IMG/VR virus record: IMGVR_UViG_2568526312_000015
DNA length: 54,892 bases
From: a virus
Lineage: Duplodnaviria; Heunggongvirae; Uroviricota; Caudoviricetes
Reading direction: 5' to 3' (one strand)
Made by a program: the position numbers and the translations under genes. How positions within the stretch are numbered: position 1 is the stretch's first letter; every line of letters begins with the position of its first letter. Of the stretch, positions 1 through 54,892 are shown piece by piece. A model generated the notes under the pieces. The model made no database searches, was not told the origin of the DNA, and saw nothing but the letters and a program-made list of their open reading frames with translations.

Positions 1-1254
1 ATGCTGGAACAAATGGGCATTGCCGCGAAGCAAGCCTCGTATAAATTAGCGCAACTCTCCAGCCGCGAAAAAAATCGCGTGCTGGAAAAAATCGCCGATG
101 AACTGGAAGCACAAAGCGAAATCATCCTCAACGCTAACGCCCAGGATGTTGCTGACGCGCGAGCCAATGGCCTTAGCGAAGCGATGCTTGACCGTCTGGC
201 ACTGACGCCCGCACGGCTGAAAGGCATTGCCGACGATGTACGTCAGGTGTGCAACCTCGCCGATCCAGTGGGGCAGGTAATCGATGGCGGCGTACTGGAC
301 AGCGGCCTGCGTCTTGAGCGTCGTCGCGTACCGCTGGGGGTTATTGGCGTGATTTATGAAGCGCGCCCGAACGTGACGGTTGATGTCGCTTCGCTGTGCC
401 TGAAAACCGGTAACGCGGTGATCCTGCGTGGTGGCAAAGAAACCTGTCGCACTAACGCGGCAACGGTGGTGGTGATTCAGGACGCCCTGAAATCCTGTGG
501 CTTACCGGCGGGTGCCGTGCAGGCGATTGATAATCCTGACCGTGCGCTGGTCAGTGAAATGCTGCGTATGGATAAATACATCGACATGCTGATCCCGCGC
601 GGCGGGGCTGGTTTGCATAAACTGTGCCGCGAGCAGTCGACGATCCCGGTGATCACAGGTGGTATAGGCGTATGCCATATTTATGTTGATGAAAGTGCAG
701 AGATTGCTGAAGCCCTGAAAGTAATCGTCAATGCGAAAACTCAGCGTCCGAGCACATGTAATACGGTAGAAACGTTGCTGGTGAATAAAAACATCGCCTA
801 TAGCTTCCTGCCCGCATTAAGCAAACAAATGGCGGAAAGCGGCGTGACGTTACACGCAGATGCATCTGCGCTGGCGCAGTTGCAGACAGGCCCTGCGAAG
901 GTGGTGGCGGTTAAAGCCGAAGAGTATGACGATGAGTTTCTGTCATTAGATTTGAACGTCAAAATCGTCAGCGATCTTGACGATGCCATCGCCCATATTC
1001 GTGAACACGGCACGCAACACTCCGATGCGATCCTGACCCGCGATATGCGCAACGCCCAGCGTTTTGTTAACGAAGTGGATTCGTCCGCTGTTTACGTTAA
1101 CGCCTCTACGCGTTTTACCGACGGCGGCCAGTTTGGACTGGGTGCGGAAGTGGCGGTAAGCACACAAAAACTCCACGCGCGTGGCCCAATGGGGCTGGAA
1201 GCACTGACCACTTACAAGTGGATCGGCATTGGTGATTACACCATTCGTGCGTAA
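1..1254 (+). CDS. proA: gamma-glutamyl phosphate reductase (glutamate-5-semialdehyde dehydrogenase)
   Basis: 417-aa ORF; sequence recognised as near-identical to enterobacterial ProA over its full length; followed by tRNA-Thr as in the E. coli proA–thrW locus. Confidence 0.95.
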
Positions 1255-1368
1255 ATAAAACCGGGTGATGCAAAAGTAGCCGTTTGATTCACAAGGCCAT
1301 TGACGCATCGCCCGGTTAGTTTTAACCTTGTCCACCGTGATTCACGTTCGTGAACATGTCCTTTCAGG

Positions 1369-1444
1369 GCCGATATAGCTCAGTTGGTAGAGCAGCGCAT
1401 TCGTAATGCGAAGGTCGTAGGTTCGACTCCTATTATCGGCACCA
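1369..1444 (+). tRNA. thrW: tRNA-Thr (anticodon CGU)
   Basis: 76-nt sequence GCCGATATAGCTCAGTTGGTAGAGCAGCGCATTCGTAATGCGAAGGTCGTAGGTTCGACTCCTATTATCGGCACCA; cloverleaf arms with anticodon CGT at positions 34-36 and a 3' CCA; lies directly downstream of proA. Confidence 0.93.
1399..1444. repeat. attL core: 46-bp 3' segment of thrW, repeated exactly at 40935..40980
   Basis: Exact 46-bp direct repeat ATTCGTAATGCGAAGGTCGTAGGTTCGACTCCTATTATCGGCACCA at both prophage ends. Confidence 0.85.
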
Positions 1445-1458
1445 TTAAAATCAATAAG

Positions 1459-2622
1459 TTACACATCATTAGTACCTTCCTTATTTTTTGACTGGGACAA
1501 ATTTGGGACCGATGGGTTCAGGATCGAGTCTATTTGCCGTGCGTGTTCGGTAAGGTGATTAGGTGCAAGGTGAGCATATCGACGAACCATTTCGATAGAC
1601 TCCCAGCCTCCCATTTCCTGTAACACTGACAACGGGACTCCGGCTTGAACCAGCCAACTTGCCCAGGTGTGTCTCAAGTCGTGAAATCTGAAATCATCAA
1701 TACCAGCCCGTCTCAGCGCCGCTTTCCAGGCTGTGTTTGCGTCATACCGCATCTTCCTTACTGTTGGCGCTTTCGTTCCGTCTGGTTTGGTACAGCTTTC
1801 CTTGTACACAAATACCCAACGGTGATGATTCCCGATTTGTTTTTTCAATACGCGACATGCAGTATCATTCAGCGCAACGCCAATTGCGCGGTTTGATTTA
1901 CTCTCTTCCGGGTTTATCCATGCCACCCGGCGCTGCATATCTATTTGTTGCCATTCAAGGTTGATGATGTTCGAGCGTCTTAAGCCTGTTGCCAGTGCAA
2001 ATTCAACAACAGACTTTAATGGCTCCGGACATTCATCAATCAGCCTTTGTGCTTCATGGGGCTCCAGCCAGCGGATCCGTTTATTCTTTGGTTGAGGCAC
2101 TTTAATAATTGGTGCCTTATCCAGCATTTTCCATTCACGCTCTGCGGCTCTTAGTAGGGCCTTTATAAATGAAAGATGCGTAGCCTTCGTTGCAACGGAC
2201 GCTGGTTTTGGCGTGTATTCTGGAACAGGTTTCCCTTTTTTTCTGCATGCTTCTGCCCTGAGTTTCCAGTTTTCCTCATGACGCCGGTTCGTCATTTTCT
2301 GCATTGCTGAATAAATTTTTGATTCAGTAATGTCTCTTAGTTGCATTCCTGCGAAATGTTGAAGCCAGAATCCGATCCGGCTTTTGTCATCGTCCAGCGA
2401 TTTTTTATGTGCTTTCTCTTCAAGCCACCTGACACACGCTTCCTCGAACGTTATATCAGGTATTTCACCAAGTTTGCTGACCCGCCATGCTTCAGCCTTT
2501 AGCTTGTCATGGAGTTCTGTCGCCTGCCTTTTGTCCTTTGTTCCAAGAGACTGTTTAAATCTTTTACCGTTCGGCAATGTGAAACTGGCGTACCATATTT
2601 CACCTCTGCGGAAGAGTGACAT
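1459..2622 (-). CDS. int: Tyrosine-type phage integrase (P22/SfV family, thrW-specific)
   Basis: 387-aa ORF recalled as highly similar to P22 Int along its length; C-terminal catalytic region with HxxR and the Y-containing motif (RHTWASW...VRRYAHL); ends 15 nt from the tRNA 3' end. Confidence 0.9.
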
Positions 2623-2849
2623 TTTCTTTCCTCTGTTATGCCATCACCCGCGCTCACCTGGACAGTATGCAGCGGAGACTGAAGAGCCGCAATGCAGGCT
2701 TGTCGTGTTGTGAGGTAAGGAGATTTATTCTTAGTGGGATCTTTGCGTGTTGCCTGAAGACGCCCTGTGCGTATCCAGTTAATGGCAGTCGGTCTGGATA
2801 TCTTGAGAAAATGACAGGCCTCATCGAGTGTGAGGCTGTATGGCTCCAT
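2499..2849 (-). CDS. xis: Excisionase (Xis), helix-turn-helix
   Basis: Internal ATG at 2849 ([31 protein letters not shown]) overlaps the upstream stop as TAATG; lies immediately upstream of int as in P22. Confidence 0.7.
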
Positions 2850-3154
2850 TATTTCACCTCTTGTTGTGACATTGTTGAAAAATGGATACCTGCTCGTTGC
2901 TGCCAGACGATCCAACCGAGAGTCATATCCCATGCCATGTATTCGTTATCGCCGTTTTTTGCTCTCCGACGATCTACTAAGTCACCGAAACGCTTTTCCA
3001 TGAATAATTCATAAGCTTCGCGTTCATCTGGTTCTACTTCCAGAGATAGGAGTGCGATTTCATAAGCACGGCGCTCAATATCGTCTCGCACGTCAAGGCT
3101 GCTGATACGCTCTTTAATTTCTTTAATCAGTTCTTTGTCGGTAAAAGTGGTCAT
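2849..3154 (-). CDS. Hypothetical early-left protein
   Basis: 101-aa ORF translationally coupled to xis (TAATG overlap). Confidence 0.45.
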   Translation of the reverse strand: MTTFTDKELIKEIKERISSLDVRDDIERRAYEIALLSLEVEPDEREAYELFMEKRFGDLVDRRRAKNGDNEYMAWDMTLGWIVWQQRAGIHFSTMSQQEVK

Positions 3155-3516
3155 TATGCTCCAGCCTCCGGTGCTTTTGGCATTACTGCCCAGTGAGTGA
3201 TATTGACGTTTTCAAGGTCCCCGACCTGAAATGTCCACTGCCATTCTCCGGTTTCTTTTTGTCCCCAGGTGTACCAGAGAGAACGCCAGCCAATTAGCCA
3301 GCCTTCTCCGTTAGCATCGAATAACAAAACACTTTCATTTGCTGGTGGCAGTTCAGTTGACACTGGTATTACTTTGTTTTCCTGTGCTGCACATTTAGCT
3401 TCAAGCGCATCGAATTTACGCACCAGGTATTCAGCATCTGTTTCATTCACTTTCAGATCTCGCGGTACACATCTCCCACGAAGAAACCCTTCCATTTCGA
3501 AAACATTCATGCGCAT
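3154..3516 (-). CDS. Hypothetical early-left protein
   Basis: 120-aa ORF in an operon with its neighbours (overlapping start/stop). Confidence 0.45.
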   Translation of the reverse strand: MRMNVFEMEGFLRGRCVPRDLKVNETDAEYLVRKFDALEAKCAAQENKVIPVSTELPPANESVLLFDANGEGWLIGWRSLWYTWGQKETGEWQWTFQVGDLENVNITHWAVMPKAPEAGA

Positions 3517-4070
3517 TTGCGTAACTCCGATAACTCGTTAAAACGTTCCATAAACATCCCGTAGGCATGGCCCGGTGCCTGTGGAATCACTTTGAACATC
3601 TCTGTTGCCGGGATACCTTCCAGTACAGGCCAGAAAGAGCCATCATCAAGCCCGAGATCGCGGCGTTCGGTTGCCAGCATAATGAGATCGGCATATTTCA
3701 CTGGCGTGCTCATAACAGGAGGTAACCCGTATTTCTCACGTATTACGGCGTCTATTTTTTCTTCCATCCGTTTATAGTCAGGAAGAAGTCGTTTCAGTGG
3801 TGCGGGGATGTCCTGGCAATATGCTTCTGTTGCATCATGCATTAAAGCTTCAAAAGCAAATTCCTGTGGCACCAGCTGGCTGCAAAGCACCGCATGTTGG
3901 GCGACACTGTAGAAGTGTGAAAGATGTCCTGCAAAGCGACAGATATTTGAAAGGGAAACCGCGATATCGTTAATAACGATGTCGTCTTTATTTATCCTGT
4001 CATAATAAAAATGCTTCCCGGAAAAAGTTTTAATAAATGACATTTTGTTCTCCACGTATATGCGCTGCAC
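3507..4070 (-). CDS. HD-domain phosphohydrolase (YfdR-like putative 5'-nucleotidase)
   Basis: 187-aa ORF with an H...HD...D metal-binding pattern (SVAQHAVL ... MHDATEAY ... D). Confidence 0.55.
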   Translation of the reverse strand: MQRIYVENKMSFIKTFSGKHFYYDRINKDDIVINDIAVSLSNICRFAGHLSHFYSVAQHAVLCSQLVPQEFAFEALMHDATEAYCQDIPAPLKRLLPDYKRMEEKIDAVIREKYGLPPVMSTPVKYADLIMLATERRDLGLDDGSFWPVLEGIPATEMFKVIPQAPGHAYGMFMERFNELSELRKCA

Positions 4071-4556
4071 CGCGCTGAATTCGGGTAAAAGGAAGCCCTC
4101 ACCGTCCGGCGATTATTGAGTCAATTACATTTCCATAAATGCCCCCGTAGGGGCGGTTAGTTTCTCCACAAAACAGAGAAGAACACCTGCGGTGGCAGCC
4201 GCCCGGATGGATTGGGTTATGAGCCCGTCGTCCGGTGATGCTCTTCTCTGTTTTGTAAAAAGGACGGTACCAGCCGGAAGCAAGGGTACAAGCTGGTACC
4301 GCTAAGACTACACACAGCATAAAGTTGTGGTGCCGGGTGCCTCCCGGTGCCTGGCGAAGGTTGCACACCAGGCGGGTGGGTATCCACAGAAGGTCGACTG
4401 TCAGCCTCAACCTTAACCCGCGTGCGCTGAGCCGCATTCACCACAACGCTAAGGATTCTCTCTGGTTGAAAATACTTAGCTGTTATGTGCCTGTCTTTTC
4501 ACCACTTCAGGCTCGGTGGTATCCTTTTAAGCCCGTATACATAAAAGGAAAATCAA

Positions 4557-4802
4557 ATGACTTTTGATGAAAAAGAACTTGATAATGCAATTAATAAAAT
4601 CATCGTAACGTCGCTCTTTTCCTGTCTCAGCGACACTCAGCAAAAACAGTTCTACGAATCGGCTTTCAACATGATCGAGCGTTGTTGTTTCTGCGATGCC
4701 GACGAGTTACCTGAAAAAATCAGGAAACAGTTGGCTGATGCTCTTCGAGTGCGACTTTCTGACCAATTTTCTGAAATGTACTCTCCGAATTTGGACAAAT
4801 AG
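4557..4802 (+). CDS. Hypothetical small protein
   Basis: 81-aa ORF, helical-looking; converges on and overlaps 4720..5016. Confidence 0.3.
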   Translation: MTFDEKELDNAINKIIVTSLFSCLSDTQQKQFYESAFNMIERCCFCDADELPEKIRKQLADALRVRLSDQFSEMYSPNLDK

Positions 4803-5016
4803 AAAAAGGCCATTTCCATTCAGGGTCTGATGGAAAGACTTCAGCCTGTTCTAAAGCACGGCGTAAAGAGAACACAACTCCAGCCATAATCTGATGTTTC
4901 CCATTGGTCCAGCTATCGCCGCTCTGATCTACAGGGGCGGCTATGTCGTATGACCAAACGACTTCACAGTTATTGTTTAAAATCTGGACTTTCATTTCAT
5001 ACACCTGCTTTAACAT
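4720..5016 (-). CDS. Hypothetical protein, first leftward gene after the putative OL/PL (N-like position)
   Basis: 98-aa ORF downstream of the cI terminator and the tandem operator-like 15-mers. Confidence 0.3.
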   Translation of the reverse strand: MLKQVYEMKVQILNNNCEVVWSYDIAAPVDQSGDSWTNGKHQIMAGVVFSLRRALEQAEVFPSDPEWKWPFSICPNSESTFQKIGQKVALEEHQPTVS

Positions 5017-5202
5017 GAGTGCCTAGTGGCACAACATGACTCAACGAATCATCCTGGACTTCATATGCCCCAGGCGGCTACTTCGTGGGCGTCCTGCCTG
5101 TTCGTTTTTGACATTTACTGACTGCTTACGACACATGCACCGTGTTGCAACCAGATTTTGTTGTAATCCTGTAGTTGGTCTGGAATAAAAGATAAAATTA
5201 AA

Positions 5203-5239
5203 TTGCGAGATATGCAAGTGGTATTTGCGAGATATGCAA
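5203..5239. promoter_or_regulatory. Two tandem 15-bp near-palindromes TTGCGAGATATGCAA (candidate OL operators)
   Basis: Identical 15-mers at 5203..5217 and 5225..5239, 22 bp apart; same TTGCG-N6-GCAA pattern as sites in the cI–cro intergenic region. Confidence 0.5.
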
Positions 5240-5252
5240 ATTTATAGGTAAT

Positions 5253-5273
5253 AAAAAGCCACCTTTCGGTGGC
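5253..5273 (-). terminator. Rho-independent terminator downstream of cI
   Basis: On the minus strand, GCCACC-GAAA-GGTGGC hairpin followed by a T run. Confidence 0.55.
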
Positions 5274-5293
5274 CGATGGATGGGATATTGAGG

Positions 5294-5986
5294 TTAATTA
5301 TGTCTCTTAAGGGTTTGCGACTGACTGATTAAGACCTTTCCAAAGACCATGAATCGGTGTTCGTTTTCGCTAGTAATTCCCCATTCACGGTAAATCTGGT
5401 TATCAGAAATCACCAGCAGTTTGTCAGGAATCATTTGAAGTCTTTTAACGTATATTTTGTCATCAAAACCAAAGACATATATACCATCACCATCAAACTG
5501 ATTGATGCTGACATCAACGAAGATGAGATCTCCTGGCTCAATGGTTGGACACATACTGTCCCCACGAACGTTGATAACTTTGATGTGATTGGCTGGTCGT
5601 CCGCCGAACATTGATACAGCATTATCAGTTCTGTATTCGATGGCATGAATCACATCAATGACATCACCGCCCTGGATAAGGCCATTTCCCGCACTGGCAC
5701 TGATATCCAGCATTTCAATACGGAACACATCCTTCACCTGCGCAACATCCTCATTATTACTGTTTTTATATACAGTATTACTTTTGTGGGCAGAGGTAAA
5801 GAGATCAGCAATATCAACACCTAAGCTCTTGGCAATATTACTCAGTGTTTGTTCGGTAAATTGTTTTTGCTTACCCGTTTCTAAGCGCGAGATGTTCGCC
5901 GCATCTACTCCTATCGCTTCAGCGAGATCGGCGATTTTCATGTTCTTCGCTTGGCGAAGTTGTCTGACTCGGTTTCCTATGTTCAT
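5294..5986 (-). CDS. cI: CI-type prophage repressor (HTH domain plus S24 LexA-like autopeptidase domain)
   Basis: 230-aa ORF; N-terminal XRE-type HTH, C-terminal GDSM...KR Ser/Lys dyad region; divergent from a cro-like gene. Confidence 0.85.
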   Translation of the reverse strand: MNIGNRVRQLRQAKNMKIADLAEAIGVDAANISRLETGKQKQFTEQTLSNIAKSLGVDIADLFTSAHKSNTVYKNSNNEDVAQVKDVFRIEMLDISASAGNGLIQGGDVIDVIHAIEYRTDNAVSMFGGRPANHIKVINVRGDSMCPTIEPGDLIFVDVSINQFDGDGIYVFGFDDKIYVKRLQMIPDKLLVISDNQIYREWGITSENEHRFMVFGKVLISQSQTLKRHN

Positions 5987-6006
5987 GCGTTTATTACATT
6001 TCTTTA

Positions 6007-6055
6007 TTGCGTGATAAGCAAATCAACTTGCGCAAAATAATTGCGTGAAATAACA
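6007..6055. promoter_or_regulatory. cI–cro intergenic operator/promoter region (three TTGCG-initiated sites)
   Basis: TTGCGTGATAAGCAA at 6007..6021 and further TTGCG sites at 6028 and 6041, between divergent cI and cro. Confidence 0.5.
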
Positions 6056-6083
6056 TGCATAACGCGCAATATTTGGAGGGCGT

Positions 6084-6344
6084 ATGCAATCACCATTACG
6101 AAATGTGCGTAAGGCGCATGGTTTCACTTTGCAGCATGTTGCTGCGGGTGTTCAAGTCAATCCAGCGACGTTGAGTCGTATTGAGAGGCTGGAGCAGATT
6201 CCATCTATCGAGCTTGCAGAACGTTTAGCCAATTTTTTTAAGGGTGAAGTCAGCGAAATGCAGATTCTTTATCCGGCACGTTTTCAATCTAGCCAAAACC
6301 AGAATGGGTTTAAACCACAGGAACAGGAGGTGAACCGTGGGTAA
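6084..6344 (+). CDS. cro: Cro-like HTH regulator
   Basis: 86-aa XRE-type HTH protein divergent from cI; RBS GGAGG upstream. Confidence 0.7.
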   Translation: MQSPLRNVRKAHGFTLQHVAAGVQVNPATLSRIERLEQIPSIELAERLANFFKGEVSEMQILYPARFQSSQNQNGFKPQEQEVNRG

Positions 6345-6888
6345 GCATCACTGGAAAGTAGAAAAACAGCCTGAGTGGTACGTGAAAGCTGTCAGAAAAA
6401 CTATCGCAGCGTTGCCGGGGGGGTACGCTGAAGCTGCTGACTGGCTGGATGTAACAGAGAACGCATTATTTAACCGCCTTCGTGCCGATGGCGATCAGAT
6501 TTTCCCGCTGGGATGGGCAATGATTTTGCAACGTGCTGGTGGAACTCACTTCATTGCTGACGCTGTGGCGCAGTCTGCAAATGGCGTCTTTGTGTCTCTT
6601 CCTGATGTCGAGGATGTGGACAACGCCGATATCAACCAACGCCTGCTGGAGGTCATTGAACAGATCGGCAGTTATTCAAAACAGATTCGTTCAGCAATTG
6701 AAGACGGTGTAGTGGAACCGCATGAGAAGACAGCAATTAACGACGAGCTGTACCTCTCAATTTCGAAGCTGCAGGAGCATGCAGCACTGGTCTACAAAAT
6801 TTTTTGCATTTCAGAAAGTAATGACGCCCGCGAGTGTGCAGCTCCGGGCGCCGTGGCGTGTCGTGACTGTGGAGAAACTAACGCATGA
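6337..6888 (+). CDS. Putative CII-like phage regulatory protein
   Basis: 183-aa ORF immediately after cro; assignment by position and recalled resemblance to the CP76-type CII family; not verified. Confidence 0.4.
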
Positions 6889-7223
6889 ACAGTTTAACAA
6901 CACACTACCGTCGCTCGCAACTGATTGCACTTCCTGTACCGGGTGGAAAAGCGAAGGTGGAGTATTGCTATGCAGTGAATGTACCAGGTGACAGGGAAAT
7001 TGTAACCCACAGCTTTGCAGAGTGGGCTGTGGGTGATTTCAACAGGCAAAAGGAGACAGTCCTTTGCGACAAGTTAACCGCTGGTTCAAAGATCACTACG
7101 GAGTGCCCGTCAGAGTCATTCGTTGGGAACCGGAAACACAACGGGTTATCTACCTCCGCGAAGGCTATGAGCATGAGTGCTTCAGCCCGCTCGAACAGTT
7201 TCGTCGTAAATTCAGGGAAATAG
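6885..7223 (+). CDS. Hypothetical protein (possibly frameshifted)
   Basis: 112-aa ORF with a low-complexity C-terminus; an alternative frame from about 7065 reads as a coherent peptide ending at the rep start. Confidence 0.3.
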
Positions 7224-7232
7224 AGGTCGGTC

Positions 7233-8174
7233 ATGAGCACTAAATTAACCGGCTATGTATGGGATGGTTGCGCTGCGTCAGGCATGAAGTTATCCAGCGT
7301 GGCAATTATGGCCCGCCTGGCTGATTTCAGTAATGACGAAGGTGTGTGCTGGCCATCAATTGAAACCATTGCCCGCCAGATTGGCGCGGGGATGAGCACC
7401 GTCAGAACGGCTATCGCACGGCTGGAAGCAGAAGGCTGGTTAACGCGTAAGGCGCGTCGCCAGGGTAACCGCAATGCGTCGAATGTTTATCAGCTTAACG
7501 TTGCGAAGCTTCAGGCAGCGGCATTTTCTCAACTGTCAGATTCTGACCCGTCAAAATCTGACGCATCAAAATCTGACCCGTCAAAATTTGATGCGTCGAA
7601 ATCTGGCAAAAAAGCGGGTTTTCACCCGTCAGAATCTGGCGGGGATCCGTCAGTAAAATCAAAACATGATCCGTCAGATAAAAAACCTTCTCGTCCGGAC
7701 GCTTCGCAACCGGACACGCAGACGGATGAACAGGATTTTTTAACTCGCCATCCTGATGCGGTTGTATTCAGCCCTAAAAAGCGCCAGTGGGGGACGCAGG
7801 ATGATTTGACCTGTGCACAGTGGCTCTGGAAAAAAATCATCGCCCTGTACGAGCATGCCGCCGAATGTGACGGCGAGGTGGTTCGTCCCAAAGAACCGAA
7901 CTGGACAGCCTGGGCAAACGAAATTCGCCTGATGTGTGTGCAGGATGGTCGTACTCATAAACAAATCTGCGAGATGTACAGCCGCGTCAGTCGCGATCCG
8001 TTCTGGTGCCGTAACGTGCTCAGCCCGTCGAAGCTGCGGGAAAAATGGGATGAGCTTTCCCTGCGCTTATCGCCGTCCGTCAGCACGTACACCGAAAAAC
8101 GCGAGGACCCGTACTTCAAAGCCAGTTACGACAACGTGGACTACAGCCAGATCCCGGCAGGATTCAGGGGGTGA
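7233..8174 (+). CDS. Replication initiation protein (O-like; N-terminal winged helix; origin iterons inside the gene)
   Basis: 313-aa ORF; repetitive DPSKSD/ASKSD linker encoded by DNA iterons; position after cro/cII. Confidence 0.6.
   Translation: MSTKLTGYVWDGCAASGMKLSSVAIMARLADFSNDEGVCWPSIETIARQIGAGMSTVRTAIARLEAEGWLTRKARRQGNRNASNVYQLNVAKLQAAAFSQLSDSDPSKSDASKSDPSKFDASKSGKKAGFHPSESGGDPSVKSKHDPSDKKPSRPDASQPDTQTDEQDFLTRHPDAVVFSPKKRQWGTQDDLTCAQWLWKKIIALYEHAAECDGEVVRPKEPNWTAWANEIRLMCVQDGRTHKQICEMYSRVSRDPFWCRNVLSPSKLREKWDELSLRLSPSVSTYTEKREDPYFKASYDNVDYSQIPAGFRG
7536..7690. repeat. Origin-like iteron array (five or more copies of about CGTCAAAATCTGA) followed by an A-rich tract
   Basis: Direct repeats seen in the sequence: CCGTCAAAATCTGAC, GCATCAAAATCTGAC, CCGTCAAAATTTGATG, GCGTCGAAATCTGGC, CCGTCAGAATCTGGC. 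Confidence 0.6.
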
Positions 8175-8665
8175 GCATGAGTCTTTTGAATGACGTTCAG
8201 AAATTCATTGAAGCCCATCCGGGCTGTACTTCCGGAGACATTGCGGATGCTTTTGCAGGTTACTCACGGCAGCGCGTTCTGCAGTCTGCAAGCAAGTTAC
8301 GTCAGAGTGGGCGTGTGGCTCACCGTTGTGAAGGGGATACACGCAGACATTTCCCGCGCCTGACTGAGAGAGCGCAGGAGCCGGAACCACAACCAGTTCG
8401 TGAAACCAGACCTGTGCGCAATTTCTATGTCGGCACTAACGATCCCCGGGTGATTTTGTGCCTGACCCGCCAGGCTGAAGAACTGGAGTCCAGGGGCTTA
8501 TACCGTCGTGCTGCAACGGTGTGGATGGCGGCATTCCGTGAAAGCCACTCCCAGCCAGAACGAAACAATTTTCTGGCGCGTTGTGAGCGGTGCTTACGGA
8601 AAAGCAGCAAGCGCGCTGTATCGGGTGAAGAGTGGTATCTGTCAGGGAATTACGTGGGGGCTTAA
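8171..8665 (+). CDS. Hypothetical protein with PerC-like C-terminal region
   Basis: 164-aa ORF; segment AEELESRGLYRRAATVWMAAF resembles the PerC-family signature; low certainty. Confidence 0.4.
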   Translation: MSMSLLNDVQKFIEAHPGCTSGDIADAFAGYSRQRVLQSASKLRQSGRVAHRCEGDTRRHFPRLTERAQEPEPQPVRETRPVRNFYVGTNDPRVILCLTRQAEELESRGLYRRAATVWMAAFRESHSQPERNNFLARCERCLRKSSKRAVSGEEWYLSGNYVGA

Positions 8666-9318
8666 TGAGTAATAAATATTGCCAGGCGCTGGTGGAGCTG
8701 CGGAACAAACCAGCCCATGAACTGAAGGAAGTGGGCGATCAGTGGCGCACGCCGGACAACATTTTCTGGGGAATTAACACCCTGTTTGGCCCGTTTGTTC
8801 TGGATCTGTTCACTGACGGTGATAACGCCAAATGTGCCGCTTATTACACTGCGGAAGACAACGCGCTGGCGCATGACTGGTCAGAACGTCTTGCGGAGCT
8901 TAAAGGTGCTGCCTTTGGTAATCCCCCATACAGCCGCGCCAGTCAGCATGAGGGGCAATACATCACCGGCATGCGTTACATCATGAAGCATGCCAGTGCC
9001 ATGCGTGATAAAGGCGGGCGCTATGTTTTCCTGATCAAAGCTGCCACCAGCGAAGTGTGGTGGCCGGAAGATGCAGATCATATTGCTTTTATTCGCGGGC
9101 GTATTGGTTTTGAACTGCCTGCCTGGTTTATCCCGAAGGATGAGAAGCAGGTGCCGACAGGCGCTTTCTTCGCTGGTGCTATTGCTGTTTTCGACAAGAC
9201 CTGGAAGGGACCGGCAATCAGCTACATCGGGCGCTATGAACTTGAGGCATGTGGTGAGGCCTTTCTGGCGCAGGTTCGCCAGCAGGCAGAAAAACTGGTC
9301 AGGGAGATGGCGGCATGA
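8665..9318 (+). CDS. Phage DNA N6-adenine methyltransferase (Dam-like orphan methylase)
   Basis: NPPY motif (FGNPPYS) and WRTPDNIF N-terminal motif; ATG overlaps the upstream stop (TAATG). Confidence 0.75.
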   Translation: MSNKYCQALVELRNKPAHELKEVGDQWRTPDNIFWGINTLFGPFVLDLFTDGDNAKCAAYYTAEDNALAHDWSERLAELKGAAFGNPPYSRASQHEGQYITGMRYIMKHASAMRDKGGRYVFLIKAATSEVWWPEDADHIAFIRGRIGFELPAWFIPKDEKQVPTGAFFAGAIAVFDKTWKGPAISYIGRYELEACGEAFLAQVRQQAEKLVREMAA

Positions 9319-9641
9319 CGACGTTAACTCAATGCCAGCAGCAGGTGCTGGATATGCTGATTTCTTATCAGAAAGAACGTGGCTTCCCGCCAACCAATCA
9401 GGAGGTGGCAACCATGCTGGGATACCGTTCAGTGAATGCAGCGGTGGAGCATCTTCGCGCACTGGAGAAAAAAGGCGTCATCACGATAAAGCGTGGCGTG
9501 GCCCGGGGGATAACGCTTCATATCGCGGTGAAGGACGACGACAGCGAGGCGGTCGGGATTATCCGCGCACTGCTTGCCGGTGAGGAAAACGCAAGGCTGC
9601 GTGCAACCCACTGGTTACATGAGAGGGACCTGAAAGTATGA
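9315..9641 (+). CDS. LexA N-terminal DNA-binding-domain-like protein (no peptidase domain)
   Basis: 108-aa ORF; first ~70 aa recalled as aligning with the LexA winged-HTH (QQVLDMLISYQKERGFPPTNQEVATMLGYRSVNAAVEHLRALEKKGVI). Confidence 0.55.
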   Translation: MTTLTQCQQQVLDMLISYQKERGFPPTNQEVATMLGYRSVNAAVEHLRALEKKGVITIKRGVARGITLHIAVKDDDSEAVGIIRALLAGEENARLRATHWLHERDLKV

Positions 9642-20596: not shown

Positions 20597-20754
20597 AATC
20601 ACTAATTGCTGATGTTATCGGGCTGGCTGGTTTTGGCCTGCTTACGTGCGGGTTTTACCTGCAGTTTGGTATGGCTCCGGCTCTGATGCTGTCCGGCGGT
20701 TTACTGCTGGTGGGCGCACTGGCTATGGCCAGAAGGGGGACGCGTGCTGCTTGA
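20593..20754 (+). CDS. Small predicted membrane protein
   Basis: 53-aa hydrophobic ORF ([24 protein letters not shown]...) with an ATGA overlap onto the terminase stop; not in the ORF track (under 60 aa). Confidence 0.3.
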
Positions 20755-21970
20755 TGCTCTGTTCAGAAGTAAATCACTGGAGAATCCTTCCACCCCGATA
20801 ACCGGGGATGCCGTTGATACTGATGGGCTGTTCCGGACAGACGTTTATGTCAGTCCTGAAACTGCGATGAAACTGGCTGCGGTGTATTCCTGTATCTATG
20901 TCCTGTCTTCCAGCCTTGCCCAGATGCCGTTGCATGTTATGCGCAGGCACAATGGGAAGGTTGAGCCCGCACGCGATCATCCGGCGTTTTATCTGGTTCA
21001 TGATGAGCCCAATACCTGGCAAACCAGTTACAAATGGCGCGAACTGAAGCAACGTCACATCCTTGGCTGGGGGAATGGGTATACCTGGGTGAAACGTAAT
21101 CGTCGCGGTGAAGTCATATCCCTGGATTGCTGTATGCCGTGGGAAACGACGCTGATGAATACTGGTGGCCGATATACCTACGGTTTGTACAACGAATATG
21201 GGGCGTTTGCGATCAGCCCCGACGATATGATCCACATCCGTGCGCTGGGTAATAATCAGAAGATGGGGCTGAGTCCGATTATGCAACATGCCGAAACAAT
21301 AGGCATGGGGATGAGCGGTCAGAAATACACAGAAAGCTTCTTCAGCGGTAATGCCCGTCCGGCGGGGATAGTATCCGTTAAAAGCGGACTCAATAAGGAC
21401 AGCTGGGGCTGGCTTAAAGATCAGTGGCAGAAGGCATCGCAGGCGTTACGCAGCCAGGAAAACAAAACCATGCTGCTGCCAGCCGATCTGGATTACAAGG
21501 CACTGACTGTGTCGCCAGTTGACGCTCAGATCATTGACATGATGAAACTGAACCGTTCAATGATTGCCGGTATTTTCAATATTCCTGCGCACATGATTAA
21601 TGACCTCGAAAAAGCCACCTTCTCCAATATTTCTGCGCAGGCGATTCAGTTTGTCCGCTACACGATGATGCCGTGGGTAACGAACTGGGAGCAGGAGCTT
21701 AACCGTCGCTTGTTTACCCGCGCTGAGTTAGCCGCCGGGTATTACGTTAGGTTCAATCTGACGGGGCTTTTACGCGGAACTCCGCAGGAGCGCGCGCAAT
21801 TCTATCACTTCGCTATTACCGATGGATGGATGAGCCGTAATGAAGCCCGCGCATTCGAGGATATGAATCCGGTTGAAGGGCTGGATGAGATGCTGGTAAG
21901 CGTGAATGCTGCTAACCCGGCAGGAGATTTTAAGCCCCCAAAAAATGATGAGGGAAAAACCAATGAATGA
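20744..21970 (+). CDS. Portal protein (HK97 family)
   Basis: 408-aa ORF downstream of terL and upstream of the prohead protease; start codon uncertain (GTG at 20744). Confidence 0.8.
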   Translation: MLLDALFRSKSLENPSTPITGDAVDTDGLFRTDVYVSPETAMKLAAVYSCIYVLSSSLAQMPLHVMRRHNGKVEPARDHPAFYLVHDEPNTWQTSYKWRELKQRHILGWGNGYTWVKRNRRGEVISLDCCMPWETTLMNTGGRYTYGLYNEYGAFAISPDDMIHIRALGNNQKMGLSPIMQHAETIGMGMSGQKYTESFFSGNARPAGIVSVKSGLNKDSWGWLKDQWQKASQALRSQENKTMLLPADLDYKALTVSPVDAQIIDMMKLNRSMIAGIFNIPAHMINDLEKATFSNISAQAIQFVRYTMMPWVTNWEQELNRRLFTRAELAAGYYVRFNLTGLLRGTPQERAQFYHFAITDGWMSRNEARAFEDMNPVEGLDEMLVSVNAANPAGDFKPPKNDEGKTNE

Positions 21971-22565
21971 CCGTGAAATCCGTTGTTACAGCGGTGAGGT
22001 GCGTGCTGAGCGGCATGACGATAACCCTGCGCACATTATCGGTTATGGATCGGTGTTTGACTGTCGTTCTGAGCTGATATTTGGTTCATTCCGCGAAATC
22101 ATCCGGCCCGGCGCTTTTGACGATGTGCTTGGTGATGATGTACGCGCACTGTTTAACCACGATCCTAATTTTATTCTTGGGCGTAGTGCAGCAGGCACGC
22201 TGAATCTTTCAGTTGATGAGCGCGGATTGCGCTATGACATCCAGGCTCCGGAGACACAGACCATTCGTGATCTGGTGCTGGCCCCGATGCAACGTGGAGA
22301 TATTAACCAGTCATCTTTTGCTTTCCGTGTCGCCCGTGACGGCGAGGAGTGGTATCAGGATGAGGACGGGGTTGTTATTCGCGAGATAACCCGCTTTTCC
22401 CGTCTGCTGGATGTCAGTCCTGTGACATATCCTGCCTATCAGGAGGCTGACTCGGCTGTTCGCTCCATGAAAGCATGGCAGGAGGCGCGCAACAGCGGCG
22501 CGCTACAGAAAGCCATTAATCAACGTATGGCGCGTGAACGCGTCCTGACCCTTCTTAACGCGTAA
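21963..22565 (+). CDS. Prohead maturation protease (HK97 family)
   Basis: ATGAATGA overlap with the portal stop; position between portal and major capsid. Confidence 0.75.
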   Translation: MNDREIRCYSGEVRAERHDDNPAHIIGYGSVFDCRSELIFGSFREIIRPGAFDDVLGDDVRALFNHDPNFILGRSAAGTLNLSVDERGLRYDIQAPETQTIRDLVLAPMQRGDINQSSFAFRVARDGEEWYQDEDGVVIREITRFSRLLDVSPVTYPAYQEADSAVRSMKAWQEARNSGALQKAINQRMARERVLTLLNA

Positions 22566-22575
22566 AGGAAACATC

Positions 22576-23805
22576 ATGAAACTGCATGAACTGAAACAGA
22601 AACGTAATACTATCGCAACTGACATGCGCGCCCTGAATGAAAAAATTGGTGATAACGCATGGACGGAAGAGCAGCGCACTGAGTGGAACAAAGCAAAATC
22701 CGAACTGGAAGCGCTTGATGAACGAATTGCACGCGAAGAAGAACTGCGTCGTCAGGATCAGGCGTACATTGAAAGCAATGAGGAAGAGCAGCGTCAGAAT
22801 CTTGATCCGGAAAACAATCCACAACAGGATGAGAAACGAGCTCAGGTTTTTGATAAGTGGATGCGTCACGGTGCCAGTGAGCTGACATCAGAAGAACGAA
22901 AGGCGTTGCGTGAACTTCGTGCCCAGGGCGTAGCTCAGGATGAAAAGGGCGGATATACCGTACCAGAAACATTCCTGGCGAAAGTTGTTGAGAAGATGAA
23001 ATCCTACGGTGGCATCGCCAGTGTGGCGCAGATTCTTACCACTTCTGACGGTCGCACTATGGAGTGGGCAACAGCTGATGGTACTTCCGAAGTTGGTGTT
23101 CTGCTGGGCGAAAATGAAGAAGCCGGTGAAGAAGACACCGATTTCGGTATGGGAAGCCTTGGGGCGCTCAAAATGACATCGAAAATAATTCGTGTGTCTA
23201 ATGAGTTGCTGCAGGACAGTGCGATCGATATGGAAGCTTATCTTGCCCGTCGCATTGCTGAACGTATTGGTCGTGGTGAAGCCCGTTATCTGATTCAGGG
23301 AACTGGTGCTGGTACGCCTAAACAACCCAAAGGGCTGGTCGCATCTGTGACCGGCACAACACAGACTGCCGCGGCAAATACGGTGAAGTGGCAGGAAATT
23401 CTGGCTCTGAAACACAGCATTGATCCTGCATATCGTCGCGGACCGAAATTCCGCCTGGCGTTTAACGATAATACGCTGAAACTGATCAGTGAGATGGAAG
23501 ACGGTCAGGGACGCCCTTTATGGTTGCCGGATATTGTTGGTGTGGCACCTGCTTCAGTGTTGAATGTACCGTATGTCATTGATCAGGAAATTGATGATAT
23601 CGGGGCGGGTAAAAAATTCATGTTCTGTGGTGACTTTGATCGCTTCATTATCCGTCGTGTGCGATACATGATTCTTAAACGTCTGGTTGAGCGTTACGCG
23701 GAATATGATCAGACCGGTTTTCTGGCCTTCCATCGTTTTGACTGTATCCTGGAAGACACCTCTGCCATTAAAGCGCTGGTGGGGAAAGGTAGCGTTGGTG
23801 GTTGA
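22576..23805 (+). CDS. Major capsid protein (HK97 fold, N-terminal delta/scaffold domain)
   Basis: 409-aa ORF; N-terminal coiled-coil then capsid domain; canonical position. Confidence 0.85.
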   Translation: MKLHELKQKRNTIATDMRALNEKIGDNAWTEEQRTEWNKAKSELEALDERIAREEELRRQDQAYIESNEEEQRQNLDPENNPQQDEKRAQVFDKWMRHGASELTSEERKALRELRAQGVAQDEKGGYTVPETFLAKVVEKMKSYGGIASVAQILTTSDGRTMEWATADGTSEVGVLLGENEEAGEEDTDFGMGSLGALKMTSKIIRVSNELLQDSAIDMEAYLARRIAERIGRGEARYLIQGTGAGTPKQPKGLVASVTGTTQTAAANTVKWQEILALKHSIDPAYRRGPKFRLAFNDNTLKLISEMEDGQGRPLWLPDIVGVAPASVLNVPYVIDQEIDDIGAGKKFMFCGDFDRFIIRRVRYMILKRLVERYAEYDQTGFLAFHRFDCILEDTSAIKALVGKGSVGG

Positions 23806-23883
23806 TTAGTCTTTTTACGTAATACAGCACGCCGCGTAATGCGGTTTTTTTGTGCCCGCGTTCTGGCGGGCACAGGAGGTTTT

Positions 23884-24207
23884 ATGCTGTTAAAAATGGA
23901 AGAGATTAAGCTTCAGCTCCGTCTGGATGATGATTTCTCTGATGAAGATGAGTTGCTTGAACTGCTTGGTAAGGCCGCTCAGAGTCGTACGGAAAACTTC
24001 CTTAACCGTAAGTTGTATGCAACCGCAGATGACAGGCCTGCGGATGATCCTGATGGGCTTGTGATATCTGATGATGTGAAGCTGGCACTTCTGCTACTTG
24101 TCAGCCATTTCTACGAAAACCGCTCAACGGTTACAGACGTTGAGAAAATGGAGTTGCCAATGAGTTTTAACTGGTTGGTTGCTCCTTATCGCCTTATACC
24201 ACTATGA
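23884..24207 (+). CDS. Head–tail connector (gp6-like)
   Basis: ATG preceded by an AGGAGG RBS and an upstream hairpin; position after the capsid gene. Confidence 0.55.
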   Translation: MLLKMEEIKLQLRLDDDFSDEDELLELLGKAAQSRTENFLNRKLYATADDRPADDPDGLVISDDVKLALLLLVSHFYENRSTVTDVEKMELPMSFNWLVAPYRLIPL

Positions 24208-24614
24208 AAATTCGTCAGGCGCAGACCAGCGCAACCTACATACTGCCGGACCCCGGCGAACTGAATAAACGCGTCCTGATCCGCCAGCGGGTGGATATGC
24301 CCGCGGATAACTTTGGCGTGGAGCCTCAATACCCGGTTGCGTTCCGGGCATGGGCGAAGGTTATCCAGACCAGTGCCACCACCTGGCAGGAAACCGCGCA
24401 GACCGGGGACGCCATCACCCATTACATCACCATTCGCTACCGCCGCGGGATCACTGCTGATTATGAGGTGGTCTGTGATGACAGTGTGTACCGGGTGAAA
24501 CGTCAGCGCGATCTGAACGGGGCGCGGCGCTTTCTGCTGCTGGAGTGTACGGAACTGGGCGAATTTACGCAGAGTCACGGAGGCAGCAATGGCGACTCCC
24601 TTTTTTCACGTTGA
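24204..24614 (+). CDS. Head closure / head–tail adaptor protein
   Basis: 136-aa ORF in the head–tail joining cluster. Confidence 0.5.
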   Translation: MKIRQAQTSATYILPDPGELNKRVLIRQRVDMPADNFGVEPQYPVAFRAWAKVIQTSATTWQETAQTGDAITHYITIRYRRGITADYEVVCDDSVYRVKRQRDLNGARRFLLLECTELGEFTQSHGGSNGDSLFSR

Positions 24615-25095
24615 TGTTCAGCAGCCCGCCGAGATGCGCTTTAACCGCGCCCGTGTCCGGCGGGCGTTTGTCACGATTGGGCAGCGTCATATGCGTGATG
24701 CCCGTCGGCTGGTGATGCGCCGTGCGCGGTCGGCACCGGGTGAAAACCCCGGTTATCAGACCGGACGCCTGGCTCGTTCGATTGGTTACATGGTGCCGAG
24801 AGCCAGTAAAAAGCGAGCCGGTTTTATGACACGCATTGCCCCTAACCAGCGCAACGGGAAGGGGAACCGGATGATCTCTGGTGACTTCTATCCGGCGTTT
24901 CTGTTTTTTGGTGTCCGGGGAGGAGCAAAACGTCGTCGTAGTCATCATCGTGGTGCATCCGGTGGCAGCGGCTGGCGGCTGGCTCCACGTAATAACTTTA
25001 TGGTGGAAACGCTTGAAAAGAACCGCAGCTGGACACGCTATTTTCTGGCGCGAGAATTACGTAAATCACTGAAGCCTGAGCGACGACGCAGATGA
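24589..25095 (+). CDS. Virion morphogenesis protein (Arg-rich; tail completion cluster)
   Basis: 168-aa basic ORF between the head-completion and tail sheath genes. Confidence 0.45.
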   Translation: MATPFFHVDVQQPAEMRFNRARVRRAFVTIGQRHMRDARRLVMRRARSAPGENPGYQTGRLARSIGYMVPRASKKRAGFMTRIAPNQRNGKGNRMISGDFYPAFLFFGVRGGAKRRRSHHRGASGGSGWRLAPRNNFMVETLEKNRSWTRYFLARELRKSLKPERRRR

Positions 25096-25652
25096 AACTG
25101 ACGCCTGTTATTGCTGCGCTGCGTGCCCGCTGCCCGTATTTTGAAAACCGGGTGGCAGGCGCGGCACAGTTCAAAAATCTGCCGGAGGTCGGAAAGCTGA
25201 GACTCCCGGCGGCGTATGTGGTACCGGGTGATGACTCTCCGGGAGAAAACAAAAGCCAGACCGACTACTGGCAGGAGCTGAAAGAGGGCTTCTCCGTGGT
25301 TGTCATACTGAGTAACGGGCGTGATGAGCTCGGTCAGTTTGCTTCGTATGATGTGGTGGACGATGTCCGGCAGATGCTCTTTAAGGCCTTGCTGGGCTGG
25401 AACCCGGAAGCGTGCGGTAACCCGATTACCTATGACGGCGGCACGCTGCTGGATCTGAATCGTCATGAGCTGATTTATCAGTTCGATTTTTCGGTCATCA
25501 GCGAGCTGACTGAAGACGATACCCGCCAGCAGGATGATCTGAACAGTCTGGATGAACTGCAAACGCTGGCGATTGATGTTGATTATCTCGAGCCCGGTAA
25601 CGGGCCTGACGGCGATATCGAACATCACACCGAAATAACCCTTCCTTCCTGA
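25092..25652 (+). CDS. Tail completion / neck protein
   Basis: 186-aa ORF immediately upstream of the sheath gene region. Confidence 0.45.
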   Translation: MKLTPVIAALRARCPYFENRVAGAAQFKNLPEVGKLRLPAAYVVPGDDSPGENKSQTDYWQELKEGFSVVVILSNGRDELGQFASYDVVDDVRQMLFKALLGWNPEACGNPITYDGGTLLDLNRHELIYQFDFSVISELTEDDTRQQDDLNSLDELQTLAIDVDYLEPGNGPDGDIEHHTEITLPS

Positions 25653-25660
25653 GGATCCTC

Positions 25661-25831
25661 ATGTTTGTCAAACCTGTTAAAGGGCGGTCAGTGCCTGACC
25701 CTGCCCGCGGCGACCTTTTGCCCGCCGAAGGGCGAAATGTTGACGAGAACAACTACTGGCTGCGCCGTGAAGCAGCGGGTGATATCCGGCGCGTGAATAA
25801 AAAGGTGAACACCGATGACGATAAGCTTTAA
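25661..25831 (+). CDS. Small hypothetical protein preceding the tail sheath gene
   Basis: 56-aa ORF (MFVKPVKGRSVPDPARGDLLPAEGRNV...); overlaps the sheath start. Confidence 0.3.
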   Translation: MFVKPVKGRSVPDPARGDLLPAEGRNVDENNYWLRREAAGDIRRVNKKVNTDDDKL

Positions 25832-27311
25832 CACCATTCCGTCGAATACGCTGGTTCCGTTGTTTTATGCGGAAATGGATAACCAGGCGGCGAATACTGC
25901 ACAGGACAGCGGAGCATCGCTGCTGATTGGTCATGCCAATAACGGTGCAGAGATTGTTGCCAACAGTCTGGTACTGATGTCGTCGGCAGACTATGCACGC
26001 CAGATTTGTGGTGCGGGAAGTCAGCTGGCGCGTATGGTCGAGGCTTATCGCCAGACTGACCCGTTTGGCGAGCTGTATGTGATTGCCGTTCCTGAATCCA
26101 CAGGTGCGGCGGCAACAGTTACGCTGACGGTGACCGGGGCGGCAACCGAAACCGGCACGGTGAATGTGTATGTAGGACGTACCCGCGTGCAGGCACCGGT
26201 GACTAACGGCGATAACGTCACGATGATTGCCAGCAGTATCCAGGATGCCATCAATGCCGTTCCGACCCTGCCGTTTACGGCTTCATCTTTGGCAGGCGTG
26301 GTCACACTGACCGCGCGTCATAAGGGGCTTTGTGGGAATGAAATTCCTGTCAGCCTCAATTACTACGGCTTTGGTGGGGGCGAAGTGCTGCCAGCGGGCG
26401 TACAGATTGCCGTGGCGACGGGTACCGCCGGAACGGGTGCTCCGGTTCTCACCGGCGCGGTGGCTGCAATGGCGGATGAGCCGTTTGATTATATCGGCCT
26501 GCCGTTCAACGACACGGCCTCCGTTAACACGCTGGTGACCGAGATGAACGATACCAGCGGTCGCTGGAGCTATGCGCGTCAGCTGTATGGTCATGTGTAT
26601 ACGGCAAAGATCGGCACGCTGTCAGAACTGGTGACCGCAGGTGACCAGTTTAACCAGCAGCACATTACCCTGGCGGGGTACGAAAAAGAGACCCAGACGC
26701 CTGCCGACGAGCTGGCGGCAAGCCGTACCGCCCGCGCAGCGGTGTTTATCCGCAACGATCCGGCACGTCCCACGCAGACCGGTGAGCTGGTGGGTATGCT
26801 GCCTGCGCCGAAGGGGAAACGGTTCACGATGACCGAACAACAGACCCTGCTGTCTCATGGCGTGGCAACGGCGTATGTCGAAAGCGGGGTACTACGCATT
26901 CAGCGTGATGTCACCACGTACAGGAAAAACGCTTACGGGGTTGCGGATAACAGTTACCTCGACAGTGAGACGCTGCATACCAGCGCGTATGTACTGCGCA
27001 AACTGAAATCCGTCATTACCAGTAAGTACGGGCGTCACAAGCTTGCCAGTGACGGTACCCGCTTTGGTCCCGGTCAGGCGATTGTCACCCCGGCGGTGAT
27101 CAAAGGGGAACTGCTGGCAACCTACCGTCAGCTTGAGCGTGCGGGGATCGTGGAAAACTACGAACTGTTTAAGCAGTACCTGGTTGTGGAGCGTGATGCC
27201 AGCGATCCGAACCGCCTGAACACGCTGTTCCCGCCTGACTATGTTAACCAGCTGCGTGTCTTTGCCGTGGTTAATCAGTTCCGTCTTCAGTATTCAGAGG
27301 AGTCTGCATAA
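25815..27311 (+). CDS. Contractile tail sheath protein (Mu gpL-like)
   Basis: 498-aa ORF followed by tube, chaperones and tape measure. Confidence 0.8.
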   Translation: MTISFNTIPSNTLVPLFYAEMDNQAANTAQDSGASLLIGHANNGAEIVANSLVLMSSADYARQICGAGSQLARMVEAYRQTDPFGELYVIAVPESTGAAATVTLTVTGAATETGTVNVYVGRTRVQAPVTNGDNVTMIASSIQDAINAVPTLPFTASSLAGVVTLTARHKGLCGNEIPVSLNYYGFGGGEVLPAGVQIAVATGTAGTGAPVLTGAVAAMADEPFDYIGLPFNDTASVNTLVTEMNDTSGRWSYARQLYGHVYTAKIGTLSELVTAGDQFNQQHITLAGYEKETQTPADELAASRTARAAVFIRNDPARPTQTGELVGMLPAPKGKRFTMTEQQTLLSHGVATAYVESGVLRIQRDVTTYRKNAYGVADNSYLDSETLHTSAYVLRKLKSVITSKYGRHKLASDGTRFGPGQAIVTPAVIKGELLATYRQLERAGIVENYELFKQYLVVERDASDPNRLNTLFPPDYVNQLRVFAVVNQFRLQYSEESA

Positions 27312-27667
27312 TGGCCCGTATCGGGGGAACCTGTTATTTCAAAATTGACGGTCAGCAGCTATCGCTGACCGGCGGCATTGAGGTGCCCATGAACAAAACG
27401 GTTAACGATGACATCATCGGCCTGGACGGTTCAGTGGACCGCAAGGAAACTCACCGTGCGCCTTATGTCAAAGGGACCTTCAAGGTGCCGAAGAATTTTC
27501 CGGTAAGCAAAATCACCTCGTCTGATGAGATGACCATCACTGCCGAGCTGGCGAACGGTCAGGTCTATGTACTGTCGTCTGCCTGGCTGCACGGCGAAGC
27601 GAACCATAATGCCGAAGAAGGCACGGTTGATCTTGAGTTCCACGGTGAAGAAGGGGATTACCAGTAA
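27311..27667 (+). CDS. Tail tube protein
   Basis: 118-aa ORF immediately after the sheath gene. Confidence 0.75.
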   Translation: MARIGGTCYFKIDGQQLSLTGGIEVPMNKTVNDDIIGLDGSVDRKETHRAPYVKGTFKVPKNFPVSKITSSDEMTITAELANGQVYVLSSAWLHGEANHNAEEGTVDLEFHGEEGDYQ

Positions 27668-28091
27668 TGAAAGAGCTTGAGTTAAAGAAACCGATTACTG
27701 CTCATGGCGAGACACTCTCCGTACTGGAGTTTGATGAACCCACCGGGAAGGATGTCCGCGAGCTGGGGTATCCCTACCAGATGAATCAGGATGAGTCAGT
27801 CAGACTTCTGGCGCATGTGGTGTCGAAATACATTGTGCGGCTGGCGAAAGTGCCGCAAAGCTCTGTCGACCAGATGTCTCCGGCAGACCTGAATGCAGCG
27901 GCGTGGCTTGTGGCTGGTTTTTTCCTCCAGGCCTGACGGCTGAATACCTCACTGATCGCTTCTTTGACTGCGCCAGCTACTGGCGCATTAATCCTTTCGA
28001 ATTGCTGAATATGCCGATCAGTGAAATTCCCTTGCTGGTCAGTCAGGCAAACAGGATAGAGCAGGAGAAACGCACACATGGCGGAATTTGA
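27667..28091 (+). CDS. Tail assembly chaperone pair (27667..27936, with a -1 frameshift extension to 28091)
   Basis: Slippery heptamer T_TTT_TTC at 27918..27924; the -1 frame continues as FFPPGLTAEYL... to 28091; conserved position before the tape measure. Confidence 0.7.
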
Positions 28092-29913
28092 GCTTAAGGC
28101 GTTGATCACCGGTGTCGACAGGCTTTCTCCCGCGCTGTCGAAAATGCAAAAGAAAATCCGGGGATTTAAACGCCAGGCGGAAGAAGCGTCACAGGGTGGG
28201 CTGGCGCTTGGTGGCGGACTGGCAGCGGGTCTGACGCTTTCCCTGAAATCTTATGCCGATCAGGAAAACGCCGCCACCGGGCTGAAAGTCGCCATGATGG
28301 ATGCGAACGGCGAGGTTGGAAAGAGCTTTCAGGACATCAATAAACTGGCTATTGGCCTGGGTAACCAGCTACCCGGTACAACGGCTGATTTCCAGAACAT
28401 GATGCAGATGCTGGTGCGTCAGGGGATCCCGGCAGAAAACATTCTTGGCGGTGTGGGTAAAGCGACAGCTTATCTTGCGGTACAACTGAAAAAAACACCG
28501 GAAGCGGCTGCTGAGTTTGCTGCAAAGATGCAGGATGCTACCGGAACGGCGTCAGAAGACATGATGGGGCTGTTCGACACTATCCAGAAGGCGTTTTATC
28601 TGGGTGTTGACGATACCAACATGTTGTCCTTCTTCACTAAAACCAGCTCTGTTCTGAAGATGGTGAACAAGGACGGTCTTCAGGCTGCACAGAGCCTTGC
28701 CCCCATCAGCGTCATGATGGATCAGATGGGGATGAACGGGGAGTCGGCAGGTAACGCCCTGCGAAAAGTTATCCAGTCCGGATTAAGCGTTAAGAAAATC
28801 AGGGACGTCAATAAAATCATGGCCCGCCAGAAACTCGGGGTACAGCTCGATTTTACTGACGGCAAAGGAAGTTTTGGCGGTCTTGATAACATGTTCAGGC
28901 AACTGGCAAAGCTGCGAAAACTGACCGACGTTAAGCGAACAGGTGTACTTAAGGCAATATTTGGTGATGATGCCGAAACCCTTCAGGTGGTCAATGCACT
29001 AATCGATAAAGGAAAGGATGGCTACGATCAGATCCAGCAGAAGATGAATAAACAGGCCAGCCTGAATAAACGTGTTCAGGCCCAGCTTGGTACGCTGTCC
29101 AACCTGTGGGAGGCAATGACGGGGACCGCAACTAACGGCCTTGCGGCTATTGGCGGCGCATTTTCTGGTGACGCCAAAAATATCACGCAATGGCTGGGGG
29201 AGTTAGGGGAAAAATTCACGAAGTTTGCGGATGAAAATCCCCGGGTTATTCGCGGCGTCGTCGGGCTTGCTGCCGGTCTTGCGATTCTGAAACTGGGATT
29301 GATGGGCGTTGGCGGTGCCATCAGTATTGTCAGCAGGATCATGTCGATGACGCCGATTGGAATGATTGCGACGGCGATAGCCCTGGCTGCGGGATTAATT
29401 ATCACTAACTGGGATGTTGTCGGACCTTATTTCAAGAAGCTCTGGGAAACCATTGGTCCTTATTTTGAGGCTGGCTGGGAACTTCTGAAGAAGGTTTTTG
29501 CCTGGTCGCCGCTGGGGATGGTAATCAATAACTGGGGACCGGTTGTTAAGTGGTTTCAGGATATGTGGGACAAACTGAAGCCAATTATTGAGTGGTTTAC
29601 CGACAGTTCCGGTGACACGGTCGATGCCATTAACTCTGCGCAGTGGGGCGCGGGTGCTTATGATGCTTATGGGACGGGAATACCGGCACGGGGATACACA
29701 CCTTATCAGGCGGTAGATCCGGCTCAGTCAAACAACGCCTCCGGTGCCACAGGCCCGAATCCCTTCATGATTAACAAAGCTTCTGCGCCAAAAGTTGATG
29801 GTGAGATCAAGGTCTCTTTTGTGAATTCGCCTCCGGGTATGCGGGTTATGGAAACGCGATCCAGCGGTTTTGATGTCAGCCATGATGTTGGCTATACGCG
29901 CTTTGGCAGGTAA
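28078..29913 (+). CDS. Tail tape measure protein
   Basis: 611-aa ORF, helical N-terminus, Gly/Ala-rich TM-like segments, Trp-rich C-terminal repeats. Confidence 0.85.
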   Translation: MAEFELKALITGVDRLSPALSKMQKKIRGFKRQAEEASQGGLALGGGLAAGLTLSLKSYADQENAATGLKVAMMDANGEVGKSFQDINKLAIGLGNQLPGTTADFQNMMQMLVRQGIPAENILGGVGKATAYLAVQLKKTPEAAAEFAAKMQDATGTASEDMMGLFDTIQKAFYLGVDDTNMLSFFTKTSSVLKMVNKDGLQAAQSLAPISVMMDQMGMNGESAGNALRKVIQSGLSVKKIRDVNKIMARQKLGVQLDFTDGKGSFGGLDNMFRQLAKLRKLTDVKRTGVLKAIFGDDAETLQVVNALIDKGKDGYDQIQQKMNKQASLNKRVQAQLGTLSNLWEAMTGTATNGLAAIGGAFSGDAKNITQWLGELGEKFTKFADENPRVIRGVVGLAAGLAILKLGLMGVGGAISIVSRIMSMTPIGMIATAIALAAGLIITNWDVVGPYFKKLWETIGPYFEAGWELLKKVFAWSPLGMVINNWGPVVKWFQDMWDKLKPIIEWFTDSSGDTVDAINSAQWGAGAYDAYGTGIPARGYTPYQAVDPAQSNNASGATGPNPFMINKASAPKVDGEIKVSFVNSPPGMRVMETRSSGFDVSHDVGYTRFGR

Positions 29914-29973
29914 TGAAAAATTAATCTGTTAATGAGTCCCACTCCGGTGGGATTTTTTATGTACGGAGTTTAT

Positions 29974-31302
29974 ATGACGTGGAAAGACAGACTTCAGGAC
30001 GCGTCATTTCGCGGTGTGCCGTTTAAGGTTGAAGAAGAAAGTGCGGGAACCGGTCGTCGTGTGGAAACGCACGAATACCCGAACCGCGACAAACCCTATA
30101 CCGAAGACCTGGGGAAAATCACTTTCCGCCCGTCCATCACAGCTTATGTGGTGGGAGATGACTGCTTTGACCAGCGCGATCGCCTGATTGACGCGCTGAA
30201 TAAACCCGGTCCCGGCACGCTTGTCCATCCGACTTACGGTGAGCTGAAAGTCTGTGTTGACGGGGAAGTTCGGGTCAGCACATCGAAGAGTGAAGGGCGT
30301 ATTGTCCGCTTTGACCTGAAGTTTGTCGAAGCGGGAGAACTCTCTTACCCCACTTCAGGTGCGGCGACGGCGCAGACGCTGATGTCATCCTGTTCTGCAC
30401 TGGATGACTGCATCAGTGACAGCTTCAGTGGTTTCAGTATCGATGGCGTGGCAGATTTTGTGCAGAACGACGTCGTCGGTAATGCCAGCACAATGCTTGG
30501 GTATGTTTCTGATGCGATGAAAGTGGTGGATTCTGCCGTATCGGATGCCGCCAGGCTGTTGCAGGGGGATATCTCGGTACTTCTGCCGCCACCATCGTCA
30601 GGCAAAAATTTCGTTGAGCAGGTGCAGAAAATGTGGCGTACCGGGAAACGCCTTTATGGTAACGCCAGCGACCTGGTCACCATGATCAAAACGCTTTCCG
30701 GTGTCAGCCTCGGCAGCGATCTGCAACCGCGCGGCGTCTGGAAAACGGACAGTAAAACTACCGCCACGGCGACGCAGCAGCGTAACGTGGTTGCCAGCAC
30801 CCTTCGTACGACCGCAATCAGCGAAGCGGCGTATGCCGTCACACGATTGCCTGCGCCCACAACTTCCGCGGTGATGCAGAATGCCACAGTAGGGCAGTCA
30901 ACAACACCCGCGCAGAGCACCGGCTGGCCTTCTGTCACGCATCCGGCACTGAACAATGCACCGGCGGTGAAAAACACGGTTGACCTGCCAACGTGGGAAG
31001 AACTGACCGACATTCGCGACACACTGAATACGGCAATTGATAAGGAGTTGTCCCGTACAACCAGTGATGCGCTGTTTCTGGCGCTGCGCCGGGTGAAAGC
31101 AGATCTGAATGCGGATATCAACACGCGCCTTGAACAGTCTGCACGGATCATTCAGCGCACGCCGGATGAGGTTTTACCCGCGCTGGTGCTGGCGGCGACC
31201 TGGTTTGATAACGCGGCGCGTGACGCGGACATTATCCGGCGTAATGCCATTACGCATCCCGGCTTTGTGCCGGTGATCCCTCTGAAGGTGCCAGTGCAAT
31301 GA
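29974..31302 (+). CDS. Mu gpN-like DNA circulation protein
   Basis: ATG with GGAG RBS; Mu-type tail gene order. Confidence 0.65.
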   Translation: MTWKDRLQDASFRGVPFKVEEESAGTGRRVETHEYPNRDKPYTEDLGKITFRPSITAYVVGDDCFDQRDRLIDALNKPGPGTLVHPTYGELKVCVDGEVRVSTSKSEGRIVRFDLKFVEAGELSYPTSGAATAQTLMSSCSALDDCISDSFSGFSIDGVADFVQNDVVGNASTMLGYVSDAMKVVDSAVSDAARLLQGDISVLLPPPSSGKNFVEQVQKMWRTGKRLYGNASDLVTMIKTLSGVSLGSDLQPRGVWKTDSKTTATATQQRNVVASTLRTTAISEAAYAVTRLPAPTTSAVMQNATVGQSTTPAQSTGWPSVTHPALNNAPAVKNTVDLPTWEELTDIRDTLNTAIDKELSRTTSDALFLALRRVKADLNADINTRLEQSARIIQRTPDEVLPALVLAATWFDNAARDADIIRRNAITHPGFVPVIPLKVPVQ

Positions 31303-32378
31303 ACGACAATGTCACGCTACGGGTAAATGGCCGGGAGTGGAATGGCTGGACATCGGTGCGCATCGGTGCCGGTATTGAACGGCTGGCGCGGGATTTCAGT
31401 GTGGAGATCACTCGCCAGTGGCCGGGAGATGAGGGTATCACCACGCTTCAGCCGCGCATTAAAAACGGTTCAAAAGTGGAAGTGCTGATTGGTGATGAGC
31501 TGGTGATCACCGGCTGGGTGGAGGCGACTCCCGTTCGTTACGATGCCCGTTCGGTCAGCACCGGTATTGCCGGACGTAGTCTGACGGCTGACCTGATTGA
31601 CTGTGCAGCCGAACCGACACAGTTTAACGGACGCTCGCTGGTGCAGATTGCGCAGGCGCTTGCTGCGCCTTTCGGCATTGAGGTGGTGAACAGCGGTGCG
31701 CCGTCGGGTGTTATTCCTGATGTTCAGCCTGATCACGGTGAAACGGTGATTGAGGTTATCAACAAAATACTCGGTCAGCAGCAGGCGCTGGCTTACGACG
31801 ATCCGCACGGCAGGCTGGTGATTGGCGGTATTGGCTCAACGCGGGCACATACCGCGCTGGTACTTGGGGAAAACATCCTTTCCTGTGATACGGAGAAGAG
31901 TATCCGGGAGCGGTTTTCTGTTTACCAGGTGGCGGGGCAGCGTGCCGGAAACGACGATGATTTCGGTGAGGTCACCACCACCGCGCTGCGGGCCCGCACA
32001 GAGGACGCATTTATTGCCCGTTACCGTCCGATGTATATCAGGCAGACAGGGCAGGCCACGGGGGCAGGCTGTATTGCGCGTGCTGACTTTGAAGCCCGAC
32101 AACGGGCGGCGCGGACGGATGAAACCACCTATGTGGTGCAGGGCTGGCGACAGGGTAACGGTACGCTGTGGCAGCCCAACCAGCGGGTGATTGTCTTCGA
32201 TCCAGTCTGTGGTTTCGACAATACCGAACTGCTTGTCTCGGAAGTCACGTTTACTCAGGACCAGAACGGCACCCTGACGGAAATCCGTGTCGGCCCGCCT
32301 GATGCTTATCTGCCTGAACCCGAAGCCCCCGGCGCGCGGAAAAAGAAAAAAGCCAGAGTACAGGAGGACCCGTTCTGA
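31299..32378 (+). CDS. Mu gpP-like tail / baseplate hub protein
   Basis: 359-aa ORF in Mu-type order after the DNA circulation gene. Confidence 0.65.
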   Translation: MNDNVTLRVNGREWNGWTSVRIGAGIERLARDFSVEITRQWPGDEGITTLQPRIKNGSKVEVLIGDELVITGWVEATPVRYDARSVSTGIAGRSLTADLIDCAAEPTQFNGRSLVQIAQALAAPFGIEVVNSGAPSGVIPDVQPDHGETVIEVINKILGQQQALAYDDPHGRLVIGGIGSTRAHTALVLGENILSCDTEKSIRERFSVYQVAGQRAGNDDDFGEVTTTALRARTEDAFIARYRPMYIRQTGQATGAGCIARADFEARQRAARTDETTYVVQGWRQGNGTLWQPNQRVIVFDPVCGFDNTELLVSEVTFTQDQNGTLTEIRVGPPDAYLPEPEAPGARKKKKARVQEDPF

Positions 32379-32926
32379 TGAGGACGATTGAAGCCATGCA
32401 GCGACAACTTCTCGGCCTGATTGCGCGGGCAGTGGTGAAAAGCATCAGTGCCGCCACGAAATGTCAGACCGTGGATGTGTCCCTGATTGCCGGTGAACCC
32501 AAAGCCGGGGTTGAACATCTTGAACCCTACGGTTTTACCGCAAGGGCAAACAGCGGCGCGGAAGCGGTGGTGTTGTTTCCGGATGGCGACCGTTCTCATG
32601 CGGTGGTTGTTACGGTGTCGGACCGGCGCTACCGCCTGAAAGGGTTGCAGACGGGTGAGGTGGCTGTCTATGACGATCAGGGGCAGTCTGTGACGCTGAC
32701 CCGGGAGGGGATCGTGGTGGACGGTGCAGGTAAAACGATCACGTTTCGCAATTCACCTAAAGCACGTTTTGAAATGGACCTGGAAGTGACAGGACAGGTG
32801 AAAGACCTGTGCGACTCCAGCGGCACTACCATGTCAGCGATGCGGCTTGCCTATAACGGGCATCGTCACAGAGAGAACGGTCAGGGCAGTAACACCGACA
32901 AACCGGATAAAGCGATGGAGGCATGA
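32378..32926 (+). CDS. Baseplate assembly protein V-like (spike)
   Basis: 182-aa ORF; gpV-like position and size. Confidence 0.6.
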   Translation: MRTIEAMQRQLLGLIARAVVKSISAATKCQTVDVSLIAGEPKAGVEHLEPYGFTARANSGAEAVVLFPDGDRSHAVVVTVSDRRYRLKGLQTGEVAVYDDQGQSVTLTREGIVVDGAGKTITFRNSPKARFEMDLEVTGQVKDLCDSSGTTMSAMRLAYNGHRHRENGQGSNTDKPDKAMEA

Positions 32927-33351
32927 TGGAACTGTGGCTGACGGTGAACGGTAAACGCACCTGCGCCAGCGCACCGCTGGATCCGCTGACCCGCGCCGTG
33001 GTGATTTCCCTGTTTACCTGGCGGCGGGCGGAGCCTGATGACAACGCCGACGTCCCGATGGGATGGTGGGGGGATACCTGGCCTGCGGTACAGAATGACC
33101 GTTACGGCTCACGACTGTGGCTGCTTCAGCGCAGCAAACTGACCAATCAGCTGGTGCAGACAGTAAGGGGGTATATCCGCGAATGCCTGCAATGGATGAT
33201 TGATGACGGCGTGGTGTCCCGTATTGATCTGGATATCCGCCGCACCGGGATTAATGAGCTGGGTAACAGTATCACCCTCTGGCGTCGTGACGGACCGGTA
33301 ATGATTTCTTTTGATGATCTGTGGAGTGCGATAACGCATGGCGGACAGTGA
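32923..33351 (+). CDS. GP46-family baseplate protein (Mu gp46-like)
   Basis: 142-aa ORF in Mu-type baseplate order. Confidence 0.55.
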   Translation: MMELWLTVNGKRTCASAPLDPLTRAVVISLFTWRRAEPDDNADVPMGWWGDTWPAVQNDRYGSRLWLLQRSKLTNQLVQTVRGYIRECLQWMIDDGVVSRIDLDIRRTGINELGNSITLWRRDGPVMISFDDLWSAITHGGQ

Positions 33352-34396
33352 ATTTCAGCGCCCGACGCTGGCAGAAAATATCAGTATGCTCCGTAACGAT
33401 TTATTCGCCAGGCTGGACGTCAGCGACACGCTCCGGCGCATGGATGAAGACGTGCGGGCAAAGGTGTATGCGGCGGCGCTGCATACGGTTTACGGTTACA
33501 TCGATTATCTGGCAATGAACATGCTGCCTGACCTGTGCGATGAGTCCTGGCTGGCGCGACATGCTGCGATGAAACGGTGTCCGCGCAAGGGGGCCACGGC
33601 TGCCAGCGGGTATATGCGCTGGGAAGGTGTCAGCGATGGCCTGAAGGTGACCGCCGGGAGCGTGATTCAGCGCGATGACCTGGTTCAGTACACGGCAACT
33701 GCTGATGCAACCAGCTCCGGTGGTGTCCTGCGCGTGCCGATCGCCTGCTCAAGTGCAGGCGCGGTCGGTAACGCTGACGACGGTACGGCATTAATCCTGG
33801 TCACGCCGGTGAATGGTCTGCCGTCTTCCGGTGTTGCAGATACCCTGACTGGCGGATTCGATACTGAAGATCTGGAAACGTGGCGCGCCCGCGTCATTGA
33901 GCGGTATTACTGGACGCCTCAGGGCGGGGCTGACGGGGACTATGTTGTCTGGGCTAAAGAAGTGCCCGGCATTACCCGCGCATGGACATACCGTCACTGG
34001 ATGGGAACGGGAACTGTCGGTGTGATGATTGCCAGCAGTGACCTGATTAATCCCATTCCGGAAGAATCAACGGAAACGGCGGCAAGACAACACATTGAGC
34101 CACTGGCCCCGGTGGCAGGCTCTGATTTGTATGTATTCAGGCCGGTGGCGCATAAAGTGGATTTTCATATCCGCGTGACGCCGGACACACCGGAAATACG
34201 GGCTGCCATTACCGCGGAGTTGCGTTCGTTCCTGCTGCGTGATGGTTATCCGCAGGGAGAACTCAAGGTATCGCGTATCAGTGAGGCGATTTCCGGTGCG
34301 AACGGGGAATACAGCCATCAGTTGCTTGCACCGGTGGACAATATCTCCATTGCGAAAAACGAACTGGCGGTACTGGGGACGATTTCATGGACGTGA
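33338..34396 (+). CDS. Baseplate J-like protein (Mu gp47-like)
   Basis: 352-aa ORF in Mu-type baseplate order. Confidence 0.7.
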
Positions 34397-34971
34397 CAAA
34401 CGATGATTACATCCGCCTGTTATCGGCACTGTTGCCGCCCGGTCCGGCGTGGTCAGCCAGCGATCCGGCGATTGCCGGTGCGGCACCGTCATTAACCCGT
34501 GTTCATCAGCGTGCGGATGCCCTGATGCGGGAGCTGGATCCTCGCACCACCACTGAACTGATAAACCGCTGGGAGCGTCTGTGCGGTCTGCCGGATGAAT
34601 GTATTCCGGCGGGAACGCAGACCCTTCGCCAGCGGCAGCAACGGCTGGATGCGAAGGTTAACCTGGCGGGCGGCATCAACGAGGATTTTTATCTTGCACA
34701 GCTTGCTGCCCTGGGCAGACCAGATGCCACCATCACGCGATACGACAAAAGCACTTTCACCTGCTCATCGGCCTGTACTGACGCGGTGAATGCGCCGGAA
34801 TGGCGGTATTACTGGCAGGTCAACATGCCAGCCACCACCAACTCCACCTGGATGACATGTGGCGATCCCTGTGATTCCGCACTGCGTATCTGGGGTGACA
34901 CCGTTGTCGAGTGTGTGCTTAACAAACTCTGCCCGTCGCAAACCTACGTAATTTTTAAATATCCGGAGTAA
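34387..34971 (+). CDS. Tail protein, DUF2313 / YmfQ-like (Mu gp48-like)
   Basis: 194-aa ORF immediately before the tail fibre gene, as in e14 and Mu. Confidence 0.6.
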
Positions 34972-34974
34972 TCC

Positions 34975-35745
34975 ATGCATCGTATAGACACGAAAACCGC
35001 GCAGAAGGATAAGTTCGGCGCGGGTAAGAACGGTTTTACCCGTGGTAACCCCCAGACCGGCACGCCTGCCACCGATCTGGATGATGACTACTTTGACATG
35101 TTGCAGGAGGAACTTTGCAGCGTGGTGGAGGCATCCGGTGCCAGCCTGGAGAAGGGGCGGCACGACCAGTTACTTACCGCACTTCGCGCGCTGCTGTTAA
35201 GCCGCAAGAATCCGTTTGGCGATATCAAATCGGATGGCACTGTGCAAACGGCTCTCGAAAACCTTGGTTTGGGAGAAGGCTCTGCATTACCTGTTGGTGT
35301 GCCTGTTCCATGGCCTTCAGCCACACCGCCAACAGGCTGGCTGAAATGCAACGGTGCGGCTTTTTCTGCTGAAGAATACCCGGAACTGGCAAAGGCTTAT
35401 CCGACAAATAAATTGCCTGATTTACGTGGTGAGTTTATTCGTGGCTGGGATGACGGGCGCGGTATTGATGCAGGACGTGTTTTATTGAGCATTCAGACAG
35501 GGATGCTGGAAAAACACCGCCATATTGTTGTTGCCAATGATGGTTACGACACAAAAGATGAATGGGAACTGGCTACGATTTTCAAAAAGACATACACACA
35601 AGGACGGGGACTTGATGCCACAAATACAGGAGGGAGTCTGATCCCATCACCGACACTTCATTCACGAGGGAGTATCGGTAATACTGGCGGGAGTGAAACC
35701 CGTCCACGAAATATTGCATTTAACTATATCGTGAGGGCTGCATAA
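34975..35745 (+). CDS. Tail fibre protein (constant N-terminus plus currently expressed variable C-terminus)
   Basis: 256-aa ORF; crossover site at 35254..35277 lies inside the gene; glycine-rich fibre-like C-terminus. Confidence 0.75.
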
Positions 35746-36347
35746 TGGATAACGCCGTATTAAATAGCGAGCTTATTGCCACGAAGGCGGGGAATATTAC
35801 CGTCTATAACTATGATGGTAAAACTCGGGAATATATTTCTACTTCAAATGAATATCTTGCCATTGGTGTCGGTATCCCTGCATATTCCTGTCTGGATGAA
35901 CCTGGTATACATAAGGCGGGTTATGCTATCTGCCGTTCGATGGATTTAAACTCATGGGAATATGTGCCAGACCATCGCGGTGAAATCGTCTATAACACCG
36001 AAACGGGAGACGCCAAAGAAATCACAGCTCCGGGTGATTATCCTGAAAATACAACCACTATCGCCCCGTTAACGCCATTCGATAAATGGGATGGTGAAAA
36101 ATGGGTGACAGATACTGAGGCACAACACGGTGCCGCAGTAGAAGCGGCAGAAGCACAGCGCCAGTCACTGATTGATGCAGCAATGGCTTCCATCAGTCTG
36201 ATTCAACTGAAATTGCAGGCCGGACGTAAACCGACGCAGGCAGAAACAACCAGACTTAACGCTGTGCTGGATTACATTGACGCGGTGACGGCAACAGATA
36301 CCAGCACCGCGCCGGATGTCATCTGGCCTGAACTGCCGGAGGCGTAG
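35745..36347 (+). CDS. Tail fibre assembly protein (Tfa, expressed orientation)
   Basis: 200-aa ORF immediately after the fibre gene; conserved Tfa C-terminal motif (DTSTAPDVIWPELP). Confidence 0.75.
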   Translation: MDNAVLNSELIATKAGNITVYNYDGKTREYISTSNEYLAIGVGIPAYSCLDEPGIHKAGYAICRSMDLNSWEYVPDHRGEIVYNTETGDAKEITAPGDYPENTTTIAPLTPFDKWDGEKWVTDTEAQHGAAVEAAEAQRQSLIDAAMASISLIQLKLQAGRKPTQAETTRLNAVLDYIDAVTATDTSTAPDVIWPELPEA

Positions 36348-36771
36348 GCCATTCAATATCTGGCGCACTGGAGGTATCAACCAGCTCCAGTGCATCCAGA
36401 TAATCCAGCCACAAATTATATTGCGCCAGTTCCTCACCTTTCAGACGACCAATAGCGGCTTTACCGGGCCATTGTTTACTGTTCATGTATTCGTTGGCCT
36501 GGTTAATTAGTAGCTGTCTTTCTGATTCAGTAATTTCAATAAGTTCTTCATGCGTGGGTGGAGGAATATCTGCCCACGCAGGCAGCCCATCATCTCCGGC
36601 AATACGGATTTTTCCTTGTGGCGGTTCAGCCATAAACTCACTGATAATATTTTGATTTACTTCCTTAGCGTCTGATAAATCCCATCCCTCTGATTTATAT
36701 TTATCAATCATATCCACAGGGAAAAAAGCATTATGCCTTGCGCTATAAACATATTCATTCATATAAATCAC
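36319..36771 (-). CDS. Alternative tail fibre assembly protein (Tfa', silent orientation)
   Basis: 150-aa ORF on the opposite strand inside the invertible segment; C-terminal motif DTSSAPDIEWPTPP mirrors the other Tfa. Confidence 0.7.
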   Translation of the reverse strand: MIYMNEYVYSARHNAFFPVDMIDKYKSEGWDLSDAKEVNQNIISEFMAEPPQGKIRIAGDDGLPAWADIPPPTHEELIEITESERQLLINQANEYMNSKQWPGKAAIGRLKGEELAQYNLWLDYLDALELVDTSSAPDIEWPTPPAVQAR

Positions 36772-36782
36772 CCTGAATAAAA

Positions 36783-37196
36783 TTACTCACCAACAGCCCA
36801 CCAACTGTAATTCATCGATACCGTGTCGCTGGTTGATGACGTTCTGTAAGCAGAATTAAAGCCGGTTAACGTTGGGCCTTCTGCAGTCATCACGAACCCT
36901 CGCCCAGCGCCTAAAGGCGCACCGCCATCACCAGAATGAGTAAGCATGGCGCAGTCCGCTTTTTTGGAGAAAGGGATGCTGAATGTAATTCTCATTGTTT
37001 GCGTCGATAATGTCGGCGTAACCGCACCACGACCATATTGCAGGATTTTCCCGTTGGGTAATTTCATCCATCCATCACCACTGGCAAAAGAGGCCATGTC
37101 CGGTATCTGATTTTCCCCTGTCCCCACATCCCGTTTTGCCGCTTCTCCCAAACCAACGTTTAAGAAAATGCAGAGATTATGGCTAACTGGCATCAT
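36783..37196 (-). CDS. Alternative tail fibre C-terminal segment (promoterless; fused to the constant part on inversion)
   Basis: Opposite-strand ORF whose 5' end coincides with the right crossover site; shares the GLGE junction with the expressed fibre. Confidence 0.65.
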   Translation of the reverse strand: MMPVSHNLCIFLNVGLGEAAKRDVGTGENQIPDMASFASGDGWMKLPNGKILQYGRGAVTPTLSTQTMRITFSIPFSKKADCAMLTHSGDGGAPLGAGRGFVMTAEGPTLTGFNSAYRTSSTSDTVSMNYSWWAVGE

Positions 37197-37223
37197 CCCC
37201 GGTTTTTACTCAGGGGAATGCTC

Positions 37224-37778
37224 ATGCTTATTGGCTATGTCCGCGTATCAACAAATAACCAGAATACGGAATTACAGCGTAATGCGCTGGAGTGTGCAGG
37301 ATGTGAGCTGATTTTTGAAGACAAGATAAGCGGTACAAAGTCCGACAGACCAGGACTGAAAAAGCTGCTCAGGACATTATCGGCAGGTGACACGCTGGTG
37401 GTCTGGAAACTGGACCGACTGGGGCGCAGTATGCGGCATCTTGTCGTGCTGGTGGAGGAGTTGCGCGAACGAGGCATCAACTTTCGTAGTCTGACGGATT
37501 CAATTGATACCAGTACCCCAATGGGGCGCTTTTTCTTTCATGTGATGGGTGCCCTGGCTGAAATGGAGCGTGAACTGATTGTTGAACGAACAAAAGCTGG
37601 ACTGGAAGCAGCTCGCGCACAGGGACGAATTGGTGGACGTCGTCCCAAACTTACACCAGAACAATGGGCGCAGGCCGGGCGATTAATTGCATCAGGCGTT
37701 CCTCGCCAAAAGGTGGCGATCATCTATGATGTTGGTATATCGACACTGTATAAGAAGTTTCCGGTCGGAGATAAATGA
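37224..37778 (+). CDS. pin: Serine DNA invertase (Pin/Gin/Hin family)
   Basis: MLIGYVRVSTNNQ... with catalytic Ser region and C-terminal HTH; recalled as closely similar to Gin/Pin; adjacent to the invertible segment. Confidence 0.9.
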   Translation: MLIGYVRVSTNNQNTELQRNALECAGCELIFEDKISGTKSDRPGLKKLLRTLSAGDTLVVWKLDRLGRSMRHLVVLVEELRERGINFRSLTDSIDTSTPMGRFFFHVMGALAEMERELIVERTKAGLEAARAQGRIGGRRPKLTPEQWAQAGRLIASGVPRQKVAIIYDVGISTLYKKFPVGDK

Positions 37779-37838
37779 AACCGTAGCACGTCGTATGCAA
37801 GAAGATCGTGCTGCGGTTTATGCTTATCACTTAAAGAC

Positions 37839-38708
<870 letters not shown>

Positions 38709-39427
38709 CTAAGTCTTTGAATTTACATAGTACAAAAAAGATACTTTTCCTCATAATGTGAATTAATTTTATGTTTCGTTTGATGATTGGACCGGTCTCG
38801 AAAACCGGAGTAGGGGCAACTCTACCGGGGGGGCAAATCCCCCTCTCTCCGCCACTTTATCAATGACTTATCTCCCGACTTCCCGCCTTGCTTTTCCTAA
38901 ACAGAACAATCGTAGAATATTCTTGAAGGGTTAGATCGTCACTGTTTTCTGTTCGATACTGTGACATTCAGCACTTGATTCGCTATGGATCTGACAGGAA
39001 GGTTTCGAGCGAAAATCTGCAGTTATTCAGTCGTTTTCTTATCGGTCACCATTATTCTTTTAGACATTGATCCTACAAAGCTGCCGCAAAGTTGGTGGTG
39101 GGAACTGAAGTTGCGTAGAGAAGGGGTCAATACCCGGAGGCAAACATGGGCTGGCAAAAGTGTAGCGGTATTAGGCGCAGCTATTTAGCCTAGTTATGTT
39201 TTATGAAAACTTGATATCATATAAGTGTCTTACTTATTGGCTGTAAATAAGTTTTTCCTAAGGAATTGTTTCTTGAGTATCATTTGTAACTGTAACGGAA
39301 TTTATAATCCTTTGCTTTATTGTTACGGTATTTTTTATCACACCCTATTTTTAGTGGTTTTTTATACTGAAGTTTGGCAAAGTGAACTTTATATACATAT
39401 ACTTCATCCTGGTTTCAGTTAAATTGG

Positions 39428-40180
39428 GTGGATGATATGGCAACTACATGTTCAGTTATATTGATTTTGGAGTCCTTTGATGTTTATTTCGGAAAAGAGA
39501 GTGTGTTTCTGGAGAGAGGTTCATCTGTACTTGTCGACTCTAGCTCTAGAGATTTTTTCCTGACATATCCTGAAAGAGTGATAGTGGCGGATTTTGGCGC
39601 TGAGTTTATTAGTCGCTATTTGAAAGCTAATAACTTAAGGGATATTTCTGATTGTAGGGAATATCCATCTTATTTAAAAATAAACTTTGCTGACTTCAGT
39701 TTAATTAAAGGATTAATTAGTTGGGCTAATCACTGTGCTGAATACATAGAAATTTTTGATGAGTCTATTGCTTTTACATGTCTCTCTGCATTTTCTTCTG
39801 AAAAACAATTTGGAGTATTTCTGTTTGGATGTTTGAAAAGCACAGGGGCTAAAGTTAAAACGATTATTCATACGGATTTATCTGCACCATGGCGTCTTAA
39901 GGATATATCATCAAGATTATATCTCAGCGAAAGTTTACTAAAGAGGAAATTGAAAGAAGAGGGGGTATCATTCAGTAAGATCATACTTGATGAGAGGATG
40001 CAAATGGCTGAATATTTACTCAGCACTCGTTGTTATCCTATTAGTAAAGTAGCTAAGGTCTGTGGTTATGCCAGTGTCTCATACTTTACTTATGTATTTA
40101 GACGTTATTTTGGTGTTTCTCCAAGTCAATACTCTCAGAGGAGTTCAGAAAGTAAAATTCTTACTCACCAGGGAATCTGA
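39428..40180 (+). CDS. AraC-family transcriptional regulator (cargo gene)
   Basis: 250-aa ORF; C-terminal double HTH region (ISKVAKVCGYASVSYFTYVFRRYFGVSPSQY); low-GC gene. Confidence 0.7.
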   Translation: MDDMATTCSVILILESFDVYFGKESVFLERGSSVLVDSSSRDFFLTYPERVIVADFGAEFISRYLKANNLRDISDCREYPSYLKINFADFSLIKGLISWANHCAEYIEIFDESIAFTCLSAFSSEKQFGVFLFGCLKSTGAKVKTIIHTDLSAPWRLKDISSRLYLSESLLKRKLKEEGVSFSKIILDERMQMAEYLLSTRCYPISKVAKVCGYASVSYFTYVFRRYFGVSPSQYSQRSSESKILTHQGI

Positions 40181-40221
40181 TCATTGTTCTTGCCCCCTTA
40201 TTTCCAGACAGGGGGTGTATC

Positions 40222-40587
40222 TTAAGTTAACGTTACCCGCTGACGTCGATATTCTCGCGGAGAGCGATAACCCAACGCACTGTGCGGATGGTTTTCATTG
40301 TAATGTTCGATCGCCACTGCAAGATTATGCAATGCCGTTCTTACATTCGGTTTCGGCATGAACGCGATATAGTCTTCCTTCATCGTTTTCACGAACCTTT
40401 CTGCAATTCCATTACTCTGAGGACTGCTGATTGCCGTTGTGCAGGGCTCCAGATTCAACTCTCTGGCGAACTGCCGTGTTTCATGCGCTCTATACGCTGA
40501 ACCGTTATCTGTCAGCCACTGGATGGACTGTTCCGGTACTTTATCGCCAAAGCGTTTTTCTATCGCTCCTAACATGACATCCTGCAC
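40222..40587 (-). pseudogene. Remnant of an IS3-family (IS2-like) transposase orfB, C-terminal part only
   Basis: 121-aa fragment with the DDE-domain C-terminal pattern (WLTDNGS.YRA...[11 protein letters not shown]...[19 protein letters not shown]); no 5' portion or intact IS ends. Confidence 0.7.
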
Positions 40588-40934
40588 TGTCGCTTTATCG
40601 TAACCTCCCGTGCTTGCGGCCCAGTCTATGGCTTCACGATCGCAACAGTCCAGGGCGATTCATCTGGGCCAATCCTCGCTCATAACAGGCATTCACTTCA
40701 GTCATGGCAGAAAGGTATGCATGCTGGAGAAGTCGTGAAAGAAAAGAAGACTGCTGCGCCGTTTGTCGTCACGTTTATCTTCATTGGCTATGCAAGTCGT
40801 AATACAAGGTGGGACAAAACTGAGACACATAAGGCCTCGCAATGGCTTGCAAGGCTTTACATGTTTTGATGTGGTGGGACGTGTGAGCGCAGTGTTGATG
40901 GGGTAATGCTTTGAATTAGAAGCGGATTCTTATA

Positions 40935-40980
40935 ATTCGTAATGCGAAGGTCGTAGGTTCGACTCCTATTATCGGCACCA
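40935..40980. repeat. attR of the prophage: exact 46-bp copy of the thrW 3' end (also marks the proximal end of the P4-like island)
   Basis: Identical to 1399..1444; lacks the 5' half of the tRNA. Confidence 0.85.
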
Positions 40981-41142
40981 TCTCAACTTCCTCAAACGTC
41001 CGTATTAGTCCATAAAATCTCTGATTTATAACATTTTTTATTCTTTTAAGTCCATAGTAGTCCGTAACCATCCAGTAGAATCCGGTACTGAATGTGTATA
41101 GGATTGTGTATATGTTCCTGTTCGGTCTGGATTCCTATACAC

Positions 41143-42324
41143 ATGCCTTTAAACGATATGCAGATTCGCCGCGCTAAGCCTGAAGCTAAAGCCTATACAT
41201 TTGGAGATGGGCTAGGGTTGTCATTACTTATAGAACCTAATGGAAGCAAGAGTTGGCGGTTCCGCTATCGCTATGCCGGCAAACCCAAAATGATCTCGCT
41301 TGGTGTTTACCCAACGATCACCCTTGCCGATGCTCGTTCCCGTCGTGATGAAGCTCGAAAACTTGTGGCAGAAGGAAAGAACCCTAGTGAGGTTCGAAAA
41401 GAGCAAAAGCTAGCTATGCAAACAGAGTCAGAGAACGCCTTCGAAAAGATAGCCAGAGAGTGGCATCAACTTAAATCTGCTAAATGGTCGGCGGGATATG
41501 CATCAGACATCATGGAAGCGTTTAAGAACGACATTTTTCCTTATGTCGGAACAAGGCCTGTGGGAGAGATTAAACCGCTAGAGCTGCTGAACGTTCTGCG
41601 TAAAATTGAGAAACGTGGTGCGTTGGAGAAAATGCGCAAAGTGCGGCAGCGTTGCTCCGAAGTGTTTCGCTACGCAATTGCAACGGGTAGGGCGGAGTAC
41701 AATCCTGCGGCTGATCTCTCCAGCGCTCTCGAAGTACACCAATCCAATCATTTCCCATTCCTAAAAGCTGATGAGATACCTGATTTTCTACGTGCCTTAG
41801 AGGGTTACTCCGGGAGTAAGCTTGTCCAGATAGCCACGAAATTACTGATGATTACGGGTGTGAGAACCATCGAATTACGCGCGGCATTATGGCAAGAATT
41901 TGATCTGGATAACGCTATTTGGGAAATTCCTGCTGAAAGGATGAAAATGCGTAGGCCACATCTTGTGCCCTTATCATCTCAAGCGGTAGATTTACTCAAT
42001 GAACTCAAGATCATGACAGGGAACTATCGTTATGTTTTTCCAGGGCGGAACGATCCGAATAGGCCAATGAGCGAAGCGAGTATAAATCAAGCCATTAAGC
42101 GTATTGGGTATGGAGGAAAAGTCACTGGACATGGTTTTCGTCATACCCTTTCTACAATCCTGCATGAGCAAGGTTTTGAGAGTGCTTGGATTGAAATCCA
42201 GTTGGCTCATGTAGATAAAAATTCTATTAGGGGGACTTATAACCATGCTCAATATTTTAGTGGAAGGAAGTCTATGATGGACTGGTACAGTAATTTGATA
42301 TTTGAAAGACTAAAAAGGAGTTAA
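41143..42324 (+). CDS. P4-type tyrosine integrase
   Basis: N-terminal LNDMQIRRAKPEAKAYTFGDGLGLSLLIEPNGSKSWRFRYRYAGK pattern typical of P4-family integrases; C-terminal catalytic region with HGFRHT. Confidence 0.88.
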   Translation: MPLNDMQIRRAKPEAKAYTFGDGLGLSLLIEPNGSKSWRFRYRYAGKPKMISLGVYPTITLADARSRRDEARKLVAEGKNPSEVRKEQKLAMQTESENAFEKIAREWHQLKSAKWSAGYASDIMEAFKNDIFPYVGTRPVGEIKPLELLNVLRKIEKRGALEKMRKVRQRCSEVFRYAIATGRAEYNPAADLSSALEVHQSNHFPFLKADEIPDFLRALEGYSGSKLVQIATKLLMITGVRTIELRAALWQEFDLDNAIWEIPAERMKMRRPHLVPLSSQAVDLLNELKIMTGNYRYVFPGRNDPNRPMSEASINQAIKRIGYGGKVTGHGFRHTLSTILHEQGFESAWIEIQLAHVDKNSIRGTYNHAQYFSGRKSMMDWYSNLIFERLKRS

Positions 42325-42327
42325 TTT

Positions 42328-42744
42328 GTGTCTCAACCACTTTCGGAAATATTGACATGGGATGATGAACAATGGGAGGTATTTGTCCATGATTGGCTTA
42401 TTGTCTGTAAATCAGATGATTACCCGTGGAGCGAACGTTTGGGAGGAGCTGGAGATAAAGGTAGAGACGTTGTTGGATATAAATCGGATCCTAACGTAGA
42501 AGGTTATTCTTGGGATAATTATCAATGCAAACTGTACAAAAAAAGTTTAGGGTTCTCTGATGTTGTAGTTGAGTTTGGAAAACTTATCTATTTTACTCTG
42601 AATGGTGATTATCCCATCCCTCAGAAGTACTTTTTTGTGGCACCCTATGATTTATCTACTACATTTTCTAATTTATTGAAAAATAAAAACGAGCTTAAAA
42701 AAGCAGTCCTTGATTCATGGGATTCAGCAATTTCAAAAAAATAA
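42328..42744 (+). CDS. Mrr-type PD-(D/E)xK nuclease-domain protein (N-terminal part of the candidate effector)
   Basis: GTG start 4 nt after the int stop with an AAAGGAG RBS; motifs GGAGDKGRDVVGY and YQCKLYKK fit the Mrr-catalytic-type GDxGxD...QxK pattern; ends in an A7 run. Confidence 0.6.
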   Translation: MSQPLSEILTWDDEQWEVFVHDWLIVCKSDDYPWSERLGGAGDKGRDVVGYKSDPNVEGYSWDNYQCKLYKKSLGFSDVVVEFGKLIYFTLNGDYPIPQKYFFVAPYDLSTTFSNLLKNKNELKKAVLDSWDSAISKK

Positions 42745-43334
42745 CTAAAAAGATTGATATTCCATTAGATGATGAAATAAAAAAATATATTGAGGATTTT
42801 GATTTTAGTATTTTTTACTCTCTACCCTTATCATTGATTTTAAATGATATTGCAAATACACACCTTTATTTTAAGTACTTTAACGAGCTGTATGTCGTGA
42901 GAATCCCTCCAAATGAAATTCCAACATACAATTCAAAAAAAGAGTCTGTATATGTTAATGCACTGCTTCAAGCCTATTCAGAGCATGGAAATAAAACTTA
43001 TAGTTCTTTCTTAGAGCTTGATGATCCATACAGACGACACTTTAATAATAGTAGAAATGATTTTTATTTTGCATCTTCGCTTGAGGTTTTTGTCCGCGAA
43101 GTATTTAAAGATGATGTATTCAAAGCATTGAAATGTTACATTTCATCTTCAATTGAACCCGTCTTTTATGAAGACCATAATTATGCATTTATTAGGTGTA
43201 ATGCAGTCTTGAAGCAGGCTGTTCTGACACCAATTGCACATTCAGTACTATCAAAAATATGTGAAGCAAATGATAAAAAAGGAATATGCCATCATTTGGT
43301 TAATGATGGTGAAGTAATTTGGACGGTGAGATAA
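42717..43334 (+). CDS. Hypothetical protein; probable C-terminal continuation of the nuclease-domain protein (reached by a -1 shift in the A7 run)
   Basis: Overlaps the upstream ORF by 28 nt in the -1 frame; A_AAA_AAA heptamer at 42735..42741; AT-rich. Confidence 0.5.
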   Translation: MGFSNFKKITKKIDIPLDDEIKKYIEDFDFSIFYSLPLSLILNDIANTHLYFKYFNELYVVRIPPNEIPTYNSKKESVYVNALLQAYSEHGNKTYSSFLELDDPYRRHFNNSRNDFYFASSLEVFVREVFKDDVFKALKCYISSSIEPVFYEDHNYAFIRCNAVLKQAVLTPIAHSVLSKICEANDKKGICHHLVNDGEVIWTVR

Positions 43335-43792
43335 TGGTTAGAATTTATAATTCAAGTTTAGAAGTGGCATGTCGAATGGCGAAAGTGCTCGTCGCTATTT
43401 ATCCTTCTTCATTAAGCCTTGAACGGCTTATTTGTTTTGATTTTATTTTAGTAAATCTTAAGGATTTTTTACCTGAAGAGATTAGTCTTCATCCTCCAAT
43501 ACCCCGTAGAGATGCTCAGTTAGCCCTAAAACGAGAGATTGTTTTAGAATCATTGGCTTTGTTGCAAGGCTATGAACTAGCCTCAAAAATTTATACACAT
43601 CGTGGTTTTGTATATAAAGCTTCTGAAAAAACATATGCATTTACAAATTCTCTACATAATGAATATGTTGCGCAGATGGAGCATAATATAAATTTGGTGG
43701 TTAAGTTATATAGTGATATTCCTGATGAGCAGTTGCAATCAATTATAAAAAATAAAATTGGCAAATATGATATGGAATTTAATTATGAATGA
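43334..43792 (+). CDS. Hypothetical small protein (middle component of the candidate system)
   Basis: 152-aa ORF; ATG overlaps the upstream stop (TAATG) and its own stop overlaps the next start (ATGAATGA). Confidence 0.5.
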   Translation: MVRIYNSSLEVACRMAKVLVAIYPSSLSLERLICFDFILVNLKDFLPEEISLHPPIPRRDAQLALKREIVLESLALLQGYELASKIYTHRGFVYKASEKTYAFTNSLHNEYVAQMEHNINLVVKLYSDIPDEQLQSIIKNKIGKYDMEFNYE

Positions 43793-44417
43793 CAATTTTT
43801 TTACGTTCAGAAAAATAAAGGTAACCGGATTCAATAAATTAGATGCTATAATTGAATTTGGTTCTAAATTGACTATTTTATATGGTGGTTCTGACTCTGG
43901 AAAAACATACATATATTATTTGATTCGATATTTATTAGGGAGTGAAAAACTAAAAAATAAAGATATCGATCATGCTCAAGGTTATGATTTAGCCTATCTG
44001 GAATTTAATTTTCAAGGTAGGGTAATGACAATTGAGAGGTCTCTTCAGGATAGCGCCCATTACAGATTATATGATTCGAGCATTGAAAATGTTAGTGAAG
44101 CTAATCTGTTGATGGTTTTTTCCAAAAGTGCTTCGTCTAAAAAGAGTTTTTCATCATACTTTTATGGTAGGTTGAATTTCAAAGAGGCTAAAGTAAGAAC
44201 AAACTTAAGTAATACTCTTCATAAATTTAATCTTAATAATGTTTTTGAATTTTTTTGTATTGATGAATTAAGAGTGTTAACTGAGAAGTCGTTAATTCTT
44301 TCTGATATTCCTAGCGAGGAGACAAAAAGAAAGTCTGAATTTAAATTCCTTTTAACTCAGAGAGATGATACTAACTCCTTAGCAGAAAAACCAAATAAAA
44401 AAGCAAGATATTTTTAA
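43785..44417 (+). CDS. SMC/ABC-type ATPase, N-terminal head (Walker A)
   Basis: FTFRKIKVTGFNKLDAIIEFGSKLTILYGGSDSGKTYIYYL: SMC/RecF-like N-terminus with P-loop GGSDSGKT; ends at an in-frame TAA. Confidence 0.6.
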   Translation: MNDNFFTFRKIKVTGFNKLDAIIEFGSKLTILYGGSDSGKTYIYYLIRYLLGSEKLKNKDIDHAQGYDLAYLEFNFQGRVMTIERSLQDSAHYRLYDSSIENVSEANLLMVFSKSASSKKSFSSYFYGRLNFKEAKVRTNLSNTLHKFNLNNVFEFFCIDELRVLTEKSLILSDIPSEETKRKSEFKFLLTQRDDTNSLAEKPNKKARYF

Positions 44418-45038
44418 AAAAATCAAATTGCAAATATTTATGAGGAATTGAAAGCGCAATTAATTTATCCTGAATATGATCAAGTCATTGTTTCAAGAGA
44501 ACTTGAGAAAGTAGAGCAAGATATTGAATCATCGAAAGATATATTGAAAGGTATTGTTGATGCACTTGATGATAAGAAGCAATTATTAAAAGAGTTAAGT
44601 GATGAATTATATTCAATCAGTGACAGGGAAAAATACTTATCATTACTCATTGAAAGATTTAGTCTTCTTAAAGACCAATACTTTATAGATCTACAAAGAA
44701 TAGATGTTGTATCACAGGCGAATTTCTATTTAAATAATTTTGCAGATATTTATTGTGAGTTCTGTAATACACCGCAAAAAAAAGAAAATGAAATATCATA
44801 TGATGATTGTTTTTTGTCGTGTAATGCAGAAAAATTGAAAATCAAAAGCCAGCTGAAAGGATTAATTGAATCAATCGGATCTAATGTTCGCGAACATGAA
44901 TTAATTATGTTAAGAAAAAATGATGTTAATGAAATTTATCAATCAGAAAAAAGTGATTTTAAGACGTTAGAAGATAAAAATATAAAACAATACATTCATC
45001 TCTTGAATCACTTTATGAATATAAAGACAATCTTTTAA
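44418..45038 (+). pseudogene. Coiled-coil middle segment of the same SMC/ABC-type ATPase (separated only by an in-frame TAA; no ATG start)
   Basis: Same frame as 43785..44417; reading frame open immediately after the TAA at 44415..44417; helical heptad-rich sequence. Confidence 0.5.
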
Positions 45039-45604
45039 TGGATCACACAAAACATAGCATTCTATCTTCATTACAAGATAAAGAAGATGATGTTGACGAA
45101 CTTAAATACTCCGCCGAGGACTTTGACTCCTTAACAGTAGCTGATTTGTATGATATAGAAATAGCGATGCAAGACTTTTTGAATGATATAAATTTTGAAA
45201 ATTCTAAAGATAACAAAGTGCGATTTGACGAAGATACATATGACTTTAATATCAATGGGAAACGCCGAGGAATGTTTGGTAAAGGTACCCGTGCAGTAAT
45301 GCATGCTATATTTACCATTTGCTTTGCGGAATTTTTATCAAGAAAAGGGAATCCATTCATTGGATTTGTTGTGCTTGATAGTCCATTAGTGACGCACTTT
45401 GATAAAGATAGAGGGGGTTCTCTATCGGATGTTAATAGCGTCAGTCTCAGTGATTCATTTTATCACGCATTAATCAAAAGGGACTATAATTTCCAGATTG
45501 TAATTCTTGAGAATAAAGGTCCGACGTTCCAAATAAAAATTAATGATGCAAATAAAATCCATAACTTAAATAAGAATGGAAGCTCTGGTTTTTATCCTGT
45601 TTAA
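45038..45604 (+). CDS. SMC/ABC-type ATPase, C-terminal head (signature-like and Walker B)
   Basis: GKGTRAVMHAIFTI (signature-motif-like) then FIGFVVLDSPL (Walker B) about 25 aa later; TAATG overlap with the preceding segment. Confidence 0.55.
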   Translation: MDHTKHSILSSLQDKEDDVDELKYSAEDFDSLTVADLYDIEIAMQDFLNDINFENSKDNKVRFDEDTYDFNINGKRRGMFGKGTRAVMHAIFTICFAEFLSRKGNPFIGFVVLDSPLVTHFDKDRGGSLSDVNSVSLSDSFYHALIKRDYNFQIVILENKGPTFQIKINDANKIHNLNKNGSSGFYPV

Positions 45605-46013
45605 TACATTAAAAATATAACTGCTAATTGGGGTGCTCGAAATTATATTTCGTTTCGAGCGCTCAGTTCATTTCTAAATAATTTGCAAAATTATTTTGGG
45701 TACTTTCGCCTCTACACTTCCTTCGGGTGGTTCCACAATAATGGATCTCACCGGCGTTTGATATTTTATAATCTAACCCCTTAGCGCGCGCAGCCCCCCA
45801 CGCCTGCTCGCTTCGCTTAACAGACTGGTTTTCATGCATTCCGCAAATCGTCTCAGAAGCCACCACACAAGGGCTTTCGCGTCAAAAATGGTGCATGAGA
45901 ATCATGCGTTTTCATGCGCTATAGACATGCACTCATGCGCTCTCAGGCCAGCCAGGGAAAAGGCGTAAAAAATCCCAGTACTGGACCGGGATTACGTGGG
46001 CTTTTTTTGCTAA

Positions 46014-46286
46014 TCAGACAGGAATTTGCTGACGGCTTGACAGCTTTGACGCGGAGCCATAGCGATTGAGAGTTTGCTGTTGTTTTTCCGGCATTTGTGC
46101 TTTCTCTGATTCCTGTTCATTGCGCCGGGGCTTCATGATTATCGTATCCACACTTTCCAGTGCGGTAAATGTGTAGGAACATTCAAGATTCTGGCACTGA
46201 TACCATGAGCGTTTAACCGATGGTGCTTCATAGGCGGAGGTTCTGGCGTGTGCCGTCGTACCGCATTCGGGACATTTAAGTGCCAT
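46014..46286 (-). CDS. Ogr/Delta-family zinc-finger late transcription activator
   Basis: CPECGTTAHARTS...YQCQNLECSYTF pattern matching the P2 Ogr / P4 Delta C4 zinc finger. Confidence 0.8.
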   Translation of the reverse strand: MALKCPECGTTAHARTSAYEAPSVKRSWYQCQNLECSYTFTALESVDTIIMKPRRNEQESEKAQMPEKQQQTLNRYGSASKLSSRQQIPV

Positions 46287-46291
46287 TAATA

Positions 46292-46843
46292 TTACTCCTG
46301 CATGCCGTTAATGTAATCCAGACGTTGCTGAAAGCGCAGTTGTTGTGCAGGGGTGTAAGAGCTCTGGCAATCACGAACCATCATGGGGTCAGGCATCACA
46401 CCGGATTCATCCAGAATCATACGATAATCCCCGGCAATTTCAGGCGGTGTTATTGCCAGCTGGCGAACCAGAGCATTGCGTAATATACGGGACGCAACGT
46501 CAACCCCTCCGCGCCCCTTCAGGAACGGAGCCAGTGCAGATGTCAGGGCTGCTCCATTCGCCTGCATAAAATTGCTGAGAGCGTCTTCTGTGCAGGCCTC
46601 CATCAGTTGATGCTGCGAGTAAATGCATTCGCGCGCAGCACAGTTAATTTGCCATTTCAGCACATCCAGATGTTCCCGCTGTAATTCGAGCTGTCGAGCA
46701 TAATCTGCTGGTTTTTCCATGGCAGTGAGGAGTGATTCTATCTGTTGTTCAACGGCTTTTCGGCTCTCACTATGTCCAGCCCACAGAATACGGGCATTTC
46801 TAAAACTGATAAGCGCTTGGTCTGGAGTGACTCGGGCCATCAT
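46292..46843 (-). CDS. P4-like late-operon protein (possible Psu/Delta-region analogue)
   Basis: 183-aa helical ORF co-oriented and contiguous with the Ogr-like gene; assignment by position only. Confidence 0.4.
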   Translation of the reverse strand: MMARVTPDQALISFRNARILWAGHSESRKAVEQQIESLLTAMEKPADYARQLELQREHLDVLKWQINCAARECIYSQHQLMEACTEDALSNFMQANGAALTSALAPFLKGRGGVDVASRILRNALVRQLAITPPEIAGDYRMILDESGVMPDPMMVRDCQSSYTPAQQLRFQQRLDYINGMQE

Positions 46844-47592
46844 ACTGCTTTCTCCTTCTCAGCACGTTCCTGACGAACCTTCATTTTATGCATAGCTGCT
46901 GGAGAGAGTTTATTACTGAAATCCAGACGGGCCGCATAATCCGGGGCAACTCCCGCCAGTTTAAACACGGGGTCCTGTTCGGGCATCGCATCGTTAGTCA
47001 GAGCCGGTCTGGTGATATGTTTATGAATAAAATCTTTCAGCAGTGTGTCCGGGTCATTAACTGAATGCACCACACCGACAACTGCGCTGGCTTCCCTGCC
47101 CATTGTTGATTTGAGCAGGCTTAGTGTCTGGATTAGTGCTTTTCCATGCGACTGCATAAAATCTTCCCAGATTTGTTTTGCGCGAATACCCACAAGGGTG
47201 TCGTGCGCGTGGATATACTTTCCGGCTAATTCCGCAGCCTCCTGCGGCAAAAGTGCATTTTCGCTTTCCTGAGCCGCCAGCAGCTCATCAAAATCCTCAA
47301 GCGTTTCTCGTCCCAGCGCAATTTCCGTGCGCAGTTTTTTCATTTCCTTTGAGACTACGCCCTGACTTTCACGAAATAGCGTGCGCCACTCCTCATTCAG
47401 GGCGTTCGTCGTGGCTTCCATTTCAGCGCGGCGCTGGCGGATTGTCGCAATATTATCCGCTGCCGCTTTTTGCTGACGACGTGCTTCAAGCCATGCAGAT
47501 TTGGTGGCATTCACTTTCTCAAGCGCCTGTTGCGTCGAAACAGGGATAGAAATTTCAACGATCGGGTTATTGTTCTGTTCTGGGATTGTCAT
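46840..47592 (-). CDS. P4-like late-operon protein (possible Sid/Psu-type capsid-associated analogue)
   Basis: 250-aa coiled-coil-rich ORF at the head of the leftward operon; assignment by position only. Confidence 0.4.
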   Translation of the reverse strand: MTIPEQNNNPIVEISIPVSTQQALEKVNATKSAWLEARRQQKAAADNIATIRQRRAEMEATTNALNEEWRTLFRESQGVVSKEMKKLRTEIALGRETLEDFDELLAAQESENALLPQEAAELAGKYIHAHDTLVGIRAKQIWEDFMQSHGKALIQTLSLLKSTMGREASAVVGVVHSVNDPDTLLKDFIHKHITRPALTNDAMPEQDPVFKLAGVAPDYAARLDFSNKLSPAAMHKMKVRQERAEKEKAV

Positions 47593-47756
47593 GTCAGCAC
47601 CTAGTGGTTTGTCGTGGTGTCAATTGTGCTGTGATGCATACAAAGCTGCCATTGAACGCCATTGTGCGAGCGACAAGACAAAGACTGAACCGCCCCGGAC
47701 CTCTTTTGGCTAGCCAGAAAAGGCCTCGTTTAACTAAGGCTGTTTCAGACTTACCT

Positions 47757-47975
47757 TAACTATTCACTACTATTCACTTAGGTAAAAAAAATAGGTAATA
47801 CAGAAGGTTATAAGGTGAAGGGTTGGCATGGCAGTATTCATCGACTGTTCATAACTGTTCACATGGGAATAAAATTATTTATGGTATTTTTTCATAATGG
47901 GTGGTTTTTTTATTCCTCGTAGCTATTTGTTTTTTGCTCCTCACCACTATTCACCCTTATTCAGGAGTATTCAAC
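47757..47975. repeat. Iteron-like repeats (CTATTCAC and variants) in the divergent promoter region
   Basis: TAACTATTCACTACTATTCACTTA at 47757..47780 and CACCACTATTCACCCTTATTCAGGAGTATTCAAC at 47942..47975. Confidence 0.4.
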
Positions 47976-48525
47976 AGGCACATAAATAGACTGCATGTTT
48001 TTGCCGGGGAATAACATTTTCGCCTCTGGCCATGGTGTTGCATTTCATACTGATTTTTATAAAACTAGATCTGTCCGGTTCTTTATGGATTCATTCGGAT
48101 ATATTTTACGATTTAAGGTGATGTTATTTAATATCAAGGTTTTTATGCAGGCCCAATGTTTATAAGTTGGATGCGATTCAAAAATATGCCCGGAAATTGG
48201 GGCCTGCAATGCAAGGCCTCGTGTAGAAGTTGTACTGCCTTGCTGTATTGGCGGTGGGGTTAGCACTATCAGGTGCAATGACCCATAGGATAGTAAACCC
48301 TGGGTGAATGGTAGTTCCTATTAATGCTCCTGTATTTATAGTCCGCAGGCATGGTATTTATTATGTCATTTTATATGGTTTAATCGGGCTTTAAATTCCA
48401 TAAAATCAATATGTGACGCTAAATAAAAAATGCGTGCGCAGGTGGTTTATATACACATAATAAGGAACTACCTGAACCCGGATAAATTCATCCGGACTGT
48501 TGTGGAAATTAAAGAGGGTAGATAA

Positions 48526-48786
48526 ATGCGTAATATTTCTGTGTCTGCGCCAGCTCCTGCTGCGCCATTATTTCCTGTATCGAACCATCATGAGCGATTT
48601 TTACGCCTGCCTGAGGTGATGCACTTATGCGGGTTGTCCCGTTCGACCGTTTACGACCTGATCAGCCGCGATGCGTTTCCGAAGCAGATCCCGCTTGGCG
48701 GTAAAAATGTCGCCTGGGCACAGTCTGAGGTCAGCGCATGGATGGCGGACCGCATCAGCGCCCGTGGGCGGGGATGTGATGCATGA
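48526..48786 (+). CDS. AlpA-family transcriptional regulator (prophage regulatory HTH)
   Basis: [47 protein letters not shown] matches the AlpA-family pattern. Confidence 0.75.
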
Positions 48787-49340
48787 TGATACCTGCATAC
48801 ATTAAATACCTTTATTCTGGCTTGCTTACTGTCGTCATTTCCAGGTATAGTTTTTCCGCTGTCGCAAAATCGGCAGCCGGAATTGGCGTTCCGTATAACT
48901 TATTGGCGACAATTGACGCCCCTTGCGTCTTTTTTTACGTCGTAGCTCAGGCACAACCATTTTCAGGGCTGTGGTGTTTATGCTTACACCATGGTTCTAT
49001 CGAGATAATGGTAGTCCGGGCGGGGCAGCCTTCGGGCTGGCCGGTTTCCAATAAGGCCGGTTACGCCAACCCCGTTCGGGCTGCCACCAGTGAAATTGGC
49101 GTTTCCGGTGGTAGCAATAACCGCTACTTATTGGAGGCTGCCATCATGGCTACAATCCTCACCCCGTCACACCCGCAATATGTCTTTGTGTTTGCCGCAA
49201 TCCGCCGTGCTGACACTCACCCCCGCATCTGTATGCTTCGCACTGTCTCCTGCGATGAGCGTTCCGCGCGCCGTTTGCTAGTCCGAGATTATGTACTCTC
49301 CCTTTCTGCACGGCTGCCTGCCGGGGAGGTGACGCTATGA
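48783..49340 (+). CDS. Hypothetical protein (the N-terminal two-thirds may be non-coding)
   Basis: 185-aa ORF of odd composition; only the C-terminal ~65 aa looks protein-like. Confidence 0.25.
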
Positions 49341-49558
49341 ACCAGTTTGAGATTTCCTACGACGATGTTGTAAGGCTGAAACATTTACGCAATGTGGGTG
49401 AGTATGTAACTGGCATGGCAGCCCTGCAGGACTGTTATGAAAAGCCAGCAGGTGCCCAATGCGAACAACTGGTTTCCCTCATTTATCTGATGACAGAGCA
49501 ACTGGATGGAGTGGTGCAACGCTGCCATGACGACCTGATGAATGCGGAGGTGGCCTGA
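49337..49558 (+). CDS. Hypothetical P4-like small protein
   Basis: 73-aa ORF in the operon upstream of the primase. Confidence 0.4.
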
Positions 49559-49881
49559 TGATATGCTGTGAATCTCTTCTGGCACTTCGTGCCGCTCTGT
49601 ATCGCCGTGCCGTTGCCTGTGCCTGGCTGGCTCTAAGCAATCATCAGGAACGTTATTCCGGCCTGACGCTCGCTGAACTTGAAGATGCCATAGCCCGCGA
49701 GCTGGAAGGGTTCTATCTGCGCCAGCATGGGCAGCAAAGAGGGCTGGAAATTGCCTGCGCGTTGCTTTCGGATCTGATGGAGTCGGGGCCGCTTAAAGCC
49801 TGTCCGGTTCTCTCACTGCTCGGAATGACGGTCATGGATGAACTTTGTTCCCGTCACCTCAACAAACCAGCGCTGCACTAA
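49558..49881 (+). CDS. Hypothetical P4-like protein
   Basis: 107-aa ORF immediately upstream of the primase. Confidence 0.4.
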
Positions 49882-49894
49882 GGAGGGCCGCACA

Positions 49895-52228
49895 ATGTCA
49901 GGAATGAAAGTTAGCCAGGCTGAGAAAGCAGCTCGGGGTCACTGGTCAAGAATTTTACCTGCGCTGGGCGTAAATGTACTGAAAAATCGGCACCAGCCCT
50001 GCCCGGTCTGTGCCGGGAAAGACCGCTTTCGATTTGATGACCAGGAAGGGCGGGGAACGTGGTTCTGTAACCAGTGCGGGGCAGGTGATGGCCTGGCGCT
50101 TGTAAGTAAAGTACTGGATGTAGGCATTAGTGAAGCGGCAGACAGAATAAACGGCATTATCGGAAACCTGCTGCCAGTATCTCAGGGAATGCTTGAATCT
50201 GGTTCTCCTGAAAAAGAGGACGGGAGAAAAGCTGCAGCAGTGCTGGCTGCCCGTTTGTTTGATAAGTCCCGCCAGACCACTGGCAATGCCTATCTGACGA
50301 GTAAAGGGTTTCCTGCACTGCCTTGCCGGGAATTAACCGCTATGCATAAAGTCGGTGGTGTGGCATTTCGCGCGGGAGATCTTGTCGTTCCATTGTATGC
50401 AGATGGAGAGCTGGTAAATCTGCAGTTAATCAACGCTAATGGGGGCAAATGCTTCCTTAAAGGCGGTCAGGTTAAGAATGCCTTTTACCTGGTTGAAGGT
50501 ACTGCCAAAGCAGCCAAACGGCTCTGGATAGCGGAAGGATATGCCACCGCACTTACTATCAACTATCTGACTGGCGATGCTGTCATGGTGGCCTTTTCGT
50601 CCGTCAATTTCCTTTCCCTGGCGAGCATTGCCTGCAGTGAGTACCCAACGCACCAGATAATTATTGCTGCTGACCGCGATCTCAACGGTGCGGGGCAAAC
50701 AAGGGGCGCAGCTGTTACCGGGGCCTGCAATTGCACAATGGCGCTCCCGCCTGTGTTTGGTGACTGGAACGATGCATTCACGCAAAACGGCGAAGAAGCC
50801 ACCCGGCATGCAATTCATGAAGTAATAAAACCAGCTGTTGCCAGCCCCTTCGACACAATGAGCGAAGCTGAATTTACCGCGCTGAGCGTCAGCGAAAAAG
50901 CGCAGAGGGTAGTGGATCACTATAAAAATTCACTGGCAGTAGACCCGAACGGGCAGCTCCTTTCACGCTATGAGGCGGGGGCCTGGAAAGTTATCTATTA
51001 CGCCGATTTTGCCCGTGATGTCGCTGCGCTGTTTCAGCGCCTCGACGCACCTTTTTCATCCGCGAAAATTGCGTCTCTCGTGGAAACCCTCAAACTGATC
51101 GTTCCGCAACAGCAGAATCCGGCGCGGCAACTTATCGGATTTCGCAACGGTGTGCTCGATACCCGGACAGGATTGTTCAGCCCGCACGATAAGAAGCACT
51201 GGTTACGTACGCTGTGCGAGGTGGATTACACGCAGCCCGTTGACGGTGAGTCACTGGAAACCCATGCCCCGGCATTCTGGCGCTGGCTGGATCGTGCCGC
51301 AGGTTTTAATCCTGAAAAACGGGACATTATTCTGGCTGCATTGTTTATGGTGCTGGCTAACCGTTATGACTGGCAGCTGTTTCTGGAGGTCACTGGCCCT
51401 GGCGGAAGTGGAAAGAGTATTCTTGCTGAAATAGCAACCATGCTGGCGGGTGAAGATAACGCGACCTCGGCAACCATTGAAATGCTTGAGTCGCCAAGAG
51501 AACGAGCTGCGTTAATAGGTTTTTCACTGATTCGACTTCCCGACCAGGAAAAGTGGAGCGGTGACGGGGCCGGACTAAAAGCCATCACTGGCGGCGATGC
51601 GGTATCCGTTGATCCCAAATATCAGAACGCCTATTCAACCCACATCCCGGCGGTCATCCTGGCTGTGAACAATAATCCGATGCGCTTCACTGATCGTAGT
51701 GGTGGAGTTTCACGCCGAAGGGTGATCCTGCATTTCCCCGACCAGATAGCCCCGGAGGAACGCGATACCCAGCTCAAAGAGAAAATTGCCAGTGAGCTAG
51801 CGGTGATTGTTCGCCAGCTTATGCAGCGTTTCAGCGACCCAATGAGTGCCAGGACATTGCTTCAGTCACAGCAGAACTCCGATGAAGCGCTCACCATCAA
51901 ACGTGATGCTGATTCAGCTTTTGATTTTTGCGGCTACCTTGAGGTCCTACCTGACACCACGGGCATGTTTATGGGGAACGCTAATATTGTTCCACGTCAG
52001 CCTCGAACTTACCTCTACCATGCCTATCTGGTCTACATGGAGGCTAACGGCTATAAAAATACGCTCAGTCTGACCATGTTTGGCAAGGGGCTACCGTTAA
52101 TGCTCAAGGAATATGGGCTGCAGTATGAGAAACGACGGACCAATCAAGGAATGCAGACTAATCTGGCCCTAAGAGAGGAAAGCAATGCTGACTGGTTGCC
52201 AAAATGCGATGAGTTTGCAGCGAAATAA
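49895..52228 (+). CDS. P4 alpha-type primase/helicase (zinc-binding primase, TOPRIM, P-loop NTPase)
   Basis: CPVCAGKDRFRFDDQEGRGTWFCNQCG zinc-binding motif; Walker A GPGGSGKS; AGGAGG RBS before the ATG. Confidence 0.85.
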   Translation: MSGMKVSQAEKAARGHWSRILPALGVNVLKNRHQPCPVCAGKDRFRFDDQEGRGTWFCNQCGAGDGLALVSKVLDVGISEAADRINGIIGNLLPVSQGMLESGSPEKEDGRKAAAVLAARLFDKSRQTTGNAYLTSKGFPALPCRELTAMHKVGGVAFRAGDLVVPLYADGELVNLQLINANGGKCFLKGGQVKNAFYLVEGTAKAAKRLWIAEGYATALTINYLTGDAVMVAFSSVNFLSLASIACSEYPTHQIIIAADRDLNGAGQTRGAAVTGACNCTMALPPVFGDWNDAFTQNGEEATRHAIHEVIKPAVASPFDTMSEAEFTALSVSEKAQRVVDHYKNSLAVDPNGQLLSRYEAGAWKVIYYADFARDVAALFQRLDAPFSSAKIASLVETLKLIVPQQQNPARQLIGFRNGVLDTRTGLFSPHDKKHWLRTLCEVDYTQPVDGESLETHAPAFWRWLDRAAGFNPEKRDIILAALFMVLANRYDWQLFLEVTGPGGSGKSILAEIATMLAGEDNATSATIEMLESPRERAALIGFSLIRLPDQEKWSGDGAGLKAITGGDAVSVDPKYQNAYSTHIPAVILAVNNNPMRFTDRSGGVSRRRVILHFPDQIAPEERDTQLKEKIASELAVIVRQLMQRFSDPMSARTLLQSQQNSDEALTIKRDADSAFDFCGYLEVLPDTTGMFMGNANIVPRQPRTYLYHAYLVYMEANGYKNTLSLTMFGKGLPLMLKEYGLQYEKRRTNQGMQTNLALREESNADWLPKCDEFAAK

Positions 52229-52360
52229 CTGACCTAAGACCGGCTGTGCCGGTCTTAAATCCGCTACAGGAAATTATCTCAAAATATATATCGATAAAAT
52301 TTAAAAGTTATATGCTAAGGCGTCAGCGGAAAATGCATCTAATTCATTGTTAGATGATGT

Positions 52361-53317
52361 TTATTTTTGAATTGATTTAAACATCCCATCGAGTTGTAAT
52401 TTATTTATGTCGGTTTTCTTTATGGCTTTAATTAAGTTTTCAATAACTTCCAAAGAAAAAATTACATCTTTCTTTTCAATTCTAACCCCCCCGTGGTGGC
52501 TGCAAGCATTAAGGATGTCCTTTGTAATTTCAACATCATTTTTCATTAATGGTTCATAGTCCAGAGCCTCAATAACAGAAACTAAACTACCTAGCATTTG
52601 CTCTTGGTATTGAACGTTGTTTAAATGCATTATACGAATATTAACAAGCATGAGAATATATTCTAAATATCTCCTGGCAGTATTTCCTTTCTCTTGTAAA
52701 GAATCACGATCATATTCCTCAATACTCATGACTTCATTATGTAAAGAGGCTATTTTGTGCTCTGCTAATGAAATATTTATCGCATCCATGAGGTTTCGTG
52801 AGAAGCCTGTAGATGTAACATGACCATTTGCGGGCCTTGTTAAAATACATGTAGTATAGCAATTTATATTTGGGGTCTGGATTGTCTCATTTACTCTTTT
52901 AACCGTTCTATAAACGTCTACCATATAAGAACCTGAGTTTTCAAATGAACATGAAGAGCATTTTGTATTATATATTCTATTTAGAGATAACTGATTGTGA
53001 TAGTATCCCTTTAAGAAAGCATATATAGTGTCATTAAACTCGACAAACACAACGGACTCAATATATATATGGAATTTATCATTGGGGTGCCACTCTAATT
53101 CAAGTCTTCTTGTAGAGTCATCAAAGGAAAAGTTTGAAATAAAATCCCAGTTACCTAAATCTATAAAATCAACGATATTTCTACCTGCACCATGGATATT
53201 TTTATTTATTAAAGTTGTGATTGAGTTTTTTATAATGTCCCAATCATGAATTTCATGATCGAATTTATTATTGATGGTTTCTTTTATTTGATTGGAAAAG
53301 TTTGAATAACTAGTCAC
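52361..53317 (-). CDS. Hypothetical protein (AT-rich orphan cargo gene)
   Basis: 318-aa ORF, very AT-rich, between the primase and the distal att remnant; no recognised motif. Confidence 0.5.
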   Translation of the reverse strand: MTSYSNFSNQIKETINNKFDHEIHDWDIIKNSITTLINKNIHGAGRNIVDFIDLGNWDFISNFSFDDSTRRLELEWHPNDKFHIYIESVVFVEFNDTIYAFLKGYYHNQLSLNRIYNTKCSSCSFENSGSYMVDVYRTVKRVNETIQTPNINCYTTCILTRPANGHVTSTGFSRNLMDAINISLAEHKIASLHNEVMSIEEYDRDSLQEKGNTARRYLEYILMLVNIRIMHLNNVQYQEQMLGSLVSVIEALDYEPLMKNDVEITKDILNACSHHGGVRIEKKDVIFSLEVIENLIKAIKKTDINKLQLDGMFKSIQK

Positions 53318-53847
53318 TTGTTAGCCTCAAAATTAATAATGAGTATTAAAATTTAATTGATATTGTCTATAAAATGTAGCGATGCAATTTTATTGCAACG
53401 AAATGATTTTTACAACATACCATTATCGCTAAACAAAATCGCACCCATCAAATCAACTTACGTTACAATCACTACAAAGCGATTGCATTTAAATTCAAAA
53501 CAGTTTTCTGTTGGGCGCATTTTTTGTTGTACTGGACTAAAGAGAAAAAATGGGGTAAGGAACAAATACCTTCCGTGCTCAAAAATTAGGTTTTTATGCA
53601 CTTATTAATCAGTCAAGGTGAACAGTAAAGTGTTCACTTCTTATCAATCGTTAATTTCATATCTTTTTGAATATTAATGAAAAAAAACACAATGAGTAGT
53701 ATGAACAGTTTTCCCCCAAAAAAAGTTTTTTCTGCCTTGAGAATGCGCGGAAAGCGAACGCCTTCACCAATGTGTATAGGGGTGTGTGTAGTTTAAATCT
53801 TCTATTTTAATTTATGTATTAAAATCATTGTGTTGGTGGCGATTATT

Positions 53848-53869
53848 GGTTCCTATTATCGCACCATTT
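53848..53869. repeat. Degenerate copy of the thrW 3' end (distal att of the P4-like island)
   Basis: GGTTCCTATTATCGCACCATTT against the tRNA 3' end GGTTCGACTCCTATTATCGGCACCA; downstream flank TAAATCAAGTAGTT resembles the flank after thrW (AAAATCAATAAGTT). Confidence 0.5.
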
Positions 53870-53992
53870 AAATCAAGTAGTTACCCCATATTTAAATACA
53901 CCACGTTTCCTCCTGTGCCGCATTTGTGCCATTGTAACCCTGGCAATTAATCAAAATACTGTTCTGACATCAGGCAATGCAGGTGCAGACAT

Positions 53993-54892
53993 TTAAGCCA
54001 ATTGCTGCCGCCATTCCTTAACGTGGTCAATCAGAGCGCGGAGCTTTGGTGCAATATTGCGACGCTGTGGGAAATACAGATAGAAGCCCGGAAATTGTGG
54101 AAGAAAGTCATCAAGCAGAGATACAAGCTTACCGCTTTCAATATACGGCCTGAAAGTTTCCTGAGTGGCAATTGTTATTCCTCCGCCGGCAAGAGCCAGC
54201 CTCAACATCAGACGCAGATCATTAGTCGTAATCTGCGGTTCAATCGCAAGGTCGAAAGCTCTCCCGTTTTCTTCAAATGGCCAGCGATAAGGCGCAACCT
54301 CCGGGGACTGACGCCAGCCGATACACTTATGATTCACAAGTTCACGCGGATGAACAGGTGTGCTGTTGGCTGCGAGATAGGAGGGAGAGGCAACGACCAT
54401 TTCACGCTGCCTGCCGGTAAGGGGCACAGCAATCATGTCTTTTTCAATGACCTCTCCGAGCCTTACGCCAGCATCGTAACCTGCGGCCACGATATCGAAT
54501 TCCTCATCCGTGACAACAATATCAAGCGTAACGGCTGGATTGGCTGCTGCAAACGAAGCGATTAGCGGACCTGAAAGAAATTCTTCAGCTATTGACGTCA
54601 CCGCGATTCTGAGAAGTCCGCGTGGCACATGGTCAGAAACCATCTCTTCGAACGCTGCCTCAATACCGGATAAAGGTAATGACAGCGATTTATGCAGCCG
54701 TTCTCCCGCTTCTGTCAAATTAACTGAGCGCGTGGTCCGCATTACAAGCATTGTCCCGAATGCATCTTCAAGGCGTCTTATTCCCTGACTGACCGCTGAA
54801 CGGGTAACGCCCAGCCGTGCGGCGGCTTTACTAAAATTACTCTCTTCTGCTACCGCGATAAAAATGGGTAAAAGATTAAGATCGATTTTCAT
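53993..54892 (-). CDS. LysR-family transcriptional regulator
   Basis: 299-aa ORF; N-terminal HTH (FSKAAARLGVTRSAVSQGIRRLE) and LysR substrate-binding domain; start codon at the last bases of the window. Confidence 0.85.
   Translation of the reverse strand: MKIDLNLLPIFIAVAEESNFSKAAARLGVTRSAVSQGIRRLEDAFGTMLVMRTTRSVNLTEAGERLHKSLSLPLSGIEAAFEEMVSDHVPRGLLRIAVTSIAEEFLSGPLIASFAAANPAVTLDIVVTDEEFDIVAAGYDAGVRLGEVIEKDMIAVPLTGRQREMVVASPSYLAANSTPVHPRELVNHKCIGWRQSPEVAPYRWPFEENGRAFDLAIEPQITTNDLRLMLRLALAGGGITIATQETFRPYIESGKLVSLLDDFLPQFPGFYLYFPQRRNIAPKLRALIDHVKEWRQQLA

Follow-up and report, generated by a model that had tools for sequence, protein, structure and literature searches.

Probable serial use of the thrW attachment site by an SfV-like prophage and a P4-like satellite at a known Escherichia coli O157:H7 locus

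In the present study, we analyzed a stretch of viral DNA of 54,892 nucleotides (IMGVR_UViG_2568526312_000015; the window) in which two unrelated integrative elements lie side by side, having very probably been inserted in series at one attachment site, the 3' part of the tRNA gene thrW. An SfV-like prophage of 39.5 kb on the left is followed by a P4-like satellite of 12.9 kb on the right, in agreement with the sizes estimated in an earlier reading of this DNA from sequence alone. The locus is the already described thrW site of E. coli O157:H7, and the RefSeq record of strain Sakai annotates the tandem as Sp1 and Sp2. The two elements appear to be neighbors by virtue of a shared integrase target, the end of one tRNA gene, and not because one serves the other as a helper. 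The locus is organized as follows.

1..1254, plus strand: 3' part of proA, the left chromosomal flank (RefSeq annotation of the 100% identical C1-057 locus)
1369..1444, plus strand: thrW, an intact tRNA-Thr(CGT) and the attB for both elements (ARAGORN; Rfam tRNA, 71.8 bits)
1399..1445, plus strand: attL of the SfV-like prophage, first copy of a 47-bp repeat (repeat search)
1446..40934: SfV-like prophage, full-length counterpart of the "Sp1" slot (megablast to SfV, SfII, SfIV, and SfI)
40935..40981, plus strand: second 47-bp copy, attR of the SfV-like prophage (repeat search; Sakai feature boundaries)
40982..53850: P4-like satellite prophage, 100% identical to Sakai "prophage Sp2, P4-like phage"
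53851..53866, plus strand: attR core of the satellite, TCCTATTATC-GCACCA (17-bp tRNA 3' end minus one G)
53993..54892, minus strand: yagP-type LysR regulator, the right chromosomal flank (Pfam; annotation)

The earlier description of thrW as intact was borne out by ARAGORN and Rfam, both of which call tRNA-Thr(CGT) at 1369-1444 and no other tRNA in the window. The repeat search returned an exact direct repeat (1399-1445 = 40935-40981) that extends from tRNA position 31, in the anticodon stem/loop, to one base beyond the CCA end; it had correctly been read as exact at both sites, but its length is 47 bp and not 46 bp. The 3' 46 nt of the present thrW were contributed by the left prophage. The attL of the satellite is formed by the final 17 bp (40964-40980) of the second copy, and the P4-type integrase, which had also been noticed as adjoining this repeat, has an ORF (41092-42324) that opens 111 bp past it. 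A fuzzy search for the 17-bp core (2 errors or fewer) detected only three sites in the window. The third of these had been read as a degenerate tRNA-end repeat; it is a genuine repeat, but consists of the short core minus one G. A decayed 46-bp repeat was rejected because a related satellite carries the exact 17-bp core in its attR with zero mismatch, and the decay in the third repeat amounts to the single missing G only. Since the tRNA search of the window gave one tRNA only, repeat copies 2 and 3 have no 5' tRNA half beside them, and the DNA directly to the right of copy 3 is the native downstream flank of thrW, identical to that in genomes with an unoccupied site.

The left element is, by its lambdoid early region, its HK97-type head, and its contractile tail of the Mu type, an SfV-like temperate myovirus with the following features.

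1459..2622, minus strand: integrase, 98.5% identical to SfV Int, its 3' end adjoining thrW (tblastn; annotation)
2499-2933, minus strand: Xis homologue, 97.3% identical to that of SfV (tblastn; annotation)
5294..5986, minus strand: CI-type repressor (PHROG: CI-like repressor and weaker UmuD-like families)
6084-6344, plus strand: cro-like gene (annotation)
7233..8174, plus strand: O-like replication initiator (PHROG 391, E 4e-135)
7521-7643: six 15-bp iterons within the O-like gene, presumed ori (repeat search)
11867..12619, plus strand: Q-type antiterminator (annotation; homologous to the SfV Q region)
16714..18020, minus strand: IS1203/IS629 within an HNH endonuclease gene (annotation; ALIL pseudoknot, 121.5 bits, Rfam)
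18304..18305: prophage cos, equivalent to the SfV genome end, between the HNH and terS genes (SfV alignment)
18372..34971, plus strand: packaging, head, and tail genes (annotation; tblastn against SfV)
34975..37778: tail-fiber genes with an invertible segment and the Pin invertase (37224-37778) (annotation)
37839..40656: cargo at the position of SfV gtrABV (annotation; PADLOC; SfV map)
37839-38612, minus strand: PD-T4-3 defense gene (PADLOC, E 2.7e-140)
39437-40180, plus strand: AraC-family regulator (annotation)
40222-40656, minus strand: IS3-family remnant (annotation)

The Shigella flexneri serotype-converting phages SfV, SfII, SfIV, and SfI use the same thrW site next to proA, and SfV has the same genome layout as the left element. 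An att identity block of approximately 46 bp in thrW is a mark of this group, and its counterpart in the left element is the exact 47-bp repeat. The 18372..34971 region encodes TerS (P27 family), TerL (98% identical to SfV), portal, protease, an HK97-type MCP (99.3%; both tblastn), sheath, tube, tape measure, and baseplate proteins, and the stretch between cos and the baseplate (16,974 bp) is collinear with SfV at 97.6% identity, SfV 36791-37074 aligning to 18021-18304 and SfV 1-16974 to 18305-35278 (megablast). The HNH gene, a homologue of SfV orf53, is separated into two fragments (16583-16713 and 18021-18246), and the SfV alignment breaks at these positions. Besides this IS1203 insertion, the left element differs from SfV in a Pin-invertible tail-fiber module, a mosaic early region, and the absence of the gtr cassette, the position of which is taken by the PD-T4-3 gene, the AraC-family regulator, which we tentatively take to be PatE (z0321), and the IS remnant. 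The SfV 16975-20591 segment, which holds this cassette, had no megablast match in the window. With gtrA-gtrB-gtr(type) missing, the element has an SfV-like backbone but is not a serotype-converting phage. In 66 complete genomes, such as that of strain C1-057, coverage of the initial 25 kb of the window (flank and left part of the prophage) reached at least 80%; the window differs from C1-057 within 34635-36924 only.

The right element is, by its gene set and gene order, a bona fide P4-like satellite; together with its flank (40935-54892), it is 100% identical to Sakai.

41092..42324, plus strand: P4-type integrase (Arm-DNA-bind_3, Phage_int_M, and Phage_integrase, Pfam; 38% identical to P4 Int)
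42328..45604, plus strand: defense hotspot cargo, a fragmented Lamassu/ABC-3C system (PADLOC; Pfam CTD6, MC2)
45784..45804, minus strand: cos-like sequence GGCGTGGGGGGCTGCGCGCGC (alignment with P4 and P2 cos regions)
46014..47592, minus strand: late operon in the order sid, psu, Ogr/delta-type activator (Pfam; PHROG)
46840-47592, minus strand: sid (Pfam Psu, 7.1e-10; PHROG 6165, 5.3e-96)
46292-46843, minus strand: psu (Pfam Psu, 4.8e-42)
46014-46286, minus strand: Ogr/delta-type zinc-finger activator, 90 aa (Pfam Ogr_Delta, 1e-16)
47756..47862, minus strand: stretch resembling the P4 ori type-1 repeat region (blastn, P4 9311-9418, 71.6%)
48526..52228, plus strand: early operon (Pfam; Rfam; tblastn)
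48526-48786, plus strand: AlpA/Vis (Phage_AlpA, 1.2e-19)
48783-49340, plus strand: Ash/Icd-like ORF (Phage_ASH, 4.8e-30)
48858-48935, plus strand: isrK RNA (Rfam, 71.9 bits)
49004-49091, plus strand: C4/CI immunity RNA, within the Ash/Icd-like ORF (Rfam C4 antisense RNA, 84 bits; gathering 45)
Early operon, plus strand: 73-aa ORF between the Ash/Icd-like and DUF5375 ORFs
49558-49881, plus strand: DUF5375 ORF (Pfam)
Ending at 52228, plus strand: alpha primase-helicase (Zn-ribbon, Toprim, and D5 domains)
52361..53317, minus strand: 318-aa ORF (AT-rich DNA between alpha and attR; GC 0.32-0.36)

The order of int, hotspot, cos region, psu/sid/activator, immunity RNA, and alpha is shared with P4 and P4-like satellites (PMC8628076, PMC9122126), and a C4/CI-type RNA and variable defense cargo between int and psu are found in P4-like satellites as in the right element. 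The identities to P4 in tblastn are 72.6% for alpha (over 771 aa), 68% for ORF106, 66% for Vis, 38% for Int, and 31% for Psu. The Phage_ASH-domain ORF aligns with the P4 cI-region ORF, and no tblastn match was obtained in the right element for P4 epsilon, ORF151, or gop/beta/cII; Asadulghani et al. reported an epsilon homologue in Sp13, not in Sp2 (PMC2669165). RefSeq places the start of the integrase at 41143. In the hotspot, LmuA is distributed over two ORFs and LmuB over three, while LmuC is whole, and the Sakai annotation lists the Lamassu/ABC-3C ATPase as a pseudogene. The cos-like sequence has diverged from the P2/P4 19-mer, although it occupies the place of P4 cos, with the hotspot on one side and the psu-side genes on the other, in the same orientation and with shared flanking blocks. 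The right element further differs from P4 in its integration site (thrW and not leuX), in its sid-psu-activator order, and in its activator, a single-domain protein (P4 delta is 166 aa) that in tblastn is closer to P2 Ogr (49% identity) than to P4 delta, to which it shows weak similarity. Pfam, PADLOC, PHROGs, NCBIfam, and PDB sequences were searched with the additional 318-aa ORF between alpha and att, and none gave a match.

The arrangement is best explained by recombination of the two integrases at sites in the 3' part of thrW, with either element bringing its own copy of the tRNA end, so that each integration would rebuild thrW and displace an earlier occupant outward. Judging from the limits of the repeats and from general knowledge of tRNA-targeting integrases, the SfV-type integrase would cross over at the anticodon loop, leaving the 47-bp repeat, and the P4-type integrase at the T-loop/acceptor end, leaving the 17-bp core. 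The two repeat lengths fit two integrase types acting at different sublocations of the tRNA, and do not indicate age. The cryptic prophage CP4-6 of E. coli K-12 uses the same attB; its attR is a full 49-bp copy of the thrW 3' end followed by the same chromosomal flank as that after the third repeat, while its gene content is unrelated and its integrase (intF) is located at the yagP end.

The occupancy of thrW varies among genomes. The tandem junction was present in 281 of the 5426 complete E. coli genomes, while the satellite was alone at thrW in 120, including O55:H7 DEC5A and SF O157 493/89 (99.7-99.9% identity), and in 24 the SfV-type right end was directly joined to yagP without the satellite. 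In CB9615, a lambda-like prophage is followed by Sp2. In Sakai, the chromosomal site and order are the same as in the window, but Sp1 is a 10.6-kb remnant, in contrast to the 39.5-kb SfV-like prophage of the window, which is nearly complete. The two are 99.5% identical at the thrW/int end and 97.0% identical over the last 4.9 kb. The cI/cro/cII/O/P region of Sp1 has no DNA similarity to the window, and for this reason we rejected Sp1 as a simple deletion derivative of the prophage in the window. Three different prophages occur in the thrW-proximal slot of related strains, with the satellite constant; where the SfV-like prophage is missing, the slot is empty in some strains and holds a lambda-like effector phage or the 10.6-kb remnant in others.

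These distributions bear on two alternatives to serial insertion with the satellite first. It is hardly credible that the locus represents one composite island, or core DNA between duplicated tRNA genes. Nothing besides the shared repeat speaks for this, and against it there is one tRNA gene only, copies 2 and 3 lack 5' halves, each element has its own integrase beside its own att copy, and the locus is contiguous in 948 genomes that have the empty site. The sequence-only reading had proposed a comparison with the empty locus, and had named contiguous core DNA or duplicated tRNAs with intact 5' halves as findings that would contradict two mobile elements; neither was found, and both the empty site and each element alone exist in other genomes. 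It had also argued, from exact versus decayed repeats, that the island was inserted first. This order is probably right on comparative grounds, but the repeat argument is unsound; because the end structure is the same for either order, the order has to be judged from strain distribution. A reverse order, in which the satellite arrived second and took the partial tRNA at the attR of the resident SfV-like prophage for its attB, would give an identical product. For a T-loop/3'-end crossover, a tRNA 3' part such as that in the 47-bp attR copy is sufficient, and a resident prophage attR serving as attB has been documented for Sp10 next to Rac (PMC2669165). Nevertheless, we consider this order unlikely: the satellite-only junctions of DEC5A and SF O157 493/89 closely match the window, DEC5A, Sakai, and the window all carry the same satellite with the same one-base deletion in attR while the proximal element differs by strain, and the proximal elements of Sakai and the window are 97% identical where alignable as against 100% for Sp2. 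Although satellite-only strains could also arise by the precise excision of a proximal phage, the satellite is probably the older resident, most probably having been established first in the O55:H7/O157:H7 lineage, with the SfV-like phage integrating later into the rebuilt thrW.

The left prophage had also been read as a helper-type partner of the satellite, which was not supported, as it carries no P2-type capsid or terminase genes and shares no cos, DNA, or protein with the satellite. A functional pairing would be in keeping with the physical adjacency in 281 genomes, the contractile tail and HK97-fold capsid of the prophage, and the atypical traits of the satellite for P4, namely, an ogr-like activator in place of delta, no detectable epsilon (PMC2669165), and a cos-like site unlike the 19-mer. 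It is, however, very improbable. Homologues of P2 Q, P, O, N, M, and FI are absent from the window (tblastn, 1e-5), which leaves no P2-type capsid, scaffold, portal, or terminase (N, O, Q, P, M) in the window for the action of Sid and Psu. No DNA or protein is common to both elements, and the prophage cos region (18230-18380) gave only chance-level matches to Sp2 and is not copied there. According to annotation and profile matches, the prophage has a Q antiterminator, which would place its late genes under Q and not Ogr/delta control, and a repressor of the CI type and not of the P2 C type, neither of which is a target of Ogr/delta or epsilon. Moreover, IS1203 splits the HNH gene of its packaging module, the satellite exists elsewhere alone or beside other proximal elements, and the SfV-type element exists without the satellite. 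The features of PICI-type satellites, which exploit lambdoid or HK97-like helpers (a helper cos, its own small terminase or Rpp, and PICI capsid redirection), were not found in Sp2, for which Pfam and PHROG show P4-type functions only.

The P4 gene set of the satellite (sid, psu, ogr/delta-like, alpA, CI RNA, and alpha) and its P2/P4-type cos-like region suggest that it would depend on a P2-like helper and not on its neighbor. The cos site of phage 186 is similar to the P2 site. The P2/P4 cohesive-end 19-mer had no match in the window at 3 or fewer mismatches, and the P4 cos region aligned to the window in BLAST at chance level only. The putative Sp2 cos region (45640-46013) had no match among the 50,697 phage records of INPHARED in distant mode, and the exact Sp2 cos-like 19-mer was found in IMG/VR at four loci, all copies of Sp2; a candidate helper carrying this site was not detected in either set. 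A previous study on Sakai treated P2 as the helper type, and the sole P2-like Sakai prophage, Sp13, lacks morphogenesis genes (PMC2669165). Due to the Ogr-like activator, the lack of a recognizable epsilon, and the unlike cos-like site, it is conceivable, albeit at long odds, that satellites of the Sp2 type are mobilized by a helper other than classical P2, such as SfV-like phages that repeatedly share thrW; if so, P4-type piracy would extend to helpers with HK97 heads and Mu tails.

Both elements look impaired here, considering the IS1203 insertion, the attR core minus one base, and the fragmented Lamassu system. Neither Sp1 nor Sp2 of Sakai circularizes, replicates, or is packaged (PMC2669165).

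The discovery value of the tandem is small; the annotation of the Sakai reference genome already includes it, and it has been the subject of experiments. When two integrases share an attB, a prophage and a satellite are expected to come to lie side by side at a tRNA gene, and such adjacency should not be taken for a pairing of helper and satellite. The length of a repeat at a tRNA site depends on the crossover position of the integrase, not on the age of the insertion. Taken together, the locus illustrates slot turnover, in which a fixed and probably immobilized satellite stays and different phages come to occupy the tRNA-proximal position, with cargo that varies from a defense gene or an acid-resistance-type regulator to T3SS effectors.

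The proA-thrW-yagP region of E. coli O157:H7 makes up the window, and its single tRNA, called by ARAGORN with Rfam in agreement, is tRNA-Thr(CGT) at 1369-1444. An exact 47-bp direct repeat was detected at 1399-1445 and 40935-40981 with a repeat finder, covering tRNA positions 31 onward and a single base beyond the 3' end. The third copy, TCCTATTATC-GCACCA at 53851-53866, corresponds to the 17 nt at the tRNA 3' terminus minus one G, and a fuzzy search of the window placed this 17-nt core at three sites only in 54.9 kb. The tRNA calls and both repeat searches bear out the coordinates and element sizes proposed in the sequence-only reading, but the long repeat is 47 bp rather than 46 bp, and the third copy, which had been regarded as a degenerate tRNA-end repeat, is a short one that lacks a single base. 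The repeats delimit two elements:

1446-40934, SfV-like prophage, a temperate myovirus
40982-53850, P4-like satellite

Regarding the chromosomal junctions, a query consisting of the 500 bp ending at the thrW 3' end and the 500 bp after the third repeat was compared with 5426 complete E. coli genomes, and its halves were contiguous in 948 of them. In 88-3493, TTTAAATCAAGTAGTTACCCCATATTTAAATACACC directly follows thrW and exactly matches the window DNA to the right of the third repeat, and in K-12 the same flank comes after attR of the cryptic prophage CP4-6. Since the flank and thrW are contiguous in empty-site genomes, the 52.4 kb between them in the window is inserted DNA throughout. The tandem at thrW is already known: RefSeq NC_002695 annotates it as Sp1 and Sp2, the pair was discussed by Asadulghani et al. 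2009 (PMC2669165), a "compound prophage" at thrW was noted by Greig et al. 2021 (PMC8190617), and the identity of Sp2 has been reported for cattle strains including C1-057 (PMC8046923).

Sequence matches to the left element were found in SfV, SfII, SfIV, and SfI of Shigella and in related phages of E. coli. Compared with SfV, the integrase is 98.5%, Xis 97.3%, the major capsid protein 99.3%, and TerL 98.0% identical, and window 18305-35278 aligns collinearly with SfV 1-16974 (97.6%). Because the SfV genome aligns from 18305, the prophage cos site was placed at 18304/18305, in the gap that separates HNH from terS. The early genes form a mosaic of lambdoid type, with a CI-like repressor, an O-like initiator, and a Q antiterminator; an array of six 15-bp iterons (TCAAAATCTGACCCG-like), arranged in tandem at 7521-7643 within the O-like replication gene, resembles a lambdoid origin. 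Unlike SfV, the element carries a Pin-invertible tail-fibre module and has no gtr cassette, the site of which holds a defence gene, an AraC-family regulator, and an IS remnant. Its accessory features are as follows:

15764-16057, minus strand, Bor/Iss-like outer-membrane lipoprotein gene, downstream of the lysis cassette
about 16714-18020, IS1203/IS629 insertion in the HNH endonuclease gene
37839-38612, minus strand, full-length PD-T4-3 anti-phage defence gene of the GIY-YIG type (PADLOC, E 2.7e-140)
39437-40180, plus strand, AraC/XylS-family regulator, YdeO/GadX-like (NCBIfam, below cut-off)

PD-T4-3 sits exactly at the position of the gtr O-antigen genes of SfV. The AraC/XylS-family regulator at the right end of the prophage, which also occurs in Sakai Sp1, is probably PatE (z0321, O-island 8), the activator of acid resistance. 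In a further difference from SfV, the homologue of orf53, the HNH endonuclease gene adjoining those of the terminase, is split by IS1203. In HK97-type packaging, the HNH protein is required for cos cleavage, and, therefore, we infer that this prophage copy is unable to package DNA, the insertion probably disabling cos cleavage. In C1-057, a strain with a near-identical locus, all 193 differences from the window, numerous small indels among them, are confined to the Pin-invertible tail-fibre segment (34635-36924); the tail-fibre genes of C1-057 carry a frameshift annotation, pointing to an assembly artefact of mixed orientation in one of the two records.

The right part of the window (40935-54892) is 100% identical to Sakai, in which it is annotated as "prophage Sp2, P4-like phage". 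The satellite begins with a P4-type integrase, and variable cargo is followed by a minus-strand late operon of sid, psu, and an Ogr/delta-type activator. The early operon comprises AlpA/Vis, an Ash-domain ORF, DUF5375, and the alpha primase-helicase; a C4/CI-type antisense RNA (84 bits) and isrK (72 bits) were identified in the immunity region with Rfam, and one stretch resembles the P4 ori repeats. Identities to P4 were 72.6% for alpha, 68% for ORF106, 66% for Vis, 38% for Int, and 31% for Psu, whereas P4 epsilon, ORF151, and gop/beta/cII had no match in the window. Also unlike P4, the activator is a single-domain protein of 90 aa that is nearer to P2 Ogr (49%), and P4 has no gene at the position of the ORF that lies between alpha and attR:

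42328-45604, plus strand, fragmented Lamassu/ABC-3C cargo in the int-psu hotspot (LmuA in two ORFs, LmuC whole, LmuB in three ORFs)
52361-53317, minus strand, 318-aa ORF, AT-rich (GC about 0.32-0.36)

The 318-aa ORF had zero matches in Pfam, PHROGs, PADLOC, NCBIfam, and PDB sequences. The Lamassu cargo occupies the site between int and the late operon, a known defence hotspot of P4 (PMC9122126; PMC8628076). Its breaks differ in O55:H7 DEC5A, in which LmuC is interrupted by an internal stop and LmuB is split in two, while the related thrW satellite of 64EVA carries an ATP-dependent nuclease together with a helicase at this position.

The proposal that the left prophage serves as a helper of the satellite found nothing in its support. 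At 1e-5, tblastn with the P2 portal, terminase subunits, scaffold, capsid, and sheath proteins retrieved nothing from the window, the two elements had no common DNA (blastn, E 0.01) or protein (blastp, E 1e-3), and the prophage cos region showed only chance-level matches to the satellite. The satellite has a putative cos-like sequence of its own, GGCGTGGGGGGCTGCGCGCGC (45784-45804, minus strand), which has the position and orientation of P4 cos and flanking blocks in common with the P2 and P4 cos regions, but is far from the P2/P4 19-mer; in phage collections, it was found only in copies of Sp2. In Sakai, Sp1 and Sp2 were not observed to circularise, replicate, or become packaged, and the only P2-like prophage, Sp13, P2 being treated as the helper type, is without morphogenesis genes (PMC2669165). 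That the satellite lineage is served by a non-P2 helper appears improbable.

The sequence-only reading also suggested that the island integrated first and the prophage later, based on the exact versus decayed repeats. The repeats alone cannot settle the order because both orders give the same final structure. The anticodon stem/loop is where the 47-bp block begins, and the 17-bp block starts from the T-loop end; among tRNA-targeting integrases, these are the usual crossover sublocations of the lambdoid and P4 types, respectively. Since the satellite attR of 64EVA has the exact 17-bp core (31133-31151 of its locus, L011), the short repeat is intrinsic and decay is limited to the missing G. This deletion, relative to thrW and the 64EVA attR, is common to the window and DEC5A (29354-29370 of its locus, L010) and is, thus, old; it may contribute to the reported absence of Sp2 excision and circularisation in Sakai. 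The proposed order is nevertheless favoured by the comparison of strains. The satellite is constant in the O55:H7/O157:H7 group, whereas the thrW-proximal slot is variable:

DEC5A (O55:H7) and SF O157 493/89, slot empty
CB9615 (O55:H7), lambda-like prophage of ~49 kb separating thrW from this P4-like satellite (L014 17545-50000 and L015 1-16700, two parts of its locus), with T3SS effector genes (nleG, espW, espM2, nleB family)
Sakai, 10.6-kb remnant whose cI/cro/cII/O/P region is unrelated
Window, 39.5-kb SfV-like prophage

This pattern makes it likely that the satellite was the earlier resident. Alternatively, satellite-only loci may have arisen by the precise excision of a proximal phage. 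We considered Sakai Sp1 as a deletion derivative of the window prophage and rejected this origin: its cI/cro/cII/O/P region (3394-8136 of the Sakai locus, L001) resembles nothing in the window at the DNA level, and the right end common to both reaches only 97% identity. The unrelated early region and 97% identity at the right end indicate that the slot was filled or recombined more than once in O157:H7.

In 64EVA, another island with YfjI and DUF3987 genes follows the satellite attR (L011 31133-37002), and its left end is similar to the SfV-type attL flank; this thrW locus would be a further tandem array.

The leftmost 25 kb of the window (flank and left part of the prophage) was at least 80% covered in 66 complete genomes, and the junctions at thrW were distributed as follows.

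States of thrW among 5426 complete E. coli genomes
Empty site, 948 genomes
thrW joined directly to an Sp2-type satellite integrase, 120 genomes
SfV-type right end immediately followed by the yagP flank, 24 genomes
Tandem junction, 281 genomes

The occurrence of satellite-only and SfV-type-only junctions indicates that each element integrates at thrW independently, and their adjacency is attributable to the use by both of one attB, which is regenerated at every integration.

Follow-up and report, generated by a model that had tools for sequence, protein, structure and literature searches.

The described RNAs closest to the locus presented here are the small RNAs (sRNAs) of the STnc100/EcOnc27/PasD class. 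In strain EDL933, 11 canonical copies are expressed, one of them confirmed by Northern blot (PMC5331693), EcOnc27 was found to be bound by Hfq (PMC4104026, PMC12711010), and PasD depends on Hfq for its stability and has partners identified by RIL-seq (PMC8550237). A structural relationship links PasD to STnc100 (bioRxiv 10.64898/2026.05.13.724894). Canonical STnc100 copies possess their own terminators and sometimes form arrays of three to four. 'TTGACA' promoters seen by eye upstream of such copies were not confirmed by a strict scan on one locus (L008), and their independent transcription is thus taken from the literature alone. Two further systems invite comparison. [quoted passage not shown]

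The window, i.e. the whole 54,892-nt stretch of viral DNA that was analysed (Caudoviricetes; IMGVR_UViG_2568526312_000015), contains, in a lambdoid prophage, a block of RNA modules chained on the minus strand, in the sense of the pL operon (Table 1). The first-pass annotation had described positions 4099-4556 as a GC-rich stretch with nested inverted repeats, more like a structured RNA or a recombination/regulatory element than coding DNA. The block exists, with slightly different limits for its conserved part (~4141-4522), and its GC content is indeed high (0.543-0.547 over 4051-4500 vs 0.40-0.41 in the flanks 3751-4050 and 4501-4800). Upon folding of 4090-4560, none of 100 shuffles did as well on either strand, the minus strand (-191.8 kcal/mol, z = -5.86) being better than the plus strand (-172.4 kcal/mol, z = -3.43), and the G-U pairs in the core and H helices are compatible with the minus strand alone. 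The two repeats first flagged are both real and turn out to be separate modules. The 14-bp repeat, whose arms grow to 25 nt (4168-4192/4232-4256, 84% complementary, 39 nt between), is the outer stem of H, and the 9-bp stem, actually a perfect 10-bp repeat of GGTACCAGC (4265-4274/4292-4301), belongs to an intrinsic terminator. Further repeats are found at 4448-4460/4468-4480 and 4324-4332/4439-4447 and in the hairpin GCCCCCGTAGGGGC at 4141-4154. The structured-RNA half of the original proposal is supported by a structure kept among homologues through compensatory changes, by the absence of a kept reading frame and by a full-length, though sub-threshold, Rfam match of the central part to an sRNA family; the recombination element is not needed.

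Table 1. Features of the structured block and its surroundings, in window coordinates.
Feature	Position	Strand	Remarks
Early-left order	cI 5986-5294; operators and pL ~5240-5200	-	cI, operators and pL, ORF98, block, HD-domain gene, xis, int
Block, order of modules	4522..4141	-	two leader hairpins, core, linker, terminator, H, small hairpin
Leader hairpin, ACCACCGAGCCUGAAGUGGU and GAAAAGACAGGCA	4499..4522	-	5' boundary of conserved block; -5.1 kcal/mol
P0 hairpin	4448..4480	-	abuts P1 5' strand; inverted repeat I2; -10.4 kcal/mol
STnc100/PasD-like core	4447..4324	-	124 nt; Rfam match, own model R1, covariation
Helix P1	4447-4439 with 4332-4324	-	closing helix of core
Helix P2'	4436-4423	-	core
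Helix P3	4421-4417 with 4376-4372	-	core
Pseudoknot 5' strand, AAGGUUG	4408..4414	-	pairs with CAACCUU
Helix P5	4371-4366 with 4356-4351	-	core
Pseudoknot 3' strand, CAACCUU	4357..4363	-	within P5 loop
Helix P4, CCGGG-AGGCA-CCCGG	4347-4333	-	core
Linker, UUUAUGCUGUGUGUAGUCUU	4304..4323	-	single-stranded, core to terminator; predicted unpaired
Intrinsic terminator	4257..4302	-	10-11 bp GC-rich GGTACCAGC stem, UCC, U5; hairpin 4302..4264, U5 at 4261..4257; -20.9 kcal/mol
H element	4168..4256	-	89 nt; 20-bp outer stem, three-way junction; -49.1 kcal/mol
H invariant motif, ACGGGCUCAUAACCCAAUC	4228-4210	-	within H
GGAGAAACUAAC, then small hairpin GCCCCUACGGGGGC	4141..4167	-	3' boundary of block; -12.0 kcal/mol
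112-aa ORF (annotated YmfH/'hypothetical protein')	4099-4437	-	only sizeable ORF; judged spurious

The main structured core (4324-4447), which sits between the two flagged repeats and the immunity side, is a four-helix junction with an H-type pseudoknot. It aligns full-length to the Rfam STnc100 model (RF02076, model positions 1-206, window 4255-4477, minus strand) with 43.0 bits (E = 1.2e-7), a score under the 47-bit gathering cutoff and found by a relaxed scan alone, Rfam at the gathering threshold returning nothing in the region. Other embedded copies score 35-42 bits with the same model and canonical copies 68-165 bits. Our own model (R1) scores the window core at 149 bits, and a model built from window-type sequences alone retrieves canonical STnc100 copies. 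In alignment A3, whose fitting to the nested helices inflates their pairing percentage, 92.2% of cells are paired, with double-sided changes in 24 of the 29 core pairs, and the core covariation score reaches 0.413 vs no more than 0.085 in slid controls. The core helices and the pseudoknot are backed by covariation in an alignment of 68 sequences. P5 and the pseudoknot are out of register in alignment A1 (MAFFT, all embedded members), which was excluded from counting and replaced by a model from six co-linear sequences followed by re-alignment. Weak Rfam matches to STnc310, MIR1094, ftsZ-DE, mir-1805 and PhotoRC-I (E 0.2-4.5, far under cutoffs) were treated as noise, and six or seven matches in non-enterobacterial MAGs or isolates without the rest of the element as chance matches to a short pattern.

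The pseudoknot (helix 4 of the core alignment) is 95% paired, with double changes in all six pairs. On columns not fitted to that helix, 76.5% of cells are paired vs 58.6% in shuffles and the covariation score is 0.145, with slid controls staying at or below 0.037. The helix occurs in more than 25 sequence versions, and in a position-restricted test 51 of 69 distinct combinations of sequences outperform shuffled loops (p<0.05). This test supersedes a cross-lineage permutation over the whole upstream region, which discriminates only weakly since the same helix sequences recur in many lineages. A compensatory pairing, AAGGCUG/CAGCCUU, is found in phiES15. In the minimum-energy fold of the window, the pseudoknot 5' strand takes a competing local partner (AAGGUUGA/UCGACCUU). 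This conserved pseudoknot, together with an invariant junction, suggests that the 5' domain of STnc100/PasD-type sRNAs is a functional fold and not just a scaffold. The core resembles tRNA in topology alone, its closing stem being contiguous with a 5-bp hairpin; ARAGORN finds tRNA-Thr at 1369-1444 and nothing else, and there is no Rfam tRNA match at E<=10 in 3900-5300.

The core belongs to the STnc100/EcOnc27/PasD class, as a divergent, operon-embedded subfamily, and the family extends far past the members recovered at the Rfam threshold. The core has the same P1, P5 and P4 helices, of which P1 and P4 covary, and an identical 22-nt P4+P1' block, CACCGGGAGGCACCCGGCACCA (4349..4328), which is invariant in the STnc100 family and present in at least 120 viral contigs. 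When eight loci, five of them with the 22-mer, were scanned, 15 Rfam STnc100 matches (68-165 bits) were obtained, all within those five. The same pseudoknot occurs in canonical and embedded copies and is absent from the Rfam consensus structure line. A Rho-independent terminator follows P1 at the family spacing of ~30-60 nt, and the window copy is, like its relatives, prophage-borne in Enterobacteriaceae. The differences are the sub-cutoff score, the replacement of P2 (CCCCC-UGUGCGG-AGGGG) by UGCG-GCUCAG-CGCA with an extra closing stem, P3, and the genomic setting, since the window copy lies in the early-left operon past pL and lacks a promoter of its own in a consensus scan, whereas canonical copies occupy late-region 'moron' sites (Q, tRNAs, stx, nanS-p). 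As no minus-strand sigma-70 consensus promoter was found near the core, any discrete RNA would need pL and processing.

The modules surrounding the core are conserved in different ways. Homology with e14 and SfV begins at the leader, and two Klebsiella loci (L141 and L162) have the same leader sequence ahead of dicF-type cores. ST64B, phiES15, phage P1 and CF-SP1 each have a different long hairpin at the position of P0. Rfam aligns the terminator of the window with that of STnc100; ST64B and phiES15 have an unrelated hairpin then a U-run at this position, i.e. the terminator is conserved by position and not by sequence in three lineages. The linker is kept in ST64B, sal3 and phiES15 although their terminator hairpins differ, which makes it a candidate seed or Hfq-contact region; a search for linker targets within the window yielded nothing above chance. 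At the 3' end of the block, the hairpin sequences of e14, SfV and ST64B differ, and the RBS of the following gene comes after them.

H is a second motif, frequent in the early operons of phages although it matched no Rfam family. Its invariant motif is present in at least 120 IMG/VR contigs, in 81 distinct contexts. On a MAFFT alignment, 94.1% of H cells are paired, 11 pairs show double-sided changes and covariation is 0.203 vs at most 0.065 when slid. Among the 22 loci that have H with a core next to it, 18 show the order core-terminator-H and the other four run from H to core. H always comes after a 3'-end-forming element, either a terminator U-tract or, in P1-like phages, the 3' end of a tRNA, and stands ahead of the next gene's RBS.

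The block lies between ORF98 and the HD-domain gene, ~750 nt from pL, and the core occurs once in the window, pR having no counterpart of it. In every annotated homologue with a co-oriented gene next to the element (SfV, e14, ST64B, sal3, phiES15, PPompW/Qin, P1 and SJ46), the element runs in the same direction as the flanking early genes, and intE, xisE, ymfH and ymfJ of e14 are part of one co-regulated YmfT iModulon (PMC12132413). Among 5426 complete E. coli genomes, 2787 contain at least part of the block, and a 100% match is present in E. coli 7784 (NZ_CP018247.1, 305306-305791). In Qin, dicF and dicB have a core of the same subfamily immediately between them, after the DicF terminator; this core, which is unannotated, occurs in ~74% of complete E. 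coli genomes, among them genomes of K-12 size. Another core is found in the ban operon of phage P1, and some adjoin phage tRNA arrays. Cores of the dicF and P1 types have no terminator and are 25-30 nt ahead of the next start codon, the dicF-type copy abutting the dicB RBS with its helix P1 lengthened to 21 bp. Since dicBF and P1 ban are classic experimental systems, they offer a means of testing the role of the core, and the block itself is a well-defined target for experiments.

What would such a block do? The reading that we favour, with a probability of about one half, is that of an Hfq-type sRNA, embedded in an operon and ended by a terminator, which would also act as an attenuator of transcription running on into the delayed-early genes. 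Once pL is active, the emerging RNA would fold into the core and a fraction of the transcripts would stop at the U-tract (4261-4257), giving an RNA of ~190-265 nt that we infer to be expressed from the window copy. The 3' part of this RNA (conserved U-rich linker, GC hairpin and U-tail) is arranged like an Hfq-binding module, so that the molecule might depend on Hfq and act in trans by base pairing, as do its canonical relatives. The same terminator would limit transcription into the HD-domain gene, xis and int. Read-through transcripts would carry H, a long imperfect duplex that probably stands at the head of the downstream mRNA as an RNase III site or 5' stabiliser, and processing may occur there. 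Several observations count against this sRNA reading: the minus strand has no consensus promoter near the core, the Rfam score is under the cutoff and P2 departs from that of the family, the linker search gave no target above chance in the window, a conserved pseudoknotted core with invariant junction nucleotides exceeds what a base-pairing sRNA needs, and the terminator-less cores located before start codons in dicB and phage P1 fit better with action in cis.

A broader interpretation, possible but unlikely in our estimation, takes core-terminator-H as a regulatory RNA cassette of a new class, embedded in operons of enterobacterial phages. The core would act in cis on read-through, processing or translation of the delayed-early genes, perhaps sensing a host or phage factor, and the cassette would be exchanged between phages as a module. 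The same core would control dicB in Qin and tciA/ban in phage P1, H would be another, undescribed RNA motif to which a protein or RNase partner of its own binds, and the stand-alone STnc100/PasD sRNAs would represent a derived, promoter-equipped offshoot.

An equally unlikely scenario is that P0, H, the 21-bp P1 and the tRNA-like four-way core are RNase III/E/P entry or blocking sites, punctuating the early polycistron into end-protected segments and setting the half-life and translation of neighbouring genes, with no function in trans. This would be consistent with the location of H, always after a 3'-end-forming element and before the next RBS, with the 21-bp P1 in the dicF-dicB interval of an operon for which RNase III/RNase E processing is documented (bioRxiv 10.1101/2023.04.14.536235), with cores adjoining tRNA arrays and with terminator-less cores just before start codons. 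However, simple RNase III sites require neither a pseudoknot nor an invariant 22-mer or H loop motif, the core is recognised neither by ARAGORN nor by the Rfam tRNA model, and canonical copies are seemingly stand-alone genes for which no processing is needed.

Control of elongation in cis, in which the core, as a nascent-RNA device, would determine whether RNA polymerase gets through the terminator lying 40 nt downstream and those further on, appears doubtful. The core might act directly on the polymerase like HK022 put, or be an aptamer sensing a ligand, protein or RNA and coupled to an expression platform, the terminated product being a by-product. The core, always operon-sense, directly precedes a conserved terminator in an operon whose distal xis and int must be expressed, and the prevailing core-terminator-H order fits this scheme, as do the aptamer-like complexity and invariant junction of the core and the competing partner of the pseudoknot 5' strand, which would permit a switch. 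Another point in its favour is that the pL-sense strand has no boxA/nut consensus, no match to (C/U)GCUCUU(U/A) being found on the minus strand in 2000-9000. (BoxA-like words were spotted by eye in phage P1 and CF-SP1, where they fall in a paired arm.) Nevertheless, built-in antitermination is hard to reconcile with canonical members that are discrete sRNAs ending at their own terminators and sometimes forming arrays. The lone copy in the window, the Qin core placed after the DicF terminator and the dissimilarity to put (PMC9378689) also count against it, and inspection revealed no conserved, riboswitch-style alternative pairing between core and terminator across lineages.

A role at the DNA level, as a recombination hotspot or mosaic boundary, a cruciform or a protein-binding site, is very improbable. 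Homology breakpoints between phages do coincide with module edges (at about 4143, 4305 and 4520), and mEp460 and Stx2c phages carry different interior cassettes within the same P1 arms, terminator and H, but any conserved block should show mosaic boundaries, the frequent strand-specific G-U wobbles would be A-C mismatches in the cruciform of the other strand, and a pseudoknot and a U-tract terminator are meaningful in RNA only.

That the block is a protein-coding gene (4437..4099), as RefSeq has it by labelling the homologous stretch 'protein YmfH' or 'hypothetical protein' in many genomes and as the 103-121 aa ORF of E. coli-type copies might suggest, is scarcely credible, because the ORF has no Pfam or PHROG family, unlike both adjoining small ORFs with their PHROG families, indels of 1 nt and 20 nt, neither a multiple of three, set the homologues apart, the frame of the longest ORF varies among the window, e14, SfV, ST64B and sal3 with none above 52 aa in phiES15, substitutions compensate within RNA helices, and the start codon of e14 ymfH falls within helix P1. 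The view that this is not coding DNA is therefore upheld, and YmfH of e14 and its homologues appear to be a widespread mis-call over a structured RNA, which databases mostly list as a hypothetical protein.

Coming back to the sRNA reading and the systems outlined at the outset, the window and dicBF both have an RNA inside a repressor-controlled leftward operon and long duplexes of a kind that RNase III could cleave. DicF, with its 53 nt, is not related to the core, and the dicF-type core differs from that of the window in having no terminator and abutting the dicB RBS; it receives no mention in the searched parts of the dicBF paper (bioRxiv 10.1101/2023.04.14.536235). With HK022 put, the locus shares a structured nascent RNA in a lambdoid early operon, upstream of terminators and with no nut consensus. 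However, it is a single 124-nt pseudoknotted four-way junction far from pL whose relatives are terminated sRNAs, and identity with put was rejected because size, number of stem-loops, copy number and position do not match. A lambda-type nut was likewise discarded, given the lack of a minus-strand boxA consensus in 2000-9000 and a P2' loop of 6 nt where boxB has a pentaloop, and work on Nus-dependent mEp phages concerns a different phage group. In lambda, tL1, the N-leader RNase III hairpin and sib are terminators and RNase III sites that gate early-left genes and int. The terminator and H of the window are comparable to them in position and in likely logic, i.e. gating of the delayed-early left genes, xis and int. 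They share no sequence or structural homology with these elements, and H is more than a simple duplex, its three-way junction being conserved and its loop motif invariant.

The structured RNA block in the GC-rich gap at ~4099-4556 is real, conserved and strand-specific, and it has clear annotation value and experimental value. The first-pass annotation had seen here a GC-rich, non-coding stretch with inverted repeats and favoured a structured RNA or a recombination/regulatory element over coding DNA, a description whose features are all present and whose structured-RNA reading is supported: GC content is 0.54-0.55 against 0.40-0.41 in the flanks, the 14-bp inverted repeat is present and can be lengthened to arms of 25 nt that are 84% complementary, and the GGTACCAGC stem pairs without mismatch over 10 bp. 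Folding of the 471-nt stretch yielded z = -5.86 for the minus strand and -3.43 for the plus strand, and the covariation check that had been proposed is positive among homologues for the helices of both the core (a 124-nt fold) and H (an 89-nt element 3' of the terminator). RefSeq labels the region YmfH or 'hypothetical protein', but it does not encode a protein: homologues, whose differences include 1-nt and 20-nt indels, have no common reading frame (the longest open frames disagree among the window, e14, SfV, ST64B and sal3, and phiES15 has none above 52 aa), the start codon of e14 ymfH lies inside the closing helix P1 of the core, and the 112-aa ORF of the window has no Pfam or PHROG family, while both neighbouring small ORFs have one.

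The Rfam scan, also proposed at the outset, gave a divided answer. There was no match in the region at curated thresholds, whereas a relaxed scan returned a full-length STnc100 match (model positions 1-206) at 4477..4255 on the minus strand. This match scores 43 bits, the cutoff being 47 (E = 1.2e-7), and aligns the GGTACCAGC stem with the family terminator. The 22-mer CACCGGGAGGCACCCGGCACCA, which occurs once in the window, has exact matches in at least 120 IMG/VR contigs, and the matches listed represent 108 different contexts, which group into ~38 clusters when identity is set at 75%. Of eight loci scanned with Rfam, the five that carry the 22-mer yielded 15 STnc100 matches of 68-165 bits, and the other three (L185, L192 and L141) yielded none. 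These canonical copies are often arrayed as 2-4 diverged tandem copies beside phage tRNA genes or arrays, the arrays being sited between a DNA methylase and a NanS-p esterase. The common fold, read from 22-mer sequences placed in register, starts with P1 (whose outer pairs covary), the junction GAAU and hairpin P2, continues with a short strand complementary to the P5 hairpin loop, with which it forms an H-type pseudoknot, and is completed by a variable hairpin, P5 and P4 (CCGGG-AGGCA-CCCGG), the last being contiguous with the 3' strand of P1. The pseudoknot of the window joins AAGGUUG (4414-4408) to CAACCUU (4363-4357), and phiES15 has the compensatory pair AAGGCUG/CAGCCUU.

Six co-linear sequences of window type served to build a covariance model of the core (R1), with which 68 copies, some of them canonical, were retrieved from 61 loci. 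In the 68-copy alignment, which is itself fitted to the core helices, 92.2% of cells pair versus 72.2% when shuffled, 24 of 29 core pairs show changes on both sides, and the covariation score of 0.413 compares with 0.085 at most once partners are slid. The pseudoknot, left out of the model, shows 76.5% pairing versus 58.6% in the same alignment and a covariation of 0.145 against at most 0.037; when positions were restricted, 51 of 69 distinct sequence combinations did better than shuffled versions of their own loops (p<0.05), and the helices involved had over 25 different sequences. The frequent G-U pairs identify the minus strand as the RNA strand. In the window core, a hairpin AAGGUUGA/UCGACCUU competes locally with the pseudoknot: there and in SfV-type copies, the 5' strand of the pseudoknot (AAGGUUG(A), 4407-4414) can pair with UCGACCUU (4389-4396), an alternative that is taken by the minimum-energy fold (-56.6 kcal/mol versus -41.9 for the nested covariation-supported fold), is weaker in ST64B and could be either a switch or coincidental.

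On the 3' side of the core, a conserved linker (UUUAUGCUGUGUGUAGUCUU), predicted to be unpaired, leads to a terminator hairpin with U5 (-20.9 kcal/mol); the linker is kept in ST64B and phiES15 even though the hairpins with U-runs at this position there are unrelated. H follows the U-tract immediately as a three-way junction (-49.1 kcal/mol) whose outer stem is the long repeat noticed initially and whose invariant loop motif ACGGGCUCAUAACCCAAUC is present in at least 120 viral contigs (81 distinct contexts among the matches listed). When 17 diverse copies were aligned with MAFFT, without fitting to the structure, 94.1% of cells pair, both sides change in 11 pairs and the covariation score is 0.203, slid controls reaching 0.065 at most. 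A relaxed Rfam scan (E up to 10) found no family for the H stretch, an overlap with MIR1094 being noise (E 1.1, 18 bits versus a cutoff of 80). H is nearly always directly behind a terminator U-tract, or behind a tRNA 3' end in P1-like phages, and adjoins an R1 match in 22 of 64 H-containing loci, 18 with core-terminator-H order and 4, P1-like, with H-core order. Downstream of H come GGAGA, a small hairpin and the next gene's RBS; this gene belongs to one 120-aa family (SfV orf32/ST64B sb37 type) at 57 of 86 sites and elsewhere encodes a 309-aa protein family, HD-domain or TciA proteins. In the window, the HD-domain gene stands in place of the 120-aa family, which is consistent with a recombination junction just past the small hairpin, at ~4141.

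The window copy is a member of an embedded subfamily marked by P2 = UGCG-GCUNAG-CGCA and by an extra stem, P3 (GCGGG/CCCGY), that closes the central domain. A subfamily-specific pattern search found members in Escherichia, Shigella, Citrobacter, Klebsiella, Raoultella, Enterobacter and Pseudescherichia genomes, to which BLAST added phages SfII, SfV, SfIV, SKA5, ST64B, 118970_sal3, phiES15, CF-SP1, P1, P7, D6, SJ46 and RCS47 as well as e14. Because all embedded copies score under the Rfam cutoff, standard pipelines leave them unannotated. The core is in operon sense wherever annotated same-strand genes adjoin, CF-SP1 being an exception with both flanking genes on the opposite strand. The core between dicF and dicB is of the same subfamily and unannotated; of 5426 complete E. 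coli genomes, 4027 have the dicF-core-dicB segment at >=80% coverage. In phage P1, the H-core pair, which lies downstream of phage tRNA genes and an annotated 'dicF-like region' and just upstream of tciA, reverses the window order. In mEp460 and Stx2c phages, window-type P1 arms (GUUGUGGU..ACCACAAC), terminator and H surround different interiors, that of Stx2c being homologous to sequence upstream of dicF (L129 2790-2900), which looks like RNA cassette exchange at a fixed site. In the e14 core, P4 is damaged by deletion of one base in the loop and a G-to-A change in the 3' strand, and the R1 score is lower (134 versus 149 bits); this may be a copy undergoing decay within a defective prophage. 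The database annotation and open-access literature searched hold no record of the pseudoknot, the H motif, the YmfH mis-annotation or the presence of the core between dicF and dicB and in the ban operon of P1.

Features of the prophage left end, and loci carrying related elements (L-numbers, loci retrieved for comparison)
Feature	Location	Strand	Remarks
tRNA-Thr(CGU)	1369-1444		
Integrase	1459-2622	-	
Excisionase-like	2499-2933	-	
Two small ORFs			between excisionase-like and HD-domain genes
HD-domain dNMP phosphatase	3507-4070	-	region under study comes next
H	4256..4168	-	
Terminator hairpin + U5	4302..4257	-	
CACCGGGAGGCACCCGGCACCA	4349..4328	-	
P0 hairpin	4480..4448	-	abuts P1
Leader hairpin	4520..4501	-	edge of homology; recurs in Klebsiella
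ORF81 (phrog_3311)	4557-4802	+	
ORF98 (phrog_3195)	4720-5016	-	YmfJ-like
TTGCGAGATATGCAA, direct copies	5203-5217; 5225-5239		
cI terminator	5274-5257		adjoins TTGCGAGATATGCAA copies
LexA-type repressor	5294-5986	-	
cro-like	6084-6344	+	
CII-like	6337-6888	+	
Canonical tandem arrays	L012:2265-3380; L020:342-1038; L036:811-1488; L009:1121-1794		
H-containing loci	L171-L234 and others		
Core, SfV			between orf33 and orf32
Core, e14	L002:2673-2795	-	between ymfJ and xisE
Core, ST64B and sal3			downstream of repressor
Core, phiES15			upstream of kil
Core, PPompW/Qin-type prophages			directly after DicF, ~25 nt before dicB RBS; helix P1 up to 21 bp
Core filling dicF-dicB spacer	L129:2999-3126	+	also L138, L144, L147, L155, others
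H then core, ban operon of phage P1	L003:2437-2625 (record 70013-70201)		after tRNAs, upstream of tciA; likewise SJ46 (L004)
Window-type arms, different interiors	L130:2674-2808; L131:2700-2800	-	mEp460, Stx2c-converting phages

The window is a lambdoid prophage integrated beside a tRNA gene, and E. coli strain 7784 is 100% identical to the region. The two TTGCGAGATATGCAA copies are likely OL operators and, together with the cI terminator (GGCCACCGAAAGGTGGC plus U-run), place OL/pL such that the region's minus strand is the early-left operon sense. Nearly identical operators and a conserved pL leader (AAAAUYUGGUUGYAACACGG) are found in mEp460. ORF81 and ORF98 are convergent, with an 83-nt overlap (4720-4802); all of ORF81 is antisense within the stretch transcribed from pL, and the ORF81 5' UTR lies antisense to the RNA block's leader; on the plus strand, just upstream of the ORF81 RBS, a terminator-like hairpin (4501-4520) is followed by a T-run. 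Elsewhere in the window, IsrK (48858-48935, +, 71.9 bits) stands side by side with a C4 antisense RNA (49004-49091, +, 84 bits), an antirepressor control module of P1/P7 type that is also seen in ST64B and sal3, and an ALIL pseudoknot (17572-17688, -, 121.5 bits), an IS3-family frameshift signal, points to an insertion sequence within the prophage.

There is experimental support for canonical relatives of the core being Hfq-associated sRNAs. Eleven copies are expressed in EDL933, one of them confirmed by Northern blot (PMC5331693), EcOnc27 binds Hfq and its overexpression leads to higher fimZ and espA transcripts (PMC4104026, PMC12711010), and PasD displays Hfq-dependent stability and has RIL-seq partners (PMC8550237). 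In the window copy, a U-rich conserved linker, a GC hairpin and a U-tail follow one another in the layout of an Hfq-binding module. We infer an operon-embedded sRNA that would be generated from the pL transcript by termination and possibly 5'-trimmed at P0, the terminator perhaps doubling as an attenuator for the HD, xis and int genes and H serving as a putative processing or stabilising leader of the read-through mRNA. The e14 genes flanking the terminator on both sides are co-regulated (PMC12132413), which implies that it is leaky or overridden. That the core acts in cis on read-through or processing is nevertheless a serious rival to the embedded sRNA, since a consensus scan of the minus strand found no promoter for the window copy, copies of the dicF and P1 types lack a terminator and resemble 5'-UTR elements, and a base-pairing sRNA would not need so elaborate a core.

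As for known systems, comparison with put RNAs and nut sites placed the element in neither class. PasD and STnc100 are structurally related (bioRxiv 10.64898/2026.05.13.724894), and the window element is related to both and, by analogy, would work alike. It departs from STnc100 in three respects, namely a score under the Rfam cutoff, a different P2 hairpin and a context other than the stand-alone late-region one, and is thus best filed as an embedded subfamily.

What the first reader, a model, noticed from the sequence alone, without database searches (positions are those of the whole stretch)
9315..9641. LexA DNA-binding-domain-only protein in the prophage early region
A 108-aa ORF resembles the LexA N-terminal winged-HTH but lacks the S24 autopeptidase domain. 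Such a protein could bind SOS boxes without being cleaved on RecA activation, which would damp or retune the host SOS response or prophage induction.
Basis: inference. Interest (0 to 1): 0.4.

Follow-up and report, generated by a model that had tools for sequence, protein, structure and literature searches.

The report
Phage LexA DNA-binding-domain-only protein
A small, widespread prophage gene encodes the DNA-reading head of the bacterial SOS repressor LexA without the part that destroys LexA after DNA damage, so it probably acts as a damage-proof copy of that repressor, but nobody appears to have tested this.

Summary
Window 9315-9641 (+) is an intact 108-aa gene whose residues 1-65 match the whole Pfam LexA_DNA_bind domain (E=3e-19). 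It has no S24 peptidase domain. It is 43% identical to E. coli LexA, and its model superposes on DNA-bound LexA at 0.9 Å. The four LexA residues reported to read CTGT (S39, N41, A42, E45) are all present.

New here: residues 75-103 form a conserved two-helix hairpin with no Pfam family. It probably replaces LexA's dimerising C-terminal domain. The gene sits in the delayed-early operon of an SfV/SfII-like prophage at thrW, translationally coupled to Dam and RusA. It is under purifying selection (dN/dS about 0.2) and occurs in 2232 of 5426 complete E. coli genomes, including Stx2 phages.

Best reading (confidence about 0.45): a RecA-insensitive SOS-box binder made after induction or infection. 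It is probably not expressed in the quiescent lysogen. No phage SOS box is shared by all carriers, so any common target would be the host regulon. I found no experimental study. The closest characterised analogue, GIL01 gp6, is unrelated in sequence and acts as an activator.

Side finding: a conserved SOS box, identical to the umuDC operator, lies inside the prophage cI gene.

The parts
9315..9641 (+). LexA-DNA-binding-domain-only gene (108 aa). It is the homologue of SfV orf42, mEp460 gp46 and SfII_44. RefSeq names it 'LexA family transcriptional regulator' (WP_000210141). It belongs to PHROG 362.
   Evidence: ORF. Pfam PF01726 E=2.9e-19. PHROG 362 E=2e-58 over the full length. Annotations. 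Intact in 83/83 loci, dN/dS about 0.2.
9315..9518 (+). Winged helix-turn-helix (aa 1-68): helices 6-22, 28-35 and 40-52, and wing strands 56-58 and 66-68.
   Evidence: AlphaFold2 model, pLDDT about 89 in this part. Foldseek to the LexA-DNA complex 3JSO gives rmsd 0.9 Å over 68 aa at 50% identity.
9429..9470 (+). Recognition helix region, aa 39-52 (SVNAAVEHLRALEK). S39 is at 9429-9431, N41 at 9435-9437, A42 at 9438-9440 and E45 at 9447-9449; these equal the LexA base-contact residues. LexA E44 is replaced by V44, and P40 by V40.
   Evidence: Alignments. Contact residues from PMC11442139. Family conservation.
9519..9536 (+). Flexible linker (aa 69-74), variable in length and sequence across the family.
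   Evidence: pLDDT below 50 for residues 71-75. Indels fall here.
9537..9623 (+). C-terminal two-helix hairpin (aa 75-88 and 93-103, motif ..IRALL..-turn-A..A..WL..). It is conserved down to 38% identity and has no Pfam family. I infer that it is the dimerisation module.
   Evidence: Model pLDDT about 90. Conservation, with A97 and L101 invariant. No significant Pfam hit for the tail alone.
8665..9318 (+). Phage Dam-type N6-adenine methyltransferase. Its stop overlaps the LexA-like start.
   Evidence: Pfam PF05869 E=5e-45. PADLOC MTase_II. RefSeq start position.
9638..10027 (+). RusA Holliday-junction resolvase. Its start overlaps the LexA-like stop. This adjacency is kept in homologues of 43-47% identity.
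   Evidence: Pfam PF05866. Synteny.
5294..5986 (-). Prophage cI-type repressor (HTH_3 plus Peptidase_S24). It controls the early-right operon that contains the LexA-like gene.
   Evidence: Pfam. Annotated as cI in SfII at 99.5% identity.
5758..5777 (.). The only strong LexA operator in the window, TACTGTTTTTATATACAGTA. It lies inside cI and is the only candidate cis-target on this prophage for host LexA and for the LexA-like protein.
   Evidence: Its reverse complement is 20/20 identical to the MG1655 umuDC operator. It is conserved across diverged cI alleles.

Best explanation
The gene encodes a RecA-proof surrogate of LexA. It keeps LexA's winged-HTH DNA-reading head with the CTGT-contacting residues intact. 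A short flexible linker joins that head to a small helical hairpin, which replaces LexA's dimerising, self-cleaving S24 domain.

Proposed mechanism:
1. The gene is transcribed from pR as a delayed-early gene, translationally coupled to Dam and RusA. The protein therefore appears only after cI is inactivated or during infection (inferred).
2. Two chains pair through the hairpins, giving a bivalent binder (inferred).
3. The dimer occupies CTGT-N8-ACAG SOS boxes (inferred from conserved contact residues and fold).
4. Because it has no cleavage site and no protease, RecA* cannot remove it (shown by sequence).

The net effect would be LexA-type repression re-imposed on host SOS genes while host LexA is being destroyed. 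Phage-borne SOS-box genes would be repressed too; here that means the box inside cI. The cell would be a phenocopy of lexA(Ind-). The benefit to the phage is not established. Candidates are limiting SOS toxins and mutagenesis, silencing LexA-controlled antirepressors of rival prophages, and lowering RecA during establishment of lysogeny.
For: Domain and fold: full-length PF01726 match; 43% identity to E. coli LexA; model superposes on DNA-bound LexA at 0.9 Å.

Reading head: S39, N41, A42 and E45 are all present. S39, N41 and wing residues R64 and G65 are invariant in 30 diverse members.

Uncleavable: no S24 domain, below the lexA equivalog cut-off, and the 'LAGE' resemblance to LexA's Ala84-Gly85 site is not conserved in the family.

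Dimeriser logic: the hairpin is conserved and confidently modelled. In LexA-based two-hybrid systems the LexA DNA-binding domain represses sulA only when fused to an interacting partner (PMC7595419).

Non-cleavable LexA variants are known to disable the SOS response (PMC3159453).

Expression: co-directional genes with overlapping stops and starts from the replication gene through RusA. No sigma-70-like promoter is predicted between pR and 10028.

In genomes and loci that carry the gene, the only enriched ACTGT/ACAGT palindrome spacing is the canonical N8 (9 observed against 0.32 expected). SOS boxes recur at three sites around the gene in 45 of 80 related loci.

Purifying selection and wide distribution.
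Against: Nothing here shows DNA binding, dimerisation or any effect on SOS genes.

LexA E44 is never acidic in this family, and R28 and R7 of LexA are not conserved. I could not check the role of these residues in DNA binding.

Several subclades replace E45 with L, I, T or G, or A42 with S, T or G. The family as a whole is therefore not locked to LexA's specificity.

35 of 80 related loci, and the early regions of mEp390 and L011-L013, carry no strong SOS box. No co-evolving phage operator supports the idea.

The cI-internal box also occurs in phages that lack the gene.

The only characterised phage LexA-domain-only protein, GIL01 gp6, binds a non-SOS palindrome and activates transcription.

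The whole family found lies in Enterobacterales, which share one LexA motif. I therefore could not test whether the reading head tracks host LexA specificity.
Confidence: 0.45

Rival explanations
1. It is a phage-specific transcription factor of the GIL01 gp6 type. On this reading a LexA-derived winged HTH has drifted to its own operator and regulates a phage promoter, for example late genes or the neighbouring KilA-N, DUF968 and Q genes. It might even act as an activator rather than bind host SOS boxes.
For: gp6 is a precedent: a truncated LexA homologue that binds GaCACA..TGTGaC at -43.5 and activates the late promoter P3. In this family position 44 is never Glu, and positions 42 and 45 vary among subclades. 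The gene always sits in the early-right arm, upstream of the Q antiterminator except in the truncated L010 locus.
Against: In this protein all four reported base-contact residues equal those of LexA. No palindrome with a non-SOS spacing is enriched in genomes and loci that carry the gene. No inverted repeat of note lies in the Q-to-lysis interval. There is no sequence similarity to gp6.
Confidence: 0.25
2. It is an accessory DNA-binding protein for phage DNA metabolism rather than a transcription factor. It could be a partner or targeting factor for the adjacent RusA resolvase or the replication module, comparable in position to lambda NinH next to NinG/Rap. That comparison is from my own knowledge and was not tested here.
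For: The stop-start overlap with RusA and the order replication gene-(Dam)-this gene-RusA are kept at 43-47% identity. There is a weak PHROG hit to O-like replication initiators (E=0.01).
Against: One Klebsiella homologue has no RusA next to it. Conservation is strongest in the sequence-reading helix and the wing, which is typical of a site-specific regulator. Synteny in lambdoid nin regions often reflects modular inheritance rather than function.
Confidence: 0.1
3. It is a functionless remnant of a truncated LexA-like or cI-like repressor gene that is carried along in the module.
For: It looks like the N-terminal half of a two-domain repressor. A few database entries are truncated or fused to neighbouring genes.
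Against: 83/83 loci are intact, dN/dS is about 0.2, and the wHTH is almost invariant at protein level. A specific C-terminal hairpin is conserved to 38% identity. The gene is present in 2232 of 5426 complete E. coli genomes.
Confidence: 0.03

Closest known systems
E. coli LexA (SOS repressor; PDB 1LEA, 1JHH, 3JSO)
   Same: The same winged-HTH fold: 43% identity over 90 aa, rmsd 0.9 Å, and the same S39/N41/A42/E45 reading residues. The wing residues R64 and G65 are also shared with LexA.
   Different: It has no S24 peptidase/dimerisation domain, no catalytic Ser/Lys and no conserved Ala-Gly site. Residues 75-103 form an unrelated helical hairpin instead. E44 is replaced by V, R28 by N and R7 by C. 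It scores below the lexA equivalog cut-off. It is phage-encoded and lies in an early lytic operon.
Non-cleavable LexA mutants (lexA Ind-) and the LexA-DBD fusions of bacterial two-hybrid systems
   Same: On the best explanation it would work like these: a LexA DNA-binding head held as a dimer by something other than a cleavable S24 domain, so it represses SOS boxes regardless of RecA* (PMC7595419; PMC3159453).
   Different: Those are laboratory constructs. This is a natural, conserved phage gene whose dimerisation and operator binding are untested.
Bacillus phage GIL01 gp6 (truncated LexA homologue, activator of late promoter P3)
   Same: It is a phage-encoded protein consisting essentially of a LexA DNA-binding domain and is expressed from the early operon (PMC6182141).
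   Different: There is no detectable pairwise similarity, so this is an independent derivation from proteobacterial LexA. gp6 is 66 aa with no helical tail. gp6 recognises a non-SOS palindrome and activates transcription. Here the host-type reading residues are retained.
GIL01 gp7 (small phage protein that binds host LexA and blocks its RecA-mediated cleavage)
   Same: The predicted outcome is the same: LexA-type repression that persists despite RecA* (PMC4551915 title and abstract, listed; discussion).
   Different: gp7 acts through host LexA and is not a DNA-binding LexA homologue. The protein here would replace LexA at operators.
LexA N-terminal cleavage fragment (residues 1-84)
   Same: It consists of the same domain content as the first two thirds of this protein.
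   Different: [quoted passage not shown] The phage protein carries an extra conserved hairpin and a different C-terminus, so it is not simply a mimic of the inactive fragment.

Membership tests
LexA repressor proper (NCBIfam TIGR00498 equivalog) | N-terminal LexA-type winged HTH | tested here: met
   PF01726 matched 1-65/65, E=2.9e-19. Superposes on 3JSO at 0.9 Å.
LexA repressor proper (NCBIfam TIGR00498 equivalog) | C-terminal S24 peptidase domain with the Ser119/Lys156 dyad, which is also the dimer interface | tested here: not met
   There is no Peptidase_S24 hit and the protein ends at residue 108. Only model positions 1-91 of 203 align.
LexA repressor proper (NCBIfam TIGR00498 equivalog) | Conserved Ala84-Gly85 cleavage-site region | tested here: not met
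   An 'LLAGE' string aligns with LexA 'VAAGE' in the E. coli clade. It lies inside a predicted helix and is not conserved in family members of 38-60% identity.
LexA repressor proper (NCBIfam TIGR00498 equivalog) | Score at or above the curated equivalog cut-off | tested here: not met
   69.3 bits against a cut-off of 110.95.
LexA repressor proper (NCBIfam TIGR00498 equivalog) | Binds CTGT-N8-ACAG SOS boxes | not testable with these tools
   The contact residues S39/N41/A42/E45 are conserved, but this does not demonstrate binding.
Pfam PF01726 LexA_DNA_bind / PHROG 362 ('transcriptional repressor') | Full-length match to the family profile | tested here: met
   PF01726 scores 69 bits against 23.7. 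PHROG 362 matches 1-108 against 1-106/106, E=2e-58.
GIL01 gp6-type phage truncated LexA homologue | Phage-encoded protein that is essentially a LexA DNA-binding domain without the S24 domain | tested here: met
GIL01 gp6-type phage truncated LexA homologue | Sequence relatedness to gp6 | tested here: not met
   BLASTP of the 108-aa protein against GIL01 ORF6 (66 aa) gives no alignment with E<=100.
GIL01 gp6-type phage truncated LexA homologue | Own palindromic operator overlapping the -35 of a late promoter; activates transcription | tested here: inconclusive
   No enriched non-SOS palindrome was found, and there is no notable inverted repeat between Q and the lysis genes. Absence in a pattern scan does not exclude such a site, and activation is not testable here.
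Lambda cI / S24 phage repressors | HTH_3-type DNA-binding domain plus S24 autopeptidase | tested here: not met
   The prophage's real cI is the separate gene at 5294-5986 (HTH_3 plus Peptidase_S24). The 108-aa protein has neither domain.

The most novel reading that the evidence does not exclude
The protein is a viral, RecA-proof stand-in for LexA. It closes the host SOS regulon again during lytic development or early infection, together with LexA-controlled genes of this and rival prophages, including the operator buried inside cI. Such an SOS shut-off factor would be carried by about 40% of complete E. coli genomes, including Stx2a and Stx2c phages. It would influence antibiotic-triggered SOS mutagenesis, persister formation, cross-induction of prophages and toxin release.
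Probability: 0.35. Interest if true: 0.7.

Novelty: new member of a known kind. Interest (0 to 1): 0.42.

Why it matters
If the protein binds SOS boxes, many enterobacterial prophages carry a LexA replacement that RecA cannot remove. These include Shiga-toxin phages and the Shigella serotype-converting phages SfII, SfIV and SfV. That would add a phage-side control layer to the SOS response. The SOS response drives prophage induction, Stx release, error-prone repair and persistence after antibiotics.

The idea is directly testable with simple reporter and gel-shift assays. If the protein instead reads its own operator, it would be a second, independent case of a phage recruiting the LexA DNA-binding domain, after GIL01 gp6, this time with an added dimerisation hairpin. 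In either case the current database names ('LexA repressor', 'SOS-response repressor and protease LexA') are misleading, because the protease half is absent.

Tried and rejected
1. Cleavage-site mimic. The tail 'LLAGE' aligns with LexA 'VAAGE' (Ala84-Gly85). This suggested a pseudo-substrate for LexA or RecA*. I rejected it because the motif is not conserved in homologues of 38-60% identity and lies in a confidently predicted helix.

2. Dedicated phage operator. I looked for SOS boxes co-inherited with the gene. Boxes recur at three places in relatives, but 35 of 80 loci have none. The cI box also occurs in phages that lack the gene. I found no specific partner site.

3. Alternative half-site spacings or orientations of ACTGT/ACAGT. 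None is enriched. The N14 hit is a conserved tail-gene coding sequence.

4. An own promoter allowing expression in the lysogen. The SfV record annotates a 'dam promoter', but it is weak and its -35 is altered in the window. The consensus scan finds nothing between pR and 10028.

5. Orthology with GIL01 gp6. There is no alignment.

6. Known family for the tail, or a defence-system link. There is only a sub-threshold NIL hit for the tail and a sub-threshold CARF hit in PADLOC.

7. Whether the reading helix tracks host LexA specificity across taxa. This was not possible, because every tail-bearing homologue found is from Enterobacterales.

8. Literature. Eight full-text searches found no experimental work on this gene, on SfV orf42, or on the cI-internal SOS box. 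The primary LexA-DNA structure paper and the Butala 2009 review were not held. The contact residues are therefore taken from a secondary source.

Full report
**The observation**

Window 9315-9641 (+) is an ATG-to-TGA ORF of 108 aa. Its start overlaps the stop of the upstream gene (ATGA, 9315-9318). Its stop overlaps the start of the downstream gene (ATGA, 9638-9641). Residues 1-65 match the entire Pfam LexA_DNA_bind model (E=2.9e-19). PHROG 362 ('transcriptional repressor') matches end to end (E=2e-58). The NCBIfam lexA equivalog aligns only its first 91 of 203 positions and scores 69 bits against a cut-off of 111. The best solved relatives are the E. coli LexA N-terminal domain and full-length LexA (E about 1e-15). 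BLASTP against E. coli LexA gives 43% identity over 90 aa (E=1e-21). There is no S24 peptidase domain.

**Setting**

The window is an SfV/SfII-like prophage integrated beside proA and a tRNA-Thr gene. The early-right arm contains, in order:
- a cI-type repressor on the minus strand (5294-5986; HTH_3 plus Peptidase_S24);
- cro (6084-6344);
- a CII/CP76-like gene (6337-6888);
- an HTH_36 replication protein (7233-8174);
- a PerC-like protein (8171-8665);
- Dam methylase (8665-9318);
- the LexA-like gene (9315-9641);
- RusA (9638-10027);
- a KilA-N protein (10047-10856);
- a DUF968/HNH protein (10858-11853);
- a Q antiterminator (11867-12619).

From the replication gene through RusA, the stops and starts overlap. 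A consensus scan finds no sigma-70-like promoter on the + strand between the cI/cro control region and 10028, and no convincing terminator in that stretch. The 'dam promoter' annotated in the SfV record is weak, and its -35 is altered in the window. I therefore infer that the gene is a pR-driven delayed-early gene. It would be silent while cI is active and would be made after induction or on infection. This is inference, not measurement.

**Is it a real, selected gene?**

The same gene (95-100% nucleotide identity in nearly all) is in 50 phage records: SfV orf42, SfII, SfIV, mEp460, cdtI, Ayreon, fifteen Stx2c phages, and the Stx2a phages Stx2a_1447 and Stx2a_WGPS2. It is also in 2232 of 5426 complete E. 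coli genomes. Across 83 loci every copy is intact. There are 53 nucleotide alleles, and mean dN/dS is about 0.20. Only three positions in residues 1-68 vary at the protein level.

A profile search extends the family through Enterobacterales prophages: Salmonella, Citrobacter, Cronobacter, Klebsiella (clusters of about 1000 members), Enterobacter, Kosakonia and Hafnia. Members are always about 105-135 aa and always carry PF01726 only. At 43-47% identity the neighbourhood is still replication gene-(methylases)-this gene-RusA-(Rha/ANT or KilA-N)-DUF968-Q. One Klebsiella phage lacks RusA at that position.

**Anatomy**

An AlphaFold2 model built on 16 family members has mean pLDDT 84. It shows:
- a winged HTH (helices 6-22, 28-35 and 40-52; wing strands 56-58 and 66-68);
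- a floppy linker (residues 71-75, pLDDT below 50);
- a two-helix hairpin (75-88 and 93-103, pLDDT about 90).

The wHTH superposes on the DNA-bound E. coli LexA domain (3JSO) at 0.9 Å over 68 residues. A review that cites the crystal structure reports that S39, N41, A42 and E45 mediate recognition of CTGT (PMC11442139). All four are present here, in SVNAAVEH against LexA's SPNAAEEH.

In 30 diverse members, S39, N41, R64 and G65 are invariant. A42 is usually A, sometimes S, T or G. E45 is E or D in most members, but L, I, T or G in some subclades, including the large Klebsiella group. Position 44 is Glu in LexA and is never acidic in this family. The family as a whole is not rigidly held to LexA's specificity.

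The hairpin (motif IRALL-turn-A..A..WL; A97 and L101 invariant) is conserved to 38% identity and matches no Pfam family. The resemblance of 'LLAGE' to LexA's cleavage site is confined to the E. coli clade and lies in a predicted helix. I rejected a cleavage-site-mimic role.

**Mechanism**

LexA binds its palindromic operator as a dimer held by the S24 domain. RecA*-stimulated cleavage between Ala84 and Gly85 lowers DNA affinity and exposes the fragments to ClpXP and Lon (PMC3159453). In LexA-based two-hybrid systems the DNA-binding domain represses sulA only when fused to a dimerising partner (PMC7595419). Over-expressed non-cleavable LexA disables the SOS response (PMC3159453).

The phage protein has the layout of those constructs: the LexA head, a short flexible linker and a small conserved helical module. 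A two-helix hairpin on its own would most plausibly pair into a four-helix bundle; that step is inference. The best-supported reading is a RecA-insensitive SOS-box binder. It would appear once pR fires and would re-impose LexA-type repression while host LexA is being destroyed.

Shown here:
- domain identity and fold;
- conserved reading residues;
- absence of the protease and of a conserved cleavage site;
- a conserved tail;
- operon position;
- purifying selection.

Inferred:
- dimerisation;
- operator specificity;
- timing of expression;
- any physiological effect.

I put this reading at about 0.45.

**Search for targets**

I built a weight matrix from 19 E. coli SOS operators recalled from memory. 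I checked one of them (umuDC) against MG1655. The window contains exactly one strong box, at 5758-5777, scoring 27 bits; the known sites score 13-27.

In seven genomes or loci that carry the gene or a homologue, ACTGT-Nx-ACAGT is enriched only at the canonical spacing N8 (9 observed against 0.32 expected). No other spacing or orientation stands out.

In 80 IMG/VR loci carrying the gene (±8 kb, 1.13 Mb in total) there are 58 boxes of at least 18 bits. Most fall at three recurrent positions:
- inside cI (27 loci);
- within the first codons of a late DNA methyltransferase downstream of Q, where checked in SfV and mEp460 (23 loci);
- downstream of RusA; in L040 this is the RusA/KilA-N intergenic region (5 loci).

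However, 35 of the 80 loci have none. The early regions of mEp390 and L011-L013 also have none. There is therefore no phage operator that travels with the gene. If it reads SOS boxes, the common target must be the host regulon, with phage boxes as optional extras. This neither proves nor excludes the rival that it reads a site of its own.

**Comparison with what is known**

The protein is not a LexA. Three defining features were tested and failed: the S24 domain, the cleavage site and the equivalog score.

The only characterised phage protein of this kind that I found is gp6 of Bacillus phage GIL01. gp6 is a 66-aa truncated LexA homologue that binds its own palindrome at -43.5 and activates the late promoter (PMC6182141). 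The protein here shows no pairwise similarity to gp6. It is closer to proteobacterial LexA, carries an extra hairpin and keeps host-type reading residues. It is therefore an independent instance of the same evolutionary move. GIL01 gp7 reaches a similar end state (LexA repression resistant to RecA*) by binding host LexA.

Eight literature searches found no experimental work on this gene. It appears only in annotation tables, for example as a pfam01726 'pham' present in 15 Stx phages (PMC8136144). Database names such as 'SOS-response repressor and protease LexA' are wrong about the protease.

**Rivals**

1. A gp6-like phage-specific regulator with shifted specificity, about 0.25. It is supported by the gp6 precedent and by variation at positions 42, 44 and 45. 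The intact reading residues here and the lack of any enriched alternative palindrome weigh against it.
2. An accessory DNA-binding factor for RusA, replication or recombination, about 0.1. It is supported only by conserved adjacency.
3. A functionless remnant, about 0.03. The selection data contradict it.

**Verdict**

The thing is an already-annotated but uncharacterised family, so it is a new member of a known kind (phage LexA-domain-only regulators). It has a concrete, cheaply testable hypothesis and a wide distribution that includes Stx phages. Interest is moderate, at 0.42.

**Side finding**

The single SOS box of the window lies inside the cI coding sequence, in the linker between the HTH and S24 domains. 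On the cI sense strand it reads TACTGTATATAAAAACAGTA, identical over 20 of 20 bases to the MG1655 umuDC operator.

It is retained with scores of 23-27 bits in cI alleles down to about 70% nucleotide identity: mEp460, SfII, ST64B, Klebsiella phage 1 LV-2017, Flotzy and a metagenomic contig. The surrounding linker residues diverge, yet the third codon positions across the box are unchanged in the four alleles I examined codon by codon. It occurs in phages with and without the LexA-like gene, so it is primarily a host-LexA site.

Upstream on the sense strand, TTTACC/TTTACA/TTTATT lies exactly 17 nt before TACTGT. This is the same geometry as TTGATC-17 nt-TACTGT at umuD. That hints at an SOS-controlled internal promoter, but a roadblock or antisense role is equally open. 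I found no paper on it.

Noticed in passing
window 5758-5777 (inside cI, 5294-5986 minus); also L002:31970, L004:29167, L005:668, L006:655, L007:646, L010:836: A high-affinity SOS box lies in the linker-coding part of the prophage cI gene. On the sense strand it is 20/20 identical to the E. coli umuDC operator. It is conserved across cI alleles down to about 70% nucleotide identity while the flanking residues diverge. It is also present in phages that lack the LexA-like gene. On the sense strand, TTTACC-17 nt-TACTGT mirrors the umuD promoter geometry. Its function is unknown (internal SOS promoter, roadblock or antisense), and I found no literature on it.
   Followed up: partly
L003:34170 (SfV), L002:41021 (mEp460), L040:8765-8784, L002:23255 and 23283; window 13882-13901: Relatives carry further strong SOS boxes at fixed places. 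These are the first codons of the late DNA methyltransferase downstream of Q, the RusA/KilA-N intergenic region (apparently an SOS-controlled KilA-N gene), and upstream of a phage dinI homologue. The window has only a degenerate copy, CACTGTAAAAATAAATTGTG, and its methyltransferase gene is truncated (14008-14322).
   Followed up: partly
proteins P0129, P0154, P0159, P0161, P0166: Proteins of about 140-165 aa consist of two tandem LexA DNA-binding domains and no S24 domain. They look like single-chain pseudo-dimers, a different natural route to a bivalent, uncleavable LexA head. P0161 looks like an internal duplication and may be an assembly artefact.
   Followed up: partly
window 7233-10027: The genes for the replication protein, PerC-like protein, Dam, LexA-like protein and RusA are linked by overlapping stop and start codons (GTGA, TAATG and ATGA types). 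This suggests translational coupling of the whole block.
   Followed up: partly
window about 7530-7610 (within the replication gene 7233-8174): The replication protein contains a repeated peptide, SDSDPSKSDASKSDPSKFDASKS. The other reading frames repeat too (LTRQNLTHQNLTRQNL). This implies short tandem DNA repeats inside the gene, possibly origin iterons as in lambdoid O genes. I saw this only in the translations.
   Followed up: no
window 16756-17969, with Rfam ALIL at 17572-17688 (minus): An IS3-family insertion sequence (two overlapping minus-strand ORFs with an ALIL frameshift pseudoknot) sits between the lysis genes and the terminase genes. It is absent at this place in the otherwise matching FRIK944 prophage.
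   Followed up: no
window 48858-48935 and 49004-49091 (+): Rfam finds an isrK Hfq-binding sRNA and a C4 antisense RNA beyond the tail genes. These may belong to an antirepressor-control or immunity module (from my own knowledge). This may indicate a second mobile-element segment in the window.
   Followed up: no
database proteins P0121, P0253, P0262, P0272, P0303 (Dam plus LexA_DNA_bind) and P0252 (RusA plus LexA_DNA_bind): Some public gene calls fuse the LexA-like ORF to its neighbours. Given the 4-bp overlaps, these are most simply frameshifts or annotation artefacts, not true fusions.
   Followed up: no
L002 22993-23241 (mEp460), L009 1-234 (Klebsiella phage ST846-OXA48phi9.1): Some phages that carry the LexA-like gene or a homologue also encode a DinI homologue (a RecA-filament modulator). 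In mEp460 it sits behind two SOS boxes. These genomes therefore hold more than one candidate SOS-modulating gene.
   Followed up: no

Follow-up and report, generated by a model that had tools for sequence, protein, structure and literature searches.

Two inverted repeats, bracketing two opposed sets of tail-fibre and chaperone genes beside a gene for a DNA invertase, raise the question of whether this viral locus switches between two fibre types and, if it does, by what means and to what effect. The locus was analysed within the 54,892-nt stretch in which it lies (IMG/VR record IMGVR_UViG_2568526312_000015, a tailed virus of the class Caudoviricetes; hereafter designated the window), for which a sequence-only reading had proposed an invertible tail-fibre segment with a Pin-type invertase.

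Crossover sites and fibre cassettes

Within positions 33000–39000, a repeat finder returned a single standout inverted repeat with arms of 20 nt (35259–35278 and 37142–37161; 95% complementary), the remaining pairs being only 73–87% complementary. The crossover sites were delimited as 26 bp (12 + 2 + 12; Table 1), the right one reading TTCTCCCAAACC AA CGTTTAAGAAAA and the left one, as its reverse complement, TTCTCCCAAACC AA GGTTTTCGAGAG. The inner half-sites of the two are identical at 12 of 12 positions and the full sites at 21 of 26, with the central AA common to both once they are set in inverted orientation; the symmetry between the half-sites of one site (9/12 in the left and 8/12 in the right) makes each an imperfect palindrome. 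The inverted sites that had been proposed at 35254–35277 and 37143–37166 are real and differ from the refined ones by no more than 2 nt. Moreover, the segment between the sites, given earlier as about 1.9 kb, measures 1891 bp, and the left site does fall inside the fibre gene, as had been claimed.

When the 54.9-kb window was searched with the degenerate core C-N4-AAACCNASGTTT-N5-R, allowing at most one mismatch, only the left and right sites were found (3 matches observed against 0.23 expected), and none of 100 shuffles got to 3; likewise, the 26-mer with up to three mismatches had no match in any of 100 shuffles. These statistics exclude a chance match, and the notion that the inverted repeat is a coincidence and that no inversion takes place can be dismissed, the natural inversions described below being exact at the predicted breakpoints. 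When the right site was aligned with its invertase-proximal counterparts in e14, Mu, and five other phages, the core was common to Mu and e14. A search for further crossover sites across the whole window found none beyond the left and right ones, so that the locus can switch between two states only. A multi-state shufflon of the type of p15B Min or of the EPEC P2-like locus was accordingly rejected for lack of extra crossover sites in the window.

Table 1 Features of the invertible fibre locus and its flanks (positions in the window)
Feature	Position	Strand	Details
Baseplate gene, Baseplate_J/gp47-like	33338-34396	+	Pfam PF04865
Baseplate gene, Mu gp48/YmfQ-like	34387-34971	+	Pfam PF10076
Fibre gene, present full form	34975-35745	+	256 aa; Collar domain
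Fibre constant N-terminus	34975-35264	+	97 aa; outside the segment, last residues ...ALENL at the crossover
Left crossover site	35252-35277		Within the fibre gene; central dinucleotide 35264-35265
Variable C-terminus A (tip A), Collar-domain type	35265-35745	+	Pfam Collar 1.9e-15; now joined to the constant part
Tfa chaperone for tip A, TfaE-like	35745-36347	+	200 aa; Caudo_TAP 4.8e-32; PHROG 105
Tfa chaperone for tip B	36319-36762	-	147 aa from the RefSeq start; Caudo_TAP 2e-31; PHROG 188
Variable C-terminus B (tip B)	36783-37154	-	123 aa; Pfam Gp53-like_C 1e-11; now in the silent slot
Right crossover site	37143-37168		Central dinucleotide 37155-37156, 68.5 bp upstream of the invertase start codon
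Fixed leader (MPVSHNLCIFLNV)	37155-37193	-	13 codons; outside the segment, invertase side
Pin-type DNA invertase, small serine recombinase	37224-37778	+	184 aa; Pfam Resolvase 1.2e-51, HTH_7 5.7e-13
Candidate recombinational enhancer	37245-37308		5' end of the invertase gene; two Fis-like 15-bp cores

The assignment of the two baseplate genes upstream of the fibre gene agrees with the RefSeq annotation of an identical locus. The constant region of the fibre gene has 98.3% nucleotide identity to the ymfQ/stfP-N region of e14, and the N-terminus that it encodes is 33% identical to that of Mu S, the ENL junction included. Tip A is found in the PHROG tail fiber and tail collar fiber families, and over its first ~240 nt it shares 92% identity with e14 stfE, which has the opposite orientation. 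The Tfa gene that goes with it, 88.6% identical in nucleotide sequence to e14 tfaE, begins with a start codon overlapping the fibre stop codon (TAATG), and converges with the Tfa gene for tip B, the 3' ends of the two overlapping by 29 nt. The tip-B Tfa protein has 54% identity to the C-terminal half of e14 TfaP, and tip B shares just 26% with the C-terminus of e14 StfP. By Pfam, the two tips have unrelated folds (Collar versus gp53-like C); an NCBIfam search of the fibre and Tfa proteins gave no match whatever. The locus thus contains two opposed sets of fibre C-terminus and Tfa gene, as the sequence-only reading had described, one of them Collar/Caudo_TAP and the other Gp53-like_C/Caudo_TAP.

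Inverting the segment in silico at the central dinucleotides gave an in-frame alternative fibre of 220 aa, versus 256 aa in the present form, with residues 1–97 common to both, and brought the Tfa gene of tip B directly 3' of the new fibre gene. RefSeq annotates exactly such fused genes in flipped strains (for example, strain 139), which bears out the proposal that inversion swaps the C-terminus together with its chaperone.

Orientation of the segment in natural isolates

Many complete E. coli O157:H7 genomes contain the predicted flipped sequence as a single uninterrupted match of 2951 bp at 100% identity. Counted over complete E. coli genomes (identity up to 100%), 83 carry the segment as in the window and 81 carry it flipped, and in 164 genomes neither the two cassettes nor pin contain a stop or a frameshift. 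Between strains 118 and 139, two cattle isolates with equally long genomes, the inversion is the sole difference over 42,951 bp: the flanks show 0 mismatches in 20,364 and 20,694 bp, all 1401 differences are confined to 35279–37141, bracketing the natural breakpoints, and 0 mismatches are left after in-silico inversion of 35264–37156. The query matches one place only in these two strains, and therefore neither has a second closely related pin locus. The segment has inverted precisely at its sites among natural isolates, and the two orientations for which the earlier reading suggested looking are both present, in nearly equal numbers and, in strains 118 and 139, as an exact inversion.

The segments of e14, Mu, and P2-like prophages have been reported to invert within clonal cultures (PMC4272514; PMC12529663); our literature search on inversion at pinE of O157 found nothing relevant. 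Because each orientation is carried by half of the genomes, the locus generates heterogeneity within clones and makes O157:H7 assemblies differ spuriously, and it should therefore be masked or treated explicitly in SNP and structural-variant typing.

The invertase and its candidate enhancer

The gene to the right of the segment encodes, as had been proposed, a Gin/Pin-like invertase. The protein (Pin) is 95% identical to e14 PinE (89% at the nucleotide level) and about 78% identical to Mu Gin; it matches the Gin structures 3UJ3/4M6F with an E value of 1e-93 over residues 1–181 and PHROG 125, 'DNA invertase', at 4.9e-97, while NCBIfam had no model above the cut-off for it. The program-made ORF begins at an upstream ATG (37179), but the start is most likely at 37224 (MLIGYVRVS...), which is the RefSeq start and also aligns with residue 1 of Gin. 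The catalytic serine, a mutation of which had been named beforehand as a sign of an inactive enzyme, is intact: Ser9 (in VRVSTN) is aligned to Ser9 of Gin. Pin also has R7, D64, R65, and R68, which, together with Ser9, we take to be its catalytic residues as a serine recombinase. The wild-type residues H106 and M114 are kept in Pin, whereas the Gin crystal form has V114. Fis-independent Gin mutants map to positions 106 and 114, and the presence of H106 and M114 suggests that Pin depends on Fis.

Residue 12 of Pin is N, in contrast to D in all seven invertases compared (those of e14, Mu, and five others). Such a substitution might be taken to mean that the local Pin is inactive and that another genomic invertase flips the segment in trans; DNA invertases of this family cross-complement, and the e14 segment is inverted by PinQ, an enzyme that shares only 38% identity with PinE (PMC12529663). 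We regard this as a far-fetched explanation, as Ser9, R7, D64, R65, and R68 are all present in Pin and strains 118 and 139 each gave a single match to the pin module at the megablast level. Furthermore, position 12 is not catalytic and is occupied by Q in gamma-delta resolvase. Flipping by the local Pin is the reading followed below. With regard to its expression, a scan of 34700–38000 for sigma-70 promoters and terminators found sites no more numerous than in shuffled sequence, and a simple sigma-70 promoter scan found none near pin and none reading leftwards from the right site.

Judging from the sequence, a Fis enhancer within the invertase gene is plausible. The two candidate Fis-like cores (37245–37259 and 37294–37308) lie 47–49 bp apart, depending on the register, with AATTA and TAATG between them, and 96.5 bp separate the first core from the right site's centre. 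This geometry (spacing, distance to the crossover site, and intervening motifs) is like that of the published hin enhancer, a 65-bp element situated about 100 bp from hixL, in which ATTTA and TAATG lie between Fis sites 47 bp apart. The Fis motif is degenerate, and the first core matches it at only 6 of the 12 specified positions. In an alignment of 8 invertase genes, the candidate cores are nearly invariant; among these related genes, synonymous-codon identity amounts to 0.60–0.66 in the cores versus 0.39–0.40 elsewhere, and the best two 6-codon windows of synonymous conservation among 140 codons are codons 9–14 and 31–36. The evidence is suggestive only, because just the finer windows of 6–8 codons pick out the enhancer span, which a 22-codon sliding window did not single out. 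The boundaries are likewise uncertain, since the second conservation peak (codons 31–36) is shifted slightly downstream relative to the second predicted Fis core. The Salmonella Hin/hix system has the same enzyme family, 26-bp sites, and an enhancer that sits within the recombinase gene, at about 100 bp from one of the sites. Unlike the segment analysed here, Hin flips a promoter, not coding 3' ends, and the invertible segment includes the hin gene itself.

From the Hin/Gin paradigm, Pin dimers would bind both crossover sites and two Fis dimers would bind the enhancer within the first ~100 bp of pin, and the Pin-bound sites and the Fis-bound enhancer would assemble an invertasome on supercoiled DNA. 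Ser9 would then cut the central AA/TT dinucleotide in a staggered manner, one subunit pair would turn by 180 degrees, and the ends would be religated. The inversion, as the sequences of both orientations show, exchanges in frame the last 159 or 123 fibre residues plus the matching Tfa gene. Because only the slot of the constant N-terminus sits behind the late tail operon, an induced lysogen would make one fibre type, whereas the population would make both, and the two types together might broaden the host range as a form of bet-hedging. Collectively, there is every reason to expect that the locus is an invertible tail-fibre switch of the O157:H7 thrW prophage and the same system as e14 P/PinE and Mu G/Gin. 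The switch is real and active, but systems of this kind are already well known (the e14 P segment and the Mu G segment), and, as a textbook flip-switch, it brings little new biology.

The host prophage, its relatives, and the role of the switch

The host element is a prophage integrated in E. coli O157:H7 at thrW, a tRNA-Thr gene, and is the full-length form of Sakai Sp1. Its early region is lambdoid, its head is of the HK97 type, and its contractile tail is of the Mu/e14 type. Sakai Sp1 (ECs_0280 to ECs_0284, pinE), likewise from O157:H7, has the same thrW integration site and is 99.2% identical to positions 36066–54892 of the window, a shared stretch that covers the second cassette, pin, PD-T4-3, an AraC-family gene, and the P4-like Sp2. 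As in the full-length form, both orientations occur among genomes, the module of the Sakai Sp1-type remnant being in one orientation in 124 genomes and in the other in 92. Sakai Sp1 differs in being a 10.6-kb remnant, where the fibre gene comes directly after replication pseudogenes and head and tail genes are absent; its fibre N-terminus and tip A also differ in sequence from those of the window.

The P segment of e14 (ymfQ-stfP-tfaP-tfaE-stfE-pinE) has the same gene order as the segment described here and shares with it, besides the identities given above for pin, the constant region, and tfaE, the inner half-site TTCTCCCAAACC, the AA centre, and the distance from the right site to pin. It has a published length of 1797 bp, compared with 1891 bp here, and inverts in culture (PMC12529663). 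The stfP-C/tfaP cassette of e14 is replaced here: there is no blastn match, and the tip is identical to the extent of 26% and the Tfa of 54%, the latter over half the length. In K-12, stfE is a pseudogene, but tip A here is complete; the window also has the orientation opposite to that of the K-12 reference. Furthermore, e14 is reduced to a 15-kb remnant, while the present prophage still possesses a complete set of virion genes, and PD-T4-3 sits where e14 has mcrA. An orthologous e14 P segment with the same pair of cassettes was considered and rejected, since the second cassette differs while the flanks, pin, and the tfaE/stfE cassette show 88–98% nucleotide identity. On this comparison, the locus is best described as a mosaic relative of the e14 segment and not as the same segment.

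In the window copy of the prophage, an IS629-like element (16714–18021) interrupts the HNH endonuclease gene beside terminase; FRIK944 and strain 118 have this gene without the insertion. The window prophage may therefore be unable to package DNA, and this copy may be defective. A relic would show the same mechanism, with flipping as neutral leftover noise of a prophage that is defective here; besides the disrupted endonuclease gene, such an interpretation is favoured by the homologous module of the Sakai Sp1 remnant, which flips equally well without virion genes, and by e14 of K-12, which is cryptic and yet flips (PMC12529663; PMC4272514). On balance, we consider it unlikely, though deserving of serious attention, because the other head, tail, and lysis genes of the window are open (as seen in the ORF list for the tail region), the near-identical strain 118 is annotated without pseudogenes among these genes, and the cassettes and pin are intact in the 164 genomes. 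That remnants with large deletions still carry the module hints at selection, but its retention could also be due to linkage with neighbouring cargo. Since the switch flips in a remnant that has no virion genes, flipping neither requires nor demonstrates a phage function, and alone it is no proof of particles with two host ranges. For the working switch that we favour, we infer from the analogy with Mu and P1 that orientation changes the host range, and the unrelated folds of the two tips are consistent with different receptors.

The host-range switch between G(+) and G(-) of Mu, cited in PMC4272514, is the paradigm for invertible fibre segments. The architecture of the Mu G segment is as here (baseplate genes 47/48, Sc, the invertible part Sv-U / U'-Sv', and the invertase), and the Mu gene order 47-48-S-U-U'-S'-gin is mirrored. 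The Mu sites, also of 26 bp, have the AAACC-NN-GGTTT core in common with those of the window, but their centre is GA instead of AA. The fibre N-terminus of Mu is homologous to the present one up to the junction, and both the G segment (about 3 kb) and the Mu fibres (504 aa) are longer than their counterparts here. Compared with Mu S and S', the variable tips showed no similarity outside the constant N-terminus, and the receptor specificities of Mu therefore cannot be transferred to them.

The fixed leader on the invertase side (Table 1) continues in frame through the right site into the C-terminus that happens to occupy the silent slot, and RefSeq annotates the resulting leader-tip ORF in both orientations (136 aa in the window and 172 aa when flipped). 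The ATG of the leader lies within the TGGCATCAT block, which is conserved in 6 of 8 invertase loci. These features bring up another conceivable role, in which the host has co-opted the switch as a phase-variable defence and the leader expresses the silent-slot tip as a small free protein (37193 to 36783). The free tip would block the adsorption of other phages, as reported for e14, where inversion of the P segment creates StfE2, which blocks T2 adsorption (PMC12529663). An ATG-initiated frame crosses the right site in both orientations, in e14 and Mu as well as here; this ATG sits in a conserved block; and the module persists in remnants beside the defence gene PD-T4-3. If the host had taken over the switch in this way, resistance to other phages would be phase-variable, and it would be explained why the switch, pin, and PD-T4-3 survive in virion-less Sp1 remnants and why the switch flips there.

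We nevertheless hold such a takeover to be improbable. No promoter-like site was found that reads leftwards from the pin side, no PADLOC model matches the leader ORF, and the conservation of the TGGCATCAT block could equally serve the expression of pin. The claim for StfE2 of e14, on which the precedent depends, comes from a single study and docking models (PMC12529663), and, as StfE2 is formed by the StfP C-terminus, with which the gp53-like tip shares only 26% identity, the T2 effect cannot be carried over to this tip. Sp1 of O157 would be a convenient natural system in which to test the takeover claim, since its switch is active without virion genes and adjoins a defence gene.

Apart from the thrW element, a P2-like phage of E. 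coli O157:H43 strain T22 (KC618326) carries both cassettes and the invertase with about 90% nucleotide identity over 74% of the query. There, the module is attached to a long fibre N-terminus of the P2 gpH type (499 aa) and lies between P2 tail genes, and the invertase-proximal site has an extra insertion in the alignment. Invertible fibre cassettes are also carried by other P2-like or Mu-like phages.

Crossover sites and gene organization of the switch

In the region 33000–39000, a single inverted repeat stood out, with 20-nt arms (35259–35278 and 37142–37161) that are 95% complementary, the remaining inverted pairs being 73–87% complementary. The crossover sites were delimited on the 12 + 2 + 12 pattern that invertase sites follow, and the positions proposed for them by the sequence-only reading proved right to within 2 nt. 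Their inner half-sites are identical (12/12), the central dinucleotide is common to both in inverted configuration, the palindrome match within each site is imperfect (9/12 and 8/12), and the site centres are 1891 bp apart. The 12-nt half-site has exactly two exact occurrences, and a degenerate core pattern matches only the two sites in the whole 54.9-kb window (expected, 0.23; the observed count was reached in 0 of 100 shuffles). The switch is therefore a two-site, two-state one.

The gene order is that of Mu 47-48-S-U-U'-S'-gin. The two opposed sets of fibre C-terminus and Tfa, with an invertase to their right, were all found as domain matches and open reading frames, and the left site falls, as had been proposed, inside the expressed fibre gene, after codon 97. 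For the invertase, the most likely start is the position listed (MLIGYVRVS...), which is the one given by RefSeq and lines up with Gin residue 1. A mechanical ORF start at 37179 was set aside, its 15 additional residues having no counterpart. At their 3' ends, the convergent Tfa genes share 29 nt (36319–36347); tfaP and tfaE overlap likewise in e14. The two Tfa proteins have similar terminal peptides (...SxAPD(V/I)xWP...), encoded on opposite strands, and a weak inverted repeat (36266–36283/36392–36409) arises from this shared coding.

Features of the tail-fibre switch (window positions, except the Sakai module)
Feature	Position	Strand	Description
Baseplate_J gene	33338-34396		upstream of fibre gene
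Mu gp48/YmfQ gene	34387-34971		upstream of fibre gene
Tail-fibre gene	34975-35745		256 aa; Collar domain, residues 108-155
Left crossover site	35252-35277		reverse complement, TTCTCCCAAACC AA GGTTTTCGAGAG
Tfa chaperone	35745-36347		Caudo_TAP; start overlaps fibre stop
Second Tfa	36319-36762	-	Caudo_TAP
Fibre C-terminus	36783-37154	-	Gp53-like_C
Right crossover site	37143-37168		TTCTCCCAAACC AA CGTTTAAGAAAA
Invertase	start 37224 (most likely)	+	Resolvase + HTH_7
Candidate Fis core 1	37245-37259		G-N13-C; GTATCAACAAATAAC
Candidate Fis core 2	37294-37308		G-N13-C; GTGCAGGATGTGAGC
Sakai remnant module	NC_002695.2 304629-308277

Inversion of the segment among E. coli genomes

When 35264–37156 was inverted in silico, the fibre frame stayed open across the junction to encode a 220-aa protein, with the second Tfa gene beginning 20 nt after it. 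This artificial sequence was searched against 5426 complete E. coli genomes, requiring one match that covers at least 80%, a threshold that no genome in the other orientation can meet in one place, as the segment accounts for 64% of the query. The presence of one orientation only, which would speak against a switch, was not what we found: the flipped orientation occurs in 81 genomes, many of them 100% identical over all 2951 bp in one piece, and the window orientation in 83. Near-identical cattle isolates (strains 113–141) are divided between both orientations.

Strains 118 and 139, each with a genome of 5,453,897 bp, were compared over 42,951 bp, and no mismatch was seen in the flanks (20,364 bp on one side and 20,694 bp on the other). 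The 1401 differences are all confined to window positions 35279–37141, and none remains after in-silico inversion at the central dinucleotides. The predicted fused genes are annotated by RefSeq in the flipped strain 139. The difference between the two strains is a site-specific inversion at exactly these sites, whether it reflects switching between isolates or mixed cultures with a majority consensus. Together, the in-frame fusion, the Tfa gene following it and the flipped genomes show that inversion exchanges the fibre tip and its chaperone, which confirms what the sequence-only reading had observed and supports its interpretation. By analogy with Mu and P1, the tip exchange would change the host range, a reading to be taken with caution in view of the IS insertion in the window copy and of the flipping seen in a remnant that lacks virion genes (both described below).

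The invertase and a candidate enhancer within pin

Over residues 1–181, the 184-aa invertase aligns with the Gin crystal structures 3UJ3 and 4M6F (E 1e-93); its identity to e14 PinE is 95%. The catalytic serine, checked for mutation, is intact (Ser9), and R7, D64, R65 and R68, residues with roles in serine recombinases, are all present. M114 is wild-type, being V in the hyperactive Gin crystal form, which suggests that Pin is a normally regulated, Fis-dependent enzyme. Given the very close homology to Gin and Hin, an invertasome would assemble on the sites and enhancer, and Ser9 would cleave at the central dinucleotide, followed by rotation of the subunits. Residue 12 is Asn in the window Pin (STNNQ, position 37257) versus Asp, or another residue coded GAC/CCA, in seven compared invertases (e14 PinE, Gin and five others). 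This substitution is not expected to matter for Pin; the base change in codon 12 also turns the candidate first Fis core from ...AATGAC into ...AATAAC. Strains 118 and 139 offer no second close pin locus, as only one place in them matches the module at the megablast level; invertases more distant in sequence could still act in trans, as PinQ does on the e14 segment (PMC12529663).

The hin enhancer spans 65 bp between its two terminal Fis sites inclusive (centre-to-centre distance, 47 bp), has ATTTA and TAATG between these sites, and lies ~100 bp from hixL (PMC3798978). An enhancer-like site was likewise sought inside pin, where the centres of two candidate cores are 47–49 bp apart, depending on register, with AATTA and TAATG between the cores, and the first is centred 96.5 bp from the centre of the right crossover site. 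The candidate blocks are almost invariant across eight aligned invertase loci (the window, e14, Mu, two Yersinia phages, mEp237, a P1-like phage and a P2-like phage), including mEp237 with a protein identity of 56%. Same-amino-acid codon identity among the eight related genes is 0.60–0.66 in the two cores versus 0.39–0.40 elsewhere in the first 140 codons, the top two 6-codon windows for synonymous identity being codons 9–14 and 31–36. This pattern, obtained from a small set of related sequences, fits a cis element embedded in pin. The hin-like spacing was present; the Fis motif itself is weak, the first of the cores coincides in part with the catalytic motif, and the second conservation peak lies slightly downstream of the predicted core. 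An enhancer inside pin is likely but unproven.

Relatives of the switch and its prophage

The e14 P segment and the Mu G segment are homologues of the switch, RefSeq names the gene pinE, and prophage segments of this kind have been documented to invert in E. coli cultures (PMC4272514); the system is thus already known. Compared with e14, the constant fibre part is 98.3% and pin 89% identical (the latter at the nucleotide level), and the tfaE/stfE-type cassette, 88–92% identical, has the opposite orientation to that of the K-12 reference. For the second cassette of the window, there is no nucleotide match in e14; its tip B (the Gp53-like_C C-terminus) shares 26% identity with the StfP C-terminus, and its Tfa shows 54% identity, over half the length of the protein. 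Both cassettes and the invertase are found at ~90% identity in a P2-like phage from O157:H43 T22 (KC618326). From these likenesses, the module is a mosaic relative of the e14 P segment, assembled from cassettes circulating among Mu-like and P2-like phages. In KC618326, the invertase-proximal site (~4330–4380) contains an additional 16 nt in the alignment (columns 50–85, CCAAGGTATGCGAGAAGACC...), resembling a second partial half-site, and the annotated invertase gene is shorter (495 nt).

The window matches E. coli O157:H7 chromosomes. The last 30 nt (1415–1444) of the tRNA-Thr (CGT) gene thrW (1369–1444) are repeated at 40951–40980, and the two copies delimit a prophage of ~39.5 kb with integrase, lambdoid early region, lysis cassette, P27-type terminase, HK97-type head, contractile tail and Mu-type baseplate, the switch being located near its right end. 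Strain Sakai has Sp1 at this thrW site, a 10.6-kb remnant from which all head and tail genes are lost, leaving only early genes, the fibre module with its invertible segment, pinE and right-end cargo including PD-T4-3. The window is 99.2% identical to Sakai from 36066 onward and, judging from this identity and the shared site, carries the full-length form of Sp1.

Among complete genomes, 124 carry the Sakai-type remnant module in the native orientation and 92 carry it flipped, and near-clonal strains 107 and 109 are opposite in this respect to strain 110, indicating that active flipping persists without a phage to benefit. This could be neutral persistence. It could also fit a second output like that put forward recently for e14, where segment inversion is proposed to yield a small chimeric protein, StfE2, that blocks T2 adsorption (PMC12529663). 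Indeed, an ATG-initiated leader of 12–14 codons (37155–37196, minus strand) runs from the invertase side in frame across the right site into the 'silent' fibre C-terminus, and the same frame is seen in e14 (stfE; 6620–6656 of its locus) and Mu (Mup52; 5526–5554). Between the right crossover site and the start of the invertase gene, a conserved TGGCATCAT block contains the ATG of this leader; the conservation may serve either the leader ORF or invertase expression. However, a promoter for the leader frame was looked for and not found, and the window tip is only distantly related to the e14 tip, so that a small chimeric receptor-tip protein blocking phage adsorption seems to us improbable here, besides the exchange of fibre tips.

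An insertion of ~1.3 kb (16714–18021), encoding IS3-family OrfA (108 aa) and OrfB (296 aa) of the IS629/IS1203 type, interrupts the HNH endonuclease gene of the prophage, a short way upstream of the gene for the P27-family small terminase. The 5-bp flank overlap in the alignment is consistent with target duplication, and FRIK944 and strain 118, otherwise 99.9–100% identical to the window, lack the insertion. It may disable DNA packaging, and the window copy may thus make no infective particles. A baseplate assembly gene (31299–32378, 359 aa), intact in the window and strain 118, is annotated as frameshifted in FRIK944 (16416–17479 of that locus); prophage copies of different isolates thus carry different inactivating lesions. 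From the annotation of FRIK944, which is identical here, an iss/bor-like 'increased serum survival' lipoprotein gene (~15764–16057, minus strand) follows the lysis cassette.

The gene directly after pin (37839–38612, minus strand) encodes a GIY-YIG protein matched end to end by the PADLOC model of PD-T4-3 (E 2.4e-140), an anti-phage defence gene; in e14, this position holds the McrA restriction enzyme, so that the slot following the invertase gene seems to be one for defence cargo. Directly after the prophage, from 41143 onward, lies a P4-like satellite (Sakai Sp2) with integrase, 'ABC-three component system' genes, psu, an ogr/delta-like gene and primase.

Follow-up and report, generated by a model that had tools for sequence, protein, structure and literature searches.

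Three reading-frame breaks in the cargo of prophage Sp2 very probably mark a dead Lamassu system in Escherichia coli O157:H7

The window analysed here (54,892 nucleotides of viral DNA) carries a cargo operon whose reading frames are interrupted at three points, which raises the question of whether such breaks represent decay of the genes, errors in the sequence, or recoding. A sequence-only reading had offered inactivation by three lesions, sequencing errors at homopolymers, or programmed frameshifting at an A7 run; it had also given the ORFs the roles of nuclease, ATPase and C-terminal ATPase head, correctly as it turned out. The window is 100% identical to Sakai and EDL933 (E. coli O157:H7), and the cargo resides in the P4-like prophage Sp2, at the integrase-proximal site between the integrase and ogr/delta (the psu/delta end).

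41143..42324, plus strand: P4-type tyrosine integrase of Sp2, left edge of the cargo hotspot (intS/integrase annotation in Sakai and EDL933)

Placement of cargo between the integrase and the psu/delta end is shared with the defence hotspots of P4-like satellites, and papers on these hotspots reportedly also mention Lamassu. The cargo has a G+C content of 31%, with 8 A/T runs of at least 7 in 3.3 kb. The operon is present in the window as six ORFs, annotated by PGAP as six CDSs in EDL933 and most strains, where intact relatives have three genes, for proteins of some 335, 152 and 604 aa. The Sakai RefSeq record lists lmuB as ECs_0293, already flagged as a pseudogene and spanning exactly 43785..45604; the flag is found only on lmuB and only in Sakai. 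An NCBIfam scan of the six ORFs gave no match, and a literature search by locus tag (ECs0290-0293, Z0325/Z0326) returned nothing clearly relevant. PADLOC profiles matched the repaired LmuA (8e-89), LmuC (2.9e-36) and the intact Xenorhabdus LmuB (1.2e-118), and the ORFs, all six taken together, cover the LmuA and LmuB profiles from one end to the other; Pfam finds CTD6 and MC2, and on the ATPase pieces AAA_23/SMC_N and DUF3732. The cargo is very probably a short, three-gene Lamassu (ABC-3C) in the order lmuA-lmuC-lmuB, now dead and decaying.

42328..43334, plus strand: lmuA pseudogene, Mrr-type nuclease domain, linker and CTD6 oligomerisation domain, split by a frameshift (PADLOC, Pfam, homologues)
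43334..43792, plus strand: lmuC, ABC-3C middle component 2, ORF intact (Pfam MC2 PF20288, 5.4e-30; PADLOC LmuC PDLC03871, 2.9e-36)
43785..45604, plus strand: lmuB pseudogene, SMC/Rad50-like ABC ATPase in three pieces (PADLOC, orthologues, Sakai RefSeq)

As in other Lamassu systems, the middle component LmuC lies between effector and ATPase. The same order of effector, middle component and SMC-like ABC ATPase is seen in the short (type II) Lamassu systems DdmABC of Vibrio cholerae and LmuACB of Salmonella enterica, and the window shares with short Lamassu an LmuB of some 600 aa with a Walker A motif, a CxxC hook and a Walker B motif of the form hhhhD[S], an MC2-family LmuC, and an LmuA made up of an N-terminal nuclease and a C-terminal domain. 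It differs from DdmABC and LmuACB in that the effector is Mrr-like with CTD6, not Cap4 with CTD7, and in that lmuA (one frameshift) and lmuB (a nonsense codon and a frameshift) are pseudogenes. The same three genes in the same order, encoding continuous proteins in place of the six ORFs of the window, occur in Xenorhabdus bovienii (335/152/604 aa) and in a P4-like satellite of Yersinia bercovieri (334/157/608 aa), the latter in an int-cargo-ogr/delta hotspot whose layout matches that of Sp2. Identity to the Xenorhabdus proteins is 67% for LmuA and 57% for LmuB; no closer intact allele was found in 5,426 complete E. coli genomes, and the best from a search of 5.8 billion proteins was 67% identical. 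The comparison with orthologous loci that the sequence-only reading had proposed found continuous ORFs elsewhere: lmuA runs as one ORF across the junction in 82/82 loci (a blastp-based count) and lmuB as one full ORF in 73/82, and none of them shows the lmuA split of the window.

The fused lmuA reading covers residues 3-333 of the PADLOC LmuA profile PDLC03852 (8e-89), of which positions 10-140 are matched by the first ORF and 141-333 by the second, and the second ORF matches Pfam CTD6 (PF20282). Full-length homologues of 334-337 aa cover 97-100% of the fused query. LmuA in Lamassu is a single polypeptide of effector domain and CTD; here it is not, although homology extends across both ORFs.

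42454..42531, plus strand: nuclease core of the LmuA N-terminal domain, D43, D47 ... Q66-C67-K68, still intact (columns invariant in the 20-sequence alignment A1)
42735..42741, plus strand: break 1, A7 run one nucleotide short of the A8-equivalent reading taken as ancestral (…WDSAISKKITKK…; alignment and population data)

The nuclease ORF (42328-42744) ends, as had been noted, at a TAA directly after the A7 run, and the -1 frame runs into the next ORF and stays open to 43334. An A8-equivalent reading gives a gap-free alignment to 19 orthologues, the relatives having ISKKIT at this site, where the A-runs of the nearest three are interrupted (AGT AAA ATA in Xenorhabdus, AAT AAA GTG in Yersinia, CGT AAA ATC in Serratia). 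We infer an A8 ancestor from this alignment and have not observed one, since no intact LmuA allele is closer than 67% identity. The first residues of the second ORF are out of frame relative to the orthologues, and its ATG at 42717 lacks a Shine-Dalgarno sequence, while the true lmuA start has AAGGAG upstream. Loss of one nucleotide from the A-run in the LmuA linker has cut the Mrr nuclease domain (138 aa) off from CTD6, and oligomerisation of the nuclease domain should no longer be possible.

The three pieces of lmuB fall in order on the PADLOC LmuB profile PDLC03863, at 3-199, 210-412 and 428-608 of 610. An ATPase of some 600 aa, its coiled coil flanked by Walker A and Walker B, is recognisable by homology only, the gene itself not being intact.

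43884..43907, plus strand: LmuB Walker A, GGSDSGKT (translation; fits the published LmuB motif Gx4GK[S/T])
44415..44417, plus strand: break 2, nonsense TAA from TTA (Leu) by T>A at 44416 (comparison with relatives)
44754..44765, plus strand: LmuB zinc-hook CxxC, CEFC, at the coiled-coil apex (translation; CxxC hook published for short LmuB)
44947..44952, plus strand: polymorphic A-run, A6 in the window as the in-frame state, A5 in O55:H7, A7 in LSU61 (four-lineage DNA alignment; the A6 reading fits the Xenorhabdus protein)
44978..44992 (about), plus strand: break 3, 1-nt deletion that moves lmuB to the -1 frame (tblastn frame switch; opening of the -1 frame)
45036..45040, plus strand: TAATG, where the shifted frame meets a stop some 15 codons past the deletion; its ATG is an internal Met codon, and the motif is a by-product rather than a coupling signal
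45365..45382, plus strand: LmuB Walker B, FVVLDS (translation; the hhhhD[Q/S/T/E] form of short Lamassu)

The earlier description of break 2 holds: the in-frame TAA cuts the ATPase, the frame past it is still open and the next segment has no ATG, its first in-frame Met being residue 164/206 and the only nearby start codon a TTG at 44448, abutting GAGG. The codon is Leu/TTA in Xenorhabdus, Yersinia, O55:H7 strains, O157 493/89 and LSU61. At break 3 the TAATG junction proposed as the start of the C-terminal head is present and the next ORF does lie in the -1 frame, but the change of frame occurs some 45-60 nt upstream and the ATG is internal. It has no Shine-Dalgarno sequence upstream, and ATG 45038 aligns inside intact LmuB ('LLMDHTKH' against 'LSSDYTKH'). 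The deletion is placed at about 44978-44992 because tblastn with intact Xenorhabdus and Yersinia LmuB switches frame at ~44988-44990, with one nucleotide missing and no amino-acid gap, and because the -1 frame is closed by a TAA at 44975-44977 and open only past that stop; segment 2 accordingly ends in ~15 codons that are out of frame relative to orthologues. It probably fell inside the A5 run (44976-80) or the A4 run (44984-87), but the exact base is one we infer rather than observe, since no intact LmuB allele is closer than 57% identity. In the nearby polymorphic run, A5 and A7 are each an extra frameshift in their own lineage; the A7 of LSU61 was considered as a reversion of break 3 and rejected, since it leads straight to a TGA, the in-frame state of the run being A6. 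In the four lineages compared lmuB has lost one nucleotide ahead of its C-terminal ATPase head, to which typical O157:H7 has added a nonsense codon (TTA>TAA) after residue 210.

The population data allow the lesions to be ordered. The exact A7 of break 1 is present in 299/308 matching records, including Sakai, EDL933, O55:H7 and many later assemblies, and A8 at this site in none of 5,426 complete E. coli genomes. Break 2 was surveyed with a 181-nt TTA-repaired probe, on which TAA carriers are recognised by a single mismatch, as given by the confirmed carrier EDL933; 294 records show this single mismatch. TTA at full identity was found in only 10 records, namely seven O55:H7-labelled strains, the unserotyped FDAARGOS_946, O157 493/89 and LSU61, and CB9615 also retains TTA. 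The stretch at break 3 is identical across all four lineages compared, among them O55:H7, LSU61 and the window. CB9615 has acquired further lesions, an additional T in the run starting at 44250 and CAA>TAA at 44424; M1300706002 has IS1203 inside lmuB, and two 6535 strains give the same split match over the IS1203 transposase; in strain 2159 the sequence left of ~42704 is replaced by IS elements, with the same truncated match in seven other records. At least nine independent disruptive events are counted in the O55:H7/O157:H7 clade. Thirteen of 15 SNPs are nonsynonymous, with no excess of synonymous change, and disruption relative to intact orthologues together with lineage-specific lesions is the pattern of pseudogenes in neutral decay. 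Only 2 of the 14 SNPs counted in that comparison fall in lmuA and lmuC, against ~6 expected by length (binomial p=0.019), which could hint at residual constraint on these two genes. Breaks 1 and 3 are older than the O55:H7/O157:H7 split and the nonsense codon arose on the branch to typical O157:H7, while elsewhere in the clade individual branches have gained separate frameshifts, another nonsense codon, and insertions of IS elements or deletions.

[quoted passage not shown] In the window each of the three LmuB parts, Walker A head, coiled coil and Walker B head, is on a fragment of its own, so no functional sensor should be possible, and with the nuclease domain not oligomerised either the locus would be inert and evolving neutrally. 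Since lmuA and lmuB are both disrupted, defence against phages or plasmids by abortive infection is predicted to be absent. Of the outcomes put forward at the start, inactivation by three lesions is the one borne out: orthologues are single continuous ORFs, the lesions are fixed, and sister lineages gain more. We are highly confident that the three breaks are real, fixed mutations reflecting ordinary decay of a Lamassu system.

That the breaks are homopolymer sequencing or assembly errors in genes that are really intact has a vanishingly small chance of being right. Two of the three sites do lie in or beside A/T homopolymers, where some platforms are prone to error, but break 2 is a substitution and not an indel, the states track phylogeny (TTA in O55:H7, 493/89 and LSU61, TAA in typical O157:H7), and the breaks cannot be artefacts because the same states recur in ~300 complete genomes, each sequenced independently, by many laboratories and on many platforms, Sakai and EDL933 included. 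Another idea is that functional full-length LmuA is made by programmed -1 frameshifting of ribosomes, or by slippage in transcription, at A_AAA_AAA, and several points speak for it. The zero frame reads (TC)A_AAA_AAA and then TAA, a formal X_XXZ_ZZN heptamer of the A-rich kind used by E. coli dnaX and by IS911/IS3 (A_AAA_AAG); a -1 shift yields exactly the orthologous SKKITKK; the run has stayed stable in ~300 genomes, and lmuA has no other disruptive lesion; and some slippage on A7 tracts is known (PMC4066793). Unlike those sites, this one has no 3' stem-loop or pseudoknot, no conservation in orthologues and no functional partner. The 89 nt downstream of the run fold at -5.9 kcal/mol (z=+1.46), less stably than 187 of 200 shuffles, and neither a stimulatory RNA structure 3' of the run nor a clear SD-like sequence upstream was seen. 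Heptamers without stimulators in E. coli give 2-10x a background of 0.055%, at most ~0.5% -1 shifting (PMC4066793). The run is moreover not statistically remarkable for the composition of the cargo, where five A7 runs and one A8 run occur; the split was not seen outside the O55:H7/O157:H7 clade; the two SNPs that fall in lmuA and lmuC each change the protein; and no lineage retains an unbroken LmuB, the partner that LmuA needs for being held and released. Given the lack of RNA structure, a split found in no orthologue and a dead partner ATPase, programmed frameshifting is very unlikely.

Equally poor odds attach to the six ORFs being separate functional genes of a split Lamassu, its domains made as separate polypeptides. 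PGAP annotates six CDSs, a clade of short Lamassu that does without the effector domain of LmuA is known (Haudiquet et al.), and N- and C-terminal halves of SMC/Rad50-type heads could in principle come together again. On the other side, the secondary ORFs have no credible starts (neither ATG 42717 nor ATG 45038 has a Shine-Dalgarno sequence, and segment 2 has only its TTG), the residues next to two of the breaks are out-of-frame junk, the pattern of breaks varies among sister lineages, and nuclease activation is reported to need CTD-driven oligomerisation within the same polypeptide. Slippage on the A7 run may yield sub-percent amounts of full-length LmuA. That it restores enough to matter, or that the LmuA-CTD6 fragment and intact LmuC keep a residual role, for example by interfering with an incoming related Lamassu, is improbable, though marginally less so than the two preceding ideas; if true, either could explain why lmuA and lmuC have fewer changes than lmuB.

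Ordinary decay of a Lamassu system, the reading preferred here, brings no new mechanism to the locus. In a 2026 survey fewer than 1% of P4 pseudogenes resembled defence genes, systems being swapped before they decay (PMC13586616). In contrast to the hotspots surveyed there, the defence system of the window decayed in place and was fixed through the O55:H7 -> O157:H7 radiation, so that the locus is a clear counter-example to swapping before decay, and documents a kind of event that was rare in the survey. The whole clade shares the A7 frameshift and the lmuB deletion, and TTA>TAA is specific to typical O157:H7; as ordered lesions they serve as lineage markers and fit the stepwise O55:H7 -> O157:H7 model. 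For annotation, ECs_0290 and ECs_0291 (EDL933_RS01510 and RS01515) are to be corrected to the two halves of one frameshifted lmuA pseudogene. The dead Lamassu of O157:H7 and O55:H7 should not be counted in their defence repertoire.

The cargo at 42328-45604 (+) is identified as a short (type II) Lamassu (ABC-3C) system whose effector is of the Mrr type, on the strength of matches to Pfam and PADLOC models, of the way its fragments tile the profiles, and of its motifs. The Pfam assignments are as follows:

42717-43334, + strand, ORF2 (second half of lmuA): CTD6 of ABC-3C systems
43334-43792, + strand, lmuC: ABC-3C middle component 2
43785-44417, + strand, first piece of lmuB: AAA_23/SMC_N
45038-45604, + strand, last piece of lmuB: DUF3732

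PADLOC models matched the repaired nuclease to LmuA (8e-89), the middle gene to LmuC (2.9e-36), and the intact Xenorhabdus ATPase to LmuB (1.2e-118). The fragments tile these profiles end to end: ORF1 (42328-42744) and ORF2 cover LmuA positions 10-140 and 141-333, and the three ATPase pieces cover positions 3-199, 210-412 and 428-608 of the 610 in LmuB. The short-Lamassu motifs Walker A (GGSDSGKT), CxxC hook (CEFC) and Walker B (FVVLDS) were found, and the nuclease domain keeps its invariant D...D...QCK core. Lamassu/ABC-3C systems have already been described, as have the defence hotspots of P4-like satellites.

The 3.35 kb at 42300-45650 recurs at 100% identity in the chromosomes of E. coli O157:H7 Sakai and EDL933 and of hundreds of further O157:H7 strains; among 5,426 complete E. 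coli genomes, 308 hold a match, giving 309 records with identities of at least 99%. The single match labelled a plasmid, NZ_CP044147.1 (E. coli O157 AR-0428; 46,899 bp), is probably an unplaced chromosomal fragment. In Sakai the stretch lies within 'prophage Sp2, P4-like phage', just past the integrase and ahead of ogr/delta, psu and sid, placing it in the cargo site that P4-like satellites have next to the integrase. The window has a single tRNA gene, tRNA-Thr (CGT), at 1369-1444; with none at the Sp1/Sp2 junction (~40964), the P4-like element lacks an adjoining intact tRNA gene on that side. The G+C content is 31% in the cargo and 49% in the window overall, and the cargo contains eight A/T homopolymers of at least 7 nt in 3.3 kb.

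All three reading-frame interruptions claimed by the sequence-only reading are present. At the first, in lmuA, an A7 run (42735-42741) is followed by TAA; read in the -1 frame, as if the run were A8, the product ('...WDSAISKKITKKIDIPL...') aligns without gaps to 19 full-length homologues with the local consensus 'WD.SISKKIT'. The second is a TAA at 44415-17 opposite a leucine codon (TTA) in Xenorhabdus and Yersinia, and is accounted for by one substitution, T>A at 44416. The third is a real change of frame, but its placement at TAATG (45036-40) did not hold, this being only the chance stop of the shifted frame and ATG 45038 an internal codon. In tblastn with intact LmuB the frame switches at ~44988-90 with exactly 1 nt missing, and the -1 frame is closed up to 44977, which together point to a 1-nt deletion at ~44978-44992, probably within an A5 or A4 run. 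No credible ribosome-binding sites were found for the secondary ORFs, while the true lmuA start has AAGGAG. Annotation of the cargo is inconsistent: RefSeq Sakai treats lmuB (ECs_0293) as one pseudogene and PGAP records give three separate CDSs, whereas lmuA (ECs_0290/ECs_0291; EDL933_RS01510/RS01515) is unflagged in both the Sakai and EDL933 records, its frameshifted halves being called 'hypothetical protein' and 'ABC-three component system protein'.

The result that the sequence-only reading had named as its refutation, orthologous loci with the same breaks and good start codons, did not appear; single ORFs are overwhelmingly the rule. A protein search with fused lmuA returned 157 homologues, nearly all of 330-380 aa with query coverage of 97-100%. 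The nearest loci are three-gene operons, in Xenorhabdus bovienii (335/152/604 aa) and in Yersinia bercovieri (334/157/608 aa), the latter in a P4-like satellite sharing the int ... ogr layout. Among 82 loci (these two and 80 others, one genome per species), lmuA is uninterrupted in all 82 and lmuB is a single full-length ORF in 73; the remaining nine include some ending just past lmuC and one with lmuB as two ORFs.

Some relatives may carry blemishes of their own. In X. bovienii GCA_022095095.1 (L004, 8086-8103) lmuB departs from the intact X. bovienii copy one codon past where O157 has its TAA ('ARSFL|') and runs to a stop 12 nt short of the contig end; an IS insertion is a possible cause, and its closeness to the O157 site may be coincidence. 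A second Yersinia P4-like locus (L007, Logan SRR23697549) has a 1-nt deletion in lmuB, at the position of 8618 in the Y. bercovieri locus (L006), giving ORFs of 405 and 148 aa in place of 608 aa; either the locus has decayed independently or the short-read contig was misassembled there. Serratia fonticola GTA-SR07, the closest match among species-representative genomes (LmuA 57%), has a full lmuA, but its lmuC match breaks off at residue 121 (of 152) and lmuB could not be detected downstream; it may be another degraded copy.

Sequencing artefact, offered earlier as one explanation, is refuted: the states of the breaks track phylogeny, as errors would not. An A8-repaired probe reached at best 99.0% identity in any genome, equivalent to A7; the A7 state is found in 299 of 308 records, O55:H7 CB9615 and DEC5A included, and the other nine, strain 2159 among them, gave weaker or truncated matches. 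A TTA-repaired probe matched exactly ten records at 100% identity: seven labelled O55:H7 (RM12579, USDA5905, DEC5A/B/D/E, TB182A), the unserotyped FDAARGOS_946, O157 strain 493/89, and LSU61. Another 294 carried one mismatch, the value given by confirmed TAA carriers such as EDL933. CB9615 also keeps TTA, with neighbouring SNPs.

The operon was aligned across four lineages: the window, O55:H7 RM12579, O55:H7 CB9615 and O157:H7 LSU61. The lmuA break and the stretch containing the lmuB deletion do not differ among the four, which dates both to before the O55:H7/O157:H7 split, while the TAA is missing from the three relatives and the other TTA strains and was thus derived on the branch to typical O157:H7. 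Further lesions are specific to lineages. The homopolymer at 44947-52 is hypermutable, with independent shifts in both directions: typical O157:H7 and 493/89 have A6, which comparison with Xenorhabdus shows to be the in-frame state; RM12579 and CB9615 have A5 and LSU61 has A7, both of these variants creating a new premature stop. Two lesions in lmuB are private to CB9615 (L012): the T7 run starting at 44250 has gained a T, and CAA>TAA at 44424 makes a nonsense codon only three codons past the O157 site. IS1203 lies within the N-terminal piece of lmuB in O157:H7 M1300706002 (L093, 2268-3481), and in the two 6535 strains the match is split likewise, over an IS1203 transposase. In strain 2159 (L011, 993-3148) everything left of ~42704, including the integrase and the N-terminal lmuA ORF, is replaced by IS3- and IS5-family elements; an unrelated gene for a TrlF-family ATPase lies upstream, and the match is truncated in the same way in seven more records. 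At least nine independent disruptive events have thus struck the 3.3-kb operon. Thirteen of 15 SNPs among the four lineages are nonsynonymous, as expected without purifying selection. Of the 14 SNPs compared between genes, 12 fall in lmuB (1.82 kb) and two in lmuA and lmuC (~1.46 kb), where ~6 are expected by length (binomial p ~0.02); this shortfall is treated as chance or local rate variation and not as evidence of function. Decay, among the explanations proposed, is therefore the one supported, by the intact ORFs of orthologues, the lineage-specific lesions and the SNP pattern.

Programmed -1 frameshifting at 42735-42741 is, by comparison, very unlikely. The A7 run does qualify formally as a slippery heptamer, and shifting to -1 there gives the right protein, but no homologue shares the lmuA split, the nearest orthologues have interrupted A-runs at the site, and A7 runs are common in the AT-rich cargo. 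The 89 nt downstream fold at only -5.9 kcal/mol (z=+1.46), less structured than shuffled controls, and heptamers without stimulators in E. coli reach only 2-10 times a 0.055% background (PMC4066793). Any full-length LmuA made by recoding would, moreover, lack a functional LmuB to sequester and free it. Trace adventitious slippage, without known function, is possible.

Decay of the operon can be read against published structures of Cap4-type Lamassu, in which one LmuA is sequestered through its C-terminal domain by two folded LmuB protomers and LmuC; DNA sensing frees LmuA to form a tetramer via that domain, and paired nuclease domains cut DNA. Forced dimerisation of the N-domain suffices for toxicity, and mutants with a weakened LmuA-LmuCB interface are hyper-toxic. 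The shared architecture suggests that this mechanism carries over to the Mrr-type cargo. There, the lmuA break cuts the nuclease domain off from the oligomerisation domain, and the two lmuB lesions put the Walker A head, the hook-bearing coiled coil and the Walker B head on separate pieces. Given the toxicity of unleashed LmuA, a plausible course is that lmuA was broken before lmuB or at the same time, and that lmuB then drifted; the lmuA frameshift and the lmuB deletion are both already in place in all four aligned lineages.

The original observation is thus confirmed with its third lesion moved, and the finding is an ordinary one. Its only mildly notable aspect is a contrast with a 2026 survey (PMC13586616), in which pseudogenes resembling defence genes made up less than 1% of those in P4 and it was argued that systems are exchanged before decay sets in; the defence system at this locus has instead decayed where it sits and has lasted across the entire O55:H7 to O157:H7 radiation.

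Follow-up and report, generated by a model that had tools for sequence, protein, structure and literature searches.

The locus and its genetic setting

The window—the whole stretch of 54,892 nt that was analyzed, IMG/VR record IMGVR_UViG_2568526312_000015—represents the proA–thrW region of Escherichia coli O157:H7. Within this region, the gene ECs0304 is part of an att-delimited P4-like element, of which int, psu, delta, sid, and alpha are annotated or matched, and is positioned between alpha and att (Table 1). The Sakai locus is ECs_0304, located inside "prophage Sp2, P4-like phage" and annotated as hypothetical protein only; RefSeq carries the identical 957-nt CDS as WP_000205213.1, likewise a "hypothetical protein". 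A literature search for ECs0304 and WP_000205213 did not retrieve a paper. The original prediction described a single long minus-strand ORF of 318 aa with a very low GC content and AT-rich flanks, placed between the alpha primase and an att remnant. This description holds: the ORF listing and RefSeq give the same coordinates, and the GC content is 0.313 in the ORF as opposed to 0.523 in the alpha primase and 0.500 in a LysR core gene. The flanks range from 0.31 to 0.36 on both sides (0.364 at 52229–52360; 0.31–0.33 at 53318–53843).

Table 1. Positions of the features at the ECs0304 locus within the window
Feature	Position	Strand	Basis
P4 alpha-type primase-helicase (left side of the slot)	49838–52228	+	ORF listing, annotation
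Perfect GC-rich hairpin, terminator-like, conserved backbone	52231–52261		Sequence, comparison with LR-03
Inserted cargo cassette (gene, 297 bp upstream, ~100 bp downstream)	52257–53614		blastn versus LR-03
ECs0304 CDS (318 aa, GTG start, stop included)	52361–53317	-	ORF listing, RefSeq, chance test, dN/dS
C-terminal domain, predicted HEPN fold, residues 172–317	52367–52804	-
Codons N270-A-C-S273-H274, end of helix 3	52496–52510	-	HEPN catalytic-motif position
Codons R215-R216-Y-L-E219, helix 2	52661–52675	-	Conservation; HEPN helix-2 acidic site
N-terminal domain, residues 1–168, two helices and beta-rich fold	52814–53317	-
Shine–Dalgarno sequence GAGG	53325–53328	-	Sequence; 7 nt upstream of the ECs0304 GTG
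P4 backbone segment common to the cargo-less relative	53615–53731		blastn
attR (ptwF-type copy of the thrW 3' end), right island boundary	53844–53934	+

The right boundary of the island is given by two observations: positions 53851–53934 match the attP/thrW–ptwF core of thrW-integrating phages, and homology to island-free E. coli genomes restarts at 53844–53851. A weak att-like copy of 19 nt (ATCGCACCCATCAAATCAA) is present at 53438–53456, ~120 bp upstream of the ECs0304 start, with 84% identity to the att core copy at 53858–53876. It was considered as a second attR and rejected as a boundary because the E. coli core homology restarts only at 53844; it could be left over from an earlier junction or have arisen by chance.

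The extent of the cargo becomes apparent by comparison with the P4-like element of strain LR-03 (L018), a cargo-less reference that carries nothing after its primase. By blastn, the end of the primase and the hairpin (window 52100–52256) correspond to L018 5759–5915, and window 53615–53731 corresponds to L018 5936–6052—just 20 bp beyond the preceding match. Hence, the window bears an insert of ~1.36 kb, spanning roughly 52257–53614. At the left edge of this insert, where the primase and cargo genes converge, the hairpin forms a perfect 10-bp stem, TAAGACCGGC aca GCCGGTCTTA, and could act as a bidirectional transcription terminator. The backbone segment on the right shows 74% identity to the DNA directly following the LR-03 primase terminator and holds one P4-type TGTTCACC octamer together with an inverted partial copy, GGTGAACAGTAAAGTGTTCAC. 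An assignment of this segment as P4 crr/ori iterons was rejected, as TGTTCACC occurs there as a single exact copy and the count of these octamers across the window is not above chance. The segment is labeled as conserved backbone only; it might represent a crr-like element for replication.

The slot between primase and att is filled variably among related satellites. In A27, it holds an AbiJ_NTD4 protein (Pfam E-value 5.8e-27) followed by a 190-aa hypothetical protein without Pfam match (L016 6838–8283); in MS 145-7, it holds a 365-aa protein whose SIR2-like match stays below the threshold (L017 6007–7104); and in LR-03, it is empty. According to hhalign, the occupants in A27 and MS 145-7 are unrelated to the ECs0304 family. 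The primase–att position is a documented minor defense hotspot of P4 elements (PMC13586616), the main hotspot being the psu–int interval (PMC9122126). That ECs0304 is the single-gene cargo of this minor defense slot in the satellite Sp2/CP-933I is the best explanation of the locus. The terminal cargo slot that had been proposed from composition and position is, thus, borne out by the insert, by its variable filling, and by the published hotspot.

Further variable regions are found elsewhere in the island and next to it. The psu–int hotspot of the window (42328–45604) encodes ABC-three-component-system proteins followed by three short ORFs (43758–45604), which the Sakai RefSeq entry treats as a single pseudogene of an AAA-family ATPase, ECs_0293. 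For a system synthesized from O157:H7 FRIK944, no anti-phage activity was observed by Rousset et al. 2022. Based on the pseudogene and this inactive system, the main psu–int cargo may be dead, and ECs0304 may be left as the sole intact defense candidate of the island. O157 strains differ greatly in the element that separates thrW from the P4-like island (window 1459–~40500; L001 2339–4532; L025 1–4628): the window holds a ~40-kb prophage with a full tail module versus a 10.6-kb remnant (Sp1) in Sakai, and PV15-279 holds an IS1203-truncated remnant from which the P4-like integrase has also been removed.

Coding potential and selection

At the AT content of the ECs0304 stretch, stop codons should occur roughly once per 13 codons. 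The open frame comprises 319 codons, for which the analytic chance probability is ~5e-12; when the 1.6-kb stretch was shuffled 2000 times, the longest frame obtained had 163 codons. Homologues start with an ATG at the aligned position of the ECs0304 GTG, which is itself preceded by a Shine–Dalgarno sequence. Compared with an 80%-identical copy from Citrobacter, dN/dS is 0.061 with saturated dS and, hence, the protein is under strong purifying selection. ECs0304 is a real gene. Promoter-like candidates are present upstream at a frequency not above the shuffled expectation in the promoter scan, and an Rfam scan of the cassette did not find an RNA antitoxin or another RNA partner.

Family, spread, and genomic contexts

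A word-indexed search yielded 36 relatives—every one called "hypothetical"—from Citrobacter, Providencia, Pantoea, Pectobacterium, Proteus, Aeromonas, Enterobacter, Serratia, Salmonella, Buttiauxella, and Klebsiella. With an exhaustive profile search, the family grew to 153 representatives (clustered at 50%), and the E-value was below 1e-10 for 103 of these. Some distant members carry N-terminal extensions of ~160–200 aa, six of which match DUF3775, itself an uncharacterized domain; N-extended members are P0042, P0043, P0057, P0067, P0073, and P0082. C-terminal extensions of ~270 aa without Pfam match are found in members including P0072, P0097, P0114, and P0116. Pfam searches on these fusion partners of the longer relatives were uninformative.

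The gene is rare and mobile. Within the species-representative genomes, each species being covered by a single genome, a pattern-based scan detected a close relative in 1 of 185,579. It is present in 306 of 5,426 complete E. coli genomes, in 305 of these intact at an identity of at least 99%. The enterobacterial family genes have a GC content of 29–35% in hosts of 35–62%, which holds even within a Serratia locus of 62% GC, and DNA homology between the E. coli and Citrobacter contexts ends exactly at the ends of the CDS. Lateral acquisition, as originally suggested, is supported by this composition, by the sharp ends of homology, and by the near absence from species-representative genomes.

The contexts themselves are diverse, and most homologues are located outside P4-like elements. 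P4-like satellites carry the gene in the O157 lineage and in the viral contigs L031–33 and L036. In a different E. coli island at proA–thrW, it immediately follows a P4-family integrase (62% identical) on the downstream side, and in L034, it adjoins another integrase-like gene. The Citrobacter copy is part of a conjugative element, in which it is flanked by an orphan N6/N4 methyltransferase and ArdC, with a type I restriction–modification system and an AAA_15 ATPase close by. Another member adjoins a resolvase and a 1522-aa protein, and the most distant one adjoins an MmeI-type methyltransferase. The copies of Proteus, Serratia, Enterobacter, and Aeromonas occupy small islets flanked by core genes, and no recognizable defense neighbors were found in these islets. 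Across the independent contexts examined, there is no conserved neighbor or partner gene, which agrees with the single-gene unit assumed in the original prediction.

A second subfamily, 44% identical and represented by a cluster of 115 sequences, was found in E. coli GCA_034532695.1 (L019 8715–16327), where its gene directly follows a P4-family integrase at the same proA–thrW site. It is accompanied by an unannotated three-gene cluster of a 1091-aa Y4jQ-family protein and two proteins matching receiver domains, one of which also shows weak matches to alpha/beta-hydrolases (lipase-like). This cluster may be another defense candidate.

One broken copy is known. In the element of IMGVR_UViG_2923272612_000005 (L036 905–1790), the same allele is fragmented by several indels, of which one destroys the GNTAR motif; a change from LQEKGNTARRYLEY to LQEKILPPRYLEY is among their effects. 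The primase next to it is intact (796 aa, 99.7% identical), and psu, sid, and delta had no match in this element. Such a broken copy would be expected for a costly gene.

Domain architecture and putative active-site residues

In sequence libraries, the protein is silent: there is no match in Pfam, NCBIfam, PHROGs, or PADLOC, and profile searches against PDB sequences returned chance hits only. For the family core, represented by 117 diverse members, no match to Pfam, PADLOC, or a PDB sequence was obtained, DUF3775 on some N-terminal extensions being the only Pfam hit. PADLOC, which contains ApeA models, produced scattered chance-level hits on these 117 members (E-values of at least 0.0025), none of them to ApeA. 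The Pfam models of the HEPN clan do not match the protein at E ≤ 10 nor any of the 117 members at E ≤ 0.05; by sequence profile, none of the described HEPN families was, thus, matched in these searches. In these searches, no homology to housekeeping or structural phage protein families was detected, and in a viral structure library, no viral protein with a shared fold was found (best TM ~0.26). Defense-annotation pipelines miss the family because no Pfam, PADLOC, or NCBIfam model exists for it.

The absence of a recognizable motif noted in the original prediction, therefore, stands for the sequence libraries but not for structure and family conservation, which reveal a HEPN-type domain. The AlphaFold2 model calculated from the family alignment is confident (pLDDT 87.7, pTM 0.83) and divides the protein into two domains. 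In the N-terminal, beta-rich domain, D50, D58, and W76 are near-invariant, and a motif DFIDxGxWD stands out; we propose that this domain serves as a sensor or ligand-binding domain. For the C-terminal domain, the model shows a HEPN fold with helices H1 (172–198), H2 (204–229), H3 (261–273), and H4 (282–301), an insert at 230–260, and an extra helix at 304–317. The best structural matches include the HEPN toxins 5yep, 7ae2, and 8xdj. An insert between H2 and H3 is frequent in HEPN domains (PMC3710099).

The conservation peaks of the whole protein fall into this domain: among 136 members, R215 is found in 136, E219 in 134 (Asp in the remaining two), N270 in 130, S273 in 128, and H274 in 134. In HEPN domains, the residue following the motif Arg is usually N, D, or H, and a second acidic residue—often as Ex3[KR]—is located in helix 2 near the motif (PMC3710099). 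ECs0304 carries the His at the end of helix 3 (H274), the polar residue after the Arg position (N270), with the spacing N-x3-H of the motif R-N-x-x-x-H, and the helix-2 acidic residue (E219). K223, which completes Ex3K, is present in 99 of the 136 members and is replaced by Met in the subfamily of ECs0304 itself. By conservation and by their positions in the model, the His, the polar residue, and the helix-2 acid are all at the expected places.

The conserved Arg of Rx4–6H is missing. Position 269 is Leu in 68 and Ala in 42 of the 136 members, another small residue in the others, and never Arg; at position 267, Arg is found in only 22. HEPN families with a retained His and a missing Arg have been described before—c2405 and Parep1/8—for which other conserved basic residues were suggested as substitutes (PMC3710099). 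In ECs0304, the invariant R215, one turn before E219, might replace the missing motif Arg. Judged solely by helix periodicity and the literature description, R215 would lie in proximity to H274.

Proposed function and alternative explanations

We consider ECs0304 to be probably, at moderate confidence, an abortive-infection protein that combines a sensor with a HEPN RNase. The residues at the HEPN active-site positions, the location in a defense hotspot, and the AbiJ_NTD4 protein in the same slot of a related satellite point in this direction, as do the mobility, the purifying selection, the lack of a conserved neighbor, and the one broken copy. We infer that the protein is an RNase in which R215 replaces the motif Arg, that the N-terminal domain is the sensor, and that the phenotype is directed against phages. 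The guess of "abortive infection or a toxin" in the original prediction is in line with the HEPN-fold domain and its active-site-like conserved residues.

A possible mechanism would proceed as follows. The protein is predicted to be made constitutively in an autoinhibited state, in which the N-terminal domain keeps the HEPN domain inactive. On infection, the N-terminal domain would bind a trigger—a phage-derived protein or a small ligand—upon which the HEPN domains, presumably as dimers, would become active. They would employ a noncanonical site, in which H274, N270, and S273 at the terminus of helix 3 and E219 of helix 2 are kept and R215 stands in, and would cut host RNA without a metal ion, most likely tRNA anticodon loops or mRNA. 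Translation would then stop, and the infected cell would arrest or die before the release of phage progeny, hence abortive infection.

As the motif Arg is missing, the domain could be catalytically dead or act in another way than RNA cutting. ECs0304 would then be a noncatalytic HEPN-like protein, that is, a binding or regulatory module with an accessory function unrelated to RNA cleavage, comparable with MtlR and the substrate-binding HEPN domains of nucleotidyltransferases; such a protein might still be defensive by binding or sequestering a phage component. We regard this as unlikely, albeit worth keeping in mind. The strictly conserved residues—R215, E219, N270, S273, and H274—are polar or charged and occupy catalytic positions, whereas just those domains without any conserved polar residues are called "inactive" in PMC3710099, which also describes the active-looking families c2405 and Parep1/8 with a His but without the Arg. 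Moreover, a nucleotidyltransferase partner is absent from every context.

An addiction toxin that stabilizes mobile elements, kept in check by an unrecognized antitoxin or by self-inhibition and without anti-phage role, appears improbable. HEPN toxins are common in toxin–antitoxin systems, and the three named above rank among the best structural matches. The gene is carried by satellites, a conjugative element, and integrase-adjacent islands, and the one pseudogenized copy would also agree with such a role. However, an MNT or another conserved adjacent gene is lacking, as are conserved flanking DNA and an Rfam RNA, and many copies reside in the small chromosomal islets, where there is no element to stabilize. 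In Sakai, circularization, replication, and packaging of Sp2 were not observed (PMC2669165), and yet the gene is intact in the 305 genomes.

More doubtful still, indeed very unlikely, is a satellite-specific role, such as helper-phage manipulation, a replication accessory near the backbone segment, or an anti-defense factor. The gene adjoins the primase and the conserved backbone segment with its P4-type octamer, and the Citrobacter copy has ardC, an anti-restriction gene, and an orphan methyltransferase as its neighbors. Nevertheless, most homologues are found outside P4-like elements, no viral protein shares the fold, and no deposited phage has the gene. It is also dispensable for the satellite, since related satellites are cargo-less or differently loaded. 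Finally, a nonfunctional ECs0304, in the sense of a decaying remnant or chance ORF, has a negligible probability and is refuted: its "hypothetical protein" annotation, GTG start, and one known broken copy stand against the chance probability, the low dN/dS with saturated dS, 153 family representatives with conserved motifs, the confident fold prediction, and the Shine–Dalgarno sequence.

Returning to the sensor-coupled HEPN RNase, we tentatively, and with less confidence than in this function itself, regard ECs0304 as the representative of a new compact anti-phage family of ~320 aa, in which a beta-rich sensor of a type not described before would gate a HEPN RNase with the Arg relocated to helix 2 (R215) and which is carried in the primase–att hotspot, a site that has received little study. 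The gene may be the only intact defense cargo of Sp2/CP-933I. If true, an unannotated gene carried by nearly the entire O157:H7 lineage (306 of the 5,426 complete E. coli genomes, Sakai among them) would be a working anti-phage system, which would matter for phage-based detection or biocontrol of O157:H7. The single-protein defenses of the ApeA/HepS/DARNA type would also gain a small HEPN effector of two domains, in which a noncanonical site is combined with a new fold for the sensor. For the minor primase–att hotspot, ECs0304 would be a concrete and easily cloned test case.

Comparison with known systems

The cargo of P4 satellite hotspots (PMC9122126, PMC13586616) resembles ECs0304 in its minor-hotspot position, in its AT-richness, in its variation between related satellites, and in its exchange with other mobile elements. 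ECs0304 itself is absent from the systems named or tested in the main texts of both studies.

In architectural logic, ApeA is the closest system: it is a single protein with an N-terminal region without detectable homology and a C-terminal diverged HEPN domain, and it confers abortive infection by ligand-triggered cleavage of tRNA anticodons (bioRxiv 10.64898/2026.01.26.701840; the system of Gao et al.). However, ApeA comprises ~583 aa with all-helical N-terminal and Mid domains, a split HEPN domain, and doughnut-shaped oligomers, whereas ECs0304 has 318 aa and a beta-rich N-terminal domain. Neither the ApeA models nor the ~580-aa N-Mid-HEPN_ApeA architecture describe ECs0304.

HepS ("HEPN Solo") is a prophage-encoded Abi protein of Salmonella Gifsy-1 whose trigger is a phage tail-tip protein (PMC13043305). 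It shares with ECs0304 the location on a mobile element and the lack of a partner; it is a constitutively made HEPN anticodon nuclease, and its homologues have no conserved neighbors either. In contrast, HepS is a standalone HEPN protein of less than 250 aa with a canonical R100-x4-H105 of the RX4–6H type, whereas ECs0304 has an extra 170-aa N-terminal domain and no motif Arg, hence falling outside this description.

DARNA/PD-T7-3, a tRNA-cleaving Abi system (bioRxiv 10.64898/2026.02.22.705581), is again a single protein of HEPN domain and sensor. Its HEPN domain (R117x4H122) is N-terminal, though, and is followed by a C-terminal helical Pds5-like ssDNA sensor in a protein of 456 aa that forms a dodecamer. 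ECs0304 has the opposite domain order and shows no PADLOC or sequence match to it.

A different relation is found for HepT/MNT: ECs0304 bears an extra N-terminal domain and lacks RX4HXY, and an adjacent minimal nucleotidyltransferase antitoxin was not found in any context examined. With regard to the active site, c2405 and Parep1/8 are alike by the description in PMC3710099: they retain a conserved His where the motif is located, lack the Arg there, and possess further conserved basic residues as proposed substitutes. At its N-terminus, c2405 additionally carries a fused domain of Abi type (AbiTii), whereas ECs0304 has the beta-rich domain.

The lack of a conserved partner gene or RNA matches the single-protein HEPN defenses HepS, ApeA, and DARNA. 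Judged by architecture and motifs, ECs0304 is not a member of these three families and is similar to them in logic.
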